64,000 bases of DNA from Antedon mediterranea (Eukaryota; Animalia; Echinodermata), in contig NC_092677.1 of the NCBI RefSeq assembly GCF_964355755.1, positions 828,101 through 892,100 of the forward strand. Reading direction: 5' to 3'. This document shows positions 1 through 64,000 of this stretch, in pieces. Both the position numbers and the translations under genes were made by a program. Numbering within the stretch: the stretch's first letter is position 1; each line of letters starts with the position of its first letter. Below the pieces are notes generated by a model that saw only the letters and a list, made by a program, of their open reading frames with translations, had not been told where the DNA came from and ran no database searches.

Positions 1-2
1 TC

Positions 3-939
3 TGTCACACCAAAATCAGTCCGGGCCAAAATCGGTCCGGCGGACCAGTTTTGGCTGCCAAAATCAGTCCGGGGGACCATTTATGGCTGCCAAAACCTGT
101 CCGGCCGGACTAATTTTGGCCGCCAAAACTGGTCCGGCCTGGATAAAATCGGTCCGGGCAGTAGGACTGCTTTTGGCCGCCAAATATGGTCCGATCTTGC
201 AAATATATGGTGCGCAAAATGAGTCATAATGTATATATTATTTTAAAAGGCCATGATTAGTCATTATAATTTATATTGAAAACTACGGGGTTTTATTTGT
301 TATTTTAATATTATAAATTAAGCCTGTTTTTTTATCATCATTATTACTATTAGTAGTAACTCATCAATAATTAGTACTAATTTTTAGGTTTTTTGTGTAC
401 AATTAATTCTCTGTCTGTTTTTAATCCATTTTGTTCTTTTGTTTTTTTAACATCTTCGTTTCCCCATGATGTTAAAAACAATTTAATAATTTATTACTAA
501 TTTATGGTTAATCAATCAATATCAATTCAGTACAATCATTATAAAACAATTATCCAATATTGATTAGGCTGAGGAAGGAAAAAGGCCTCAATCATAAAAT
601 AATAAAATCTGGCTGGCAATATCAGCGTCTCATACCCGTTCATGTGACTGTGTGGCAGGCTGAAATATGAGTGAACACCTAAGTCATGTTTTTAGATAAA
701 ATACATTTATTTATAGTATTTATCCGACAAGATAACTTACTTATATATCTCATGGGATATTTTTCTAGCCATAAACAACTTAAAACAGCATCATAGGCCT
801 AGTAATTCAATTAAAATCGACAGAAGAAAAACCCGGACCGATTTTGGCAGTGGCGGACTGCTTTTGCCCACAACTTTAGAGCCAAAACTGGTCCGGCCGG
901 ACCGATTTTGGCCCCGGACCATATTTGTTTGTCGTGACA
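3..939. mobile_element. Non-autonomous TIR element (TGT...ACA ends, possibly Ginger-like) with palindromic subterminal repeats
   Basis: Starts TGTCAC (3) and ends GTGACA (939). Both arms (~10-200 and ~830-925) are built of repeated CCAAAATCGGTCCGG / GGACCGATTTTGG motifs around an AT-rich core. The right flank CCTTC ends in TC, like the two visible left-flank bases (possible 5-bp TSD cut by the window edge). Confidence 0.7.
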
Positions 940-2479
940 CCTTCTAGCTAGGCTACGTCTAGGCCTATGTATGTTAATATAAAATAAAATCAGTTAAAAA
1001 ACTAAGACGGTAGGCCTACCTAAATACTTAACCATGTTAACAATTATAATAGTGTAATACAATGTCATTTAATAAGATGTAGAAACCAGTTGATATATAT
1101 AAATAATTGAATAATAAACAGACGTTGTTAAAGGAATAGGGAGGAGTAATTGTTTTTTGAGGGGAAGGACATTTCAGTCTTGAAATTTCTAATATCCGGT
1201 GTTTATTTAAACTTTGTCATCATGGAATTTGCAATTTGTAGGCTAGTTGGAGGCCATATGGTAGGCCTAGGCCTATCTATATATAACATTGAAATAACAT
1301 TTAAATTGATAATATTATAATTGAAGTATAATTGTTATGCCATATTGCCAGTATAATTGTAAATTCTGAGTTGTATGATTTTTTTTTTTAATAAATAAAA
1401 TTTTCTGATGTTTGTTCATCAAATACAAATTGAAGTAAGAAATGACCAACCTGTGGAGTGTGGTGGTGTAAGCCTAGACCGCCTATATACATATTTTGTT
1501 TTAATGATTATTTTTCTTTTGTGTTAATAGGTTTTTACAAATATTGCTGATTTTAATGTCAATATGGAAGTTGTTCGTAATTTTGTCAGACTATCGACGG
1601 TGTCAATGTCAACAGCTAGGGGAAGCCCGAAGAAAACAGGGCTATCTTTGAATGGGACATTATAGAAGGTAATATTTTCTTTTGATTTAATCTAGGCCTA
1701 GGCTTATGTAGCACAGTTAGTTTAATGAACGGTGCTAGTTTCGTTTTGTACCTGAATTTTATTTCGACTCCAAATTTGTTAAGAAACTTTTTCCTGAATA
1801 CCACACCTTCGAATTAGACCTCATATATACTTTTACGATGTAGAGTTACAGAAAAAGTAACAAATAAATCCTTTAAATTGATGAATTTACGACGTGTTTC
1901 TTGCACATGATTTGTCAATTTTGCATATTGACGTTTTTATGGAGCGCCAAAAGAGCCACTATAATAGAAGGCTAAAAGTCAGTGAAATGTACGTGTATAG
2001 GCTATTCCTATTTAATGCATCTATAGTTTAATAAAATTGGAGAAAAAAGTTATTTACCTAAAAATAATGTAATTTAAGGCAAAAATAATCAAAATGGTTG
2101 CTTTTGGTTAAGATGTGAAAATCTTGTTTTTTTAAATTTTTTTATGGAAGTGATTACTTCATTAAAACTACAAAATGGGCTATTTAAAGTCTGATGTTAA
2201 TAACCTTTTTTTTTTTTTTAAATAATTTTTCATGTATTTGGGGGACAATGCATCTTTAAAATAGTATTTTATATCTATTTTGATTATTATAATGATTGTT
2301 TTGATTGCAGGTATCCTGTTGACATGTTAATGGAAAATGATGCTCTCTCTACTACACATAGGCCTACCAGAAGATCTACACTTTGATTTCAATGTTATAT
2401 ACATACCTCCAACACTGTTGAAAGGTAGTTCTTAACCCCTTTTCTTCCATTATAAGTGCTGATATTGTTAATTTGATTT

Positions 2480-4250
2480 GTCATAGCACCCGACACACCC
2501 AAGGCTGGTTCCCCCACCCCCACCATATAACTACATCGATACAATTAAGTAGGCTAATGCCTAATGTCAACACTTTTTTTATATTTTGGTGTTTCATAAG
2601 GTACACATTAATTGCATACCTTAGATTTGTTTGTCAACCTCAATGAATTATTATCAAGAGTTGGTTTTAAGTTCGGTTATCATAACCTTACTTCCCACTT
2701 CTAACATGAATAATTGTTTTGCTACTACACCTTCTGTCTCATTTATATAGCAATTTTTTACTTTGGTATTATTACTTTAAATTACTGAACCAACACTGAA
2801 TATCTCTGCTGCTTGAAGATTCCCTCTGTTAAAATTTTTCAATTATAATTTTATCAATTTAAATGTTTAAAAAACAATATATTATAAACCAACTAACCTA
2901 CAAAGTTTAATAAACACTGGATTTTAAAAACGTGAAGTCTGAAATGTTGTTCCCTGCAAATTTTTAAGTAATAAATTTCAGTAAATTTTTTTTTTAAATG
3001 ATGTAATTTGTTTCTAAATGAGGTAAATGATTAATGTAAATTTAATAATTTTGTATTTATAATCAGTGTAATTTGCTGCTAATTAAGATAAATAATGTAT
3101 ATTTTGTGTTATAATCTTTGTACTTTGTTGTTAATTAAGATAATTTAAAATCAGTGTAAATTATTAGTCATAGCACCCGACACTTTGGAGGCTGCTTCTC
3201 CCCACATAACTATGTCGATACATCACTATGTCATACAAGGCAATAAATACACTGTTTTGTTTTTTGAAATCATAACATGTGATGGTAAAACTGAATCTAT
3301 ATTATATATATTTGGATTTTCTTTTATATAATTATATTAATAAATAATAGTTTATAATTGAATATATACATCTGGTGAATATTTTATATCGACATAGATG
3401 TGGGCCTAATAACAAATAAATGGCACCTTTGTAAATTAAATAAATAATTATATTAACAAAAAATATACATTAATTGCATACCTTAGATTTGTCTGTGAAA
3501 CTCGATGAATTATTATCAAGGCTTGGTTTAACGTTCGGTTATCATAACTTTTCTCTAACATGAATAATCGTTTTGCTAGTACACCTTCTGTCTCATTTAT
3601 ATAGCAATTTTTTATTTTGGTATCATTACATTTCATTACTGAACCAACACCGAAGGATCTCCGCCCCTTAGAAGATTCCCTCCTTTCAAATTTTTCGACT
3701 ATGTACATCTTCAGTACTTTCGACATCCTTTCGACAACACCTTGACTTTACATTGACTTTCATTGAATTTTTGATTATAAGTTTATCAATTTCAATGTTT
3801 AAAAAACAATATGTTATAAACCATACAACTAGCCCACAAATTGCAAATTTCATGATCGGACAAAGTTTAAATAAACACTGGTTTTAAAAATGTCAAGTCT
3901 GAAATGTGTTTCCTCTCCAATTTTTAATTAACAATCAGTTCGAGTAAATTAGTTATAAAAAAATTGATGTAATTTGGTGTTAAATGATTAATGTAAATTT
4001 AATATGTTTATATTTATAATCAGTGTAATTTATTGCTAATTAAGATAAATAATTAATGTAAATTTGAATATTTTTTTAAATTTATAATTAGTGTAATTTA
4101 TTGGTAATTCAGATAAATTATTATTGGTGTAATTTGCTGCTAATTAAGATAAACAATGTAAATTTTGTATTATAATTTTTGTACTTTGTTGTTAATTAAG
4201 ATAATTTAAAATCAGTGTAATTTGTTGGTAAATTAGTTAAATGAAAAATA
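2480..4250. repeat. Diverged local tandem duplication
   Basis: TCATAGCACCCGACAC occurs at ~2481 and ~3168. The block ~2600-2970 (ACATTAATTGCATACCTTAGATTTG...GTCTGAAATGT) recurs at ~3467-3910, where it has an extra ~70 bp. Confidence 0.75.
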
Positions 4251-4680
4251 TAAATATAATAATTTTGCTAATTGAGATAAATTATTAATCTAAATTTAAT
4301 AATTTTGTATTATAATTGATGATTTTTTTTAAAAATTACAATAGATAATGTAAAGTGTAATCATTTTGTATAATCACTGTAATTTACTGCTAAAGATGTA
4401 AAGTTTGTATTATAATCTTTGTACTTTGTTGCTAATTAAAGATGATTTAAATTAGTGTAATTTGTTGGTAAATGAATAATATAAATATACTAATGTTATA
4501 TTTACAATCAGTGTAATTTGCTGCTAATTAAGATTTTAAAATCAGTTTTATTGTTGTTGTTTGTTGACTTAAATATATAATAATAATATAAATATAGGCC
4601 TAATAATGTTGTATTTTTAATCGGTGTAATTTGCTGCTAATTAAGATAAATAACTATTGTACTGTTTGCTACAAGATACC
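3960..4680. repeat. Degenerate AT-rich ~60-bp minisatellite
   Basis: Recurrent TATAATCAGTGTAATTTGCTGCTAATTAAGATAAATAATTAATGTAAATTT motif, also present at ~3000-3165. Confidence 0.7.
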
Positions 4681-5919
4681 TATTAAATGTCAGTATGATA
4701 TGATTTATTTGTTTTAGTCGTTTTTTTAAATGTTATTTTATTTTATGTAAGCCGTTAGTTGTGGTCATTATAATAATGATGTTACAAGAGTTTTGCAAAA
4801 TCAGCACATCGAGGGGCGCGTCAATAGGCTTGTGTAACTTTAGTACGTTGCAGTTTTGTTGTAAAACCTTTTAACGACCACGATAAGTTAACATTTGCAA
4901 GTTTCGCTGAGAAAACCGGTTGGGTATAATAATAAACAAGGAGCTAATGGTTCAATATATCAAGTTTTTTAATAGTGTTTGATAAAAGGGGCAGGTGCTT
5001 TTTTTTTTTTAGGAGTGTTCAAAAAGTGCGTGGTATGTGAGGAATTATTTTATCATTTCCAAAAGTGCGAGGCATAGTTTACAATTTCAAAAAGGTGCGA
5101 GGCATATCCTATTATGCTATATTATAGGCCTAAATAACCAACTGTTTATATTTTTATAATAGGCCTAGCGTATCTAAACAGATTGGTGTATATACCCATC
5201 ATGTTGTTTATTTTTATGTAACGATTGTTACATATTGATTGTGTCAAATTTTACTTTTACAAAAGTGCCGAACTGTTGAAAAATTTTGCATCTGTATGCG
5301 CCATATTTTAAAAATCTGAACGACAGTCTTCAAATTTCGATAAACAATAAACGACACTCATCAATTGACTGTTATGTCATGCTTGTTGGTATTTCGAGCG
5401 TGTGTACTTTACAAATTGATTACAATCGATTTAATTACATGTCTCTCAAACATAGCAGAGTGAAAATAATATTGTCTCACCCCGGTAGATCTGAGAGATA
5501 GAAAATCCCTCCCTGAGAGGATTCGGCCTTGTGGCACGAGGTTTCAGCACCAACGCACAGCCTTCTCTCTCTGAGCGGCGTGCCAAAGACATTTTTGACA
5601 TTCCATTCTCTAGGAAATCAACACGTGTACCTCTCTCGGAAATAAAGTGAACAGCGATGGCCAGGACAAGTTCAATAACTGGCGGTGAATAAAAGGTAAC
5701 TGATATGCCGATCTAATAACATGCCGCAAAGAAAAAAAAACTGCGAGAGAATTCTGGAACGTGTGTGAAAAAGACTTACGCCCGAAAACTAGGCCTAAAC
5801 AAAAATTAAACTTTAGCTAATAATATGCCTAGCACTAATCTAGACCACCCTTCAACACATTGATATTATTTAATTTTGTATTTAGTTTAATTTGGTGCTA
5901 GTTAAAATAAAATTTATTT

Positions 5920-6590
5920 AATAATTAATGTAAATTTAATGATTTTGTACTTAAAGTCAGTGTCAGTTGCTAAATGAGTTAAATGTTTTTATATTTATAA
6001 TCAGTGTAATTTGCTGCTAATAAATATTTAATGTAGCTTTAATTTTGTATTTATAATTAGTGTAATTTATTGCTAATAAAGATAAATAATTAATATAAAT
6101 TTAAAAAATATTTTTTTATTGGTAATTGAGATAAATTATTAATGTCAATTTAATGATTTTGTATGTATAATTGGTGAAATTTTTGCTGATTGTAATACAT
6201 CATTATGTAAAGTGTAATAATTGTGTATTATCAGTGTAGTTTGTTGGTAAATGAGTTAAGTAATTAATGTAAATTTAATAGTTTTGTATTTATAATCAGT
6301 GGAATTTGCTGCTAATTAAGATAATATATAATGTACGTAAATTTGGTATTATAATCAGTGTAATTTGTTGTAAATAATAATAAATAATATAAATATAGGC
6401 CTAATAATGTTGTATTTATAATCGGTGTAATTTGCTGCTAATTAAGATGAATAATTAATGTTCTGTTTGCTACAAGACAACTATTAAATGTCATTATGAT
6501 ATGATTTAATTGTTTTACTCGTTTTTTTTTTTTTTATTGCATTTTATGTAAGCCGTTAGTCCTTATGGGATGGCAAAATCAGCATTGTAG
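5920..6590. repeat. Second block of the AT-rich ~60-bp minisatellite, ending in a copy of ~4570-4800
   Basis: Same CAGTGTAATTTGCTGCTAATTAAG motif. 6380-6560 matches ~4580-4760 (ATAGGCCTAATAATGTTGTA...GTAAGCCGTTAGT). Confidence 0.7.
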
Positions 6591-8019
6591 TTGTCAAGAG
6601 TTGTCAAAACAACAATGCAATATATATTTTTTATTAAATGATTTGCATAAAATCAATAATTAAATATCAAAATAGAATTTAATATGATTGGTTTTTTTTT
6701 CATGAAAACACAACCTTTGGTCCAGGCTCAGATTGCGAGTGTGACCTTCACAAAAAGTTGTATACTTCCTAATCTATGGTGGCGCCGCATCGGATGGACA
6801 ATCAGAGCCATATGCTTTGTGGACAATATTACTGGTACAGGAAAAACCGCTTGTGATTATTATATATTTTGGTACATACCACCTCCATATATCACTTGAT
6901 GACGTCATGATACCAGATAGACAACATGAATTCATATCTACAATTCAACAACTTCCATATTAAATTTTAATCATTTGGGTCACTTTTCATTCCGATGAGA
7001 TCTAAACAGATTAAAATATACTCTAATAGATAAAATTAAGCAACTGATGTTATTCTAATTTTTTTTATGATGACGTAATGAAAATTAAAAAATGTTTAAC
7101 ATGTGAAGGAAAATTGATTTCTGTGGAACATTACATTTGTTTTTTCAATAGGAAGTTAGCGCACGATATAAATTAAACTTTTATGGTGAAAATGTGGTGA
7201 ATTGTGTCTGGGCCTAGGCCAACAGCATTTATGTTACTTTTGGCGACGATTGCGTGCCATATTAGTGAAGAACAACGTGGTTACACCTCCATGTTGGATT
7301 TGTAATAATTTATTATAGTATTGCTCCCGATATTGCTTCGCAATTTTATTTGTTAAAACGAACATATAGCCTATATTACAAAAAGTTTAAACACAATTGT
7401 GTTAAATATAATAGTAAGAAATAGGTAAGATATATTTTGCTTAATTTGGATTTTTGATTTGTAATATTTAATTGCTTTTGTGTTTGTCATCAACATGAAA
7501 TGGCCTAACTAAGATAGGCCTAGGCTAGTCGTATCCCGGATTACCTCTTCAGGAAGGCCTAGACCTAGCCTTGATTTAGCTGTACAGTACTGTAGTACTG
7601 TAGAGGCATAATGACGCTAGCTTAGTTCCACTTTGCATCTGGCTTATAATTATATATTAACTCCTAATTTGTTAACAAACTTTATCTTGAATACCATGCC
7701 TTAAAATTAACACCGGTATAATTATAGCCTACTACTGTACTACTAGTCTTAGTTTAGAGGTCTTAATAGCATTGTGTTAGCAAGGTGAGCCTGCTTTGTA
7801 AAGTTCTCTTCTATGCCTACTAGCCTAGGTAGGGGCTAGGCCTAGTTTTTAGTTGTATAAGTTCCTAAAGAGAAGAAACAACGACTCGTTGAACAAGCTT
7901 ACAGTAGCAAGTAGCCTGGGTTTAGGCTAGTCTATAGTCTAGTAAGTAGTAGTGTAGGTCAATTCAGTTCACTTTTTCACTTGTCTTATGTCATTAGCCT
8001 ATATATTTTTGTCTTGTAG

Positions 8020-8089
8020 TTGTTGGAAGAGATACAAGTACAGTAATAACATTATTGTTTCTACAGTACTTCATAATCTCTAGAATATT
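8020..8089 (+). other. Putative non-coding leader exon 2 of the transposase transcript (copy 1)
   Basis: Acceptor tttttgtcttgtag| and donor |gtaagt. Splice signals are conserved in copy 2 (34177-34226) and copy 3 (55403-55452). An upstream donor AAGAAATAG|gtaaga is conserved at 7425, 32809 and 54853 despite diverged flanks. Confidence 0.6.
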
Positions 8090-8159
8090 GTAAGTAGTGA
8101 ACATAAAATAAATAATTTGTAGAGATGATTTATGGTCTCGTGATTGGGAGAGAAGTGTT

Positions 8160-11100
8160 GCCTGTTATTTTGTAGGCATTTACTATTATGAAACATTTAC
8201 ATAATTCAGATTTTATTGTTTGTGATCAAACTATTAAATGAAATTACCATTGAGACAACACGTAGGCCCCAATCAGCCGACCCATACCCAAAGTCATTTT
8301 GAGGAAATTTCTTAATTTTTCAGACATTGATTAAGAAGCTTGTTGATTTGGAAAAAGTGTTAATGTTGTTTATTACCATTATCAACGTTTTTCCTTGTTT
8401 TTTTTAGATTGTAGAAAATATACAGTTTTAGCTACAGCTGTGAGTATCAGTAGATTATTTGTTAAACGGAGAAAACATATTTTCCTTACTTTGTGAACTG
8501 TTGCCTGCCCTAATCAGTCGTCTCATACCCAAAGTCATTTTGAGGAAATTTCTTAATTTTTCAGACATTGATTAAGAAGCTTGTTGATTTGGAAAAAGTG
8601 TTAATGTTGTTTATTGCCATTATCAATGTTTTTCCTTGTTTTTTTTTAGATTGTAGAAAATATACAGTTTCAGCTACAGCTGTGAGTATCAGTAGATTAT
8701 CTGTTAAACGGAGAAAACATATTTTCCTTACTTTGTGAACTGTTGCCTGTTATTTTGTAGGCATTTTATATTATGAAACATTTACATAATTCAGATTTTA
8801 TGGTTTGTGAATAAGATATTAAATGAAAGTAGTATTGAGACAACATGTAGACCCCAATCAGCCGGCCCATACCCAAAGTTATTTTGAAGAAATTTTTAAA
8901 TTTTTCAGACATTGATTAAGAAGCATGTTGATTTAGCAAAAGGGTTAATGTTGATTATTGTCATTATCAATGTTTTTCCTTGTTGTTTTTAGATTGTAGA
9001 AAATATACAGTGTTAGCTACAGCTGTGAGTAGATTATTTGTTAAACGGAGAAAACATATTTTCCTTACTTTGTGAACAGTTGCCTGTTATTTTGTAGACA
9101 TTTTCTATTATGAAACATTTACATCATTCAGATTTTATGGTTTGTGAATAAAATATTAAATGAAATTAGCATTGAGACAACATGTAGGCCCCAATTAGCC
9201 GACCCATACCCAAAGTCATTTTGAGGAAATTTCTTAATTTTTCAGACATTGATTAAGAAGCTTGTTGATTTGGAAAAAGTGTTAATGTTGTTTATTGCCA
9301 ATTATTAATGTTTTTCCTTGTTTTTTTTTTTAGATTGTAGAAAATATACAGCGTCAGCTACAGCTGTGAGTATTAGTAGATTATCTGTTAAACAGAGAAA
9401 ACATATTTTCCTTACTTTGTGAACTGTTGCCTGTTATTTTGTAGGCATTTTCTATTATGAAACATTTACATCATTCAGATTTTATGATTTGTGAATAAAA
9501 TATTAAATGAAATTAGCATTGAGACAACATTTAGGCCCCAATTAGCCGACCCATGCCCAAAGTCATTTTGAGGAAATTTCTTAATTTTTCAGACATTGAT
9601 TAAGAAGCTTGTTGATTTGGAAAAAGTGTTAATGTTGTTTATTACCATTATCAATGTTTTTCCTTGTTTTTTTTAGATTGTAGAAAATATACAGTTTTAG
9701 CTACAGCTGTGAGTATCAGTAGATTATTTGTTAAACGGAGAAAACATATTTTCCTTACTTTGTGAACTGTTGCCTGCCCTAATCAGTCGTCTCATACCCA
9801 AAGTCATTTTGAGGAAATTTCTTAATTTTTCAGACATTGATTAAGAAGCTTGTTGATTTGGAAAAAGTGTTAATGTTGTTTATTGCCATTATCAATGTTT
9901 TTCCTTGTTTTTTTTTAGATTGTAGAAAATATACAGTTTCAGCTACAGCTGTGAGTATCAGTAGATTATCTGTTAAACGGAGAAAACATATTTTCCTTAC
10001 TTTGTGAACTGTTGCCTGTTATTTTGTAGACATTTTCTATTATGAAACATTTACGTAATTCAGATTTTATTGTTTGTGATCAAACAATTAAATGAAATTA
10101 CCATTGAGACAACATGTAGGCCGCAATCAGCCGGCCCATACCCAAAGTCATTTTGAGGAAATTTCCTAATTTTTTAGACATTGATTAAGAAGCATGTTGA
10201 TTTGGAAAAAGTGTTAATGTTGTTTAGTGCCATTATCAATGTTTTTCCTTGTTTTTTTTAGATTGTAGAAAATTAACAGTTTCAGCTACAGCTGTGAGTA
10301 TTAGTAGATTATCTGTTAAACGGAGAAAACATATTTTCCTTACTTTGTGAACTGTTGCCTGTTATTTTGTAGGCGTTTTATATTATGAAACATTTACATA
10401 ATTCAGATTTTATGGTTTGTGAATAAAATATTAAATGAAATTAGTATTGAGACAACATGTAGACCCCAATCAGCCGGCCCATACCCAAAGTTATTTTGAG
10501 GAAATTTCTTAATTTTTCAGACATTGATTAAGAAGCATGTTGATTTAGGAAAAGGGTTAATGTTGTTTATTGCCATTATCAATGTTTTTCCTTGTTGTTT
10601 TTAGATTGTAGAAAATATACAGTGTTAGCTACAGCTGTGAGTATTAGTAGATTATCTGTTAAACGGAGAAAACATATTTTCCTTACTTTGTGAACAGTTG
10701 CCTGTTATTTTGTAGACATTTTCTATTATGAAACATTTACATCATTCAGATTTTATGGTTTGTGAATAAAATATTAAATGAAATTAGCATTGAGACAACA
10801 TTTAGGCCCCAATTAGCCGACCCATGCCCAAAGTCATTTTGAGGAAATTTCTTAATTTTTCAGACATTGATTAAGAAGCTTGTTGATTTGGAAAAAGTGT
10901 TAATGTTGTTTATTACCATTATCAACGTTTTTCCTTGTTTTTTTTAGATTGTAGAAAATATACAGTTTTAGCTACAGCTGTGAGTATCAGTAGATTATTT
11001 GTTAAACGGAGAAAACATATTTTCCTTACTTTGTGAACTGTTGCCTGTTATTTTGTAGGCATTTTATATTATGAAACATTTACATAATTCAGATTTTATG

Positions 11101-12600
11101 GTTTGTGAATAAAATATTAAATGAAATTAGCATTGAGACAACATGTAGGCCCTAACCAGCCGTCCCATACCTAAAGTCATTTTGAGGAAATTTCTTAATT
11201 TTTCAGACCTCGATTAAGAAGCATGTTGATTTGGAAAAGTGTTAATGTTGTTTATTGCCAATTATTAATGTTTTTTCTTGTTTTTTTTTTAGATTGTAGA
11301 AAATATACAGTGTCAGCTACAGCTGTGAGTATTAGTAGATTATCTGTTAAACGGAGAAAACATATTTTCTTTACTTTGTGAACCGTTGCCTGTTATTTTG
11401 TAGGCATTTTCTATTATGTAATATTCACATCATTCAGATTTTATGGTTTGTGAATAAAATATTAAATGAAATTAGCATTGAGACAACATGTAGGCCGCAA
11501 TCAGCCGGCCCATACCCAAAGTCATTTTGAGGAAATTTCCTAATTTTTCAGACATTGATTAAGAAGCATGTTGATTTGGAAAAAGTGTTAATGTTGTTTA
11601 GTGCCATTATCAATGTTTTTCCTTGTTTTTTTTAGATTGTAGAAAATTAACAGTTTCAGCTACAGCTGTGAGTATTAGTAGATTATTTGTTAAATGGAGA
11701 AAACATATTTTCCTTACTTTGTGAACTGTTGCCTGTTATTTTGTAGGCGTTTTATATTATGAAACATTTACATAATTCAGATTTTATGGTTTGTGAATAA
11801 GATATTAAATGAAAGTAGTATTGAGACAACATGTAGACCCCAATCAGCCGGCCCATACCCAAGGTTTTTTTGAGGAAATTTTTTAATTTTCAGACATTGA
11901 TTAAGAAGCATGTTGATTTAGCAAAAGGGTTAATGTTGTTTATTGCCATTATCAATGTTTTTCCTTGTTGTTTTTAGATTGTAGAAAATATACAGTGTTA
12001 GCTACAGCTGTGAGTATTAGTAGATTATCTGTTAAACGGAGAAAACATATTTTCCTTACTTTGTGAACAGTTGCCTGTTATTTTGTAGGCATTTTCTATT
12101 ATGAAACATTTATGGCATTCAGATTTTATGGTTTGTGAATAAAATATTAAATGAAATTAGCATAGAGACAACATGTAGGCCCTAACCAGCTGTCTCATAC
12201 TCAAAGTCATTTTGAGGAATTTCTTAATTTTTCAGACATTGATTAAGAAGCATGTTGATTTGGAAAAAGTGTTAATGTTGTTTATTGCCAATTATTAATG
12301 TTTTTCCTTGTTTTTTTGTTTTAGATTGTAGAACATATACAGTGTCAGCTACAGCTGTGAGTATTAGTAGATTATCTGTTAAACGGATAAAACATATTTT
12401 CTTTAGTTTGTGAACCGTTGGCATTGATTAAGAAGCATGTTGATTTTGAAAAAGTGTTAATGTTGTTTATTTGCCATTATTAATGATTTTCCTTTTATTT
12501 TTTAGATTGTAGTTGTACAGAAAATATACAGTGTCAGTTACAGCTGTGAGTATTAGAAAATTATCTGTAAAACGGAAAAAACATATTTTCCTTACTTTAT
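8160..12600 (+). repeat. ~343-bp tandem array (copy 1) with 14 micro-exon-like cores
   Basis: TACAGCTGTGAG core at about 8431, 8672, 9017, 9358, 9701, 9942, 10286, 10629, 10971, 11315, 11659, 12001, 12347 and 12538. Two units are ~241-bp deletion variants. Confidence 0.95.
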
Positions 12601-13195
12601 GCCCTCCCTTAATTGATAAACATGGGTTGTTTGTAAATTTACTATACTGAGTGACCAAATATTTTTGTGTATAAAATTCTATTTTATTAGAACATTGAAT
12701 AATTAAACCTATTTTCAGATTAATTTTGAAGGTGAAATTTTTATGAAAGAATTTGTTTCCGACACATTCCATGTAATGAAGTTTTGACATATTTTTAGGT
12801 CAAAATATCTTCTATAGTGATTTATTTATATTGTATAAACCAAAGTCACAAATATATTATCACCGTTTACTTCAAAATTTGGGACAATCATCCTTTTTAA
12901 CATAAATGTGGTGGTCAGTTTCTCCAGACATAAATTTGCAATTTTATAAAATGGGTCTCTATCCTAAATTTAGTAGTGAGTTGGTCCTAATTTGTTTTGC
13001 TAGGCCCAATAGATCATGTTACATTCCACAAGGGGGATATGTATATTATTATTTAGGTATTTGTAAAAACACTGATTTATCTACTGATTCAATTTATAAT
13101 TGTTTGACTGGAATTCTTAGTACTGTACCGTGTATCTTAAAATTAATAACTAACTCTTTTTTTTTTTCTTTTATTGTAGGTGACTGTCTTATATA

Positions 13196-13271
13196 AACCC
13201 ACTGGATCTCAGAAGAGATCCGGGTCTTTAGAAAAAGATCCACTCTCCAAAGAGAGTTTCTACGAGGGGTT
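13196..13271 (+). promoter_or_regulatory. Structured element of three abutting tetraloop hairpins at the start of the putative last exon
   Basis: GGATCTC-agaa-GAGATCC, GGGTCTTT-agaa-AAAGATCC, ACTCTC-caaa-GAGAGT with no spacers, just after acceptor ttttattgtag|G (13180). Conserved at ~36775-36851 and ~58700-58775. Confidence 0.6.
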
Positions 13272-13340
13272 ACCGAATTTTAATATTTATGCACAATTTC
13301 TTTTTAAACATTTTTTAAAAGTATCTTTAAAACATTCAGT

Positions 13341-13580
13341 AAAACCTTGAAGTAAACAAAAGTTTATTACAAACCATTTTTGCAAAAGCAAAATTGTAAA
13401 ACCTTGAAGATAACAGAAGTTAATCACAAGGAAACAACTAATAAACAAAAGTTTATTACAAAACCATTTTTGCAAAAGCAAAAGTGTAAAACCTTGAAGA
13501 TAACAGAAGTTAATCACAAGGAAACAACTAATAAACAAAAGTTTATTACAAAACCATTTTTGCAAAAGCAAAAGTGTAAA
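13341..13580 (+). repeat. 90-bp tandem repeat in the putative 5'UTR (copy 1, ~2.7 units)
   Basis: ACCTTGAAGATAACAGAAGTTAATCAC at 13401 and 13491. Confidence 0.9.
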
Positions 13581-14080
13581 GTTAAAGTTTGATTATACAA
13601 ACAAAAGTTTGAAGAATAAAACAGAAGCTTATTATAAAGAAATAAATATTAAACAGAGTTTATTACAAAAGAATTAATTAAAGAAGATTTAAAGATCACT
13701 TATATTTGAATCTGTTATTAAGTAGAATTGTAAAAAGAATAAAAATTAGAATCTGAAACTATTTAGCATAACCAAGTATTAAAGAGAAGTTTAAAATAAT
13801 ATTTATAATAATATTAAATAGTATTTCATCAAGCCAATATTAAGCAGAAGCTAATTTTTATATTCAGTGAAATTGTATAATTGAACTCATCATAGAAATC
13901 ATAGAAACAAAAGACAATATAAAATTGAATTGTTTTTGGAATTTTAATAATTTATTTTGTTTTAGCAAGGATTTCTTGAAAGAACCTAATTGTAATATTC
14001 ATTGGAATTGCAGAATACAAAGTTTATTAATTTGAAGAAATTTGTAGATTTGTTTCTTATACAAATTTTGAATAATTGTT

Positions 14081-17000
14081 ATGGAATTCATAGCAGTAGT
14101 TGGTATCTTTTTGTTGATTATCTTTACAATGATAATTTATTTGTGTAAGAATGTGAATAAAGAAGTTACAAGTAAAAAGCAGATTTTTGTCAATACAACT
14201 GGTAATGTTAATAATGGAGTTATGGATAAGACAGCAGAATTTAAAATAGTTGTTAATGACATCTTGGACCTACTTGATGAATGCTGTTCAACTGAGAATG
14301 TCAAAGACGACAGAAATGATGATACAGGTAATGTCAATTGTGAATTTATGAAAGATACAACTGAATTTAAAGGAATAATTGATGATATCATAAACATATT
14401 ATCTTATAGTACAGAGGTCACTTCAGAGTTTGATGATACATGCATTTTCTGTAATATTGAAGTGAAAGTAGACGACAATTGCATAACATGTGACCGTTGT
14501 AGTCAAAATTTTCATGTGAAATGTGTAAGAGATGTGTTTGAAGACAAACTATGTAATTCCCGGGTAATTTGGATTTGTTCAATGTGTGGGAATAGTAATT
14601 TTGTTGATAACATGTTGGGTGAAATAGGTATTCCCTGTCATTTCAATAGATATACGATTCTAGAACCTGATGAATCTGTCACTTCAGACTTTCCAGAATT
14701 AACGAAAAATAAAGAAAAACGTTGTAATAATGCAAAATTAAAATGTCAACAAACAGCAAGTGAAGATTTACTTGGTAGTGATTGGATGAGAGTAAGATCA
14801 AAGAAAAGAACCGACAACAGAAAAAAAAGATGTAAAAATAGAGGAAATAAGAAAAGGAGAAAGCACGTTATAAATGGTATAAGCATAGAACCAGGTGTAA
14901 AATATATTGGCAAAGGTGTAAAAGATTTCTATGTAAGACGAAATAATAACAAAATGGAATGGAATACAAATACTTACAGAGAATACAACAAAGAAAATGG
15001 TAAAACGAATGTATTGGGAAATTCACAAACAATAATTGACGACAGTGGTAGGCCTATGTGTGATGTTTTGAAAAATACAAAAGTAACAAACGGAATACAA
15101 CAACAATCAGGTGGTGGTTCGAAACGTTTACGAAATAACAAAGGTCGTTTTGTCAAAACTAAGAAGATTGATAACAAAAAAGCACAAGGTAATGTGAATT
15201 TAAAGAATGATTGCGATATTATGAAAGATATAAAGAACATGGGTAATAATGACAATTCTGAAACGAAAACTGACGAGGATTTTAAACTGGAATGTACTGT
15301 AGAAAACGACAACACAGCGACTGACGATGCGAAAGCACAAAATAATAGCAAAATGAATGACAGAAGTAGAATAATTGATAGTAATGGTACAGATCATAAA
15401 AATCAAACATGTGCAAGTTGTGAATTTGAGGAAAATGAAGTATTGATAATTGATGACGGATGCAAAAAAGCAATGACTAAAAAAATTAGGTCCCATACTA
15501 AACCTAAATGTGACCAACATACTATCGATGTGGATATTGAAGTTTTAACAAAAAATAATTTTTTGGAAGAATTGATAATCGATGATGTACCAAAACAAAA
15601 AAATACACCAAAAAGGCAGAAAACACAATCAATAAATGAATTACAAGTATATAATAGTAATGAAAATATAACTGTAGCACAGGGTAATTTTAATCAAGGG
15701 AATTATAGATTTGGCTTTGCAAGTGGTAAACAGTGTGTTGCAAATAGTCTTGTAGCTATTCTTTATTCTACAAAGAGGAATGGAAATGAATTTTACACCA
15801 AAGACCTTGATACAATATTGACTCTTGGAAACGAGTTGTACCGTTACATTCAGAAAGATTCCACTATGCACGAGGACCTTTTAATGATTTCTGAACTGCC
15901 GAAAGAATTGGATATCTTGGATAACACATTTGTAATATCTCCCAAAGAATCAGTTTTTGGCATAATAGATGGGAATCTCGAATTTATGGCTGAATATGGA
16001 GCCTTGTCATTAAACCAAGCTCTTGAACAAGAATTACATCAACATGATGCATTTTTTATGAATTTCAACAGAAGCACATTTTCTATTATCAAACGTGTAA
16101 ATGGATTTCTTATATTTGACCCACATGCAAGAGATCGATTTGGTTGTGTTAGTGAACATGGAAAGAGTATTTTACTTTACAGTCCATCTTGGCAAGGTGT
16201 GTACGATTATTGTATAAGATTAGCAAGTTCAATGAACTGTAATATACATGAAACAGAGTTTGAACTGACTGGTGTAAATATTGAAAATAAGTCTATGATG
16301 TTATGTTCCGCTTCTGTGCTCGATGATAATTGTGAACAAATCAACTTGGGAAATGTCGATGTTGATGAACCTAGTACCTCTTATCAGTATAAATGTAGTA
16401 CAAGATTACCAGACAAGAATATTGATTCTAACGTTAAAGGCAAAAAACATAATAAAGAAGGTCATGTCTCATCAAGTAATGGATGGCAAAGTGATAGTGA
16501 TATTGAAATTGTAAATGTTCAGTATGAAGAAAGACCTGACAAGAATTTTAAATTTATTCCTATCTCAGAAGCACAAAAGAAAAACATGTGTAATGAAGTA
16601 GGCATTCATTGTGAACATACCGATATGAATTGTGGTATTAACAGAGCTAGTCAGATTGGACATCCTCTTCAAATTACGAATATTACAGGTGATGGTAATT
16701 GTTTTTATCGTGCAATTTCATACATTATTTCTGGTACTGAAGATAATCATTTACTTTTAAGAAGAGCAATTACTAATCATTTATTGGAAACTGGTGACTT
16801 GTTTATTAATACATTTAGTCACGAATATAGATCAGTTAAGGAATATGTGTTTAACAAAAGAGTAATGGATAATGGAACGTGGGCATCCAATACTGAAATA
16901 AGTGCAATGGCAAACTTGCTTAATACAGATATTTATTCATTTAATGATCAACTTTTGACGTGGCAATTGTTTTCTGCTAAAAAGCCGGGAAGAATAGATG

Positions 17001-20000
17001 ATGTTACAACTGACAATGGCATATATATTTTGTACACCATGAATGTGCATTTTAATGTAGTGGAATCTGTCAATGTCAGTCAAAATCATTTTCAAGAAAC
17101 AACAGGACAAGTTGATATGGATGTGACATCCCAAAAGAATTATACAACACAGAAACGAAAGCAAATGAGAAAAGAATGTCACACATTTGAAGACATAGAA
17201 CCAAAACACAAAAAGAGTAAAACTGTTGAGGGACCTTGTTCTGGAAATGAATTAAAAACATTGAGAAGGAAAAGAAAAATATCTTATGAAAATAGAAAGC
17301 AAAAAGAAAAGAATCGTCAGAGAATAAACAGAAGAAGAGAAAAAAAAGATAATTCAATAGAAAAAAATGAAAATAGAAACAAATATCAAAGTGATCCTGC
17401 ATACAGAGAAGAAAAGAAACGTAAAGTAAAAAAGGCACAACAAATAAGATATGCTGATGATGATTATAAATTCAAAAAAAGGAAGGAAAATAGAGAAAGA
17501 CAACACAAAATGTATAGATGTGAACCTGAATATAATGTTAAGGTACGAAATAAAGCTAAACATAACTACAATATTGATTTGGATTACCGAACAACCAAAA
17601 AAGAAACAATGAAGAACATATACAACAATGATACAATGTTTAGACATAAAACTATACAAAATAATACACAAAGAAATAAGGAAAGGTATCACAATGATCC
17701 ACAATTTCGACAAAATTTGAAGCAAAATTTAGCACAGAAGTATTGTACTAATTCGCAATTCAGAGAAAACATTACCCAAAAATTGACAGAGAAGTATCAA
17801 AGTAATTTTAAATTTAGACAAAACTGTAAAGAAAAATTTGTTAAAAAGTATCGGACTAATTTGAAATTTAGACAAAAATGGAAAGACAAATTGGCAGAAA
17901 AGTATCGGAGTAATTTGAAATTTAGACAAAACTGTAAAGAAAAATTGGCTAAAAAGTATCGGAGTAATTTGAAATTTAGACAAAACTGTAAAGAAAAATT
18001 TGCTGAAAAGTATCAGAGTAATTTGGAATTTAGACAAAACTTTAAAGACAAACTGGTAGAAAAGTATCGGAGTAATTTAAAATTTAGAAGAAAATGCAAA
18101 GACAAATTGGCAGAAAAGTATCGGAGTAATTTGAAATTTAGACAAAAATGCAAAGACAAATTGGCAGAAAAGTATCGGAGTAATTTGAAATTTAGACAAA
18201 AATGCAAAGACAAATTGGCAGAAAAGTATCGGAGTAATTTGGAATTTAGACGAAACTGTAAGCAGAAATTGGCAGAGAAATATCGAGGGAATTCAAAATT
18301 TCGTCAAAGATGTAAGCAAAGATTTACAAAAAAGTATCATGGTGATGAAGGGTTCCGGAAAAAAATCATGAAGAAAAATATGAAAAATCGGGAAAAAATC
18401 AAAACAGAAAACACTAATTTTAATATTGTTTTAGAAAACTTCAAGAAAACAGTTTCTCGTGGTCCTGAATATGTTTGTTGTGTATGCTTTAAATTGTTAT
18501 TCAAAGATCAAGTTATGAAGTGCATCAAAGCTAAATACAAAAATCAGACTTGTATAAATGAAAAGTATTTGCATATTTGCAATAATGAATGCAATAAACC
18601 TTGTCAATTTGTCGAGTCACCAAGGTGTCATTTATGGATTTGTTTCACATGCCACAGGAAAATGCTAAAAGGGAAAGTTCCTGCAGAAGCTAATTCAAAC
18701 AATTTACAACTATATGATATTCCTCCTGAGCTCAGGTGTTTAAATAATTTAGAGCAGCATTTGATTGGATTAAACATTCCTTTTATGAAATTAATTAATT
18801 TACCAAAAGGTGGACAGCATGGAATACATGGACCAGTCGTATGTGTACCATCAAATACTATTGAAACTGTAAAAATGTTGCCTAGACCACAGGTTGATGA
18901 TCAATTAATTTCCGTAAAATTGAAGCGAAAGTTGTCTTACAAAGGTTATTACAAATATAAATTTGTTAACACTGCCAATGTTGTTCAAGCTCTTAGATAT
19001 TTACAAGATCATAACAAGTGCTATTTTGATATAGCTATTAATGAAGAATGGCATAATTATTTATCGGAAGAAAACATCGAAAATGCAAATACTAAGGTAC
19101 ATGAAAATCAAACATGTGTAGAAAACAATGAAGAAGATGAGGAAGAAGTAGAAGACCGATTGTGTGGTGCTATCTTTGATACAAGTCTCCAACCTGTTGA
19201 CAGGCGACAAAACTTGGTTGATGAATATTTTAATGACATAATTTGTTGTGCACCATGTGAAAATAATAGCCCTATTGCATTATTAAGTAATAAAAGCAAT
19301 GAAGCAAAATCATTTCCAGTGTTATTTCCAACAGGCCAACCAACATTCCATGATACGAGAGATGTTAAAATTACACTCGGACGTTATTTTCATAATAGAT
19401 TAATGCATATAGATAACAGGTTTGCACAAAATACAGAATTCATATTTTATGCTCAATCTTTATATGAACTTCAACAAATTTTATCAAGTATTTCCATTGC
19501 ATTGCGAAAAGGGTCAAGTAAAAAGGATGATTATAGCAAAGTTACTGTATCCGATTTAAAAAATGTTACCAAAATTGAGGAAATTTTAAAATCTGATAGG
19601 GGTTATAAATTTTTAAAACAAATTCGTGGAACTCCACCGTACTGGCAAGCTACACAGAAAGATATAATAGCAATGGTTAGACAGATTGGAAAGCCAACAT
19701 TCTTTCTTTCATTTTCAAGTGCTGACTTCCGTTGGAATGAAATAATGACGACATTGTTAAGTCAATCAGGAGACCAAAGAAACATTGAAGAATTGGAATG
19801 GGCAGATAAATGTAATTTGTTGAAATCAAATCCAGTGACTGTTGCCAGAATGTTTGACAAACGCTTTCATACTTTTTTGAAAAATGTAATTTTGTCTGAA
19901 GCACAGCCTATTGGTAAAGTCATAGATTATTTTTACCGAATTGAATTTCAAATGAGAGGAAGTCCGCACGTTCATATGTTAGTATGGGTTGAAAATGCTC

Positions 20001-23000
20001 CTATTTTTGGTACAGATAAAGATAAAGAAGTTATTAATTTTGTTGATAAATATATTTCTTGTGCTGTGCCATGTGAAACTGTAGATTCTGAACTAAATGA
20101 AATTGTTAAAAGTGTGCAAATTCACAGTAAAAGACATTCTAAATCATGTAAAAAAAGGGAACAAACTGCAGATTTAACTTCCCCAGACAACCTTCTGGAA
20201 ATACATTTGTTATGAGACCTACAATTGTGGATAAAGACAATGATGATAATGATGACAATAAACAAGCAATGGAGCTATTAACCTCAGTAAAAGATGCTGT
20301 GACTAATGAAGAAACATATAAAAATGCAATAGAACTTTTTCAAAGTTTAGGTATTACACAGAGTGCATTTGAGAAAGCAAATAATTGTGTAGCTACTGAG
20401 GAAAAGATTGTTATAAAGAGAAATCCTCAAGATGTGTGGGTAAATCAATATAATCCTTCCTTATTGAGAGCATGGAATGCTAATATGGATATTCAATATA
20501 TTACAAATGTATATGCATGTATTATTTACGTTATAGGATATATGTCTAAATCTGAACGGGAAATGGGCTTACTTTTATCTCATGCGGCATCAGAAGTGAA
20601 AGAAGGCAATGAAGATGCTAGACAAAGTTTGCGAAAACTTGGTAATGTTTATATGAATAACCGAGAAGTGTCTGCACAAGAAAGTATTTATCGTGTTTGT
20701 AGTTTAAGATTAAAAGAATGTTCAAGAAAAGTTGAATTTATCCCAGTAGGACCTAATCCTGTCAGAATGAGTTTACCACTAAGTGTAATTAAAAACAAAG
20801 CAGATGATGATGTAAGTGCATGGTTGCCAAATAAGATCGACAAATATAAAGCTCGACCTAATAGTTCTGAATTTAATAAAATGTGCCTTGCAAAATTTTG
20901 TTCAGAATATAGAATATTGAGTTCATCAGAAATGAAAGGAAACAAACAAAAAAAGAATGTATTTCAGTTAAAAAAACAGTTGGGATTCATCCAAAAAAGA
21001 ACACGAACTAGTAATGCTATAGTAAGATACCCTCGATTTCCAATGGATACAGCACCTGAGAAATATTTTTTGAGTATACTTCAGTTATTTCTACCATTTC
21101 GAAAAGATGAACAGTTAAAACCTCCAAATTTTGAAACGTACGAACAATTTCATGAGGAAGGATGTGTGAAATTATGTGGCTGTCAATTACAAACGGTAAA
21201 GTCAATAGTTCATGGAAACAGGGAACAATATGAAAAAAGTGCTGATGATGTTGAAGAAGCTCAGGAATGTTTATCAAAATTTGGACCACAAGAAGATGCA
21301 TGGAGCCTATTATGTCCAGAAAGTGAAAAAGAAAGGTTAGACAACCCAAAGCCAAATGTAGAGGTTGATGATGAAGAAGATGAATTTTTCATTCCAGATT
21401 TTGGAATTCAAAAAAATCATACATCTAAAGTAGAGTCTAATTCATCTAATATTCCAAGACCAGAATTGAACAAAATGATTCGATCTTTAAATGAAAAACA
21501 ACAACATATATTTTATAAGACAAGACAATGGTGTTTAGACAAAGTTAATGGTAAAAAACCTGAAGCATTTTACACTTTCATAACTGGAGGCGCTGGTACA
21601 GGAAAAAGTCATTTGGTAAATTGTATTTATAATGAAGCGACACGTATTCTGGGAAAAATTATGGAAAATCCCGATGATTTGTCAATATTGAAATTAGCTC
21701 CTACGGGAATCGCAGCATATAATATTAAAGGCCAAACAATTCATAGCGCTTTGTCTATTCCGATTAATATTTCACTTCCGTATCAACCACTTGGAGAAGA
21801 AAAAATAAGTGCACTTCGTAATCAGTTGCGTCAGTTGCAAATTGTTATTATAGATGAAATATCAATGGTAAATCAAAGGTTACTTTGGTATATTCACGGA
21901 CGATTAAGGCAAATAAAACAAGTACGCAACGATAGTCCATTTGGTAACATTTCAGTAATTGCTGTTGGTGATTTTTATCAGTTACCCCCAGTGATGGGCA
22001 GTTCGTTATATAAAGACACATTGGAAAGCTCACTGTGGTTAGATAACTTTAAGCAAGTACAGTTAGACCAAATCATGAGACAAAAAGAAGATAAAGAATT
22101 TGCTTTATTGTTAAACAAATTGCGTACAAAAGAAAAACATGATTGTTTGTGTGATAACGATTTATTTGTTTTAAAATCACGTGAAACAGGTGAAGAATGT
22201 GAAGATGCTGTTCATATTTACCCACGCAATAAACAAGTTGATGAATGGAATAAAAAAATGTTGCACAAAATCTGTACAGACATTGTATGCATTGAAGCAG
22301 AAGATAGTGTAGTAAACGCCAAGAAACAGAGCAAAATTTGTGACAAACCTCGGAATTCACGTCAAACTAGTTTACTAAATTATTTGTGGATTGCACTTAA
22401 TGCCAGAGTGATGTTGATTAAAAATGTAGATGTTAAAAAAGGCTTAACGAATGGATGTATGGGACATGTTTATGAAATAGTCAAACCCAATAATAACGCC
22501 AAACCAGTATCTATTAAAGTAAAGTTTGATAATAATGAAATCGATGTTCAGGCAATTGAAATGTTTAAAGAATCTATGGGGAATAAATATAGTCGAAAAC
22601 AATTTCCTCTCAAATTAGCATATGCATGCACAGTTCATAAAGTCCAAGGATTGACAATGAATGAAGCAGTAGTTTGCCTTAAAAATACCTTTGCACCTGG
22701 ACAAGCATACGTAGCCCTCAGTCGTGTTACTTCAATATCTGGACTTACTATTGAACATCTTAATCCTAATCTGATTTATTGTGATCCAAACATAAAGAAA
22801 TGCCTAAATAATATGGATTCATATGTACAATGTGAAAAACAAGGTCATGATTCGGATTCTAAATTTTCAATAATGTTACATAATATTCAAGGACTTAAGC
22901 AACATTTTGCTGATCTTCAGTGCAATGATTTGTTTATGAATTCTAGTATCATATGTCTGACTGAAACGTGGTTGAATAAAGATGACGATGTTTTTGAAGT

Positions 23001-23517
23001 AAATATTCAGCCGTATAAATTGTATCACCAAGCAAGGTATGATTCGTATTCTAATAGAAATGATTTGAGTTCCAAATTGAAAAATCAGGCTCATGGCGGC
23101 GTTGCAGTGTATACCAAAAACACGTTTTCAAGCAGATTAAACATACCTAATTATGATATAGAAGCAGTTTCATTTTTAATAACAAGTCCAATTTCAGTTT
23201 CCGTGTCAGTAATTTATCGACCCCCAAGCTATGATATTAATCAATTCTGTCAAAATTTGAGAAAATATTTGGAAGAGTTAAAAAAATTGAGTACAAAATG
23301 TATTGTAATGGGTGATTTTAACGAAAATCTTTTCAAACAATCTTCCAGAGTGAATAATTTAATGTCAGAGAATGAATACCGACAACATGTTACATGTTCC
23401 ACCACTGAAAACAATACATTGATTGATCATGTTTATAGCAAAGGTCTTGATTCAGTACAGGCTGAAGTAATTCCAATTTATTATAGCTATCATGAAGCCA
23501 TTCAAATTAAATTTTAA
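14081..23517 (+). pseudogene. Helentron Rep-helicase-endonuclease polyprotein, split by a 1-nt deletion into ORFs 14081-20215 and 20212-23517
   Basis: Near-identical to the 3072-aa ORF of copy 2. It has A7 at ~20150-20156 where copy 2 has A8. The break separates the HUH motif (RGSPHVH) from the Rep tyrosine motif (YVIGYMSK). Could be a homopolymer assembly error. Confidence 0.88.
17738..18360 (+). repeat. In-frame 54-bp (18-aa) coding repeat KYRSNLKFRQKCKDKLAE, ~12 units
   Basis: Direct reading of the translation and DNA (AGTATCGGAG at 17901 and 17955). Confidence 0.95.
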
Positions 23518-26500
23518 TTGCAGCAATGGTTTTTAAGTATTTGAATTATATTTCTGTAAAAACTTTTTAAGAATTAAAAATAGAACTGGATACAAATAAA
23601 AAAAACCAATTTCATAAAAACAAGCTGAAAATCATTATTTATTCATTTTTTTTTTATATTATTTTTTTTTATTTATCCAGGTCTACATGAAATTACTAAT
23701 ACAGTAATTTACTCATTTGGAAGAATAATCAATTTATTATCTATGCAAGAGGGGCAGCGAATAATCTGTAACTTCAACCCATGTCATTCTCCTGTATAGG
23801 AGAAACAATATCTGGTGAGTAAACACATTTTAATCTTGTTTTTATGTGAGTTATATTATTATAAATATTGTTCTGAATTTGAATATGTAATGTTGCATTC
23901 TGTGTACATAATAATCTTTCATTATCTACCGGTATTCAAGTAATGTTAAAAATAAAAAGTTACATTTTACAGAAGAAGAAAATAGTTTTGTTTTATACGA
24001 TTACCAATACTTCATTAGGTCTATACATACTTTCAGTTTTTTTTCTATCTATGCTGGTCCACTTGAAATTACTAATACAGTAATTTACTCATTTGCAAGA
24101 ATAATCAATTCATTTTGTTTTGGTTTTTAGGTGTTCAATGGAATGGTTTCATCTCTTCAATTATAATGGGATCCGAATTTTTAGGCAGTCACTAATGCAG
24201 TCATTCGTTCTTTAATAACATTTGTCTAAACGCGGCAAATCATTAAATTAATAATTATATTAATGATTGTTAAAAAATAACAATCTTCTATAAATAGATC
24301 AATAAATATGCGTTTAATGAATCCTCAACTAATAAATTACCATGTAAATAATGTACTAAGTAAATTTATTGACTACCAAAATGTTGATGAACTACTGTAT
24401 AGTATAAACAGCCTACTATATGTTGACAATTTTGTACCATTTGCAATAACCAATGAAAGCTTATATAAATACCGGTACACATTTTATACTGATTGTGTGT
24501 TTTCTTCAATTTTTTGGAAATAAAATATTATTTTTAACAGTTATGGTTTGATAATATTAGCTTTATCAGAAATATTATATCTATTGGAGCAAGCTTCACT
24601 GGTCACTGAGATAAATGTCAGTAATACATAAGATCAAATCACAGAGCAGGGGAGACAAGAAATTGTTATTATTATAATTCACACATGTAACTGGTTTTAC
24701 TGTAGTATATTAAGGTGTTCAGAACTGAAATTACGGGCGAAAACATTGTTTGATGTCATCAAAATGAAACATAAAAGTATGTCCATTTTCGGAAAATAAT
24801 TCATTTCAATGAGCATAATTAAATGATATAATATAAATAATAATAATGAAAATTTGGCACGTACAACTGAGATGCGTAATTATGTTGAAGTGATGAACTA
24901 TGCCAAAAAACAAATAAAAATCCTACCTTTCCAATTACTGGCCATAGCATGACCTCGCAGCATCCAATAGGAAAATTGTTATGACAGCATATTACAGAAT
25001 ACATTGTATATGTTATATAATTTAATTATCTAAATAATTACATTAATAAAAATTTAAAGAATTTCGGGAACGTTAACCTGAGATGCGCTCTATTTTAAAC
25101 ACGATTAATTTTTACGAAAGAGATGAATATCTGACTTTTTAAATTCAACTGGCCATATTATAATGACGTCATGAAATCAGATAGACAAAATTTGTATATG
25201 ACTTCATATCTACAATTCAACAATTTTCATAAGTTTTAATTACGTGGGTCACTTTGTTAACCCATGTGTGAAGGGAAATTGATTTATCAAGAACATTAAA
25301 ACGTATTAGCGTAATGCGCTCTATTAAATGGGATTAACTAATACAAAATAGAAAAAAAAATTATTTTTAAAATTCGAGTGGCCATATGATGACGTCAGAA
25401 CATCTTTTAGGTAAACATTGTACATTAATTGATATCTACACCTCATTAGCTTCTACAATACATTTTAAAAAACGGGGTAACCTGCCATCCTGAGCAGCTA
25501 GAACTGAATCAAAATAGGTATATTTTTGCACAAATTCGTATTATATTACCCTTTCTTTAGCACACGATTTCTAAAGTTTAACATGCACGTGCATCGTTAA
25601 TTTGCAATAAAAATTCATGAAAATGAAAGAAATCGTGAACGTAGGCCTATGACCAACAACAATCAATTGCAAAAAACACTTTTTTCAACGCTTTGTACAA
25701 GCTGTGTCCACAAGTGCGTGCGCAAAACACAAACAATTTAGATAATTTTGAAATGCTCAAAGTGACCTGAAATGTACGCAAATTAAATAGAAATTAATTT
25801 GGCGCATTTTAAAATTTGATTAAGGTTTTCCGCAGCGCAAACGCCACGTGCACGTCATACGTTAGAATATTCACTCAGAAAAAACGATTATGCCATTGAA
25901 AAAATGTTAGTGCGCTCTCTATTTTGCGTCACGTCTAAGTATATACAGTATACGCTATACTGTATACTTACTACATACAGTGAAGAATAGGTGAAAATAA
26001 GTGACCAAAGTTTTTAACGCTTTTGAACATGATGACGTCATCAAAATTTTAAAAATGGTAAATCATGCAAAAGATAATTGATTGACCTAGACAATATAAA
26101 AAAATGGGAGAAAATGAAATACGTATAAGTGGAGATGCGCTCTATTTAATGTGGTGAGCTATGACGAAAGAGACAAAAATTCTATATTTTATATTCCAGT
26201 GGCCATACGATGACGTCACTATGTCCGGTTAGCCATATTCATGCATGATTCAAAATCTACAACTCATCAACTTCCAGAATATGTAATTTTAAAAAAGTTC
26301 CCCACGTAGTTTACAATCTATAACTGTTTTAAAAAAGGCATAGTTTTGACAAATTTTTGAACTTTTTCATCAAAAACGCGCGCAAATTGTCAAATTCTAC
26401 GTGCTCGTATGACATGATTTTAAGTCGAAATTGATTGAAAATTGATAAATTTACTAGAAAAGGCTGAAAAAACAAAAATCAAGCAAAAAAAGGATGTTTT

Positions 26501-27012
26501 TGCGCTACGTGCGCATGCGCGCGTACAAAATTTGCGCACGCATGGAAAATTTTGAAATGCTCAAAATGACCTGAAACGCGTAGAAAGTTGATTAGAAATT
26601 GATTTTTCGCGTTTTGAAATTTTAAACGCGCGTGCGCGCGTAACTTTCTCTTAAACATGCCATTTTTAATCCATAGAAAGTTTGCGCATAATATGACTTA
26701 AAGTTTCACCAAGTTTCAATACAAAATTACTTTTGGTTTTTAATCTATGATCAATCATTGAAATTCATAAAATCGCGCGTACCTTACGCTGCGCAACTCG
26801 GACGGGACCGAAAACCTTATTACGACATTTTCAGATAGAGGTCAATCTTCTGATAAAGTTATACAATGTTATATTAAGAAGATTTAGAGATACACGCGCA
26901 ACAAAATTCTGGGAAAGAAAGAAGAAAAAAGAAAAAAAAGAAAAAAAATAAAAAAAAAAAAAAAAAGATCCTGACAATAACAAGGGGTTATCCGCCAAGT
27001 GCGGATAACCAA

Positions 27013-28165
27013 CTAGATTTGAACTCGTCACTACGGACGAGTTAGGTTATCCGCAGCGCAAAAGCCACGTGCACGTCATACGTTAGAATATTGAGCGCAA
27101 AAAAATAAACGATTATGGCATTGAAAAATGTTAGTGCGCTCTCTATTTTGCGTCGCGTCTAAGTATATACGGTATAACACTATATACTGTATACGTACTA
27201 CATACAGTGCAGAATAGGTGAAAATAAGTGACCAAAGTTATTGACGCATTTGAACATGATGACGTCATCACAATTTTTAAAATGGTGGATCATGCGAAAG
27301 ATAATTGATTGATCTAGACAATATAAAAAAATTGAGTGAAATGGAATAAGGATAAGTAGAGATGCGCTCTATTAAATTGACGAGCTATGACGAAAGAGAA
27401 AAAAATCCTATATTTTATATTCGGGTGGCCATACGATGATGTCACAATGTCCGGTTAGCCATATCAATGCATGATTCGAGAAAAACAACTCATCTACTTC
27501 CAGAATATGTAATTTTAAAAAAGTTCACCACGTAGTTTAGAATTTATGACTGTTTAAAAAAAGGTCTAATTTTGACGATTTTTTGAAGTTTTTCATTAAA
27601 AATGCGCGCAAATTGTTCAATTCTACGTGCTCGTATGACGTGATATTAAGTCGAAATTGTATAAAAATTGGTAAAATTACTAGAAAAGGCTGAAAAAACA
27701 AAAATCAAGCAAAAAAAGGATGTTTTTGAGCTAAGTGCGCACGTGCGCGTAAAAAAATTGCGCACGCGTGGGAATTTTTGAAATGCTCAAAATGACCTTA
27801 AACGCGTAGAAAGTTGATTAGAAATTGATTTTACGCATTTTGAAATTTTAAACGCGCGTGCGCGCGTAACTTTCTGTGAAACATGCCATTTTCTCTCCAT
27901 AGAAAGTTAGAGCATGAAATAAATTAAACTTTTGCCAAGTTTCAATTAAAATGGTTTATTAGTTTTCAATCTAAATTAAATACGCGAAATTCATAAAATC
28001 GCGCGTAACTTACGCTGCGCAACTCGGACGGTACCGAAAACCTTATTACGACATATTCAGATAGAGATCAATCTTCTGATAAAGTTACAAAATGTTATGT
28101 TGAGAAGATTTAGAGATACACGCGCAACAAAATTCTGGGAAAGAAAGAAGAATAAGAAAGAAAAA
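27013..28165. mobile_element. Non-autonomous Helentron (HINE) A, right end missing
   Basis: Left end CTAGATTTG-AACTCGTC-actacg-GACGAGTT-a-GGTTATCCGC. Body is homologous to 25823-26940. Interrupted in the GAAA/A-rich tract by the next element. Confidence 0.88.
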
Positions 28166-29384
28166 CTAGATTTGAACTCGTCACTACGGACGAGTTAGGT
28201 TATCCGCAGCGCAAAAGCCACGTGCACGTCATACGTTAGAATATTGCGTGCAGAAAAACGATTATGCCACTGAAAAAAATGTTAGTGCGCCCTCTATTTT
28301 GTGTCACGTTTAAGTATATACGGTATACACTATTATACTGTATACGTACTACATACAGTGTAGAATAGGTGAAAATAAGTGACCAAAGTTATTGACGCTT
28401 TTGGACATGATGACGTCATAACAATTTTAAAAATGGTAAATCAATCGAAAGATAATTGATTGACCTAGACAATATATAAAAATGGGGGAAAATGGAATAC
28501 GGATAAGTGGAGATGCGCTCTATTAAATGTGATGAGCAATGACGAAAGAGACAAAAATCCTATCTTTGATATTCGTGTGGCCATACGATGACGTCACAAT
28601 GTCCGGTTAGCCAAATCGATGCATGATTCGATATCTACAACTCATCTACATTCAGAATATGTAATTTTAAAAAAGTTCACCACGTAGTTTAGAATCTATG
28701 ACTGTTTAAAAAAAGGCATAATTTTGACAAATTTTTGAACTTTTTCATAAAAAATGCGCGTAAATTGTTTAATTCTACGTGCTCGTATGACGTGATTTTA
28801 AGTTGAAATTGTTTGAAAGTTGGTAAATTTACTAAAAAAGACAGGAAAAACAAAAATCAAGCAAAAAAATGATGTTTTTGCGCTACGTGCGCACGCGCGC
28901 GTAAAAAATTGCGCACGCGTTGGAATTTTTGAAATGCTCAAAATGACATGAAACGCGTAGAAAGTTGATTAGAAATTGATTTTTCGCATTTTGAAATTTC
29001 AAACGCGCGTGCGCGCGTAACTTTTTGTGAAGCATGCAATTTTTAATCCATAGAAAGTTTGCGCATTATATGACTTAAATTTTCACCAAGTTTCAATACA
29101 AACAAACTTTTAGGTTTTATTCTATGATCAATCATTGAAATTCATAAAATCGCGCGTAACTTACGCTGCGCAACTCGGACACGACTGAAAACCTTATTAC
29201 GACATCTTCAGATAGAGGTCAATCTTCTGATAAAGTTATACAATGTTATGTTAAGAAGATTTAGAGATACACTAGCAACAAAATTTGTGGAAAGAAAGAA
29301 GAAAATAGAAAAAAAAAGAGAAAAAGAAAAATAAAAAAAAGATCCTGACAATAACAAGGGGTTATCCGCCAAGTGCGGATAACC
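28166..29384. mobile_element. Non-autonomous Helentron (HINE) B, complete
   Basis: Both termini present: left CTAG+hairpin+subTIR and right GATCCTGACAATAACAAGGGGTTATCCGCCAAGTGCGGATAACC. Flanked by AA (TT on the minus strand) with no TSD. Confidence 0.92.
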
Positions 29385-29386
29385 AA

Positions 29387-30531
29387 CTAGATTTGAACTC
29401 GTCACTACGGACGAGTTAGGTTATCCGCAGCGCAAAAGCCACGTGCACGTCATACGTTAGAATATTGCGTGCAGAAAAACGATTATGCCACTGAAAAAAA
29501 TGTTAGTGCGCCCTCTATTTTGTGTCACGTTTAAGTATATACGGTATACACTATTATACTGTATACGTACTACATACAGTGTAGAATAGGTGAAAATAAG
29601 TGACCAAAGTTATTGACGCTTTTGGACATGATGACGTCATAACAATTTTAAAAATGGTAAATCAATCGAAAGATAATTGATTGACCTAGACAATATATAA
29701 AAATGGGGGAAAATGGAATACGGATAAGTGGAGATGCGCTCTATTAAATGTGATGAGCAATGACGAAAGAGACAAAAATCCTATCTTTGATATTCGTGTG
29801 GCCATACGATGACGTCACAATGTCCGGTTAGCCAAATCGATGCATGATTCGATATCTACAACTCATCTACATTCAGAATATGTAATTTTAAAAAAGTTCA
29901 CCACGTAGTTTAGAATCTATGACTGTTTAAAAAAAGGCATAATTTTGACAAATTTTTGAACTTTTTCATAAAAAATGCGCGTAAATTGTTTAATTCTACG
30001 TGCTCGTATGACGTGATTTTAAGTTGAAATTGTTTGAAAGTTGGTAAATTTACTAAAAAAGACAGGAAAAACAAAAATCAAGCAAAAAAATGATGTTTTT
30101 GCGCTACGTGCGCACGCGCGCGTAAAAAATTGCGCACGCGTTGGAATTTTTGAAATGCTCAAAATGACATGAAACGCGTAGAAAGTTGATTAGAAATTGA
30201 TTTTTCGCATTTTGAAATTTCAAACGCGCGTGCGCGCGTAACTTTTTGTGAAGCATGCAATTTTTAATCCATAGAAAGTTTGCGCATTATATGACTTAAA
30301 TTTTCACCAAGTTTCAATACAAACAAACTTTTAGGTTTTATTCTATGATCAATCATTGAAATTCATAAAATCGCGCGTAACTTACGCTGCGCAACTCGGA
30401 CACGACTGAAAACCTTATTACGACATCTTCAGATAGAGGTCAATCTTCTGATAAAGTTATACAATGTTATGTTAAGAAGATTTAGAGATACACTAGCAAC
30501 AAAATTTGTGGAAAGAAAGAAGAAAATAGAA
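29387..30531. mobile_element. Non-autonomous Helentron (HINE) C, near-identical to B, right end displaced
   Basis: Matches 28166-29310 almost base for base and breaks at GAAAATAGAA|CTAG. Confidence 0.9.
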
Positions 30532-32456
30532 CTAGATTTGAACTCGTCACTTTGACGAGTTAGTTATCCGCACGACAAACGCCACGCGCACGTCATACGT
30601 TGGAATTTTGCACACGGAAAAAGATTATGGCTGTCATATTATTGATGTTGTGATTCTCTGTGTTTAGAGAAGGATGCTTTAGACCAGGTCCGCCTTATTA
30701 TTAGCCAATCAAAATCGTATAATTTTTAGAGGGAAAATGTTATCCTCCTTTGAAGCCTAAAATTTGCATATCCAGTATAAAAGTAGAATGTAATAGATAT
30801 TAGAGGAGAAGAGAGAATAAGATCAGAGTAGATAAACGGAAAGATGATAAAGAAAATAAGGCTTGACTGGTACAGTGGTAGAAAGATGTATTAATCGAGT
30901 TACAAGGAATAAAAGTTCTAGTTGAGTTAAATATACTTTTTGTATGAGTTATCATTCAGTGACAGTGTACGTCGCGTGGAGTTATATATATACGCCTGAG
31001 AAAGCTCGGAACCAACTAAAATAAATTCACTACAATGGCATTATGACCTGAATTTAAGAATATTATATGCTGTTAGTGCTGAATTCTGTCAATTTTGTGT
31101 CATATAGTATATACAGTGCAAACGGTATAATCTGTATACATGTTACATACAGTGTAGAATAGGTGAAATTACGGGACCCCCGTTTATTCCTATTTTTAAC
31201 ATGGCGACGGTATCAAAATGAAACACTAAGATAGCAATTTGAGAAGGAAATTATTTCAGTAACAACATATTAACGTGCAGAAGAAATTTGAATACGTGAA
31301 ATATTGATGCTTGCTCTTTTAAATGTAATGAATTATGACGCAAAAGATGAAAATACAAGTTTTTTTATTTAACTGGCCATATGATGACGTCACAACATCC
31401 GATTTGCAACATTTTCTCATGATTTCGTATCTACAATCCAATAGCTTCCAGAAAACGTTTTAATCGTGATTATCACATTTTATTTGTACGAGCTATAACA
31501 GATTAACATTTACTGTAAAGATGAAATTAATGGCACACGTAATTTAAATGTTTAGGCATGATGACGTCATACAAATTAAAATATTTTTAACTCATGCGAA
31601 GGATAGTTGATTGACCTAGACAATATCGAAATCGGGGTGAAAATGGAAAACGGATAAGTGGAGATGCGCTCTATTAAATGTGATGCGCTATGACAAAAGA
31701 GACAAAATCCCTATATTTTATATTCGAGTGGCCATACGATGACGTCACATAGTCCAGTTAGCCATATTAATGCATGATCCGATATCTGCAACTCATCAAC
31801 TTCCAGAATATGTAATAACAATAATTTTCACCGTTTAGTTGAGAAGCTACGACGGTTTAAAAAAATGCATCATTTTGACGAATTTTTGAACTTTTTCATA
31901 AAAAACGCGCGCAAATTATCCAATTCGACGTGCTCGTATGACGTAATTTTAAGCCGAAATTGTTTAAAAGTTGGTAAAAGTACTGAAAAAGGCTGGAAAA
32001 ACATAAATCATGCGGAAAAAGTATGTTATCAACGCTACGTGCGCACCGCGCGCGTAAAAAATTGCGCGCGCGTGGTAATTTTTGACATGCTCAAAATTAC
32101 ATGAAACGCGTAGAAAGTTGATTAGAAATTATTTTTTCGCATTTTAAAATTTTAAACGCACGTGCGCGCGTAACTTTGTGTAAAACATGTCATTTTTAGT
32201 GCACAAAAAGTTAGCGCAAGATATAAATTAAACTTTTGCTGAGTTTCAATTTAAATTGTTATATGGTTTTCGATCTATGTTAAATAGGCGAAATTCATAA
32301 AATCGCGCGTAAGTCACGTTGCGCATTTCTGACGTCATTCACAAAAGTGGCTGCACGACTTCACGTAAATGCGCACATGTTGACAAAGTTATAAAATGTT
32401 AGCTTTACACGTTTTAGAGATAAGCTCTGCACAAAAATGACAGAAAGAAAGAAGAA
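30532..32456. mobile_element. Longer divergent non-autonomous Helentron D (~1.9 kb), right end missing
   Basis: Variant left end CTAGATTTGAACTCGTC-acttt-GACGAGTT-AGTTATCCGC. 31560-32456 is homologous to the HINE body; the front part carries extra sequence. Confidence 0.8.
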
Positions 32457-33173
32457 CTAGATTTGAACTCGTCACTGCGGACGAGTTAGGTTATCCGCGA
32501 AAACGCAACGTCTAATATACACGTATAATACATAGGTCTGACGTGAAAACTAATTTTCGTTATTCGTTACATATTGGTAATTTTGGCGAGGATTGCATGC
32601 CATACTGTAGGTGAACTGAATTTCGAGAAAATTCAACAACTAAACGTGTTGTGTTGTGGTATGTCGTTGGTAAACTCCATGTTGGATTTTAAGAGTCGTT
32701 CTCTGATAATACTGTTACAAATACCATTTTATGTCGTCGAACTTCAACGATTAAATAAATAAATAACAAACTCAAGTTTGTTTAGAATTGATATACTATA
32801 AGAAATAGGTAAGAAATTATGTGGATTGTTTGATTTGTAGTTGTTTTGTAATTGCTACTTACTAACGTAACCCTAGCCTACTATAGATATAGAGTAGAGG
32901 CCTGCTGTGTTTGTATACACCGTACGGAAGAAGGATGTCTGTAGTTTCAGAGATGGCAAACGTCGTGACGTTTTTCAGCCCGATGGCTTTCGTAGCAGCA
33001 CGACATTCGTGTATGGCCATGTATGTGTATGTTAAATACGGTCCCGGTAAATATACGAACAAATATGTCTGGTACACAGTGTACCTAGGCCTAGCCTGTA
33101 CAAGAGCACTTGTTGTTTTTAGTAGGACTAAACGGCGCTAGTTCCCTTTTTGCACATGGGATGGCTTATATAT

Positions 33174-33947
33174 TACGCCGTGGCTAAAGATACGGTACCG
33201 TATTCTAACTTCTGTTTACTAAAGGTACGGTAAAATTGCATTACGTCATAACCAGCCAATGGGGTGCTGGTACGTGTGTGACGTCATCGTATAAGGACTT
33301 TGGATTTTTTTTTCATATCGCGAAAACAGTATCAACCGCATTTTTTGTTTATGGTTCATTTATCGCTATTATCGCCGTCGTGTGTGACAAAAACTAAATG
33401 TAGCCTACGTCTGTTATTATTATTAAAAAGCCAAAACATGTTGATTCTAATTCTAGAATACAGAAAACCGTTTCAAAAGAGGCCTAGGCCTACTTACTAC
33501 GTACTATAACCTCATTATATGAGTTTGTTTGTGTGTAGGGAAAGCGATGCCAGGCTGGGGCCAGCTGCATGTGTGCGCTGATGATTGACTCAGCCCTGGG
33601 GCTACTGTCTTAAAATCATAGTATTTGAGGGCCCCTTTATTGTCCGCATTTGCTTGTTGTTTATGGTCACCATATTGTAAACAAAGTTTAATAAAAAACA
33701 TAGACCTAAAGGCCATTTGGAATAAAAATAAAACCCTCATCAGCGCACACACATCCATGCAGCCTGGCGCCGCCGGCGACAGGAATTCTCTACATACAAA
33801 AACAGACGCGATATGAAAAAAAATCCTTATATGATGACGTCACACACGTACCAGAACCCCATTGGCTGATTATGACGTAATGCAATTTTACCGTACCTTT
33901 AGTAAACAGAAGTTAGAATACGGTACCGTATCTTTAGCCACAGCGTA
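33174..33947. mobile_element. MITE with ~140-bp TIRs inserted in the copy-2 leader
   Basis: TACGCCGTGGCTAAAGATACGGTACCG... is inverted at ...CGGTACCGTATCTTTAGCCACAGCGTA. It is absent at the equivalent sites of copy 3 (~55170) and copy 1 (~7650). TA-rich target, so the TSD is either TA or TATAT. Confidence 0.92.
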
Positions 33948-34289
33948 TATATTAACTCTAGCTTAATTTTTAGTTGTATAAATTCTTAAAGAGAAGAAAC
34001 AATGATTCGTGCTTCTTACAATAGCATGTTGTCTATAGGCTTACGCTAGTCCAGTAGTCCTAGTAGTAGTGTAGGTCAGCGCAGTTCCCTTTCGCACCTG
34101 TCATTGTTACAAATATTGTGGCTGTGATCACAATTTGTATTGATATTTATAATAATAATATATTTTTGTCTTGTAGCTGTTGGAAGAGATACACAATTGT
34201 CTCTACTTTAGTATCTCTAGAATATCGTAAGTAGTGTATATAAAATAAATAGTTTGTAGAGATGATTAATGGTTTCATGATAGGGAGTG

Positions 34290-36005
34290 AACTGTTGACA
34301 GTTATTTTGTAGGCATTTTCTATTATGAAACATTTACATAATTCAGATTTTATTGTTGGTGAATAAAATAAAATGAAATTAGCATTGAGACAACATGTAG
34401 GCCCCAATCAGCCGTTTCATACCCAAAGTCATTTTGAGGAAATTTCTTCATTTTTCAGTCATTGATTAAGAAGCATGTTGATTTGGAAAAAGTGTTAATG
34501 TTGTTTATTACCATTATTAATGTTTTTCCTTGTTTTTTTTAAGATTGTAGAAAATATAGTGTCAGCTACAGCTGTGTGAGTATTAGTAAATTATCTGTTA
34601 ACAAAGGGAAAACATATTTTCCTTACTTTGTGAACTGTTGCCTGTTATTTTGTAGGCATTTTCTATTATGAAACATTTACATAATTCAGATTTTATTTTT
34701 TGTGAATAAAATATTAAATGAAATTAGCATTGAGACAACATGTAGGCCCTAACCAGCCGTCTTATACCCAACGTCATTTTGAGGAAATTTCTTAATTTTT
34801 CAGACCTCGATTAAGAAGCATGTTGATTTGGAAAAAGTGTTAATGTTGTTTATTACCATTATTAATGTTTTTCCTTGTTTTTTTTAAGATTGTAGAAAAT
34901 ATAGTATCAGCTACAGCTGTGTGAGTATTAGTAGATTATCTGTTAACAAAGGAAAAACATATTTTCCTTACTTTGTGAACTGTTGCCTGTTATTTTGTAG
35001 GCATTTTCTATTATGAAACATTTACATAATTCAGATTTTATTTTTTGTGAATAAAATATTAAATAAAATTAGCATTGAGACAACATGTAGGCCCTAACCA
35101 GCCGTCTCATACCCAAAGTCTATTTGAGAAATTTCTTAATTTTTCAGACATTGATTAAGAAGCATGTTGATTTGGAAAAAGTGTTAATGTTGTTTATTGT
35201 CAATTATTAATGTTTTTCCTTGTTTTTTTTTTAGATTGATAGAACATATACAGTGTCAGCTACAGCTGTGAGTATTAGTAGATTATCTGTTAAACGGATA
35301 AAACTTATTTTCTTTACTTTGTGCCTGTTATTTTGTAGGCATTTTCTATTATGAAACATTTACATAATTCAGATTTTATGGTTTGTGAATAAAATATTAA
35401 ATGAAATTAGCATTGAGACAACATGTAGGCCCTAATCAGCTGTCTCATACCCAAAGTCATTTTGAGGAAATTTCTTAATTTTTCAGACATTGATTAAGAA
35501 ACTTGTTGATTTTAAAAAAGTGTTAATGTTGTTTATTGTCGTTAATAATGTTTTTCCTTGTTTTTTTTAGATTGTAGAAAATATACAGTGTCAGCTACAG
35601 CTGTGAGTATTAGTAGATTATCTGTTAAACGGAGAAAACATATTTTCCTTACTTTGTGAACTGTTGCCTGTTATTTTGTAGGCATTTTCTATTATGAAAC
35701 ATTTACATAATTCTATTCTAATTTTATTGTTTGTGAATAAGATATTAAATGAAATTAGTATTGAGAAAACATGTAGACCCCAATCAACCGGCCCATACCT
35801 AAAGTCATTTTGAGGAAATTTCTTAATTTTTAGATTAAGAAGCATGTTGATTTTGAAAAAGTGTTAATGTTGTTTATTGCCATTATTAATGATTTTCCTT
35901 TTATTTTTTAGATTGTAGTTGTACAGAAAATATACAGTGTCAGTTACAGCTGTGAGTATTAGAAAATTATCTGTAAAACGGAAAAAACAGATTTTCCTTA
36001 CTTGA
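34290..36005 (+). repeat. ~343-bp micro-exon array (copy 2), 5 cores
   Basis: Cores at about 34563, 34910, 35260, 35594 and 35943. Confidence 0.93.
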
Positions 36006-36140
36006 TGCCCTCCCTTAATTGATAAACATGTGTTGTCTGTAAATTTACAATACTGAGTGACCAAATATTTTTGTGTATAAAATTCTATTATATTAAAACA
36101 TTGAATAATTAAACCTATTTTCAGATTATATGTTTATACT

Positions 36141-36229
36141 AGGCCTTTATTTAATATAAAGGCCTAGTATGTATGTGTTGAAATGAAATAAAAAAAAAAA
36201 AAGAAAAAAAAAAGGCCTTTATTTAATAT
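36141..36229 (+). mobile_element. Tiny poly(A)-tailed insertion between 17-bp direct repeats
   Basis: AGGCCTTTATTTAATAT at 36141 and 36213 flanks ~55 nt ending in AATAAA and an A-tract. Confidence 0.5.
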
Positions 36230-37566
36230 TACAATATAAAAATGTATGTGAATTGTCATTTTATACAAGTATTTGATTAAAAGCAAAAAAAATACAAGTT
36301 GATTTTGCAGGAAGTTGAAAAATTGTGAAGGTGAAAGAATTTGTTTCCGACATATTCCATATAATGAATTTTTGACATATTTTTAGGTCACAATATCTTC
36401 TACAGTGATTTAGTTATATTGTATAAACCAAAGTCATAAATATATTATCACAATTTACTTAACAATTTAGGACAATCATCCTTTTTAACATAAATGTGGT
36501 GGTCAGTTTCTCCAGGCATATACTTACAATTTATAAAATGGGTCTATCCTGAATTTAGTAGTGAGTTGGTCCTAATTTGGTTTGCTAGGCTCAATAGATC
36601 ATGTTACATTCCACAAAGGGGATGTGTATAATATTATTTAGCTATTTGTAAATACACTGATCTATTTACTGATTCAATATATAATTCTTCGACTGGAATT
36701 CTTAGTACAGTGTATCTTAAAATCAATAACTAACTCTTTTTTTTTTCTTTTATTGTAGGTGACTGTCTTGTATAAACCCACTGGATCTCAGAAGAGATCT
36801 GGGTCTTTAGAAAAAGATCCTTCTCTCCGAAGAGAGAATCTACGAGGGGTTACCGAATTTGAAAATCTATGTTCAATTATCTGTAACCATTATGCACAAT
36901 TATCTGTAACCATTTTGTAAAACATCTTGTAAAACCTTGAAGATAAACCGAAGTTTATTTCAAGATCATTTTTGCAAACATTCACTGAAACATTGAAGAT
37001 AAACCGAAGTTTATTTCAAAACCTTTTTTGCAGAAAGTTCGAAGAATAAAACAGAAGCTTATTACAAAGAAACAAATATTAAACATAGTTTATTACAAAA
37101 GGATAAATTAAAGAAGATTTAAAGATCACTTTTATTTGAATCTGTTATTAAGTAGAATTGTAAAAAGAATAAAAATTACAATCTGAAACTATTTAGCATA
37201 ACCAAGTATTACAGAGAAGTTTAAATTAATATAAAGTATTTCATCAAGCCAATATTAAATAGAAGCTAATTTTTTTATTCAGTGAAATTGTATAATCGAA
37301 TTATTGAAAAAAAGCAGACAAAAAAAAATATTGACAAAGAGAAAAGAAATTAGGACAAAAGTTAAAAATCATAGAAACAAAAGACAACATAAAATTGAAT
37401 TGTTTTTGGAATTTTAATAATTTATTTTGTTTTAGCAAGGATTTCTTGAATTGATAAAAAGAACCTAATTGTAATATTCATTGGATTTGCAGAATACATT
37501 TTAATTTAATTTGTAAACAAAGTTTATTAATTTGAAGAAACTTGTTTCTTATACAAATTTTGAATA

Positions 37567-40500
37567 ATGGATATGGAATTCATAGCAGTAGTTGGTATCT
37601 TTTTGTTGATTATCTTTACAATGATAATTTATTTGTGTAAGAATGTGAATAAAGAAGTTACAAGTAAAAAGCAGATTTTTGTCAATACAACTGGTAATGT
37701 TAATAATGGAGTTATGGATAAGACAGCAGAATTTAAAATAGTTGTTAATGACATCTTGGACCTACTTGATGAATGCTGTTCAACTGAGAATGTCAAAGAC
37801 GACAGAAATGATGATACAGGTAATGTCAATTGTGAATTTATGAAAGATACAACTGAATTTAAAGGAATAATTGATGATATCATAAACATATTATCTTATG
37901 GTACAGAGGTCACTTCAGAGTTTAATGATACATGCGATTTCTGTAATATTGAAGTGAAAGTAGACGACAATTGCATAACATGTGACCGTTGTAGTCAATA
38001 TTTTCATGTGAAATGTGTAAGAGATGTTTTTGAAGACAAACTATGTAATTCCAGGGTAATTTGGATTTGTTCAATGTGTGGGAATAGTAATTTTGTTGAT
38101 AACATGTTGGGTGAAATAGGTATTCCCTGTCATTTCAATAGATATACGATTTTAGAACCTGATGAATCTGTCACTGCAGACTTTACAGAATTAACGAAAA
38201 ATAAAGAAAAACGTTGTAATAATGCCAAATTAAAATGTCAACAAAGAGGAAGTGAAGATTTACTTGGTAGTGATTGGATGAGGGTAAGATCAAAGAAAAG
38301 AAACGACAACAGAAAAAAAAGATGTAAAAATAGAGGAAATAAGAAAAGGAGAAAGCGGGTTATAAATGGTATAAGTATAGAACCAGGTGTAAAATATATT
38401 GGTAAAGGTGTAAAAGATTTCTATGAAAGACGAAATAATAACAAAATGGAATGGAATACGAATACTTGCAGAGAATACAACAAAGAAAATGGTAAAACGA
38501 ATGTATTGGGAAATTCACAAACAATAATTGACGACAGTGGTAGGCCTATGTGTGATGTTTTGAAAAATACAAAAGTAACACACGGTATACAACAACAATC
38601 AGGTGGTGGTTCGAAACGTTTACGAAATAACAAGGGTCGTTTTGTCAAAACTAAGAAGATTGATAACAAAAAAGCACAAGGTAATGTGGACCTGAATTTA
38701 AAGAATGATTGCGATACTATGGAACGGTTTGGCAAAGATATAAAGAACATGGGTAATAATGACAATTCTGAAACGAAAACTGACGAGGATTTTAAAATGA
38801 AATGTACTGTAGAAAACGACAACACAGCGACTGACGATGCGAAAGCACAAAATAATAGCAAAATGAATGACAGAAGTAGAATAATTGATAGTAATGTTAC
38901 AGATCATAAAAATCAATGTGCAAGTTGTGAATTTGAGGAAAATGAAGTATTGATAATTGATGACGGATGCAAAAAAGAAGTGGCTGAAAAAATTAGGTCC
39001 CATACTAAACCTAAATGTGACCAACATACTATCGATGTGGATATTGAAGTTTTAACAACAATTAATTTTTCGGAAGAATTGATAATCGATGATGTACCAA
39101 AACAACAAAATACACGAAAAAGGCAGAAAATACAATCAATAAATGAATTACAAGTATATAATAGTAATGAGAATATAACTGTAGCACAGGGTAATTTTAA
39201 TCAAGGGAATTATAGATTTGGCTTTGCAAGTGGTAAACAGTGTGTTGCAAATAGTCTTGTAGCTATTCTTTATTCTACAAAGAGGAATGGAAATGAATTT
39301 TACACCAAAGACCTTGATACAATATTGACTCTTGGAAACGAGTTGTACCGTTACATTCAGAAAGATTCCACTATGCACGAGGACCTTTTAATGATTTCTG
39401 AACTGCCGAAAGAATTGGATATCTTGGATAACACATTTGTAATATCTCCCAAAGAATCAGTTTTTGGCATAATAGATGGGAATCTCGAATTTATGGCTGA
39501 ATATGGAGCCTTGTCATTAAACCAAGCACTTGAACAAGAATTACACCAACATGATGCATTTTTTATGAATTTTAACAGAAGCACATTTTCTATTATTAAA
39601 CGTGTAAATGGTTTCCTTATATTTGATCCACATGCAAGAGATCGATTTGGTTGTGTTAGTGAGCATGGAAAGAGTATTTTACTTTACAGTACATCTTGGC
39701 AAGGTGTTTACGACTATTGTATAAGATTAGCAAGGTCAATGAACTGTAATTTACATGACACCGAGTTTGAACTGACTGGTGTAAATATTGAAAATAAGTC
39801 TATGATTTTATGTTCCGCTTCTGTGCTTGATGATAATTGTGAACAAAGCAACTTGGGAAATGCCGATGTTGATGAACCTAGTACGTCTTATCAGTATAAA
39901 TGTAGTACAAGATTACCAGAAAAGAATATTGATTCTAATGTTAAAGGCCAAAAACATAATAAAGAAGGTCATGTCTCATCAAGTAATGGATGGCAAAGTG
40001 ATAGTGATATTGAAATCGTTAATGTTCAGTATGGAGAAAGACCTGACAAGAATTTTAAATTTATTCCGATCTCAGAAGCACAAAAGAAAAACATGTGTAA
40101 TGAAGTAGGCATTCATTGTGAATATACCGATATGAATTGTGGTATTAACAGAGCTAGTCAGATTGGACATCCTCTTCAAATTACGAATATTACAGGTGAT
40201 GGTAATTGTTTTTATCGTGCAATTTCATACATTATTTCTGGTACTGAAGATAATCATTTTCTTTTAAGAAGAGCAATTACTAATCATTTATTGGAGACTG
40301 GTGACTTGTTTATTAATACATTTAGTCACGAATATAGATCAGTTAAGGAATATGTGTTTGAAAAAAGAGTAATGGATAATGGAACGTGGGCATCCAATAC
40401 TGAAATAAGTGCAATGGCAAACTTGCTTAATACAGATATTTATTCATTTAATGATCAACTTTTGACGTGGCAATTGTTTTCTGCTAAAAAGCCGGGAAGA

Positions 40501-43500
40501 ATAGATGATGTTACATCTGACAATGGTATATATATTTTGTACACCATGAATGTGCATTTTAATGTAGTGGAATCTGTCAATGTCAGTCAAAATAATTTTC
40601 AGGAAACAACAGGACAAGTTGATATGGATGTGACATCCCAAAAGAATTATACAACACAGAAACGAAAGCAAATGAGAAAAGAAACATGTCACACATTTGA
40701 AGACATAGAACCAAAACACAAAAAGAGTAAAACTGTTGAGGGACCTTGTTCTGGAGATGAAGTAAAAATGTTGAGAAGGAAAAGAAAAACATCTTATGAA
40801 AATAGAAAACAAAGAGAAAAGAATCGTCAGAGAATGAAAAGAATAAGAGAGAAAAAAGATAATTCAATAGACAAAAATGAAAATAGAAACAAATATCAAG
40901 GTGATCCTGCATACAGAGAAGAAAAGAAACGTAAAGTAAAGGAGGCACAACAAATAAGATATGCTGATGATGATTATAAATTCCAAAAAAGGAAGGAAAA
41001 CAGAGAAAGACAACACAAAAGGTATAGATGTGAACCTGAATATAATGTTAAGGTACGAAATAAAGCTAAACATAACTACAATATTGATTTGGATTACCGA
41101 ACAACCAAAAAAGAAACAGTGAAGAATAGATACAACAATGATACAATGTTTAGACATAAAACTATACAAAATAATAAACAAAGAAATCAGGAAAGGTATC
41201 ACAATGATCCACAGTTTCGAAAAAATTTGAAGCAAAATTTAGCACAGAAGTATTGTACTAATTCACAATTCAGAGAAAACATTACCCAAAAATTGACAGA
41301 GAAGTATCAAAGTAATTTTAAATTTAGACAAAACTGTAAAGAAAAATTTGTTAAAAAGTATCGGACTAATTTGAAATTTAGACAAAAATGGAAAGACAAA
41401 CTGGCAGAAAAGTATCGGAGTAATTTGAAATTTAGACAAAACTTTAAAGACAAATTGGTAGAAAAGTATCGGAGTAATTTAAAATTTAGAAGAAAATGCA
41501 AAGACAAATTGGCAGAAAAGTATCGGAGTAATTTGAAATTTAGACAAAACTGTAAGCAGAAATTGGCAGAGAAATATCGAGGGAATTCAAAATTTCGTCA
41601 AAGATGTAAGCAAAGATTTACAGAAAAGTATCATGGTGATGAAGGGTTCCGGAAAAAAATCATGAAGAAAAATATGAAAAATCGGGAAAAAATCAAAACA
41701 GAAAACACTAATTTTAATATTGTTTTAGAAAACTTCAAGAAAACAGTTTCTCGTGGTCCTGAATATGTTTGTTGCGTATGCTTTAAATTGTTATTCAAAG
41801 ATCAAGTTATGAAGTGCATCAGAGCTAAATACAAAAATCAGGCTTGTATAAATGAAAAGTATTTGCATAATTGCAATAATGAATGTAATAAACCTTGTCA
41901 ATTTGTTGAATCACCAAGATGTCGTTTATGGATTTGTTTCACATGCCACAGGAAAATGCTAAAAGGAAAAGTTCCTGCAGAAGCTAATTCAAACAATTTA
42001 CAACTATACGATATTCCTCCTGAGCTCAGGTGTTTAAATAATTTAGAGCAGCATTTGATTGGATTAAACATTCCTTTTATGAAATTAATTAATTTACCAA
42101 AAGGTGGACAGCATGGAATACATGGACCAGTCGTATGTGTACCATCAAATACTATTGAAACTGTAAAAATGTTGCCTAGACCAGAGGTTGATGATCAATT
42201 AATATCTGTAAAATTGAAGCGAAAGTTGTCTTACAAAGGTTATTACAAATATAAATTTGTTAAAACTGCCAATGTTATTCAAGCTCTTAGATATTTACAA
42301 GATCATAACAAGTGCTACTTTGATATAGCTATTAATGAAGAATGGCACAATTATTTATCTGAAGATAACATCGAAAGTGAAACTACTAATGAAAATGAAA
42401 ACAATGAAGAAGAAGAAAATGAAGAAGAAGTAGGTGTTACCTTCGATACAAGTCTTCAACCTGTTGACAGACGACAAAATGTGGTAGATGAATATTTTAA
42501 TGACATAATTTGTTGTGCACCGTGTGAAAATAATAGCCCTATTGCATTATTAAGTAATAAAAGCAATGAAGCAAAATCATTTCCAGTGTTATTTCCAACA
42601 GGCCAACCAACATTCCATGATACGAGAGATGTTAAAATAACACTCGGACGTTATTTTCATAATAGATTAATGCATATAGATAACAGGTTTGCACAAAATA
42701 CAGAATTCATTTTTTATGCTCAATCTTTATATGAACTTCAACAAATTTTATCAAGTATTTCCATTGCATTGCGAAAAGGGTCAAGTAAAAAGGATGACTT
42801 TAGTAAAGTTACTGTATCCGATTTAAAAAATGTTACCAAAATTGAGGAAATTTTAAAATCTGATAGGGGTTATAAATTTTTAAAACAAATTCGTGGGACT
42901 CCACCGTACTGGCAAGCTACACAGAAAGATGTAATAGCAATGGTTAGACAGATTGGAAAGCCAACATTCTTTCTTTCATTCTCAAGTGCAGACTTCCGTT
43001 GGAAAGAAATAATGACGACATTGTTAAGTCAGTCAGGAGACCAAAGAAACATTGAAGAATTGGAATGGGCAGATAAATGTAATTTGTTAAAATCAAATCC
43101 AGTGACTGTTGCCAGAATGTTTGACAAGCGCTTTCATACTTTTTTGAAAAATGTAATTTTGTCTGAAGCACAGCCGATTGGTAAAGTCATAGATTATTTT
43201 TACCGAATTGAATTTCAAATGAGAGGAAGTCCACATGTTCATATGTTAGTATGGGTTGAAAATGCTCCTATTTTTGGTACAGATAAAGATAACGAAGTTA
43301 TTAATTTTGTCGATAAATATATTTCTTGTGCTGTACCATGTGAAACTGTAGATCCTGAGCTGAATGAAATTGTTAAAAGTGTGCAAATTCACAGTAAAAG
43401 ACATTCTAAATCATGTAAAAAAAAGGGAACAAACTGCAGATTTAACTTCCCCAGACAACCTTCTGGAAATACATTTGTTATGAGACCTACAATTGTAGAT

Positions 43501-46500
43501 AAAGACAGTGATGATAATGATGACAATAAACAAGCAAGGGAGCTATTAACCTCAGTAAAAGATGCTGTGAGTAATGAAGAAACATATAAAAATTCAATAG
43601 AACTTTTCCAAAGTTTAGGTATTACACAGAGTGCATTTGAGAAAGCAAATAATTGTGTAGCTACTGAGGAAAAAATTGTTATAAAAAGAAACCCTCAAGA
43701 TGTGTGGGTAAATCAATATAATCCTTCCTTATTGAGAGCATGGAATGCTAATATGGATATTCAGTATATTACAAATGTATATGCATGTATTATTTACGTT
43801 ATAGGATATATGTCTAAATCTGAACGAGAAATGGGCTTACTGTTATCTCATGCAGCATCAGAAGTAAAAGAAGGCAATGAAGATGCTAGGCAAAGTTTGC
43901 GAAAACTTCGTAATGTTTATATGAATAATCGAGAAGTGTCTGCACAAGAAAGTATTTATCGTGTTTGTAGTTTAAGATTAAAAGAATGTTCAAGGAAAGT
44001 TGAATTTATCCCAGTAGGACCTAATCCTGTTAGAATGAGTTTACCACTAAGTGTAATTAAAAACAAAGCAGATGATGATGTAAGTGCATGGTTACCAAAT
44101 AAGATCGACAAATATAAAGCTCGACCTAATAGTTCTGATTTTAATAAAATGTGCCTTGCAAAATTTTGTTCAGAATATAGAATATTGAGTTCATCAGAAA
44201 TGAAAGGAAACAAACAAAAAAAGAATGTATTTCAGTTAAAAAAACAGTTGGGATTCATCCAAAAAAGAACACGAACTAGTAATGCTATAGTAAGATACCC
44301 TCGATTTCCAATGGATACAGCACCTGAGAAATATTTTTTGAGTATACTTCAGTTATTTCTACCATTTCGAAAAGATGAACAGTTAAAACCTCCAACTTTT
44401 GAAACGTACGAACAATTTCATGAGAAAGGATGTGTGAAATTATGTGGCTGTCAATTAGAAACGGTAAAGTCAATAGTTAATGGAAACATGAAACAATATG
44501 AAAAAAGTGCTGATGATGTTGAAGAAGCACAGGAATTTTTATTAAAATTTGGACCACAAGAAGATGCATGGAGCCTATTATGTCCAGAAAGCGAAAAAGA
44601 AAGGTTAGACAACCCAAAGCCAAATGTAGAGGTTGATGATGAAGAAGATGAATTTTTCATTCCAGATTTTGGAATTCAAAAAAATCATACATCTAAAGTA
44701 GAATCTAATTCATCTAATATTCCAAGACCAGAATTGAACAAAATGATTCGATCTTTAAATGAAAAACAACAACATATATTTTATAAGACAAGACAATGGT
44801 GTTTAGACAAAGTTAATGGTAAAAAACCTGAAGCATTTTACAATTTCATAACTGGAGGCGCTGGTACAGGAAAAAGTCATTTGGTAAATTGTATTTATAA
44901 TGAAGCGACACGTATTCTTGGAAAGATTATGGAAAATCCCGATGATTTGTCAATATTGAAATTAGCTCCTACAGGAATCGCAGCATATAATATTAAAGGC
45001 CAAACAATTCATAGCGCTTTGTCTATCCCGATTAATATTTCACTTCCGTATCAACCACTTGGAGAAGAAAAAATAAGTGCACTTCGTAATAAATTGGGCC
45101 AGTTGCAAATTGTTATTATAGATGAAATATCAATGGTAAATCAAAGGTTACTTTGGTATATCCACGGACGATTAAGGCAAATAAAACAAGTACGCAACGA
45201 TAGTCCATTTGGTAACATTTCAGTAATTGCTGTTGGTGATTTTTATCAGTTACCCCCGGTGATGGGCAGTTCGTTATATAAAGACACATTGGAAAGCTCA
45301 CTGTGGATAGATAACTTTAAGCAAGTACAGTTAGATCAAATCATGAGGCAAAAAGAAGATAAACAATTTGCTTTATTGTTAAACAAATTGCGTACAAAAG
45401 AAAAACATGATTGTTTGTCTGATAACGATTTATTAGTTCTAAAATCACGTGAAACAGGTGAAGAATGTGAAGATGCTGTTCATATTTACCCACGCAACAA
45501 ACAAGTTGATGAATGGAATAAAAAAATGTTGCACAAAACCTGTACAGACATTGTATGCATTAAAGCAGAAGATAGTGTAGTAAATAGCAAGAAACAGAGC
45601 AAAAATTGTGACAAACCTCGGAATTCACGTCAAACTAGTTTACTAAATTATTTGTGGATTGCAATTAATGCCAGAGTGATGTTGATTAAAAATGTAGATG
45701 TTAAAAAAGGCTTAACGAATGGATGTATGGGACATGTTGATGAAATAGTCAAACCTGATCATAACACCGAACCAGTATCTATTAAAGTAAAATTTGACAA
45801 TAATGACATTGGTATTCAGGCAATTGAAATGTTTAAAGAATCTATGGGGAAAAAATACAGTCGAAAACAATTTCCTCTCAAATTAGCATATGCATGCACA
45901 GTTCATAAAGTGCAAGGAATGACAATGGATAAAGCAGTGGTTTGCCTTAAAGATACTTTTATGCATGGTCAAGCATATGTAGGCCTCAGTCGTGTTACTT
46001 CAATAACTGGACTTACTATTGAAAATTTTAAACCTAGTCTGATTTATTGTGATCCAAACATAAAGAAGTGCTTAAATAATATGGATTCATACGTACAATG
46101 TGATAAACAAGGTCATGATTCGGCTTGTAGATTTTCAATAATGTTACATAACATTCAAGGGCTTAAACAACATTTTTTTGATCTTCAGTGTAATGATTTG
46201 TTTATGAATTCTAATATCATATGTCTAACTGAAACATGGTTAAACAAGGATGATGATGTTTTTGACGTACGCATTGAGCCGTATAAATTGTATCACCAAG
46301 CAAGGTATGATTCGTATTCTAATACAAATGATCTCAGTTCCAAAATAAAACATCAGGCTCATGGTGGCGTTGCAGTGTATGCCAAGAACACGTCTTCAAG
46401 CAGATTAAACATATGTAATAATGATATAGAAGCAGTTTCATTTTTAATAACAAGTCCGATTTCTGTTGCCGTGTCAGTAATTTATCGACCCCCAAGTTAT

Positions 46501-46785
46501 GATATTAATCAATTCTGTCAAAATTTGAGAAAACATTTGGAAGAGTTACATAAAATGAGCACAAAGTGTATTGTAATGGGTGATTTTAATGAAAATCTTT
46601 TCAAACAATCTTCCAGAGTGAATAATTTAATGGCAGAGAATGAGTACAAACAACATGTTACATGTTCTACAACTGAAAACAATACATTGATTGATCATGT
46701 TTATAGCAAAGGTCTTGATTCAGTACAGGCTGAAGTAATTCCAATTTATTATAGCTATCATGAAACCATTCAAATTAAATTTTAA
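37567..46785 (+). CDS. Helentron transposase polyprotein (3072 aa): TM helix, PHD, herpes-tegument/C76-like protease, OTU, 18-aa repeats, Cys-rich region, HUH Rep, PIF1 helicase, EEP/AP endonuclease
   Basis: PHD C4HC3 (37933-38079); GKQCVANSL...FDPH (39232-39633); OTU GDGNCFYRAIS (~40195); Rep motifs FLSFSSAD, YRIEFQMRGSPHVH (43201) and YVIGYMSK (~43796); Walker A GGAGTGKS (~44854), IIDEISMV, VGDFYQLPPV, TVHKVQG, QAYVGLSR; endonuclease HNIQGL, CLTETW, YRPP, GDFN, IDHVY. Confidence 0.96.
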   Translation: MDMEFIAVVGIFLLIIFTMIIYLCKNVNKEVTSKKQIFVNTTGNVNNGVMDKTAEFKIVVNDILDLLDECCSTENVKDDRNDDTGNVNCEFMKDTTEFKGIIDDIINILSYGTEVTSEFNDTCDFCNIEVKVDDNCITCDRCSQYFHVKCVRDVFEDKLCNSRVIWICSMCGNSNFVDNMLGEIGIPCHFNRYTILEPDESVTADFTELTKNKEKRCNNAKLKCQQRGSEDLLGSDWMRVRSKKRNDNRKKRCKNRGNKKRRKRVINGISIEPGVKYIGKGVKDFYERRNNNKMEWNTNTCREYNKENGKTNVLGNSQTIIDDSGRPMCDVLKNTKVTHGIQQQSGGGSKRLRNNKGRFVKTKKIDNKKAQGNVDLNLKNDCDTMERFGKDIKNMGNNDNSETKTDEDFKMKCTVENDNTATDDAKAQNNSKMNDRSRIIDSNVTDHKNQCASCEFEENEVLIIDDGCKKEVAEKIRSHTKPKCDQHTIDVDIEVLTTINFSEELIIDDVPKQQNTRKRQKIQSINELQVYNSNENITVAQGNFNQGNYRFGFASGKQCVANSLVAILYSTKRNGNEFYTKDLDTILTLGNELYRYIQKDSTMHEDLLMISELPKELDILDNTFVISPKESVFGIIDGNLEFMAEYGALSLNQALEQELHQHDAFFMNFNRSTFSIIKRVNGFLIFDPHARDRFGCVSEHGKSILLYSTSWQGVYDYCIRLARSMNCNLHDTEFELTGVNIENKSMILCSASVLDDNCEQSNLGNADVDEPSTSYQYKCSTRLPEKNIDSNVKGQKHNKEGHVSSSNGWQSDSDIEIVNVQYGERPDKNFKFIPISEAQKKNMCNEVGIHCEYTDMNCGINRASQIGHPLQITNITGDGNCFYRAISYIISGTEDNHFLLRRAITNHLLETGDLFINTFSHEYRSVKEYVFEKRVMDNGTWASNTEISAMANLLNTDIYSFNDQLLTWQLFSAKKPGRIDDVTSDNGIYILYTMNVHFNVVESVNVSQNNFQETTGQVDMDVTSQKNYTTQKRKQMRKETCHTFEDIEPKHKKSKTVEGPCSGDEVKMLRRKRKTSYENRKQREKNRQRMKRIREKKDNSIDKNENRNKYQGDPAYREEKKRKVKEAQQIRYADDDYKFQKRKENRERQHKRYRCEPEYNVKVRNKAKHNYNIDLDYRTTKKETVKNRYNNDTMFRHKTIQNNKQRNQERYHNDPQFRKNLKQNLAQKYCTNSQFRENITQKLTEKYQSNFKFRQNCKEKFVKKYRTNLKFRQKWKDKLAEKYRSNLKFRQNFKDKLVEKYRSNLKFRRKCKDKLAEKYRSNLKFRQNCKQKLAEKYRGNSKFRQRCKQRFTEKYHGDEGFRKKIMKKNMKNREKIKTENTNFNIVLENFKKTVSRGPEYVCCVCFKLLFKDQVMKCIRAKYKNQACINEKYLHNCNNECNKPCQFVESPRCRLWICFTCHRKMLKGKVPAEANSNNLQLYDIPPELRCLNNLEQHLIGLNIPFMKLINLPKGGQHGIHGPVVCVPSNTIETVKMLPRPEVDDQLISVKLKRKLSYKGYYKYKFVKTANVIQALRYLQDHNKCYFDIAINEEWHNYLSEDNIESETTNENENNEEEENEEEVGVTFDTSLQPVDRRQNVVDEYFNDIICCAPCENNSPIALLSNKSNEAKSFPVLFPTGQPTFHDTRDVKITLGRYFHNRLMHIDNRFAQNTEFIFYAQSLYELQQILSSISIALRKGSSKKDDFSKVTVSDLKNVTKIEEILKSDRGYKFLKQIRGTPPYWQATQKDVIAMVRQIGKPTFFLSFSSADFRWKEIMTTLLSQSGDQRNIEELEWADKCNLLKSNPVTVARMFDKRFHTFLKNVILSEAQPIGKVIDYFYRIEFQMRGSPHVHMLVWVENAPIFGTDKDNEVINFVDKYISCAVPCETVDPELNEIVKSVQIHSKRHSKSCKKKGTNCRFNFPRQPSGNTFVMRPTIVDKDSDDNDDNKQARELLTSVKDAVSNEETYKNSIELFQSLGITQSAFEKANNCVATEEKIVIKRNPQDVWVNQYNPSLLRAWNANMDIQYITNVYACIIYVIGYMSKSEREMGLLLSHAASEVKEGNEDARQSLRKLRNVYMNNREVSAQESIYRVCSLRLKECSRKVEFIPVGPNPVRMSLPLSVIKNKADDDVSAWLPNKIDKYKARPNSSDFNKMCLAKFCSEYRILSSSEMKGNKQKKNVFQLKKQLGFIQKRTRTSNAIVRYPRFPMDTAPEKYFLSILQLFLPFRKDEQLKPPTFETYEQFHEKGCVKLCGCQLETVKSIVNGNMKQYEKSADDVEEAQEFLLKFGPQEDAWSLLCPESEKERLDNPKPNVEVDDEEDEFFIPDFGIQKNHTSKVESNSSNIPRPELNKMIRSLNEKQQHIFYKTRQWCLDKVNGKKPEAFYNFITGGAGTGKSHLVNCIYNEATRILGKIMENPDDLSILKLAPTGIAAYNIKGQTIHSALSIPINISLPYQPLGEEKISALRNKLGQLQIVIIDEISMVNQRLLWYIHGRLRQIKQVRNDSPFGNISVIAVGDFYQLPPVMGSSLYKDTLESSLWIDNFKQVQLDQIMRQKEDKQFALLLNKLRTKEKHDCLSDNDLLVLKSRETGEECEDAVHIYPRNKQVDEWNKKMLHKTCTDIVCIKAEDSVVNSKKQSKNCDKPRNSRQTSLLNYLWIAINARVMLIKNVDVKKGLTNGCMGHVDEIVKPDHNTEPVSIKVKFDNNDIGIQAIEMFKESMGKKYSRKQFPLKLAYACTVHKVQGMTMDKAVVCLKDTFMHGQAYVGLSRVTSITGLTIENFKPSLIYCDPNIKKCLNNMDSYVQCDKQGHDSACRFSIMLHNIQGLKQHFFDLQCNDLFMNSNIICLTETWLNKDDDVFDVRIEPYKLYHQARYDSYSNTNDLSSKIKHQAHGGVAVYAKNTSSSRLNICNNDIEAVSFLITSPISVAVSVIYRPPSYDINQFCQNLRKHLEELHKMSTKCIVMGDFNENLFKQSSRVNNLMAENEYKQHVTCSTTENNTLIDHVYSKGLDSVQAEVIPIYYSYHETIQIKF
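41248..41652 (+). repeat. In-frame 54-bp coding repeat (copy 2), ~8 units
   Basis: The translation shows four fewer KYRSNLKFR units than copy 1. Confidence 0.93.
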
Positions 46786-46909
46786 TTGCATCAATGGTTT
46801 TTAAGTATTTGAATTATATTTTTGTAAAAACTTTTTAGGAATTGAAAATAGAACTGGATACAAATTAAAAAAAACAATTTGATAAAAACAAGCTGAAAAT
46901 CATTATGAC

Positions 46910-47650
46910 CCTCTATGCACAAGAGGCAGCGAGTAATCTGTAACTTCAACCCATGTCATTCTCCTGTATAGGAAAAACAATATCTGGTGTCTAAACACAT
47001 TTCAATCTTGTTTTTATGTGAGTTAAATTATTATAGATATTGTTCTGAATTTGAATATGCAATGTTGCAATCTCTGTACATAATAATCGTTCAATATCTA
47101 CCAGTATTCAAGTAATGTTGAAAATAAAAAGTTACATTTCACAGAAGAAGAAAATACGTTTTGTTTTATACGATTACCAATACTTCATTAGGTCTATACA
47201 TAATTTCAGTTGTATAATTGTTTTTTCTATTCTTTTTTTTTCTATCCAGGTCCACATGAAATTACTAATACAGTAATTTACTCATGTGGAAGAATAATCA
47301 ATTTATTATCTATGCAAGAGAGGCAGCGAATAATCTGTAACTTCAACCCATGTCATTCTTCTGTATAGGAGAAACAATATCTGGTGAGTAAACACATTTT
47401 AATCTTGTTTTTATGTGAGTTATATTATTATAGATATTGTTCTGAATTTGAATATGCAATGTTGCAATCTCTGCACATAATAATCTTTCAATATTTACCG
47501 GTATTCAAGTAATGTTAAAAATAAAAAGTTACATTTTACAGAAGAAGAAAATACGTTTTTTTTATACGATTACCAATACTTCATTAGGTATATACATAAT
47601 TTCAGTTGCATAGTTGTTTTTTATTTTATTTTTTCTATCTATCCAGGTTC
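46910..47650. repeat. ~400-bp tandem duplication downstream of the ORF
   Basis: GAGGCAGCGA.TAATCTGTAACTTCAACCCATGTC at ~46923 and ~47320. Only one full unit plus a partial one in copy 1 (23670-24115). Confidence 0.8.
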
Positions 47651-50535
47651 ACATTAATTTTCTCATTTGCAAGAATAATCAATTTATTTTCTTTTGGCTT
47701 TTAGGTGTTCAATAGAATGGTTTCATCTCTTCAATTATAGGATCCGGATATTTAGGCAGTCATTAATGCAGCTCTTTCATAGCAATTGTCTAAACGCGGC
47801 AAATGATTAAATTATTAATTGTATTAATGATTGTTAAAAAATAAGAATCTTCTATAAATAGATTAATAATATGCGTTTAATGAATCCACAACTAACAAAT
47901 TAACATGTATATAATGTAGGAAGTAAAATTACTGATCACCAAATAAACTACTGTATAGTATAAACAGCCTATTATAATTTTTAAAATTGTGTACAATTTG
48001 CAATAACCAATGAAAGCTTATATAAATACATACATTTCATACTTATTATTTGTTTGAAATAAAAGATTATTTTTAACAGTTATGGTGTGATAATATTAGC
48101 TTTATCAGAAATATTTTATCTATTGGAGCAAGCTTTAACACTGGCAACTGAGATAAATGTCAGTAATCCATAAGATCAAATCACAGAGCAGAGGAGACAA
48201 GAAATTGTTATTATTATTATTCACACATGTAACTGGTTGTACTTTAGTACATTATGGTGTTTAGAACTGAAATTACGGGAGAAAACATTGTTTGATGTCA
48301 TCAAAATGAAACATAAAAGTATGTACATTTTCGGAAAATAATTCATTTCAATGAGCATAATTAAATAATATAATATAAATAATAATAATGAAAATTTGGC
48401 ACGTACAACTGAGATGCGTAATATGTTGAAGTGATGAACTATATGCCAAAAAACAAATAAAAATCCTACCTTTCCAATTACTGGCCATAGCATGACATCA
48501 TAGCATGACCTCGCAGCATCCAATAGGAACATTTTTATGACAGCATATTACAGAATACATTGTATATGTTATATAATTTAATTATCTAAATAATTACATT
48601 AATACAAATTTAAAGAATTTTGGGAACGTTAACCTGAGATGCGCTCTATTTTAAACACGATTAATTTTTACGAAAGAGATGAAAATATGACTTTTTAAAT
48701 TCAACTGGCCATATAATGACGTCATGAAATTAGATAGACAAAATTTGTATATGACTTCATATCTACAATTCAACAATTTCCATAAGTTTTAATCACATGG
48801 GTCACTTTGTTAACTCATGTGTGAAGGAAAATTGATTTATCAAGAACATTAAAACGCATTAGCGTGATGCCCTCTATTAAATGGGATTAACTAAATACAA
48901 AATAGAAAAAAAAATCTATTTTTAAAATTCGAGTGGCCATATGATGACGTCAGAACATCCTTTAGGTAAAATTTGTACATTAATTGATATCTACAACTCA
49001 TTCGACGGGGTAACCTGCCATCTTGAGGAGCTAGAAATGAATCAAAATAGCTATATTTTTTGCATAAATTCGTATTATATTACCCTTTCTTTAGCACACG
49101 ATTTCTAAAGTTTAACATGCACGTGCATCGTTAATTTGCAATAAAAATTCATGAAAGTGAAAGAAATCGTGAACGTAGGCCTATGACCAACAAAAATCAA
49201 TTGCAAAACACATTTTTCTACGCTTTGTACAAGCTGTGTGCACAAGTGCGTGCGCAAAACACAAACAAATTAGACAATTTTGAAATGCTCAAAGTGACCT
49301 GAAATGTACGCAAATTAAATAGAAATTAATTTGGCGCATTTTTAAAATTCACTCGTACTCAAAAAAAAATAAATAAATAAATATAATAAACAAATTTGAT
49401 TTAGGTTTTCCGCAGCGCAAACGCCACGTGCACGTCATACGTTAGAATATTGCACTCAGAAAAAACGATTATGCCATTGAAAAAATGTTAGTGCGCTCTC
49501 TATTTTGCGTCACGTCTAAGTATATACAGTATACACTATACTGTATACGTACTACATACAGTGAAGGATAGGTGAAAATAAGTGACCACAGTTTTTAACG
49601 CTTTTGAACATGATGACGTCATCACAACTTTAAAAATGGTGAATCATGCGAAAGATAATTGATTGACCTAGACAAAATAAAAAAATTGAGGGAAATGGAA
49701 TACGGATAAGTGGAGATGCGCTCTATTAAATGTGATGAGCTATGCGAAAGAAACAAAAATCCTATATTTTATATTCGAGTGGCCATACAATGACGTCACA
49801 ATGTCCGGTTAGCGATATTCATGGATGATTTCATATCTACAACTCATCTACTTCCAGAATCGGTAATTTAAAAAAAGTTCACCACGTAGTTTATAATCTA
49901 TGACTTTTTTAAAAAAGGCATAATTTTCACGAATTTTTGAACTTTTTCATCAATAACGCGCGCAAATTTTTCAATTCTACGTGCTCGTATGACGTGATTT
50001 TAAGTCGAAATTGTTTGAAAGTTAGTAAATCTACTAAAAAATGACAGGAAAAACAAAAATCAAGCCAAAAAATAGTGTTTTTGCGCTACGTACGCACGCG
50101 CGCGTAAAAAAATTGCGCACGTGTGGGAATTTTTGAAATGCTCAAAATGACATGAAACGCGTAGAAAGTTGATTAGAAATTGATTTTTCGCATTTTGAAA
50201 TTCTAAACGCGCGTGCGCGCGTAACTTTCTGCGCAACCTGCCATTTTTAATCCATAGAAAGTTTGCGATTAATATGACTTAAATTTTCACCAAGTTTCAA
50301 TACAAAATTACTTTTGGTTTTTAATCTATGATCAATCATTGAAATTCATAAAATCGCGCGTAACTTACGCTGCGCAACTCGGACTGGACCCAAAACCTTA
50401 TTACGACATCTTCTGATAGAGGTCAATCTTCTGATAAAGTTATACAATGTTATGTTAAGAAGATTTTGAGATACACGCGCAACAAAATTCTGGGAAAGAA
50501 AGAAGAAAAAAGAAAAAAAAGAAAAAAAAAAAAAA

Positions 50536-50720
50536 GATCCTGACAATAACAAGGGGTTATCCGCCAAAGTGCGGATAACCAAAAAAAAAGAGAAAAAGAA
50601 AAATAAAAAAAAGATCCTGACAATAACAAGGGGTTATCCGCCAAGTGCGGATAACCAAAAAAAAAAAAAAAAAAAAAGATCGTGACAATAACAAGGGGTT
50701 ATCCGCCAAGTGCGGATAAC

Positions 50721-50756
<36 letters not shown>

Positions 50757-50923
50757 TCCTGACAATAACAAGAGGTTATCCGCCAAGTGCGGATAACCAA
50801 TTATCCGCCAAGTGCGGATAACCAAAAAGATCCTGACAGTAACAAGGGGTTATCCGCCAAGTGCGGATAACCAAAAAAAGATCCTGACAATAACAAGAGG
50901 TTATCCGCCAAGTGCGGATAACC
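50536..50923. repeat. Stack of seven Helentron right-end hairpins separated by A-tracts
   Basis: GGTTATCCGC-caagt-GCGGATAACC hairpins end at 50580, 50656, 50721, 50798, 50823 (partial), 50872 and 50923. Confidence 0.95.
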
Positions 50924-50929
50924 AAAAAA

Positions 50930-52124
50930 CTAGATTTGAACTCGTCACTACGTACGAGTTAGGTTATCCGCAGCGCAAAGGCCACGTGCACGTCATACGT
51001 TAGAATATTGCGCGCAGAAAAACGATTATGCCATTTAAAAAATGTTAGTGCGCTCTCAATTTTGCGTCACGTCTGAGTATATACGGTATACACTATAACT
51101 GTATACGTACTACATACAGTGCAGAATAGGTGAAAATAAGTGACCAAAGTTATTAACGCTTTTGAACATGATGACGTCATAACAATTTTAAAAATGGTGA
51201 ATCAATCGAAAGATAATTGATTGACCTAGGCAATATATAAAAATGGGGGAAAATGGAATACGGATAAGTGGAGATGCGCTCTATTAAATGTGACGAGCTA
51301 TGACGAAAGAGACAAAAATCCTATGTTTTATATTCGAGTGGCCAAATGATGACGTCACAATGTCCGGTTAGCCATATTGATGCATGATTCGATATCTGCA
51401 ACTCATCTACTACCAGAATATGTAATTATAAAAAAGTTCACCACGTAGTTTAGAATCTATGACAGTTTAAAAAAAGGCATAATTTTGTCAAATTTTTGAA
51501 CTTTTTCATCAAAAATGCGCGCAAATTGTTTCATTCTACGTGCTCGTATGACGTGATTTTAAGTCTAAATTGATTTAAAATTGATAAATTTACTAGAAAA
51601 GGCTGAAAAAACAAAAATCAAGCAAAAAAATGATGTTTTTGCTCTACGTGTGCACGCGCGCGTAAAAAATTTGCGCACGGGTGGGAATTTTTGAAATGCT
51701 CAAAATGACATGAAACGCGTAGAAAGTTGATTAGAAATTGATTTTTCGCATTTTAAAATTTCAAACGCGCGTGCGCGCGTAACTTTTTGTGAAACATGCC
51801 ATTTTTAATCCATAGAAAATTTGCGCATGATATCACTTAAATTTTCACAAAGTTTCAATACAAAACAACTTTTAGTTTTTATTCTGTGATCAATCATTGA
51901 AATTCATAAAATCGCGCGTAACTTACGCTGCGCAACTCCAAAATCGTCCAAAAGCTTGGCTGCACATCTACAGCGATAGGTCAACCTTATGACAAAGTTA
52001 TACAATCTTATGTTGGCCACAAGATAGAGATATGCTGCGAACAAAAATCGTGGAAAGAAAGAAGAACATAGAAAAAAAAAGATCCTGACAATAACAAGAG
52101 GTTATCCGCCAAGTGCGGATAACC
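50930..52124. mobile_element. Non-autonomous Helentron (HINE) E, complete, followed by an extra orphan right end (52148-52191)
   Basis: Left end CTAGATTTGAACTCGTC at 50930. Right hairpins end at 52124 and 52191. Confidence 0.9.
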
Positions 52125-52201
52125 AAAAAAAAAAAAAAAAAAAAAAAGATCCTGACAATAACAAGGGGTTATCCGCCAAGTGCGGATAACCAAAAAAAAA
52201 A

Positions 52202-53346
52202 CTAGACTTGAACTCGTCACTACGGACGAGTTAGGTTATCCGCAGCGCAAAGGCCACGTGCACGTCATACGTTGGAATATTGCGCGCAGACAAACGATTA
52301 AGGCATTGAAACAATTTCAGTGTGCTCTCTATTTTTCGTCACGTCTAAGTATATACGGTATAACACTATATATTGTATACCTAATACATACAGTGCAGAA
52401 TAGGTAAAAATAAGTGACCAAAGTTATTGACGCTTTTGAACATGATGACGTCATCACAATTTTTCAAATGGTGAATCGTGCGAAAGATAATTGATTGACC
52501 TAGACAACATAACAAAATGGGGGGAAATGGAATACGGATAAGTGGAGATGCGCTCTAGTAAATGTGATGAGCTATGCGAAAGAGACAAAAATCCTAAATT
52601 TTATATTCCAGTGGCCATGCGATGACGTCACAATGTCCGGTTAGCCATATGGATGCATGATTTGATATCTGCAACTCATCTACATTCAGAATATGTAATT
52701 TTAAAAAAGTTCACCACGTAGTTTAGAATCTATGACTGTTTAAAAAAAGGCATAATTTTGACAAATTTTTGAACTTTTTCATCAAAAATGCGCGTAAATT
52801 GTTTAATTCTACGTGCTCGTATGACGTGATTTTAAGTTGAAATTGTTTGAAAGTTGGTAAATTTGCTAAAAAAGACAGGAAAAACAAAAATCAAGCAAAA
52901 AAATGATGTTTTTGCGCTACGTGCGCACGCGCGCGTAAAAAAATTGCGCACGCGTGGGAATTTTTCAAATGCTCTAAATGACCTGAAACGCGTAGAAAGT
53001 TGATTAGAAATTGAATTTTCGCATTTTGAAATTTTAAGCGCGCGTGCACGCGTAACTTTTTGTAAAACATGCCTTTTTTAATCCAAAGAAAGTTTGCGCA
53101 TGATATGACTTAAATTTTCACCAAGTTTCAATAGAAAATGACTTTTCATTTTTAATCTATGATCAATCATTGAAATTCATAAAATCGCGCGTAACTTACG
53201 CTGCGCGACTCAAAATTTTAAAAAAAAAGTTTCTTGCACATCTACAGCTACAGAGCAATCTTTTGACAAAGTTATACAATCATATGTTGGCCAGAATTAG
53301 AGATACGCTGCGAACAAAAATCGTGGAAAGAAAGAAGAACATAGAA
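52202..53346. mobile_element. Non-autonomous Helentron (HINE) F, right end missing
   Basis: Left end CTAGACTTGAACTCGTC. Breaks at GAAGAACATAGAA|CTAG, where E continues AAAAAAAAGATCC. Confidence 0.88.
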
Positions 53347-54497
53347 CTAGATTTGAACTCGTCACTGCGGACGAGTTAGGTTATCCGCAGTCCTAAAGCC
53401 ACGTGCACGTCATACGTTGGAATATTGCGCGCAGAAAAACGATTATGCCATTGAAAAAATGTGAGTGCGCTCTCTATTTTGTGTCACGTCAAAGTGTATA
53501 CGGTATACACTATATACCGTATACGTACTACATACAGTTCAGAATAGGTGAAAATAAGTGACCAAAGTTATTGACGCTTTTGCACATGATGACGTCATAA
53601 CAATTTTTAAAATGGTGAATCATGCGAAAGATAATTGATTGACATAGACAATATAAAGAAATGGAGGGCAATGGAATACGGATAAGTGAAGATGCGCTCT
53701 ATTAAATGTGATGAGCTATACGAAAGAGAAAAAAATCCTATATTTTATATTCGAGTGGCCATACGATGACGTCACAATGTCCTGATAGCCATATTGATAC
53801 ATGATTCGATATCTACAACTCATCTACTACCAGAATATGTAATTATAAAAAAGTTTACCACGTAATTTAGAATCTATGACTGTTTAAAAAAAGGCATAAT
53901 TTTGACAAATTTTTGGACTTTTTCATCAAAATTGCGCGCAAATTGTTTAATTCTACGTGCTCGTATGACGAGATTTATAAGGCAAAATTGATTGAAAATT
54001 GGTAAATTTATTATAAAAGACAGGAAAAACAAAAATCAAGCAAAAAAATGAGGTTTTTGCGCTACGTGCGCACGCGCGCGTAAAAAAATTGCGCACGCGT
54101 GGGAATTTTTGAAATGCTCAAAATGACATGAAACGCGTAGAAAGTTGATTAGAAATTGATTTTTCGCATTTTGAAATTTTAAAAGCGCGTGCGCGCGTAA
54201 TTTTTTTAAAACATGCCATTTTTAATCCATAGAAAGTTTGCGCATGATATGACTTAAATTTTCACCAAGTTTCAATAGAAAATGACTTTTGGTTTTTAAT
54301 CTATGATCAATCATTGAAATTCATAAAATCGCGCGTAACTTACGCTGCGCGACTCAAAATTCATAAAAAAAGTTTCTTGCACATCTACAGCTACAGGGCA
54401 ATCTTATGACAAAGTTACACAATCTTATGTTAACCAGAAGATAGAGATATGCTGCGAACAAAATTCGTGGAAAGAAAGAAGAATATCGAAAAAAAAA
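53347..54497. mobile_element. Non-autonomous Helentron (HINE) G, right end missing
   Basis: Left end at 53347. Interrupted in its A-tract by the copy 3 left end. Confidence 0.88.
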
Positions 54498-55519
54498 CTA
54501 GATTTGAACTCGTCACTGCGGACGAGTTAGGTTATCCGCGAAAACGCAACGTCTAATAATATACACGTAGAATACATATAATAGGTCTGACGTGAAAACT
54601 AATTTTCGTTATTCGTTAAATATTGGTAATTTTGGCGAGGATTGCATGCCATACTGTAGGTGAACCGAATTTCGAGAAAATTCGACAACGTGTTGTGTTG
54701 TGGTATGTCGTTGGTAAACTCCATGTTGGTTTTTAAGAGTCGCTCTCTGATAATATTGTTACAAATACCATTTTATATCGTCGAACTTCAACGATTAAAT
54801 AAATAAATAACAAACTCAAGTTTGTTGAGAATTGATATACTATAAGAAATAGGTAAGAAATTATGTGGATTGTTTGATTTGTAGTTGTTTTGTAATTGCT
54901 ACTTACTAACGATACCCTAGCCTACTATAGATATACGGAAGGATGTCAGACTTTCAGAGACGGCCGGCAAACGTCGTGACGTTTTTCAGCCCGATGGCTT
55001 TCGTAGCAGCACGACAATCGTGTATGGCCATGTGTATGTTAAATACGGTCCCGGTAAATACGAACAAATATGTCTGCTACATTCATAGTGTACCTAGGCC
55101 TAGCCTGTACAAGAATACTTGCTGTTTTTAGTAGGACTAAACGGCGCTAGTTCCCTTTTGCACCTGGCTTATATTATATTAACTCTAGCTTAATTTTTAG
55201 TTGTATAAATTCTTAAAGAGAAGAAACAATGACTCGTTCTTCTTACAATAGCATGTTGTCTAGGCTTACTCCAGTAGTCCTAGTAGTAGTGACGTAGGTC
55301 AGCGCAGTTCCCTTTCGCACCTGTCATTGTTACAAATATTGTGGATGTTTTGATCACAATTTGTATTGATATTTATAATAATAATATATTTTTGTCTTGT
55401 AGCTGTTGGAAGAGATACACAATTGTTTCTACTTTAGTATCTCTAGAATATTGTAAGTAGTGTATATTAAATAAATAGTTTGTAGAGATGATTAATGGTT
55501 TCATGATTGGGAGTGAACT

Positions 55520-58110
55520 GTTGCCTGTTATTTTGTAGGCATTTTCTATTATGAAACATTTACATAATTCAGATTTTATTGTTTGTGAATAAAATAAGTT
55601 ATTTTGAGGAAATTTCTTAATTTTTCAGACATTGATTAAGAAGCTTGTTGATTTGGAAAAAGTGTTAATGTTGTTTATTACCATTATCAATGTTTTTCCT
55701 TGTTTTTTTTAGATTGTAGAAAATATACAGTTTCAGCTACAGCTGTGAGTATCAGTAGATTATTTGTTAAACGGAGAAAACATATTTTCCTTGCTTTGTG
55801 AACTGTTGCCTGTTATTTTGTAGGCATTTTATATTATGAAACATTTAAATAATTCAGATTTTATGGTTTGTGAATAAGATATTAAATGAACGTAGTATTG
55901 AGACAACATGTAGACCCCAATCAGCCGGCCCATACCCAAAGTTATTTTGAGGAAATTTCTTAATTTTTCAGACATTGATTAAGAAGCTTGTTGATTTGGA
56001 AAAAGTGTTAATGTTGTTTATCGCCATTATCAATGTTTTTCCTTGTTTTTTTTAGATTGTAGAAAATTAACAGTTTCAGCTACAGCTGTGAGTATTAGTA
56101 GATTATCTGTTAAATGGAGAAAACATATTTTCCTTACTTTGTGAACTGTTGCTTGCCCTAATCAGCCGGCCCATACCCAAAGTCATTTTGAGGAAATTTC
56201 CTAATTTTTCAGACATTGATTAAGAAGCATGTTGATTTAGCAAAAGGGTTAATGTTGTTTATTGCCATTATCAATGTTTTCCTTGTTGTTTTTAGATTGT
56301 AGAAAATATACAGTGTTAGCTACAGCTGTGAGTATTAGTAGGTTATCTGTTAAATTGAGAAAACATATTTTTCTTACTTTGTGAACAGTTGCCTGTTATT
56401 TTGTAGGCATTTTCTATTATGAAACATTTACAGCATTCAGATTTTATGGTTTGTGAATAAAATAATAAATGAAATTAGCATTGAGACAACATGTAGGCCG
56501 TAACCAGCTGTCTCATACCCAAAGTCATTTTGAGGAATTTCTTAATTTTTCAGACCTCGATTAAGAAGCATGTTGATTTGGAAAAAGTGTTAATGTTGTT
56601 TATTGCCATTATCAATGTTTTTCCTTGTTTTTTTTTTAGATTGTAGAAAATTAACAGTTTCAGCTACAGCTGTGAGTATTAGTAGATTATCTGTTAAACG
56701 GAGAAAACATATTTTCCTTACTTTGTGAACTGTTGCCTGTTATTTTGTAGGCATTTTATATTATGAAACATTTACATAATTCAGATTTTATGGTTTGTGA
56801 ATAAGATATTAAATGAAATTAGTATTGAGACAACATGTAGACCCCAATCAGCCGGCCCATACCCAAAGTTGTTTTGAGAAAATTTCTTAATTTTTCAGAC
56901 ATTGATTAGAAGCATGTTGATTTAGCAAAAGGGTTAATGTTGTTTATTGCCATTATCAATGTTTTTTCTTGTTGTTTTTAGATTATAGAAAATATACAGT
57001 GTTAGCTATAGCTGTGAGTATTAGTAGATTATCTGTTAAACGGAGAAAACATATTTTCCTTACTTTGTGAACAGTTGCCTGTTATTTTGTAGGCATTTTC
57101 TATTATGAAACATTTACATAATTCAGATTTTATGGTTTGTGAATAAGATATTAAATGAAATTAGTTTTGAGACAACATGTAGACCCCAATCATCTGGCCC
57201 ATATCCAAAGTTATTTTGAGGAAATTTCTTAATTTTTCAGACATTGATTAAGAAGCATGTTGATTTAACAAAAGGGTTAATGTTGTTTTTTTGCCATTAT
57301 CAATGTTTTTCCTTGTTGTTTTTAGATTGTAGAAAATATACAGTGTTAGCTACAGCTGTGAGTATCAGTAGGTTATCTGTTAAACGGAGAAAACATATTT
57401 TCCTTACTTTGTGAACAGTTGCCTGTTATTTTGTAGGCATTTTCTATTATGTAACATTTACATAATTCAGATTTTATGGTTTGTGAATAAAATATTAAAT
57501 GAAATTAGCATTAAGACAACATGTAGGCCTAACCAGCTGTCTCATACCCAAAGTCATTTTAAGGAATTTCTTAATTTTTCAGACATTGATTAAAAAGCAT
57601 GTTGATTTGGAAAAAGTGTTAATGTTGTTTATTGCCAATTATTAATGTTTTTCCTTGTTTTTTTTTTTAGATTGTAGAACATATACAGTGTCAGCTACAG
57701 CTGTGAGTATTAGTAGATTATCTGTTAAACGGATAAAACATATTTTCTTTACTTTGTGAACCGTTGCCTGTTATTTTGTAGGCATGTTCTATTATGAAAC
57801 ATTTACATAATTCAGATTTTATGGTTTGTGAATAAAATATTAAATGAAATTAGCATTGAGACAACATGTAGGCCCTAACCAGCTGTCTAATACCCAAATT
57901 CATTTTGAGAAAATTTCTTAATTTTTCAGACATTGATTAAGAAGCATGTTGATTTTGAAAAAGTGTTAATGTTGTTTATTGCCATTATTAATGATTTTCC
58001 TTTTATTTTTTAGATTGTAGTTGTACAGAAAATATACAGTGCCAGTTACAGCTGTGAGTATTAGAAAATTATCTGTAAAACGGAAAAAACATATTTTCCT
58101 TACTTTATGC
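55520..58110 (+). repeat. ~343-bp micro-exon array (copy 3), 8 cores
   Basis: Cores at about 55736, 56079, 56319, 56662, 57006, 57350, 57693 and 58045. Confidence 0.93.
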
Positions 58111-58844
58111 CCTCCAATAATTGATAAACATGTGTTGTTTGTAAATTTACTATACTGAGTGACCAAATATGTTTGTGTATAAAATTCTATTTTATTAGAA
58201 CATTGAATAATTAAACCTATTTTCAGATTAATTTTGAAGGTGAAATTGTTATGAAAGAATTTGTTTCCGACACATTCCATGTAATGAAGTTTTGACATAT
58301 TTTTAGGTCAAAATATCTTCTATAGTGATTTATTTATATTGTATAAACCAAAGTCACAAATATATTATCACAATTTACTTCAAAATTTGGGACAATCATC
58401 CTTTTTAACATAAATGTGGTGGTCAGTTTCTCCAGACATAAATTTGCAATTTTATAAAATGGGTCTATCCTGAATTTAGTAATGAGTTGGTCCTAATTTG
58501 TTTTGCTAGGCCCAATAGATCATGTTACATTCCACAGGGGGGATGTGTATATTATTATTTAGGTATTTGTAAAAACACTGATTTATCTACTGATTCAATT
58601 TATAATTGTTTGACTGTAATTCTTAGTACTGTACAGTGTATCTTAAAATTAATAACTAACTCTTTTTTTTTCTTTTATTGTAGGTGACTGTCTTATATAA
58701 ACCCACTGGATCTCAGAAGAGATCCGGGTCTTTAGAAAAAGATCCACTCTCCAAAGAGAGTTTCTACGAGGGGTTACCGAATTTTAATATTTATGCACAA
58801 TTTCTTTTTAAACATTTTTTAAAAGTATCTTTGAAACATTCAGT

Positions 58845-59205
58845 AAAACCTTGAAGTAAACAGAAGTTTATCACAAGGAAAAAACTAATAAACAAAAGTT
58901 TATTACAAACCATTTTTGCAAAAGCAAAAGTGTAAAACCTTGAAGATAACAAAAGTTAATCACAAGGAAACAACTAATAAACAAAAGTTTATTACAAAAC
59001 CATTTTTGCAAAAGCAAAAGTGTCAAACCTTGAAGATAACAGAAGTTAATCACAAGGAAACAACTAATAAACAAAAGTTTATTACAAAACCATTTTTGCA
59101 AAAGCAAAAGTGTAAAACCTTGAAGATAACAGAAGTTAATCACAAGGAAACAACTAATAAACAAAAGTTTATTACAAAACCATTTTTGCAAAAGCAAAAG
59201 TTTAA
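58845..59205 (+). repeat. 90-bp tandem repeat in the putative 5'UTR (copy 3, ~4 units)
   Basis: Same unit as 13341-13580 with more copies. Confidence 0.9.
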
Positions 59206-59764
59206 AGTTAAAGTTTGATTATACAAACAAAAGTTTGAAGAATAAAACAGAAGCTTATTATAAAGAAATAAATATTAAACAGAGTATATTACAAAAGAAT
59301 TAATTAAAGACGATTTAAAGATCACTTTTATTTGAATCTGTTATTAAGTAGAATTGTAAAAAGAATAAAAATTAGAATCTGAAACTATTTAGCATAACCA
59401 AGTATTAAAGAGAAGTTTAAAATAATATTTATAATAATATTAAATAGTATTTCATTAAGCCAATATTAAGCAGAAGCTAATTTTTTTATTCAGTGAAATT
59501 GTATAATTGAACTATTAAAAAAAAAGCAGACAAAAAAAAAATATATTAAAAGAAAAAAAATTAGGACAAAAATTAAAAATCATAGAAACAAAAGACAATA
59601 TAAAATTGAATTGTTTTTGGAATTTTAATAATTTATTTTGTTTTAGCAAGGATTTCTTGAATTGATAAAAAGAACTTAATTGTAATATTCATTGGAATTG
59701 CAGAATACAAAGTTTATTAATTTGAAGAAATTTGTAGGTTTGTTTCTTATACAAATTTTAAATA

Positions 59765-62700
59765 ATGGATATGGAATTCATAACATTAGTTGGTATCTTT
59801 TTGTTGATTATCTTTACAATGATAATTTATTTGTGTAAGAATGTGAATAAAGAAGTTACAAGTAAAAAGCAGATTTTTGTCAATACAACTGGTAATGTTA
59901 ATAATGGAGTTATGGATAAGACAGCAGAATTTAAAATAGTTGTTAATGACATCTTGGACCTACTTGATGAATGCTGTTCAACTGAGAATGTCAAAGACGA
60001 CAGAAATGATGATACAGGTAATGTCAATTGTGAATTTATGAAAGATACAACTGAATTTAAAGGAATAATTGATGATATCATAAACATATTATCTTATGGT
60101 ACAGAGGTCACTTCAGAGTTTGATGATACATGCGATTTCTGTAATATTGAAGTGAAAGTAGACGACAATTGCATAACATGTGACTGTTGTAGTCAATATT
60201 TTCATGTGAAATGTGTAAGAGATGTTTTTGAAGACAAACTATGTAATTCCAGGGTAATTTGGATTTGTTCAATGTGTGGGAATAATAATTTTGTTGATAA
60301 CATGTTTGGCGAAATAGGTATTCCCTGTCATTTCAATAGATATACGATTCTAGAACCTGATGAATCTGTTACTTCAGACTTTCCAGAATTAATGAAAAAT
60401 AAAGAAAAACGTTGTAATAATGCCAAATTAAAATGTCAACAAACAGGAAGTGAAGATTTACTTGGTAGTGATTGGATCAGAGTAAGATCAAAGAAAAGAA
60501 CCGACAACAGAAAAAAAAGATGTAAAAATAGAGGAAATAAGAAAAGGAGAAAGCGCGTTATAAATGGTATAAGTATAGAACCAGGTGTAAAATATATTGG
60601 CAAAGGTGTAAAAGATTTCTATGAAAGACAAAATAATAACAAAATGGAATGGAATATGAATACAAATACTTACAGAGAATACAACAAAGAAAATGGTAAA
60701 ACGAATATATTGGGAAATTCACAAACAATAATTGACGACAGTGGTAGGCCTATGTGTGATGATTTGAAAAATACAAAAGTAACGCACGGAATACAACAAC
60801 AATCAGGTGGTGGTTCGAAACGTTTACGAAATAACAAGGGTCGTTTTGTCAAAACTAAGAAGATTGATAACAAAAAAGCACAAGGTAATGTGAATTTAAA
60901 GAATGATTGTGATACTATGGAACGGTTTGGCAAAGATATAAAGAACATGGGTAATAATGACAATTCTGAAACGAAAACTGACGAGGATTTTAAAATGAAA
61001 TGTACTGTAGAAAACGACAACACAGCGACTGACGATGCGAAAGCACAAAATAATAGCAAAATGAATGACAGAAGTAGAATAATTGATAGTAATGGTACAG
61101 ATCATAAAAATCAAACATGTGCAAGTTGTGAATTTGAGGAAAATGAAGTATTGATAATTGATGACGGATGCAAAAAAGCAGTGACTGAAAAACTTAGGTC
61201 CCATACTAAACCTAAATGTGACCAACATACTATCGATCCGGATATTGAAGTTTTAAGAAAAAATAATTTTTCGGAAGAATTGATAATCGATGATGTACCA
61301 AAACAAAAAAATACACGAAAAAGGCAGAAAACACAATCAATAAATGAATTACAAGTATATAATAGTAATGAAAATATAACTGTAGCACAGGGTAATTTTA
61401 ATCAAGGGAATTATAGATTTGGCTTTGCTAGTGGTAAACAGTGTGTTGCAAATAGTCTTGTAGCTATTCTTTATTCTACAAAGAGGAATGGAAATGAATT
61501 TTACACCAAAGACCTTGATACAATATTGACTCTTGGAAATGAGTTGTACCGTTACATTCAGAAAGATTCCACTATGCACGAGGACCTTTTAATGATTTCT
61601 GAACTGCCGAAAGAATTGGATATCTTGGATAACACATTTGTAATATCTCCCAAAGAATCAGTTTTTGGCATAATAGATGGGAATCTCGAATTTATGGCTG
61701 AATATGGAGCCTTGTCATTAAACCAAGCTCTTGAACAAGAATTACACCAACATGATGCATTTTTTATAAATTTCAACAGAAGCACATTTTCTATTATCAA
61801 ACGTGTAAATGGATTTCTTATATTTGATCCACATGCAAGAGATCGATTTGGTTGTGTTAGTGAACATGGAAAGAGTATTTTAATTTACAGTCCATCTTGG
61901 CAAGGTGTGTACGATTATTGTATAAGATTAGCAAGGTCAATGAACTGTAATTTACATGAAACCGAGTTTGAACTGACTGGTGTAAATATTGAAAATAAGT
62001 CTATGATGTTATGTTCCGCTTCTGTGTTCGATGAAAGCAACTTGGAAAATGTCGATGTTGATGAACCTAGTACGTCTTATCAGTATAAATGTAGTACACG
62101 ATTATCTGACAAGAATATTGATTCTAAAGTTAAAGGTCAAAAACATAATAAAGAAACTCATGTCTCATCAAGTAATGGATGGCAAAGTGATAGTGATATT
62201 GAAATTGTTAATGTTCAGTATGAAGAAAGACCTGACAAGAATTTTAAATTTATTCCTATCTCAGAAGCACAAAAGAAAAACATGTGTAATGAAGTACGCA
62301 TTCATTGTGAACATACCGATATGAATTGTGGTATTAACAGAGCTAGTCAGATTGGACATCCTCTTCAAATTACGAATATTACAGGTGATGGTAATTGTTT
62401 TTATCGTGCAATTTCATACATTATTTCTGGGACTGAAGATAATCATTTACTTTTAAGAAGAGCAATTACTAATCATTTATTGGAAACTGATGACTTATTT
62501 ATTAATACATTTAGTCACAAATATAGATCAGTTAAGGAATATGTGTTTAAAAAAAGAGTAATGGATAATGGAACGTGGGCATCCAATACTGAAATAAGTG
62601 CAATGGCAAATTTGCTTAATACAGATATTTATTCATTTAATGATCAACTTTTGACGTGGCAATTGTTTTCTGCTAAAAAGCCGGGAAGAATAGATGATGT

Positions 62701-64000
62701 TACAACTGAAAATGGTATATATATTTTGTACACCATGAATGTGCATTTTAATGTAGTGGAATCTGTCAATGTGAGTCAAAATAATGTTCAGGAAACAACA
62801 GGACAAGTTGATATGAATGTCACATCGAAGAAACGAAAGAAAACGGGAGAAGAAACTTGGGACACATTTGAAGATATAGAACCAACACACAAACAGAGTA
62901 AAACTGTTGAAAGCCCTTGTTCGGAAAGCAGAGTAAAAATATTGAGCGGAAAACGAAAACAATCTTATAGAATTAGAAAAGAAAAAGCAAAGAATCGACA
63001 GAGAAATAAACGGGAAAGAGAAGAAAAAAATAATTCAGAAGAAACAAATGAACTCGGACACAAATATCAAAGTGATTCTGTATACACAGAGGAAAAGAAA
63101 CGCAAAGTAAAAGAGACACAAAAAATAAGATATTGTGATGATGATTATAAATTACAAAAAAGGAAGGAAAACAGAGAAAGACAACGCAAAATGTATAGAT
63201 GTGAACCTGAATATAAAGTTAAGGTACGAAATAAAGCTAAACATCACTACAACCTTGATTTGGATTACCGAACAACCAAAAAAGAAACAATGAAGAGTAG
63301 ATACGACAATGATACAATGTTTAGAAATAAAACTAAACAAAATAATAAACAAAGAAATAAGGAAAGGTATCACAATGATCCACAATTTCGACAAAATTTG
63401 AAGCAAAATTTAGCAAAGAAGTATTGTAATAATTCACATTTCAGAGAAAACATTAACCAAAAATTGACAGAGAAGTATCGGGGGAATTTGAAATTTCGAC
63501 AAAACTTTAAGCAGAAATTGGCAGAGAAGTATCAAAGTAATTTGAAATTTAGACAAAACTGTAAAGAAAAATTTACTGAAAAGTATCGGAGTAATTTGAA
63601 ATTTAGACAAAACCTTAAAGACAAACTGGCAGAAAAGTATCGGAGTAATTTGAAATTTAGACAAAAATGCAAAGACAAATTGGCAGAAAAGTATCTGAGT
63701 AATTTGAAATTTAGACAAAACTGTAAAGAAAAATTTACTGAAAAGTATCGGAGTAATTTGAAATTTAGACAAAACTTTAAAGACAAACTGGCAGAAAAGT
63801 ATCGGAGTAATTTGAAATTTAGACAAAAATGCAAAGACAAATTGGCAGAAAAGTATCGGAGTAATTTAAAATTTAGACAAAAATGTAAAGACAAATTGGT
63901 AGAAAAGTATCGGAGTAATTTGAAATTTAGACAAAACTGTAAGCAGAAATTGGCAGAGAAATATCGAGATAATTTAAAATTTCGTCAAAGATGTAAGCAA
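59765..64000 (+). CDS. Helentron transposase polyprotein copy 3, N-terminal 1412 codons (open at window end)
   Basis: ATGGATATGGAATTC start as in copy 2. The frame is consistent with the final TGT AAG CAA codons. PHD, QCVANSL/FDPH, OTU and 54-bp repeats (63419-64000) are present. It is missing from the ORF track presumably because no stop is reached. Confidence 0.88.
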   Translation, partial: MDMEFITLVGIFLLIIFTMIIYLCKNVNKEVTSKKQIFVNTTGNVNNGVMDKTAEFKIVVNDILDLLDECCSTENVKDDRNDDTGNVNCEFMKDTTEFKGIIDDIINILSYGTEVTSEFDDTCDFCNIEVKVDDNCITCDCCSQYFHVKCVRDVFEDKLCNSRVIWICSMCGNNNFVDNMFGEIGIPCHFNRYTILEPDESVTSDFPELMKNKEKRCNNAKLKCQQTGSEDLLGSDWIRVRSKKRTDNRKKRCKNRGNKKRRKRVINGISIEPGVKYIGKGVKDFYERQNNNKMEWNMNTNTYREYNKENGKTNILGNSQTIIDDSGRPMCDDLKNTKVTHGIQQQSGGGSKRLRNNKGRFVKTKKIDNKKAQGNVNLKNDCDTMERFGKDIKNMGNNDNSETKTDEDFKMKCTVENDNTATDDAKAQNNSKMNDRSRIIDSNGTDHKNQTCASCEFEENEVLIIDDGCKKAVTEKLRSHTKPKCDQHTIDPDIEVLRKNNFSEELIIDDVPKQKNTRKRQKTQSINELQVYNSNENITVAQGNFNQGNYRFGFASGKQCVANSLVAILYSTKRNGNEFYTKDLDTILTLGNELYRYIQKDSTMHEDLLMISELPKELDILDNTFVISPKESVFGIIDGNLEFMAEYGALSLNQALEQELHQHDAFFINFNRSTFSIIKRVNGFLIFDPHARDRFGCVSEHGKSILIYSPSWQGVYDYCIRLARSMNCNLHETEFELTGVNIENKSMMLCSASVFDESNLENVDVDEPSTSYQYKCSTRLSDKNIDSKVKGQKHNKETHVSSSNGWQSDSDIEIVNVQYEERPDKNFKFIPISEAQKKNMCNEVRIHCEHTDMNCGINRASQIGHPLQITNITGDGNCFYRAISYIISGTEDNHLLLRRAITNHLLETDDLFINTFSHKYRSVKEYVFKKRVMDNGTWASNTEISAMANLLNTDIYSFNDQLLTWQLFSAKKPGRIDDVTTENGIYILYTMNVHFNVVESVNVSQNNVQETTGQVDMNVTSKKRKKTGEETWDTFEDIEPTHKQSKTVESPCSESRVKILSGKRKQSYRIRKEKAKNRQRNKREREEKNNSEETNELGHKYQSDSVYTEEKKRKVKETQKIRYCDDDYKLQKRKENRERQRKMYRCEPEYKVKVRNKAKHHYNLDLDYRTTKKETMKSRYDNDTMFRNKTKQNNKQRNKERYHNDPQFRQNLKQNLAKKYCNNSHFRENINQKLTEKYRGNLKFRQNFKQKLAEKYQSNLKFRQNCKEKFTEKYRSNLKFRQNLKDKLAEKYRSNLKFRQKCKDKLAEKYLSNLKFRQNCKEKFTEKYRSNLKFRQNFKDKLAEKYRSNLKFRQKCKDKLAEKYRSNLKFRQKCKDKLVEKYRSNLKFRQNCKQKLAEKYRDNLKFRQRCKQ

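Follow-up and report, generated by a model that had tools for sequence, protein, structure and literature searches.

The 64,000-nt stretch of Antedon mediterranea DNA that we analysed as a whole (the window) contains three head-to-tail copies of a Helentron (HLE2) element, which are not independent of one another (Table 1). In copy 2, which has the sole intact full-length ORF among the three (a frame of 3073 aa), Rep and a Pif1 helicase are found in one ORF (Helitron_like_N, E 1e-36; PIF1, E 8e-29), a C-terminal apurinic-type endonuclease scores above cut-off (Exo_endo_phos, aa 2863-3050), and the HLE2 markers DUF6570, Herpes_teg_N and OTU are all present; Rep, helicase and endonuclease together with these three are the domain set given for HLE2/Helentron (PMC11417382). 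The 9-kb ORF described in an earlier note on this DNA is intact in copy 2 but split in copy 1, where a run of A7, in place of the A8 of copy 2, breaks the frame. Comparison of copies 1 and 2 over 1121 codons of the ORF gives a dN/dS of 0.29, which indicates that the family has been coding recently. Eighteen relatives were found, and the best four, at 96-97% identity over the searched region, come from Antedon mediterranea. More diverged subfamilies (P0008-P0010) show 76-78% identity.

At the left, the elements begin with CTAG, followed by a stem-loop and then a short inverted repeat, and at the right they close with a palindrome that contains the partner repeat; the terminal repeat is 12 nt long with one mismatch (left ends at 32457 and 54498, right ends at 27010 and 50580). 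Seen from the ORF, the left repeat has the stem-loop on its upstream side, so the layout is not the canonical one of HLE2. An upstream stem-loop has been named HLE2-reverse in Fusarium (PMC11417382), and we class the element by its sequence as a Helentron whose ends are reversed, filed under HLE2 but of non-canonical layout. As regards insertion at T|T with no target duplication, the element ends adjoin A runs on the + strand. A left-end hairpin was sought upstream of copy 1 and none was found. The gaps between the copies are occupied by elements of 1.15 kb that are non-coding and share these ends.

Table 1. Features of the three element copies, in window coordinates
Feature	Position	Strand	Remarks
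Copy 1 predicted leader exon 1, ATG-free part	7293..7424	+	predicted; ends at a donor common to the three copies
Copy 1 predicted leader exon 2	8020..8089	+	predicted; 70 nt, no ATG
Copy 1 array	8152..12600	+	14 intron-plus-core units of ~343 bp
Copy 1 first core	8408..8439	+	32 nt
Copy 1 cores 2-7, starts	8650, 8993, 9334, 9677, 9919, 10262	+	
Copy 1 cores 8-13, starts	10605, 10948, 11293, 11636, 11978, 12325	+	
Copy 1 last core	12506..12545	+	40-nt variant common to all three copies
Copy 1 last exon, ATG-depleted 5' part	13180..14080	+	1 ATG
Copy 1 RepHel-endonuclease ORF	14081..23517	+	split by one-base difference in A run near 20155
Copy 1 right end	26985..27012	+	palindrome with short terminal inverted repeat inside
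Copy 2 left end	32456..32498	+	CTAG, stem-loop, then short terminal inverted repeat
Copy 2 array	34287..36003	+	5 cores, at 34544, 34889, 35235, 35571, 35912
Copy 2 intact ORF	37567..46785	+	Herpes_teg_N, OTU, DUF6570, Helitron_like_N, PIF1, endonuclease
Copy 3 array	55513..58109	+	8 cores
Copy 3 ORF	starts 59765		

In all 27 units of the three arrays, the core is preceded by AG and followed by GTGAGT, and the observation of a cassette-bearing array in the leader is confirmed. In 3000 dinucleotide shuffles of a single unit, a cassette of polypyrimidine-AG plus GTRAGT appeared twice. Counted by the splice cassette, there are 14, 5 and 8 units in copies 1, 2 and 3; counting by a landmark within the intron, which does not depend on the splice sites, gave identical numbers, so that no unit without splice sites has been overlooked and the core numbers previously proposed hold by either route. 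It had also been claimed that each unit carries an acceptor, a 32-nt core and a donor, which is true of the cassette throughout but of the length in only 23 of 27 cores, the others being 33 nt (one) or 40 nt (three, the last core of each copy). In copy 2, cores 1-2 have lost 2 nt and gained 2 nt, and their length is still 32 nt. The copy 1 array has a mean identity of 93% and is organized as a higher-order repeat of four units; the peak in unit identity at a lag of four units, with two units 100% identical, shows recent duplication of multi-unit blocks. Several units have lost 100-160 bp of intron. The cores are indeed kept in what had been called 241-bp deletion units, although these measure 242, 242, 240 and 189 bp from donor to donor and the probability that a deletion spares the cassette is 0.30-0.48 each; for about three independent deletions the product, by our own arithmetic, is near 0.07, so that the survival of the cores is not far from what chance would give.

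The predicted leader would open with an exon whose donor at 7424 is common to copy 2 (32808) and copy 3 (54852), followed by a second exon (50 nt in copies 2 and 3), the cores and a last exon of ~10 kb, 40% A, whose acceptor precedes 13180 in copy 1, 36759 in copy 2 and 58684 in copy 3. The exon at 8020-8089 and the first exon base at 13180 are as the earlier note had placed them. When exon 2 and the core were compared as possible old paralogues, their score was reached by 4 of 300 shuffles in copy 1 and by 35 of 300 in copy 3. The last exon of copy 1 has a 9-codon uORF at 13289 and a 90-bp exonic repeat at 13353-13580, and all three copies have an ATG at position +110 in this exon. The longest stop-free run in the predicted joined leader is 43-108 codons. 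The scanned 5'UTR would be at least 1.1-1.6 kb long, and tuning of its length by core number is possible, with the cores making up only 15-29% of the predicted leader.

The 0.8-1.1 kb of exon ahead of the ORF holds 1, 2 and 1 ATG in copies 1, 2 and 3, against an expected 11.3, 12.7 and 11.8, counts as low as these being reached in none of 1000 shuffles for each copy; in copy 1, none of 42 trinucleotides is more strongly depleted in this region than ATG. No such depletion was found for antisense ATG or in the last introns, and the mild shortfall seen in the array itself (15/1000) and in flanking host DNA (2/1000) is far below the roughly tenfold one of the pre-ORF exon. If left unspliced, the leader would contain 89, 47 and 64 ATG in copies 1, 2 and 3, the introns carrying about 20 per kb. 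Since the pre-ORF exon is so poor in ATG and the unspliced leader so rich, it seems likely that this exon serves as a scanned 5'UTR and that splicing is required. The cores, as claimed before, are free of ATG (0 of 27 have one), but this is near chance, as 41-50% of shuffled cores also have none.

Five public runs contain the ORF region of copy 2; none is recorded as RNA, and one (X1) is guessed to be. Contigs from X1 to X4 were aligned to 35620-38300, and those of X1 alone to 35520-37000 (80 records). One X1 contig, at depth 86, joins 35602 to 35912, the start of the last, 40-nt core of copy 2, and skips 309 nt with GT..AG ends, its short side being 20 letters (sides below 30 call for caution) and the joint being marked 'between: not known'. 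At least three X1 contigs that start at core base 35571 are preceded by a core end, and at least two that end at 35602 are followed by the start of a standard core, where genomic DNA has intron letters at both joins; these loose ends are 9-10 letters long and come from the best 6 of 16 rows. None of the 16 possible core-end/core-start 18-mers occurs in window DNA. A 222-nt X1 contig (depth 44) aligns from exactly 36759, the first base past the acceptor, and has 19 unaligned letters before it, and among the joints listed in either alignment none runs from the last core at 35951 to 36759. X1 also holds unspliced intron and exon-intron contigs, the acceptor-spanning ones at depth 35. The junction signal comes from one run, X2 to X4 having been compared only from 35620 on, past the standard core at 35571, and the X1 junction contigs can be assigned to the element family and not to copy 1 in particular.

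Taken together, these contigs make it likely that the cores are spliced mini-exons of an untranslated leader. The proposal of spliced non-coding micro-exons in the transposase leader, already made in the earlier note, thus gains support from the X1 junction contigs and from the pre-ORF ATG depletion, with the junction between the final core and 13180 as a prediction. We consider it improbable that the cores are instead mostly skipped or confined to side transcripts, or that the joined form is DNA from elsewhere, with the array an ordinary intronic satellite. Such a reading draws on X1 being only guessed RNA, on the short junction sides, on the lack of a matched DNA comparison and on the unread partner of the 36759 acceptor, but it would have to accommodate three separate signatures at the exact predicted borders with GT..AG ends, the absence of the joined words from window DNA, and 8 contigs of X2 whose loose letters before 35925 read genomic with an agreement of 0.99 (not a matched test).

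Conservation within the units is distributed in a way that bears on what might be under selection. Variable columns number 12 of 32 in the core and 75 of 189 in the intron body, and the cores are as variable as the introns when compared with all intron columns (P = 0.49). The eight splice positions (AG and donor +1 to +6) are invariant, for which the chance is ~0.018, but three invariant runs of 9-12 columns lie inside the intron too. The invariant splice sites, and a 32-nt length maintained through opposite indels, give a hint of more constraint than drift.

The explanation that we prefer, and hold to be moderately probable, is that the array consists of cis-spliced non-coding 5'UTR micro-exons of the Helentron transposase mRNA, tandemly duplicated and kept because splicing removes the array cheaply. 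Transcription would start near the left end, and exon 1, exon 2, n cores and the one ~10-kb exon would be joined. One leader intron with its short exon would have been duplicated repeatedly in tandem, tandem repeats inside Helentrons being known (PMC7492417; PMC4067079), and each added unit would supply working splice sites at a cost to the mRNA of only 32 ATG-free bases. Skipping of a core would be harmless and intron retention would not, as the introns must be removed because of the dozens of ATGs inside them. Selection would then act on getting spliced and not on core sequence or number, with rolling-circle copying or unequal exchange altering n. It is likely that core number drifts.

It is tempting to speculate that the array is instead selected, because many splicing events near the 5' end would recruit export or junction complexes, or would keep nuclear small-RNA silencing from acting, such that more units would mean more transposase; in a related form, the expandable cassette of 32-nt exons would be an expression dial or shield, its units adding splicing marks to a 10-kb intronless exon and helping the element to evade surveillance by small RNAs or at export in an invertebrate. 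Either form would fit the intact splice sites in every unit, the predominance of 32-nt cores (two of them via opposite indels) and the length and A-richness of the last exon. There is also precedent in C. elegans, where silencing RNAs were 5- to 6-fold more abundant on a sensor with a single intron than on one with three (PMC5554785), and in reporters that introns shield from HUSH (PMC8770142). Yet the cores are not conserved above the introns, it is copy 2, with the lowest unit number (5), that alone has an intact full-length ORF, the last exon keeps its length of ~10 kb, and apart from the array the leader would already contain two further predicted introns and the final one. As far as the cited accounts go, HUSH is traced back to cartilaginous fish, and long exons are marked by it even in intron-containing genes (PMC7619638); in HUSH reporters it is the intron itself that protects and not splicing, short introns protect little and spliced stuffers gave no protection (PMC8770142); and in worms the boost from a single 5' intron equalled that from three (PMC6591249). 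The 46 distant relatives, most of them without upstream DNA, showed no array of this kind. We therefore regard the selected array as unlikely, and give the dial or shield the same low standing. The suggestion in the earlier note that dense splicing serves to escape the silencing of intronless transcripts is likewise unsupported, as the cores vary like introns and the HUSH literature speaks against it.

The converse is that the array is a brake, its many introns and a long leader with a small uORF producing partly spliced, untranslatable transcripts and hence little transposase. Each retained intron would bring in ATGs at the density given above, the three copies share the ATG at +110 in the last exon, and X1 has its unspliced acceptor-spanning contigs (depth 35) beside the contig that begins at the exon start (depth 44). 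These unspliced contigs may, however, be DNA, since the array-to-unique depth of X1 resembles that of X3; moreover, the splice sites are near consensus and not weak, and the fact that ATG has been purged from the remainder of the leader suggests that translation is selected for. We regard a brake as improbable.

Products of the array other than an mRNA leader were also considered. A spliced-leader RNA gene has a short first exon with a donor only and an Sm site downstream; the array does not fit this, as every core has an acceptor and no Sm-site pattern was present in the intron tested. A small stem across the core-core junction was dropped as a candidate, the fold of joined cores being no stronger than that of concatemers of shuffled units (z -0.09 to -0.39). 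Least probable of all, and in our view very remote, is that the array hosts small RNAs in the manner of C19MC, with introns that release snoRNA or miRNA and exons that are spacers. The layout of repeated non-coding exons is the same (PMC6346411), and the introns are as conserved as the cores. Against this, a search of 7000-14200 against Rfam gave nothing up to E = 1, the intron fold is unremarkable (z = -0.30), no C or D box was found, and several units have deletions of 100-160 bp in the intron.

How widespread such leaders are can be judged in part from relatives. Among 46 metagenome relative loci, none of 12 arrays with a period of at least 60 held the splice cassette and blastn of the leader gave no match, a weak negative in that upstream DNA was examined in 18 of the 46 and exceeded 3 kb in only six; no viral loci related to the element were found. 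In one distant relative (L013) an acceptor is followed by 0 ATG in the 328 nt before the ORF, and in another (L018) by 1 ATG in 341 nt, both sites having been chosen post hoc. The 126-bp repeat of L013 falls in a minus-strand ORF. For a sea-urchin relative there are RefSeq isoforms with alternative first segments, and no UTR isoforms for the Antedon proteins turned up in the RefSeq records of ten relatives. A spliced leader may thus be common in these elements, with the array seen only here. In the literature searched (main texts, mostly non-subscription), we found no spliced micro-exon array in the leader of a transposon.

The internal repeats of Helentrons have been viewed as inert cargo of satellite type, from which satellite DNA can be seeded, whereas here the repeat is apparently a transcribed and spliced exon-intron unit. 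It offers a simple route by which genes could gain many 5'UTR introns, and it is a warning that repeat-masked satellites can be exonic. The neighboring copies, with 5, 8 and 14 units, form a natural dose series for the question of whether the number of 5' introns affects how strongly a very long exon is expressed or silenced.

Tandem exon-plus-intron units of variable number are known from the DAZ repeats, LPA KIV-2 and the micro-exon genes of Schistosoma, in which the repeated exons are coding and mostly preserve the frame; the cores here, in contrast, are 32 nt long and ATG-free, and have no long frame when joined. The SNORD115/116 host arrays have repeated non-coding exons and introns, and the introns release snoRNAs. 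The C19MC host transcript is similar to ours in its many repeated non-coding exons with repeated introns between them, but its introns carry miRNAs (PMC6346411) and none were found here; in a further difference from both C19MC and SNORD115/116, the transcript here is predicted to run on into a protein-coding exon. With the systems described for HUSH, EMB-4, HRDE-1 and 5' introns, the leader shares 5' introns on an otherwise intronless, A-rich and very long coding exon (PMC8770142, PMC7619638, PMC5554785, PMC6591249), although HUSH is described there for vertebrates (PMC8770142, PMC7619638) and protection here would be by analogy only. A likeness also exists to Helentron/HLE2 elements and their HINE derivatives, which have the same domains, a stem-loop and short terminal inverted repeats, contain internal tandem repeats and occur as whole elements in tandem; their central repeats are in non-autonomous elements and, in the parts of these accounts available to us, are not described as exons (PMC4067079, PMC11417382, PMC7492417), whereas here the repeat lies in the leader of a coding element and is apparently spliced. 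Internal repeats in Helentrons and repeated non-coding exons were thus already known, and what is likely to be new is their combination as a probably spliced repeat array in the leader of a transposon.

The transposase ORF of all three Helentron copies contains an in-frame 54-bp repeat that encodes a basic unit of 18 residues, in numbers that differ between copies. The leader upstream, predicted to be spliced, holds a second variable repeat besides its micro-exon array, a 90-bp unit, reduced in copy 2, within an ATG-poor exon. In each of the three copies the last exon has an upstream ATG at its position +110 or +111 (13289, 36869 and 58793), opening a uORF of 5 or 9 codons. Intron 1 of copy 2 also carries an insertion of ~785 bp (33168-33952), with 155-bp inverted ends that are 92% alike, that copy 3 lacks.

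Repeats within the transposase ORF and its leader, in window positions
Feature	Copy	Positions	Repeat units
54-bp ORF repeat	1	17703-18338	~12
54-bp ORF repeat	2	41290-41632	~6
54-bp ORF repeat	3	63384-63996	~11
90-bp leader-exon repeat	1	13353-13580	2.5
90-bp leader-exon repeat	3	58843-59206	4.1

The ORF begins with a strongly hydrophobic stretch of 19 residues (hydropathy 2.97; 14084-14140 and 37576-37632), common also to the relatives P0006-P0010, and a membrane anchor or signal is a possible role for it. Further in, an AG at 14648-14649 (38140-38141 and 60338-60339) lies at the codon where isoforms X2-X5 of a sea-urchin relative in RefSeq join alternative first segments; splicing at this site would remove the hydrophobic stretch together with the Cys-rich finger. 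Past the stop codon is a 134-nt acceptor-donor cassette (copy 1, 23681-23814; copy 2, 47250-47383), which may belong to a second transcript or to a 3' end that is spliced. The copy 2 cassette is part of a 397-bp duplication (46912-47654), the other copy of which has lost the sites.

Non-coding 1.15-kb elements with the same ends as the Helentron are arranged in tandem (25823-32500 and 49398-54540), and two of them (28164-29310 and 29385-30531) match each other at 100% identity. The right-end palindrome also occurs in stacked copies with A runs between them (50506-50929 and 52072-52201). The stem-loop at the element terminus lies 5' of the ORF (32456-32498; 26985-27012), which is the HLE2-reverse layout described in Fusarium (PMC11417382). 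Here the reversed layout belongs to an element that comes from an animal and encodes an endonuclease domain.

What the first reader, a model, noticed from the sequence alone, without database searches (positions are those of the whole stretch)
27013..52191. Russian-doll Helentron nest: elements insert into the A-rich tract just inside each other's right end
Seen: all nine left ends follow either the GAAA/A tract ~50-80 bp inside a previous element's right end, or a right-end hairpin directly. A, C, D, F and G lack right ends, while surplus right ends pile up at 50581-50923 and 52148-52191. HINE C breaks at GAAAATAGAA| (30531). Its twin B continues AAAAAAAGAGAAAAAGAAAAATAAAAAAAAGATCC, and exactly that spacer reappears at 50581, 20 kb downstream. 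Established: Helentrons insert at TT without a TSD. Inference: this family strongly targets its own subterminal tract, so each insertion supplies a new landing site and builds a self-growing nested cluster.
Basis: partly seen in the sequence, partly recalled or inferred. Interest (0 to 1): 0.82.

Follow-up and report, generated by a model that had tools for sequence, protein, structure and literature searches.

The report
Rolling-circle transposons piled into own heads
Three large enzyme-coding and seven small rolling-circle transposons of one family sit joined end to end, all facing one way, likely because new copies land in the T-rich run that each copy carries behind its own front end; the habit is known in outline from fungi and maize, and this pile is a remodelled rather than a clean Russian doll.

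Summary
The coordinates and sequences are right. All 9 'left ends' follow a family A-tract (5) or a family hairpin (4). There are 10 full and 1 partial 'right ends', and C's two halves, 20 kb apart, rejoin to twin B plus 2 A. The family is a Helentron (HLE2), probably of a feather star: three autonomous copies (one with an open 3073-codon Rep-helicase-endonuclease frame) and seven HINEs. By published convention the 'right end' is the 5' head, and the ORF runs antisense. The nest does not balance: the head with C's spacer sits where D's should, four spare heads have no body in the window, and copy 1 lacks its 3' end. Likely mechanism: poly-T targeting hits the element's own tract, then read-through mobilisation, a concatemer and deletion remodel the pile. 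Homing beyond poly-T preference is not shown. No genome was held; public contigs only hint that such junctions recur elsewhere. Self-insertion giving multiple 5' ends was proposed for Fusarium and maize Helitrons, and this scan noted the same pattern on other DNA (2 loci in this genome, 6 in others). What this locus adds: an intact transposase inside the nest and a built-in empty-site control.

The parts
7225..27010 (-). Autonomous copy 1 (X1). 5' head at 26967-27010; no 3' hairpin/CTAG end; leftmost 0.9 kb strongly diverged from copies 2 and 3; ORF split by a frameshift (14072-20215 and 20152-23517 on +). Left limit approximate.
   Evidence: 7225-7839 is 49% and 7840-8151 is 82% identical to copy 3, against 95% and 98% for copy 2
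25824..25833 (-). Vestigial internal subTIR (GGTTTTCCGC on +) with no hairpin or CTAG, at the start of the HINE-like last 1.2 kb of copy 1
27013..28165 (-). HINE A, headless body broken in its tract
28166..29384 (-). HINE B, complete (1219 bp); serves as the empty site for the insertion in C
29387..30531 (-). HINE C, body; 100% identical to B; broken at ATAGAA|
30532..32456 (-). HINE D, divergent subfamily (79% to the others; 1925 bp; internal duplication), headless; no head at the position that brackets require
32457..50580 (-). Autonomous copy 2 (X2), both termini present, 18.1 kb
37564..46785 (+). Open frame of 3073 codons (stop to stop): Herpes_teg_N, OTU, DUF6570, Helitron_like_N (Rep), PIF1 helicase, Exo_endo_phos endonuclease; antisense to the structural orientation
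49404..49413 (-). Vestigial internal subTIR in copy 2, as in copy 1
50581..50656 (-). Spacer plus head of C (B-type spacer; 2 extra A on rejoining)
50657..50923 (-). Four more full heads (50678-50721, 50755-50798, 50829-50872, 50880-50923) and a partial one (50801-50823), separated by A21, A33, A2, A5 and A7; at most one can belong to A
50930..52124 (-). HINE E, complete (1195 bp)
52148..52191 (-). Spare head after A23; no body in the window
52202..53346 (-). HINE F, headless body
53347..54497 (-). HINE G, headless body
54498..64000 (-). Autonomous copy 3 (X3); 3' end present; runs off the window; frame 59762-64000 open on +

Best explanation
This is a same-orientation pile of ten copies of one Helentron family that likely grew because the family inserts into runs of T and every copy brings a fresh T-rich run just behind, and just outside, its own 5' hairpin, and that was likely remodelled afterwards so that heads and bodies no longer pair one to one. 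Shown: the termini, the junctions, the split of C around D plus copy 2, and the imbalance. Inferred: (1) the transposase, possibly through its endonuclease, nicks T-runs, and the tract behind the head is a HINE's best such site; (2) each insertion leaves a headless body on one side and a spare head on the other and adds a few T, so the target renews itself; (3) copying that starts at one head and runs past an inner 3' end (copy 2 into D), or starts at an outer head, moves composites, or else recombination between near-identical heads removes one; (4) B and C are a rolling-circle dimer or an immediate re-insertion; (5) recombination with an older relative or a deletion removed copy 1's 3' end and the outer bodies.
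For: Termini fit Helitron2/Helentron on the - strand: a 10-bp ATIR forming a 5' hairpin (z -5.2) and the same ATIR just before an 8-bp 3' stem (definition). 9 of 9 junctions are in terminal zones and in one orientation; none of the 54 runs of 8 or more A/T outside those zones holds a family end. In B and E every AA|A6 site on either strand is in the tract (3 of 3, 2 of 2). Rejoined C equals B plus 2 A, in line with the variable terminal T reported for Helentrons. Spacer runs in the stacks (A21, A33, A23) are longer than any run in the 4 intact tails (longest A17). Copies other than B/C are 86-92% alike (D 79%), so they are separate insertions. Copy 1's left 0.9 kb is diverged while its ORF region is 96% identical to copy 2. 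Both autonomous tails hold a hairpin-less internal subTIR followed by a full HINE body, a likely scar of earlier nesting with read-through. In public run X4, 63 contigs have a loose end just before the 3' terminus and their consensus ends in the head's GCGGATAACC (agreement 0.5), and 14 contig entries show A-number differences within the tract|3'-end junction. The same model was proposed for Fusarium and maize.
Against: Only one body-head pair (C) is demonstrated, and steps 3-5 are each inferred from what is missing. Plain poly-T preference still under-predicts the bias (P 1e-3 to 0.015). Contigs of X4 also show 3' ends joined to interior positions of a copy (2 of the 12 rows shown table 5c; 2 of 2 rows), so the tract is not the only site used. 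No genome-wide count was possible. The contig evidence is no copy count, and no listed piece bridges the junction with 31 letters on both sides. The endonuclease ends in SYH where L1/APE enzymes have SDH (reference motif recalled), so its nicking role is untested.
Confidence: 0.65

Rival explanations
1. True homing: the transposase binds a resident copy's 5' hairpin (its origin) and integrates in the nearest T within about 85 bp, so the bias is set by the hairpin and not only by T-run length.
For: Flank junctions with only 2 A (27011-27012, 29385-29386) and tract breaks all cluster 0-84 bp from the hairpin; 54 other long A/T runs, many inside the autonomous copies, are unused; there is no opposite-orientation copy. 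Head-adjacent 3' ends are the plurality among 63 loose-ended contigs.
Against: The residual P is modest once long T-runs are required and non-independent junctions are dropped (0.015 for 5 of 5); the window was selected for the pattern; interior insertions exist; head-to-tail joints also arise as concatemers.
Confidence: 0.2
2. No nesting: head-to-tail rolling-circle concatemers, reshuffled by unequal crossing-over and by slippage deletions between A-runs that removed or multiplied heads.
For: B-C is an identical head-to-tail pair; the 25-bp duplication at 50776-50825 shows local slippage; HINEs look mosaic in their tails. Tandem Helitron insertions are reported.
Against: Neighbours other than B/C differ by 8-21%; the B-type spacer, absent from 3 of 4 intact tails, sits 20 kb from C directly behind copy 2; heads in the stack differ from one another (GATCGT, CAGT and GAGG variants), so they are not simple local duplicates.
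Confidence: 0.1
3. Assembly artefact: repeats joined through A-runs, B/C duplicated by the assembler.
For: B and C are 100% identical; junctions lie in homopolymers; the best public run holds only 0.53 of the sampled words; no listed contig spans either stretch laid.
Against: Each junction has its own sequence context and each other copy is distinct; the same kinds of junction appear in contigs assembled from public runs.
Confidence: 0.05

Closest known systems
Helentron / HINE / DINE-1 (Thomas et al. 2014, PMC4067079; passages and section 16 read)
   Same: Rep-helicase-endonuclease ORF with OTU, subTIRs, 3' stem-loop, T-rich target, variable terminal T, non-autonomous partners sharing the ends; a minority have the ORF in minus orientation, as here.
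   Different: The passages read describe no insertion into the element's own tract, no stacked heads and no nest with autonomous copies.
FoHeli (Helitron2-type) self-insertion in Fusarium oxysporum (Chellapan et al. 2016, PMC5148889; passages and section 16 read)
   Same: Multiple short 5' termini with one 3' terminus, explained by self-insertion followed by copying from the outer 5' end to the first 3' end; reversed ORF in FoHeli4/5.
   Different: One nested example and duplicated ends, no endonuclease, other target site. Here headless bodies and spare heads are both preserved, with 10 copies in at least 57 kb.
Maize Helitrons with multiple termini (Dong et al. 2011, PMC3288121; passages)
   Same: Nesting as the source of multiple termini; inner 3' ends lose CTAG (99 of 100), like the hairpin-less internal subTIR in the autonomous tails here; Helitrons insert near or in other Helitrons.
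   Different: Canonical HLE1 with an A|T target and no self-carried poly-T tract.
HLE2 and HelenXT233 of Xenopus (Li et al. 2024, PMC11417382; passages); Helitron2 termini (Bao & Jurka 2013, PMC3627910; passages)
   Same: [quoted passage not shown]
   Different: Two ends only; no nest described in the passages read.

Membership tests
Helentron (HLE2) | Rep (HUH/Y2) followed by a PIF1-type helicase in one ORF | tested here: met
   Helitron_like_N E 1e-36 and PIF1 E 8e-29; HVH, YVIGYMSK and GGAGTGKS motifs present (motif roles recalled)
Helentron (HLE2) | C-terminal AP-type endonuclease domain | tested here: met
   Exo_endo_phos E 1e-8, above cut-off; ends in SYH like 39 of 121 proteins examined, SDH in 13, no motif found in 47; activity untested
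Helentron (HLE2) | DUF6570 (HLE2 marker) | tested here: met
   E 1e-19; marker
Helentron (HLE2) | Asymmetric TIRs: 5' ATIR at the tip in a hairpin, 3' ATIR about 20-30 bp from the end before a stem-loop | tested here: met
   On the - strand; the 3' ATIR is 32 bp from the end (definition). The 3' stem alone is weak against shuffles (z -1.4 to -3.0)
Helentron (HLE2) | Insertion between T and T | tested here: met
   9 of 9 3' ends and 10 of 10 full heads are flanked by at least 2 A on +
Helentron (HLE2) | No target-site duplication | tested here: inconclusive
   One empty site (B against C): net +2 A, which may be terminal T, a TT duplication, a remnant of D's lost head or homopolymer error
Helentron (HLE2) | Placement in the HLE2 clade by RepHel phylogeny | not tested
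   No tree built; nearest proteins share the same domain set
HINE | Non-coding, shares both termini with an autonomous Helentron | tested here: met
   No ORF of 150 aa or more in A-G; HINE E's first 42 bp are 95% and its positions 27-1195 are 87% identical to copy 2
Balanced Russian-doll nest | Heads and bodies pair in strict bracket order | tested here: not met
   the head with the B/C spacer falls to D; three spare heads and copy 1's head stay open at the window start
Self-targeting (homing) element | Genome-wide excess of insertions at own copies over matched T-runs | not testable with these tools
   No genome held; contigs give no counts

The most novel reading that the evidence does not exclude
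An endonuclease-bearing Helentron homes on the 5' hairpin of resident copies, using its own origin as a safe harbour. Each landing lengthens the T-run and renews the target, and read-through of inner 3' ends swaps heads between HINEs and autonomous copies, so that the present autonomous elements themselves run on a head captured from a nested HINE. The intact 3073-codon transposase inside the nest makes this directly testable.
Probability: 0.2. Interest if true: 0.7.

Novelty: new member of a known kind. Interest (0 to 1): 0.4.

Why it matters
How Helentrons choose targets and what their endonuclease does are open questions (PMC4067079 section 16 calls for biochemistry). This locus has an intact transposase, its HINE partners, a twin pair that gives a before-and-after view of one insertion, and scars of read-through, so it is a good substrate for such a test. 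If self-carried T-tracts steer insertions, HLE2 families would build their own clusters, spare host genes and exchange termini. In practice such piles are easily mis-annotated as satellites or tandem arrays. The idea itself is not new.

Tried and rejected
Whole genome: not held, so no census of ends and no view beyond 64000. Left-end motif in metagenome contigs: 1 hit, L001, which lacks the hairpin and subTIR and is taken as a chance match; viral contigs: 0 hits. Laying contigs on B (4 runs) showed an abundant, diverse family but did not assay the A-rich head, and summed contig depth is no copy number, so none is claimed. X4-X6 are one sample and may be the window's source, so they are not independent support. 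The PDB sequence search with the endonuclease found nothing. A search for a 3' end of copy 1 found no subTIR within 1 mismatch and no hairpin upstream of 25824; one 2-mismatch match at 3655 is isolated. Strict bracket pairing was rejected. Carrying the whole stack in with copy 2 alone was considered: it needs the B/C spacer to be a coincidence and two heads to be lost, so it is less parsimonious than pairing C in place. The look-up of earlier findings by sequence and near this place gave nothing. Literature searches showed no paper on this family or on a measured bias for the element's own T-tract; most subscription papers and all supplements were not seen, and they may bear on novelty.
Full report
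Observation. The two end motifs occur 9 and 11 times, all on the + strand. Ten right ends are full 44-45 bp cassettes; one is a partial copy inside a 25-bp duplication. Five left ends follow a broken purine tract and four follow a hairpin plus 2-10 A. B and C are identical over 1147 bp; the other HINEs and the autonomous tails are 86-92% alike and D is 79%.

What the elements are. Three long copies (about 7225-27010, 32457-50580, 54498 to the window end) carry a large + strand frame. In copy 2 it is open for 3073 codons, with Herpes_teg_N, OTU, DUF6570, Helitron_like_N, PIF1 and Exo_endo_phos domains. Copy 1 has a frameshift; copy 3 runs off the window. The three are 95-96% identical in the aligned ORF region. 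The nearest proteins, up to 97-98% identical over part of the Rep region, are labelled Antedon mediterranea, then other echinoderms at 57-65%, so the host is probably a feather star. Read on the - strand, the 'right end' is a 10-bp ATIR that folds into a hairpin at the very tip (z -5.2), and the 'left end' is the same ATIR, an 8-bp stem and CTAG. This is the Helitron2 layout of PMC3627910 (passages). So the 'right ends' are 5' heads, the tract is a T-tract behind the head, and the ORF is antisense, as in a minority of known elements.

Is it nested? One pair is demonstrated: C is split around D plus copy 2, and B is its empty site. The B-type spacer is absent from the other 3 intact tails. But a strict bracket parse gives that head to D and leaves three spare heads and copy 1's head open at the window start. 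With C paired by sequence, D has no head and 4 of the 5 remaining spare heads have no body. Two of them are of the GAGG type seen in E, while the only E-type headless bodies (F, G) lie on the wrong side. Copy 1 has no 3' end. Its leftmost 0.6 kb is 49% and the next 0.3 kb 82% identical to copy 3, against 95% and 98% for copy 2, while a stretch further in is 98%. I infer a recombination or deletion at that edge, which could have removed the outer bodies. D's missing head fits either a composite copied from copy 2's head through its 3' end to D's 3' end, or a deletion between two near-identical heads; the window cannot tell these apart.

Is it targeting? Terminal zones hold 5.6% of the window's AA|AA sites, 21% of AA|A4 sites and 43% of AA|A6 sites (both strands). 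Eight of eight junctions (C left out as B's twin) has P 1e-10, 3e-6 and 1e-3; five of five has P 6e-7, 4e-4 and 0.015. None of 54 long A/T runs outside the zones is used. But in B and E the tract is the only place with an AA|A6 site (3 of 3, 2 of 2), so for a HINE host poly-T preference alone predicts tract insertion. The window was also chosen for the pattern. The local bias is real; homing beyond poly-T is not shown.

Outside evidence. No genome is held. Seven public runs share words with the region; the best, X4, holds 0.53. On a 140-bp stretch around the F|G junction, 1412 contigs of X4 were laid. Of these, 63 have a loose end just before the 3' terminus, with a consensus ending in the head's GCGGATAACC (agreement 0.5, median 16 letters). 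Fourteen contig entries differ in A number inside the junction, more than the window's 5 tract junctions could supply. This suggests that head-adjacent and tract junctions recur in the genome, but contigs are not copies, most rows were not shown, and no listed piece bridges with 31 letters a side. Against exclusivity, some contigs join a 3' end to interior positions.

A deeper scar. The last 1.2 kb of both complete autonomous tails is a HINE from its position 27 onward (87-88%), starting at a one-mismatch subTIR without hairpin or CTAG, and preceded by older HINE-like pieces at 61-78%. The likely reading is that an ancestral autonomous copy took its present head from a HINE nested in it and lost the inner terminator, as maize inner 3' ends lose CTAG. 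The reverse, HINEs arising by deletion to this vestige, is also possible and still needs the vestige explained.

Mechanism. Established: Helentrons prefer poly-T, leave no clear duplication and vary in terminal T; the endonuclease is hypothesised to nick the target (PMC4067079, passages and section 16). Inferred here: the element's own tract and the T beside its head are renewed targets in a fixed orientation; each event splits a copy into body and head and may add T (stack spacers A21-A33 against at most A17 in intact tails); read-through, a dimer (B-C) and deletion then break the balance. Confidence 0.65, with homing 0.2, concatemers plus slippage 0.1 and artefact 0.05.

Comparison and novelty. 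Self-insertion as the source of multiple 5' termini is stated for Fusarium Helitron2-type elements (PMC5148889 section 16), nesting as the source of multiple termini for maize (PMC3288121 passages), two left ends for a Xenopus HLE2 (PMC11417382 passages), and clustering near other Helitrons in a review passage (PMC12477314). Passages of PMC7492417, PMC13085455 and PMC11934779 gave no nest of this kind. This scan's unchecked notes report the same pattern at 2 other loci of this genome and in 6 findings from other genomes, described as non-coding elements in the lines shown; they are not independent support. Seven searches showed no measurement of bias for the element's own tract; supplements and most subscription papers were not seen. 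Verdict: a real and well-preserved example in a new family, worth having for its intact transposase and internal control, but a new member of a known kind. Interest 0.4.

Noticed in passing
window 33168-33952: A 0.8-kb element with 155-bp inverted ends (92%) sits in copy 2 at a TATA site and is absent from copy 3; MITE-like, TA-flanked.
   Followed up: partly
window 8152-12600, 34287-36003, 55596-58109: Each autonomous copy carries an array of a 343-347 bp repeat, of different length per copy, upstream of the ORF; also 90-bp repeats (13353-13580, 58843-59206) and a 397-bp duplication in copy 2 (46912-47654).
   Followed up: no
window 17703-18338, 41290-41632, 63384-63996: In-frame 54-bp (18-residue) basic repeat in the transposase, about 12, 6 and at least 11 units in the three copies.
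   Followed up: no
window 46099-46785: The endonuclease ends in SYH rather than SDH; SYH is the commonest form among the relatives fetched (39 of 121).
   Followed up: partly
window 27013-28165, 50930-54497: HINEs look mosaic: A has a D-like patch near 27900-27990, and E, F, G share a tail type unlike that of A, B and the autonomous copies.
   Followed up: no
window 6899-7182: Eroded HINE-like fragments (69-79%) directly upstream of copy 1's diverged end.
   Followed up: partly
window 1-940: A short element with GC-rich subterminal repeats and inverted ends (TGTCAC...GTGACA) at the window start.
   Followed up: no
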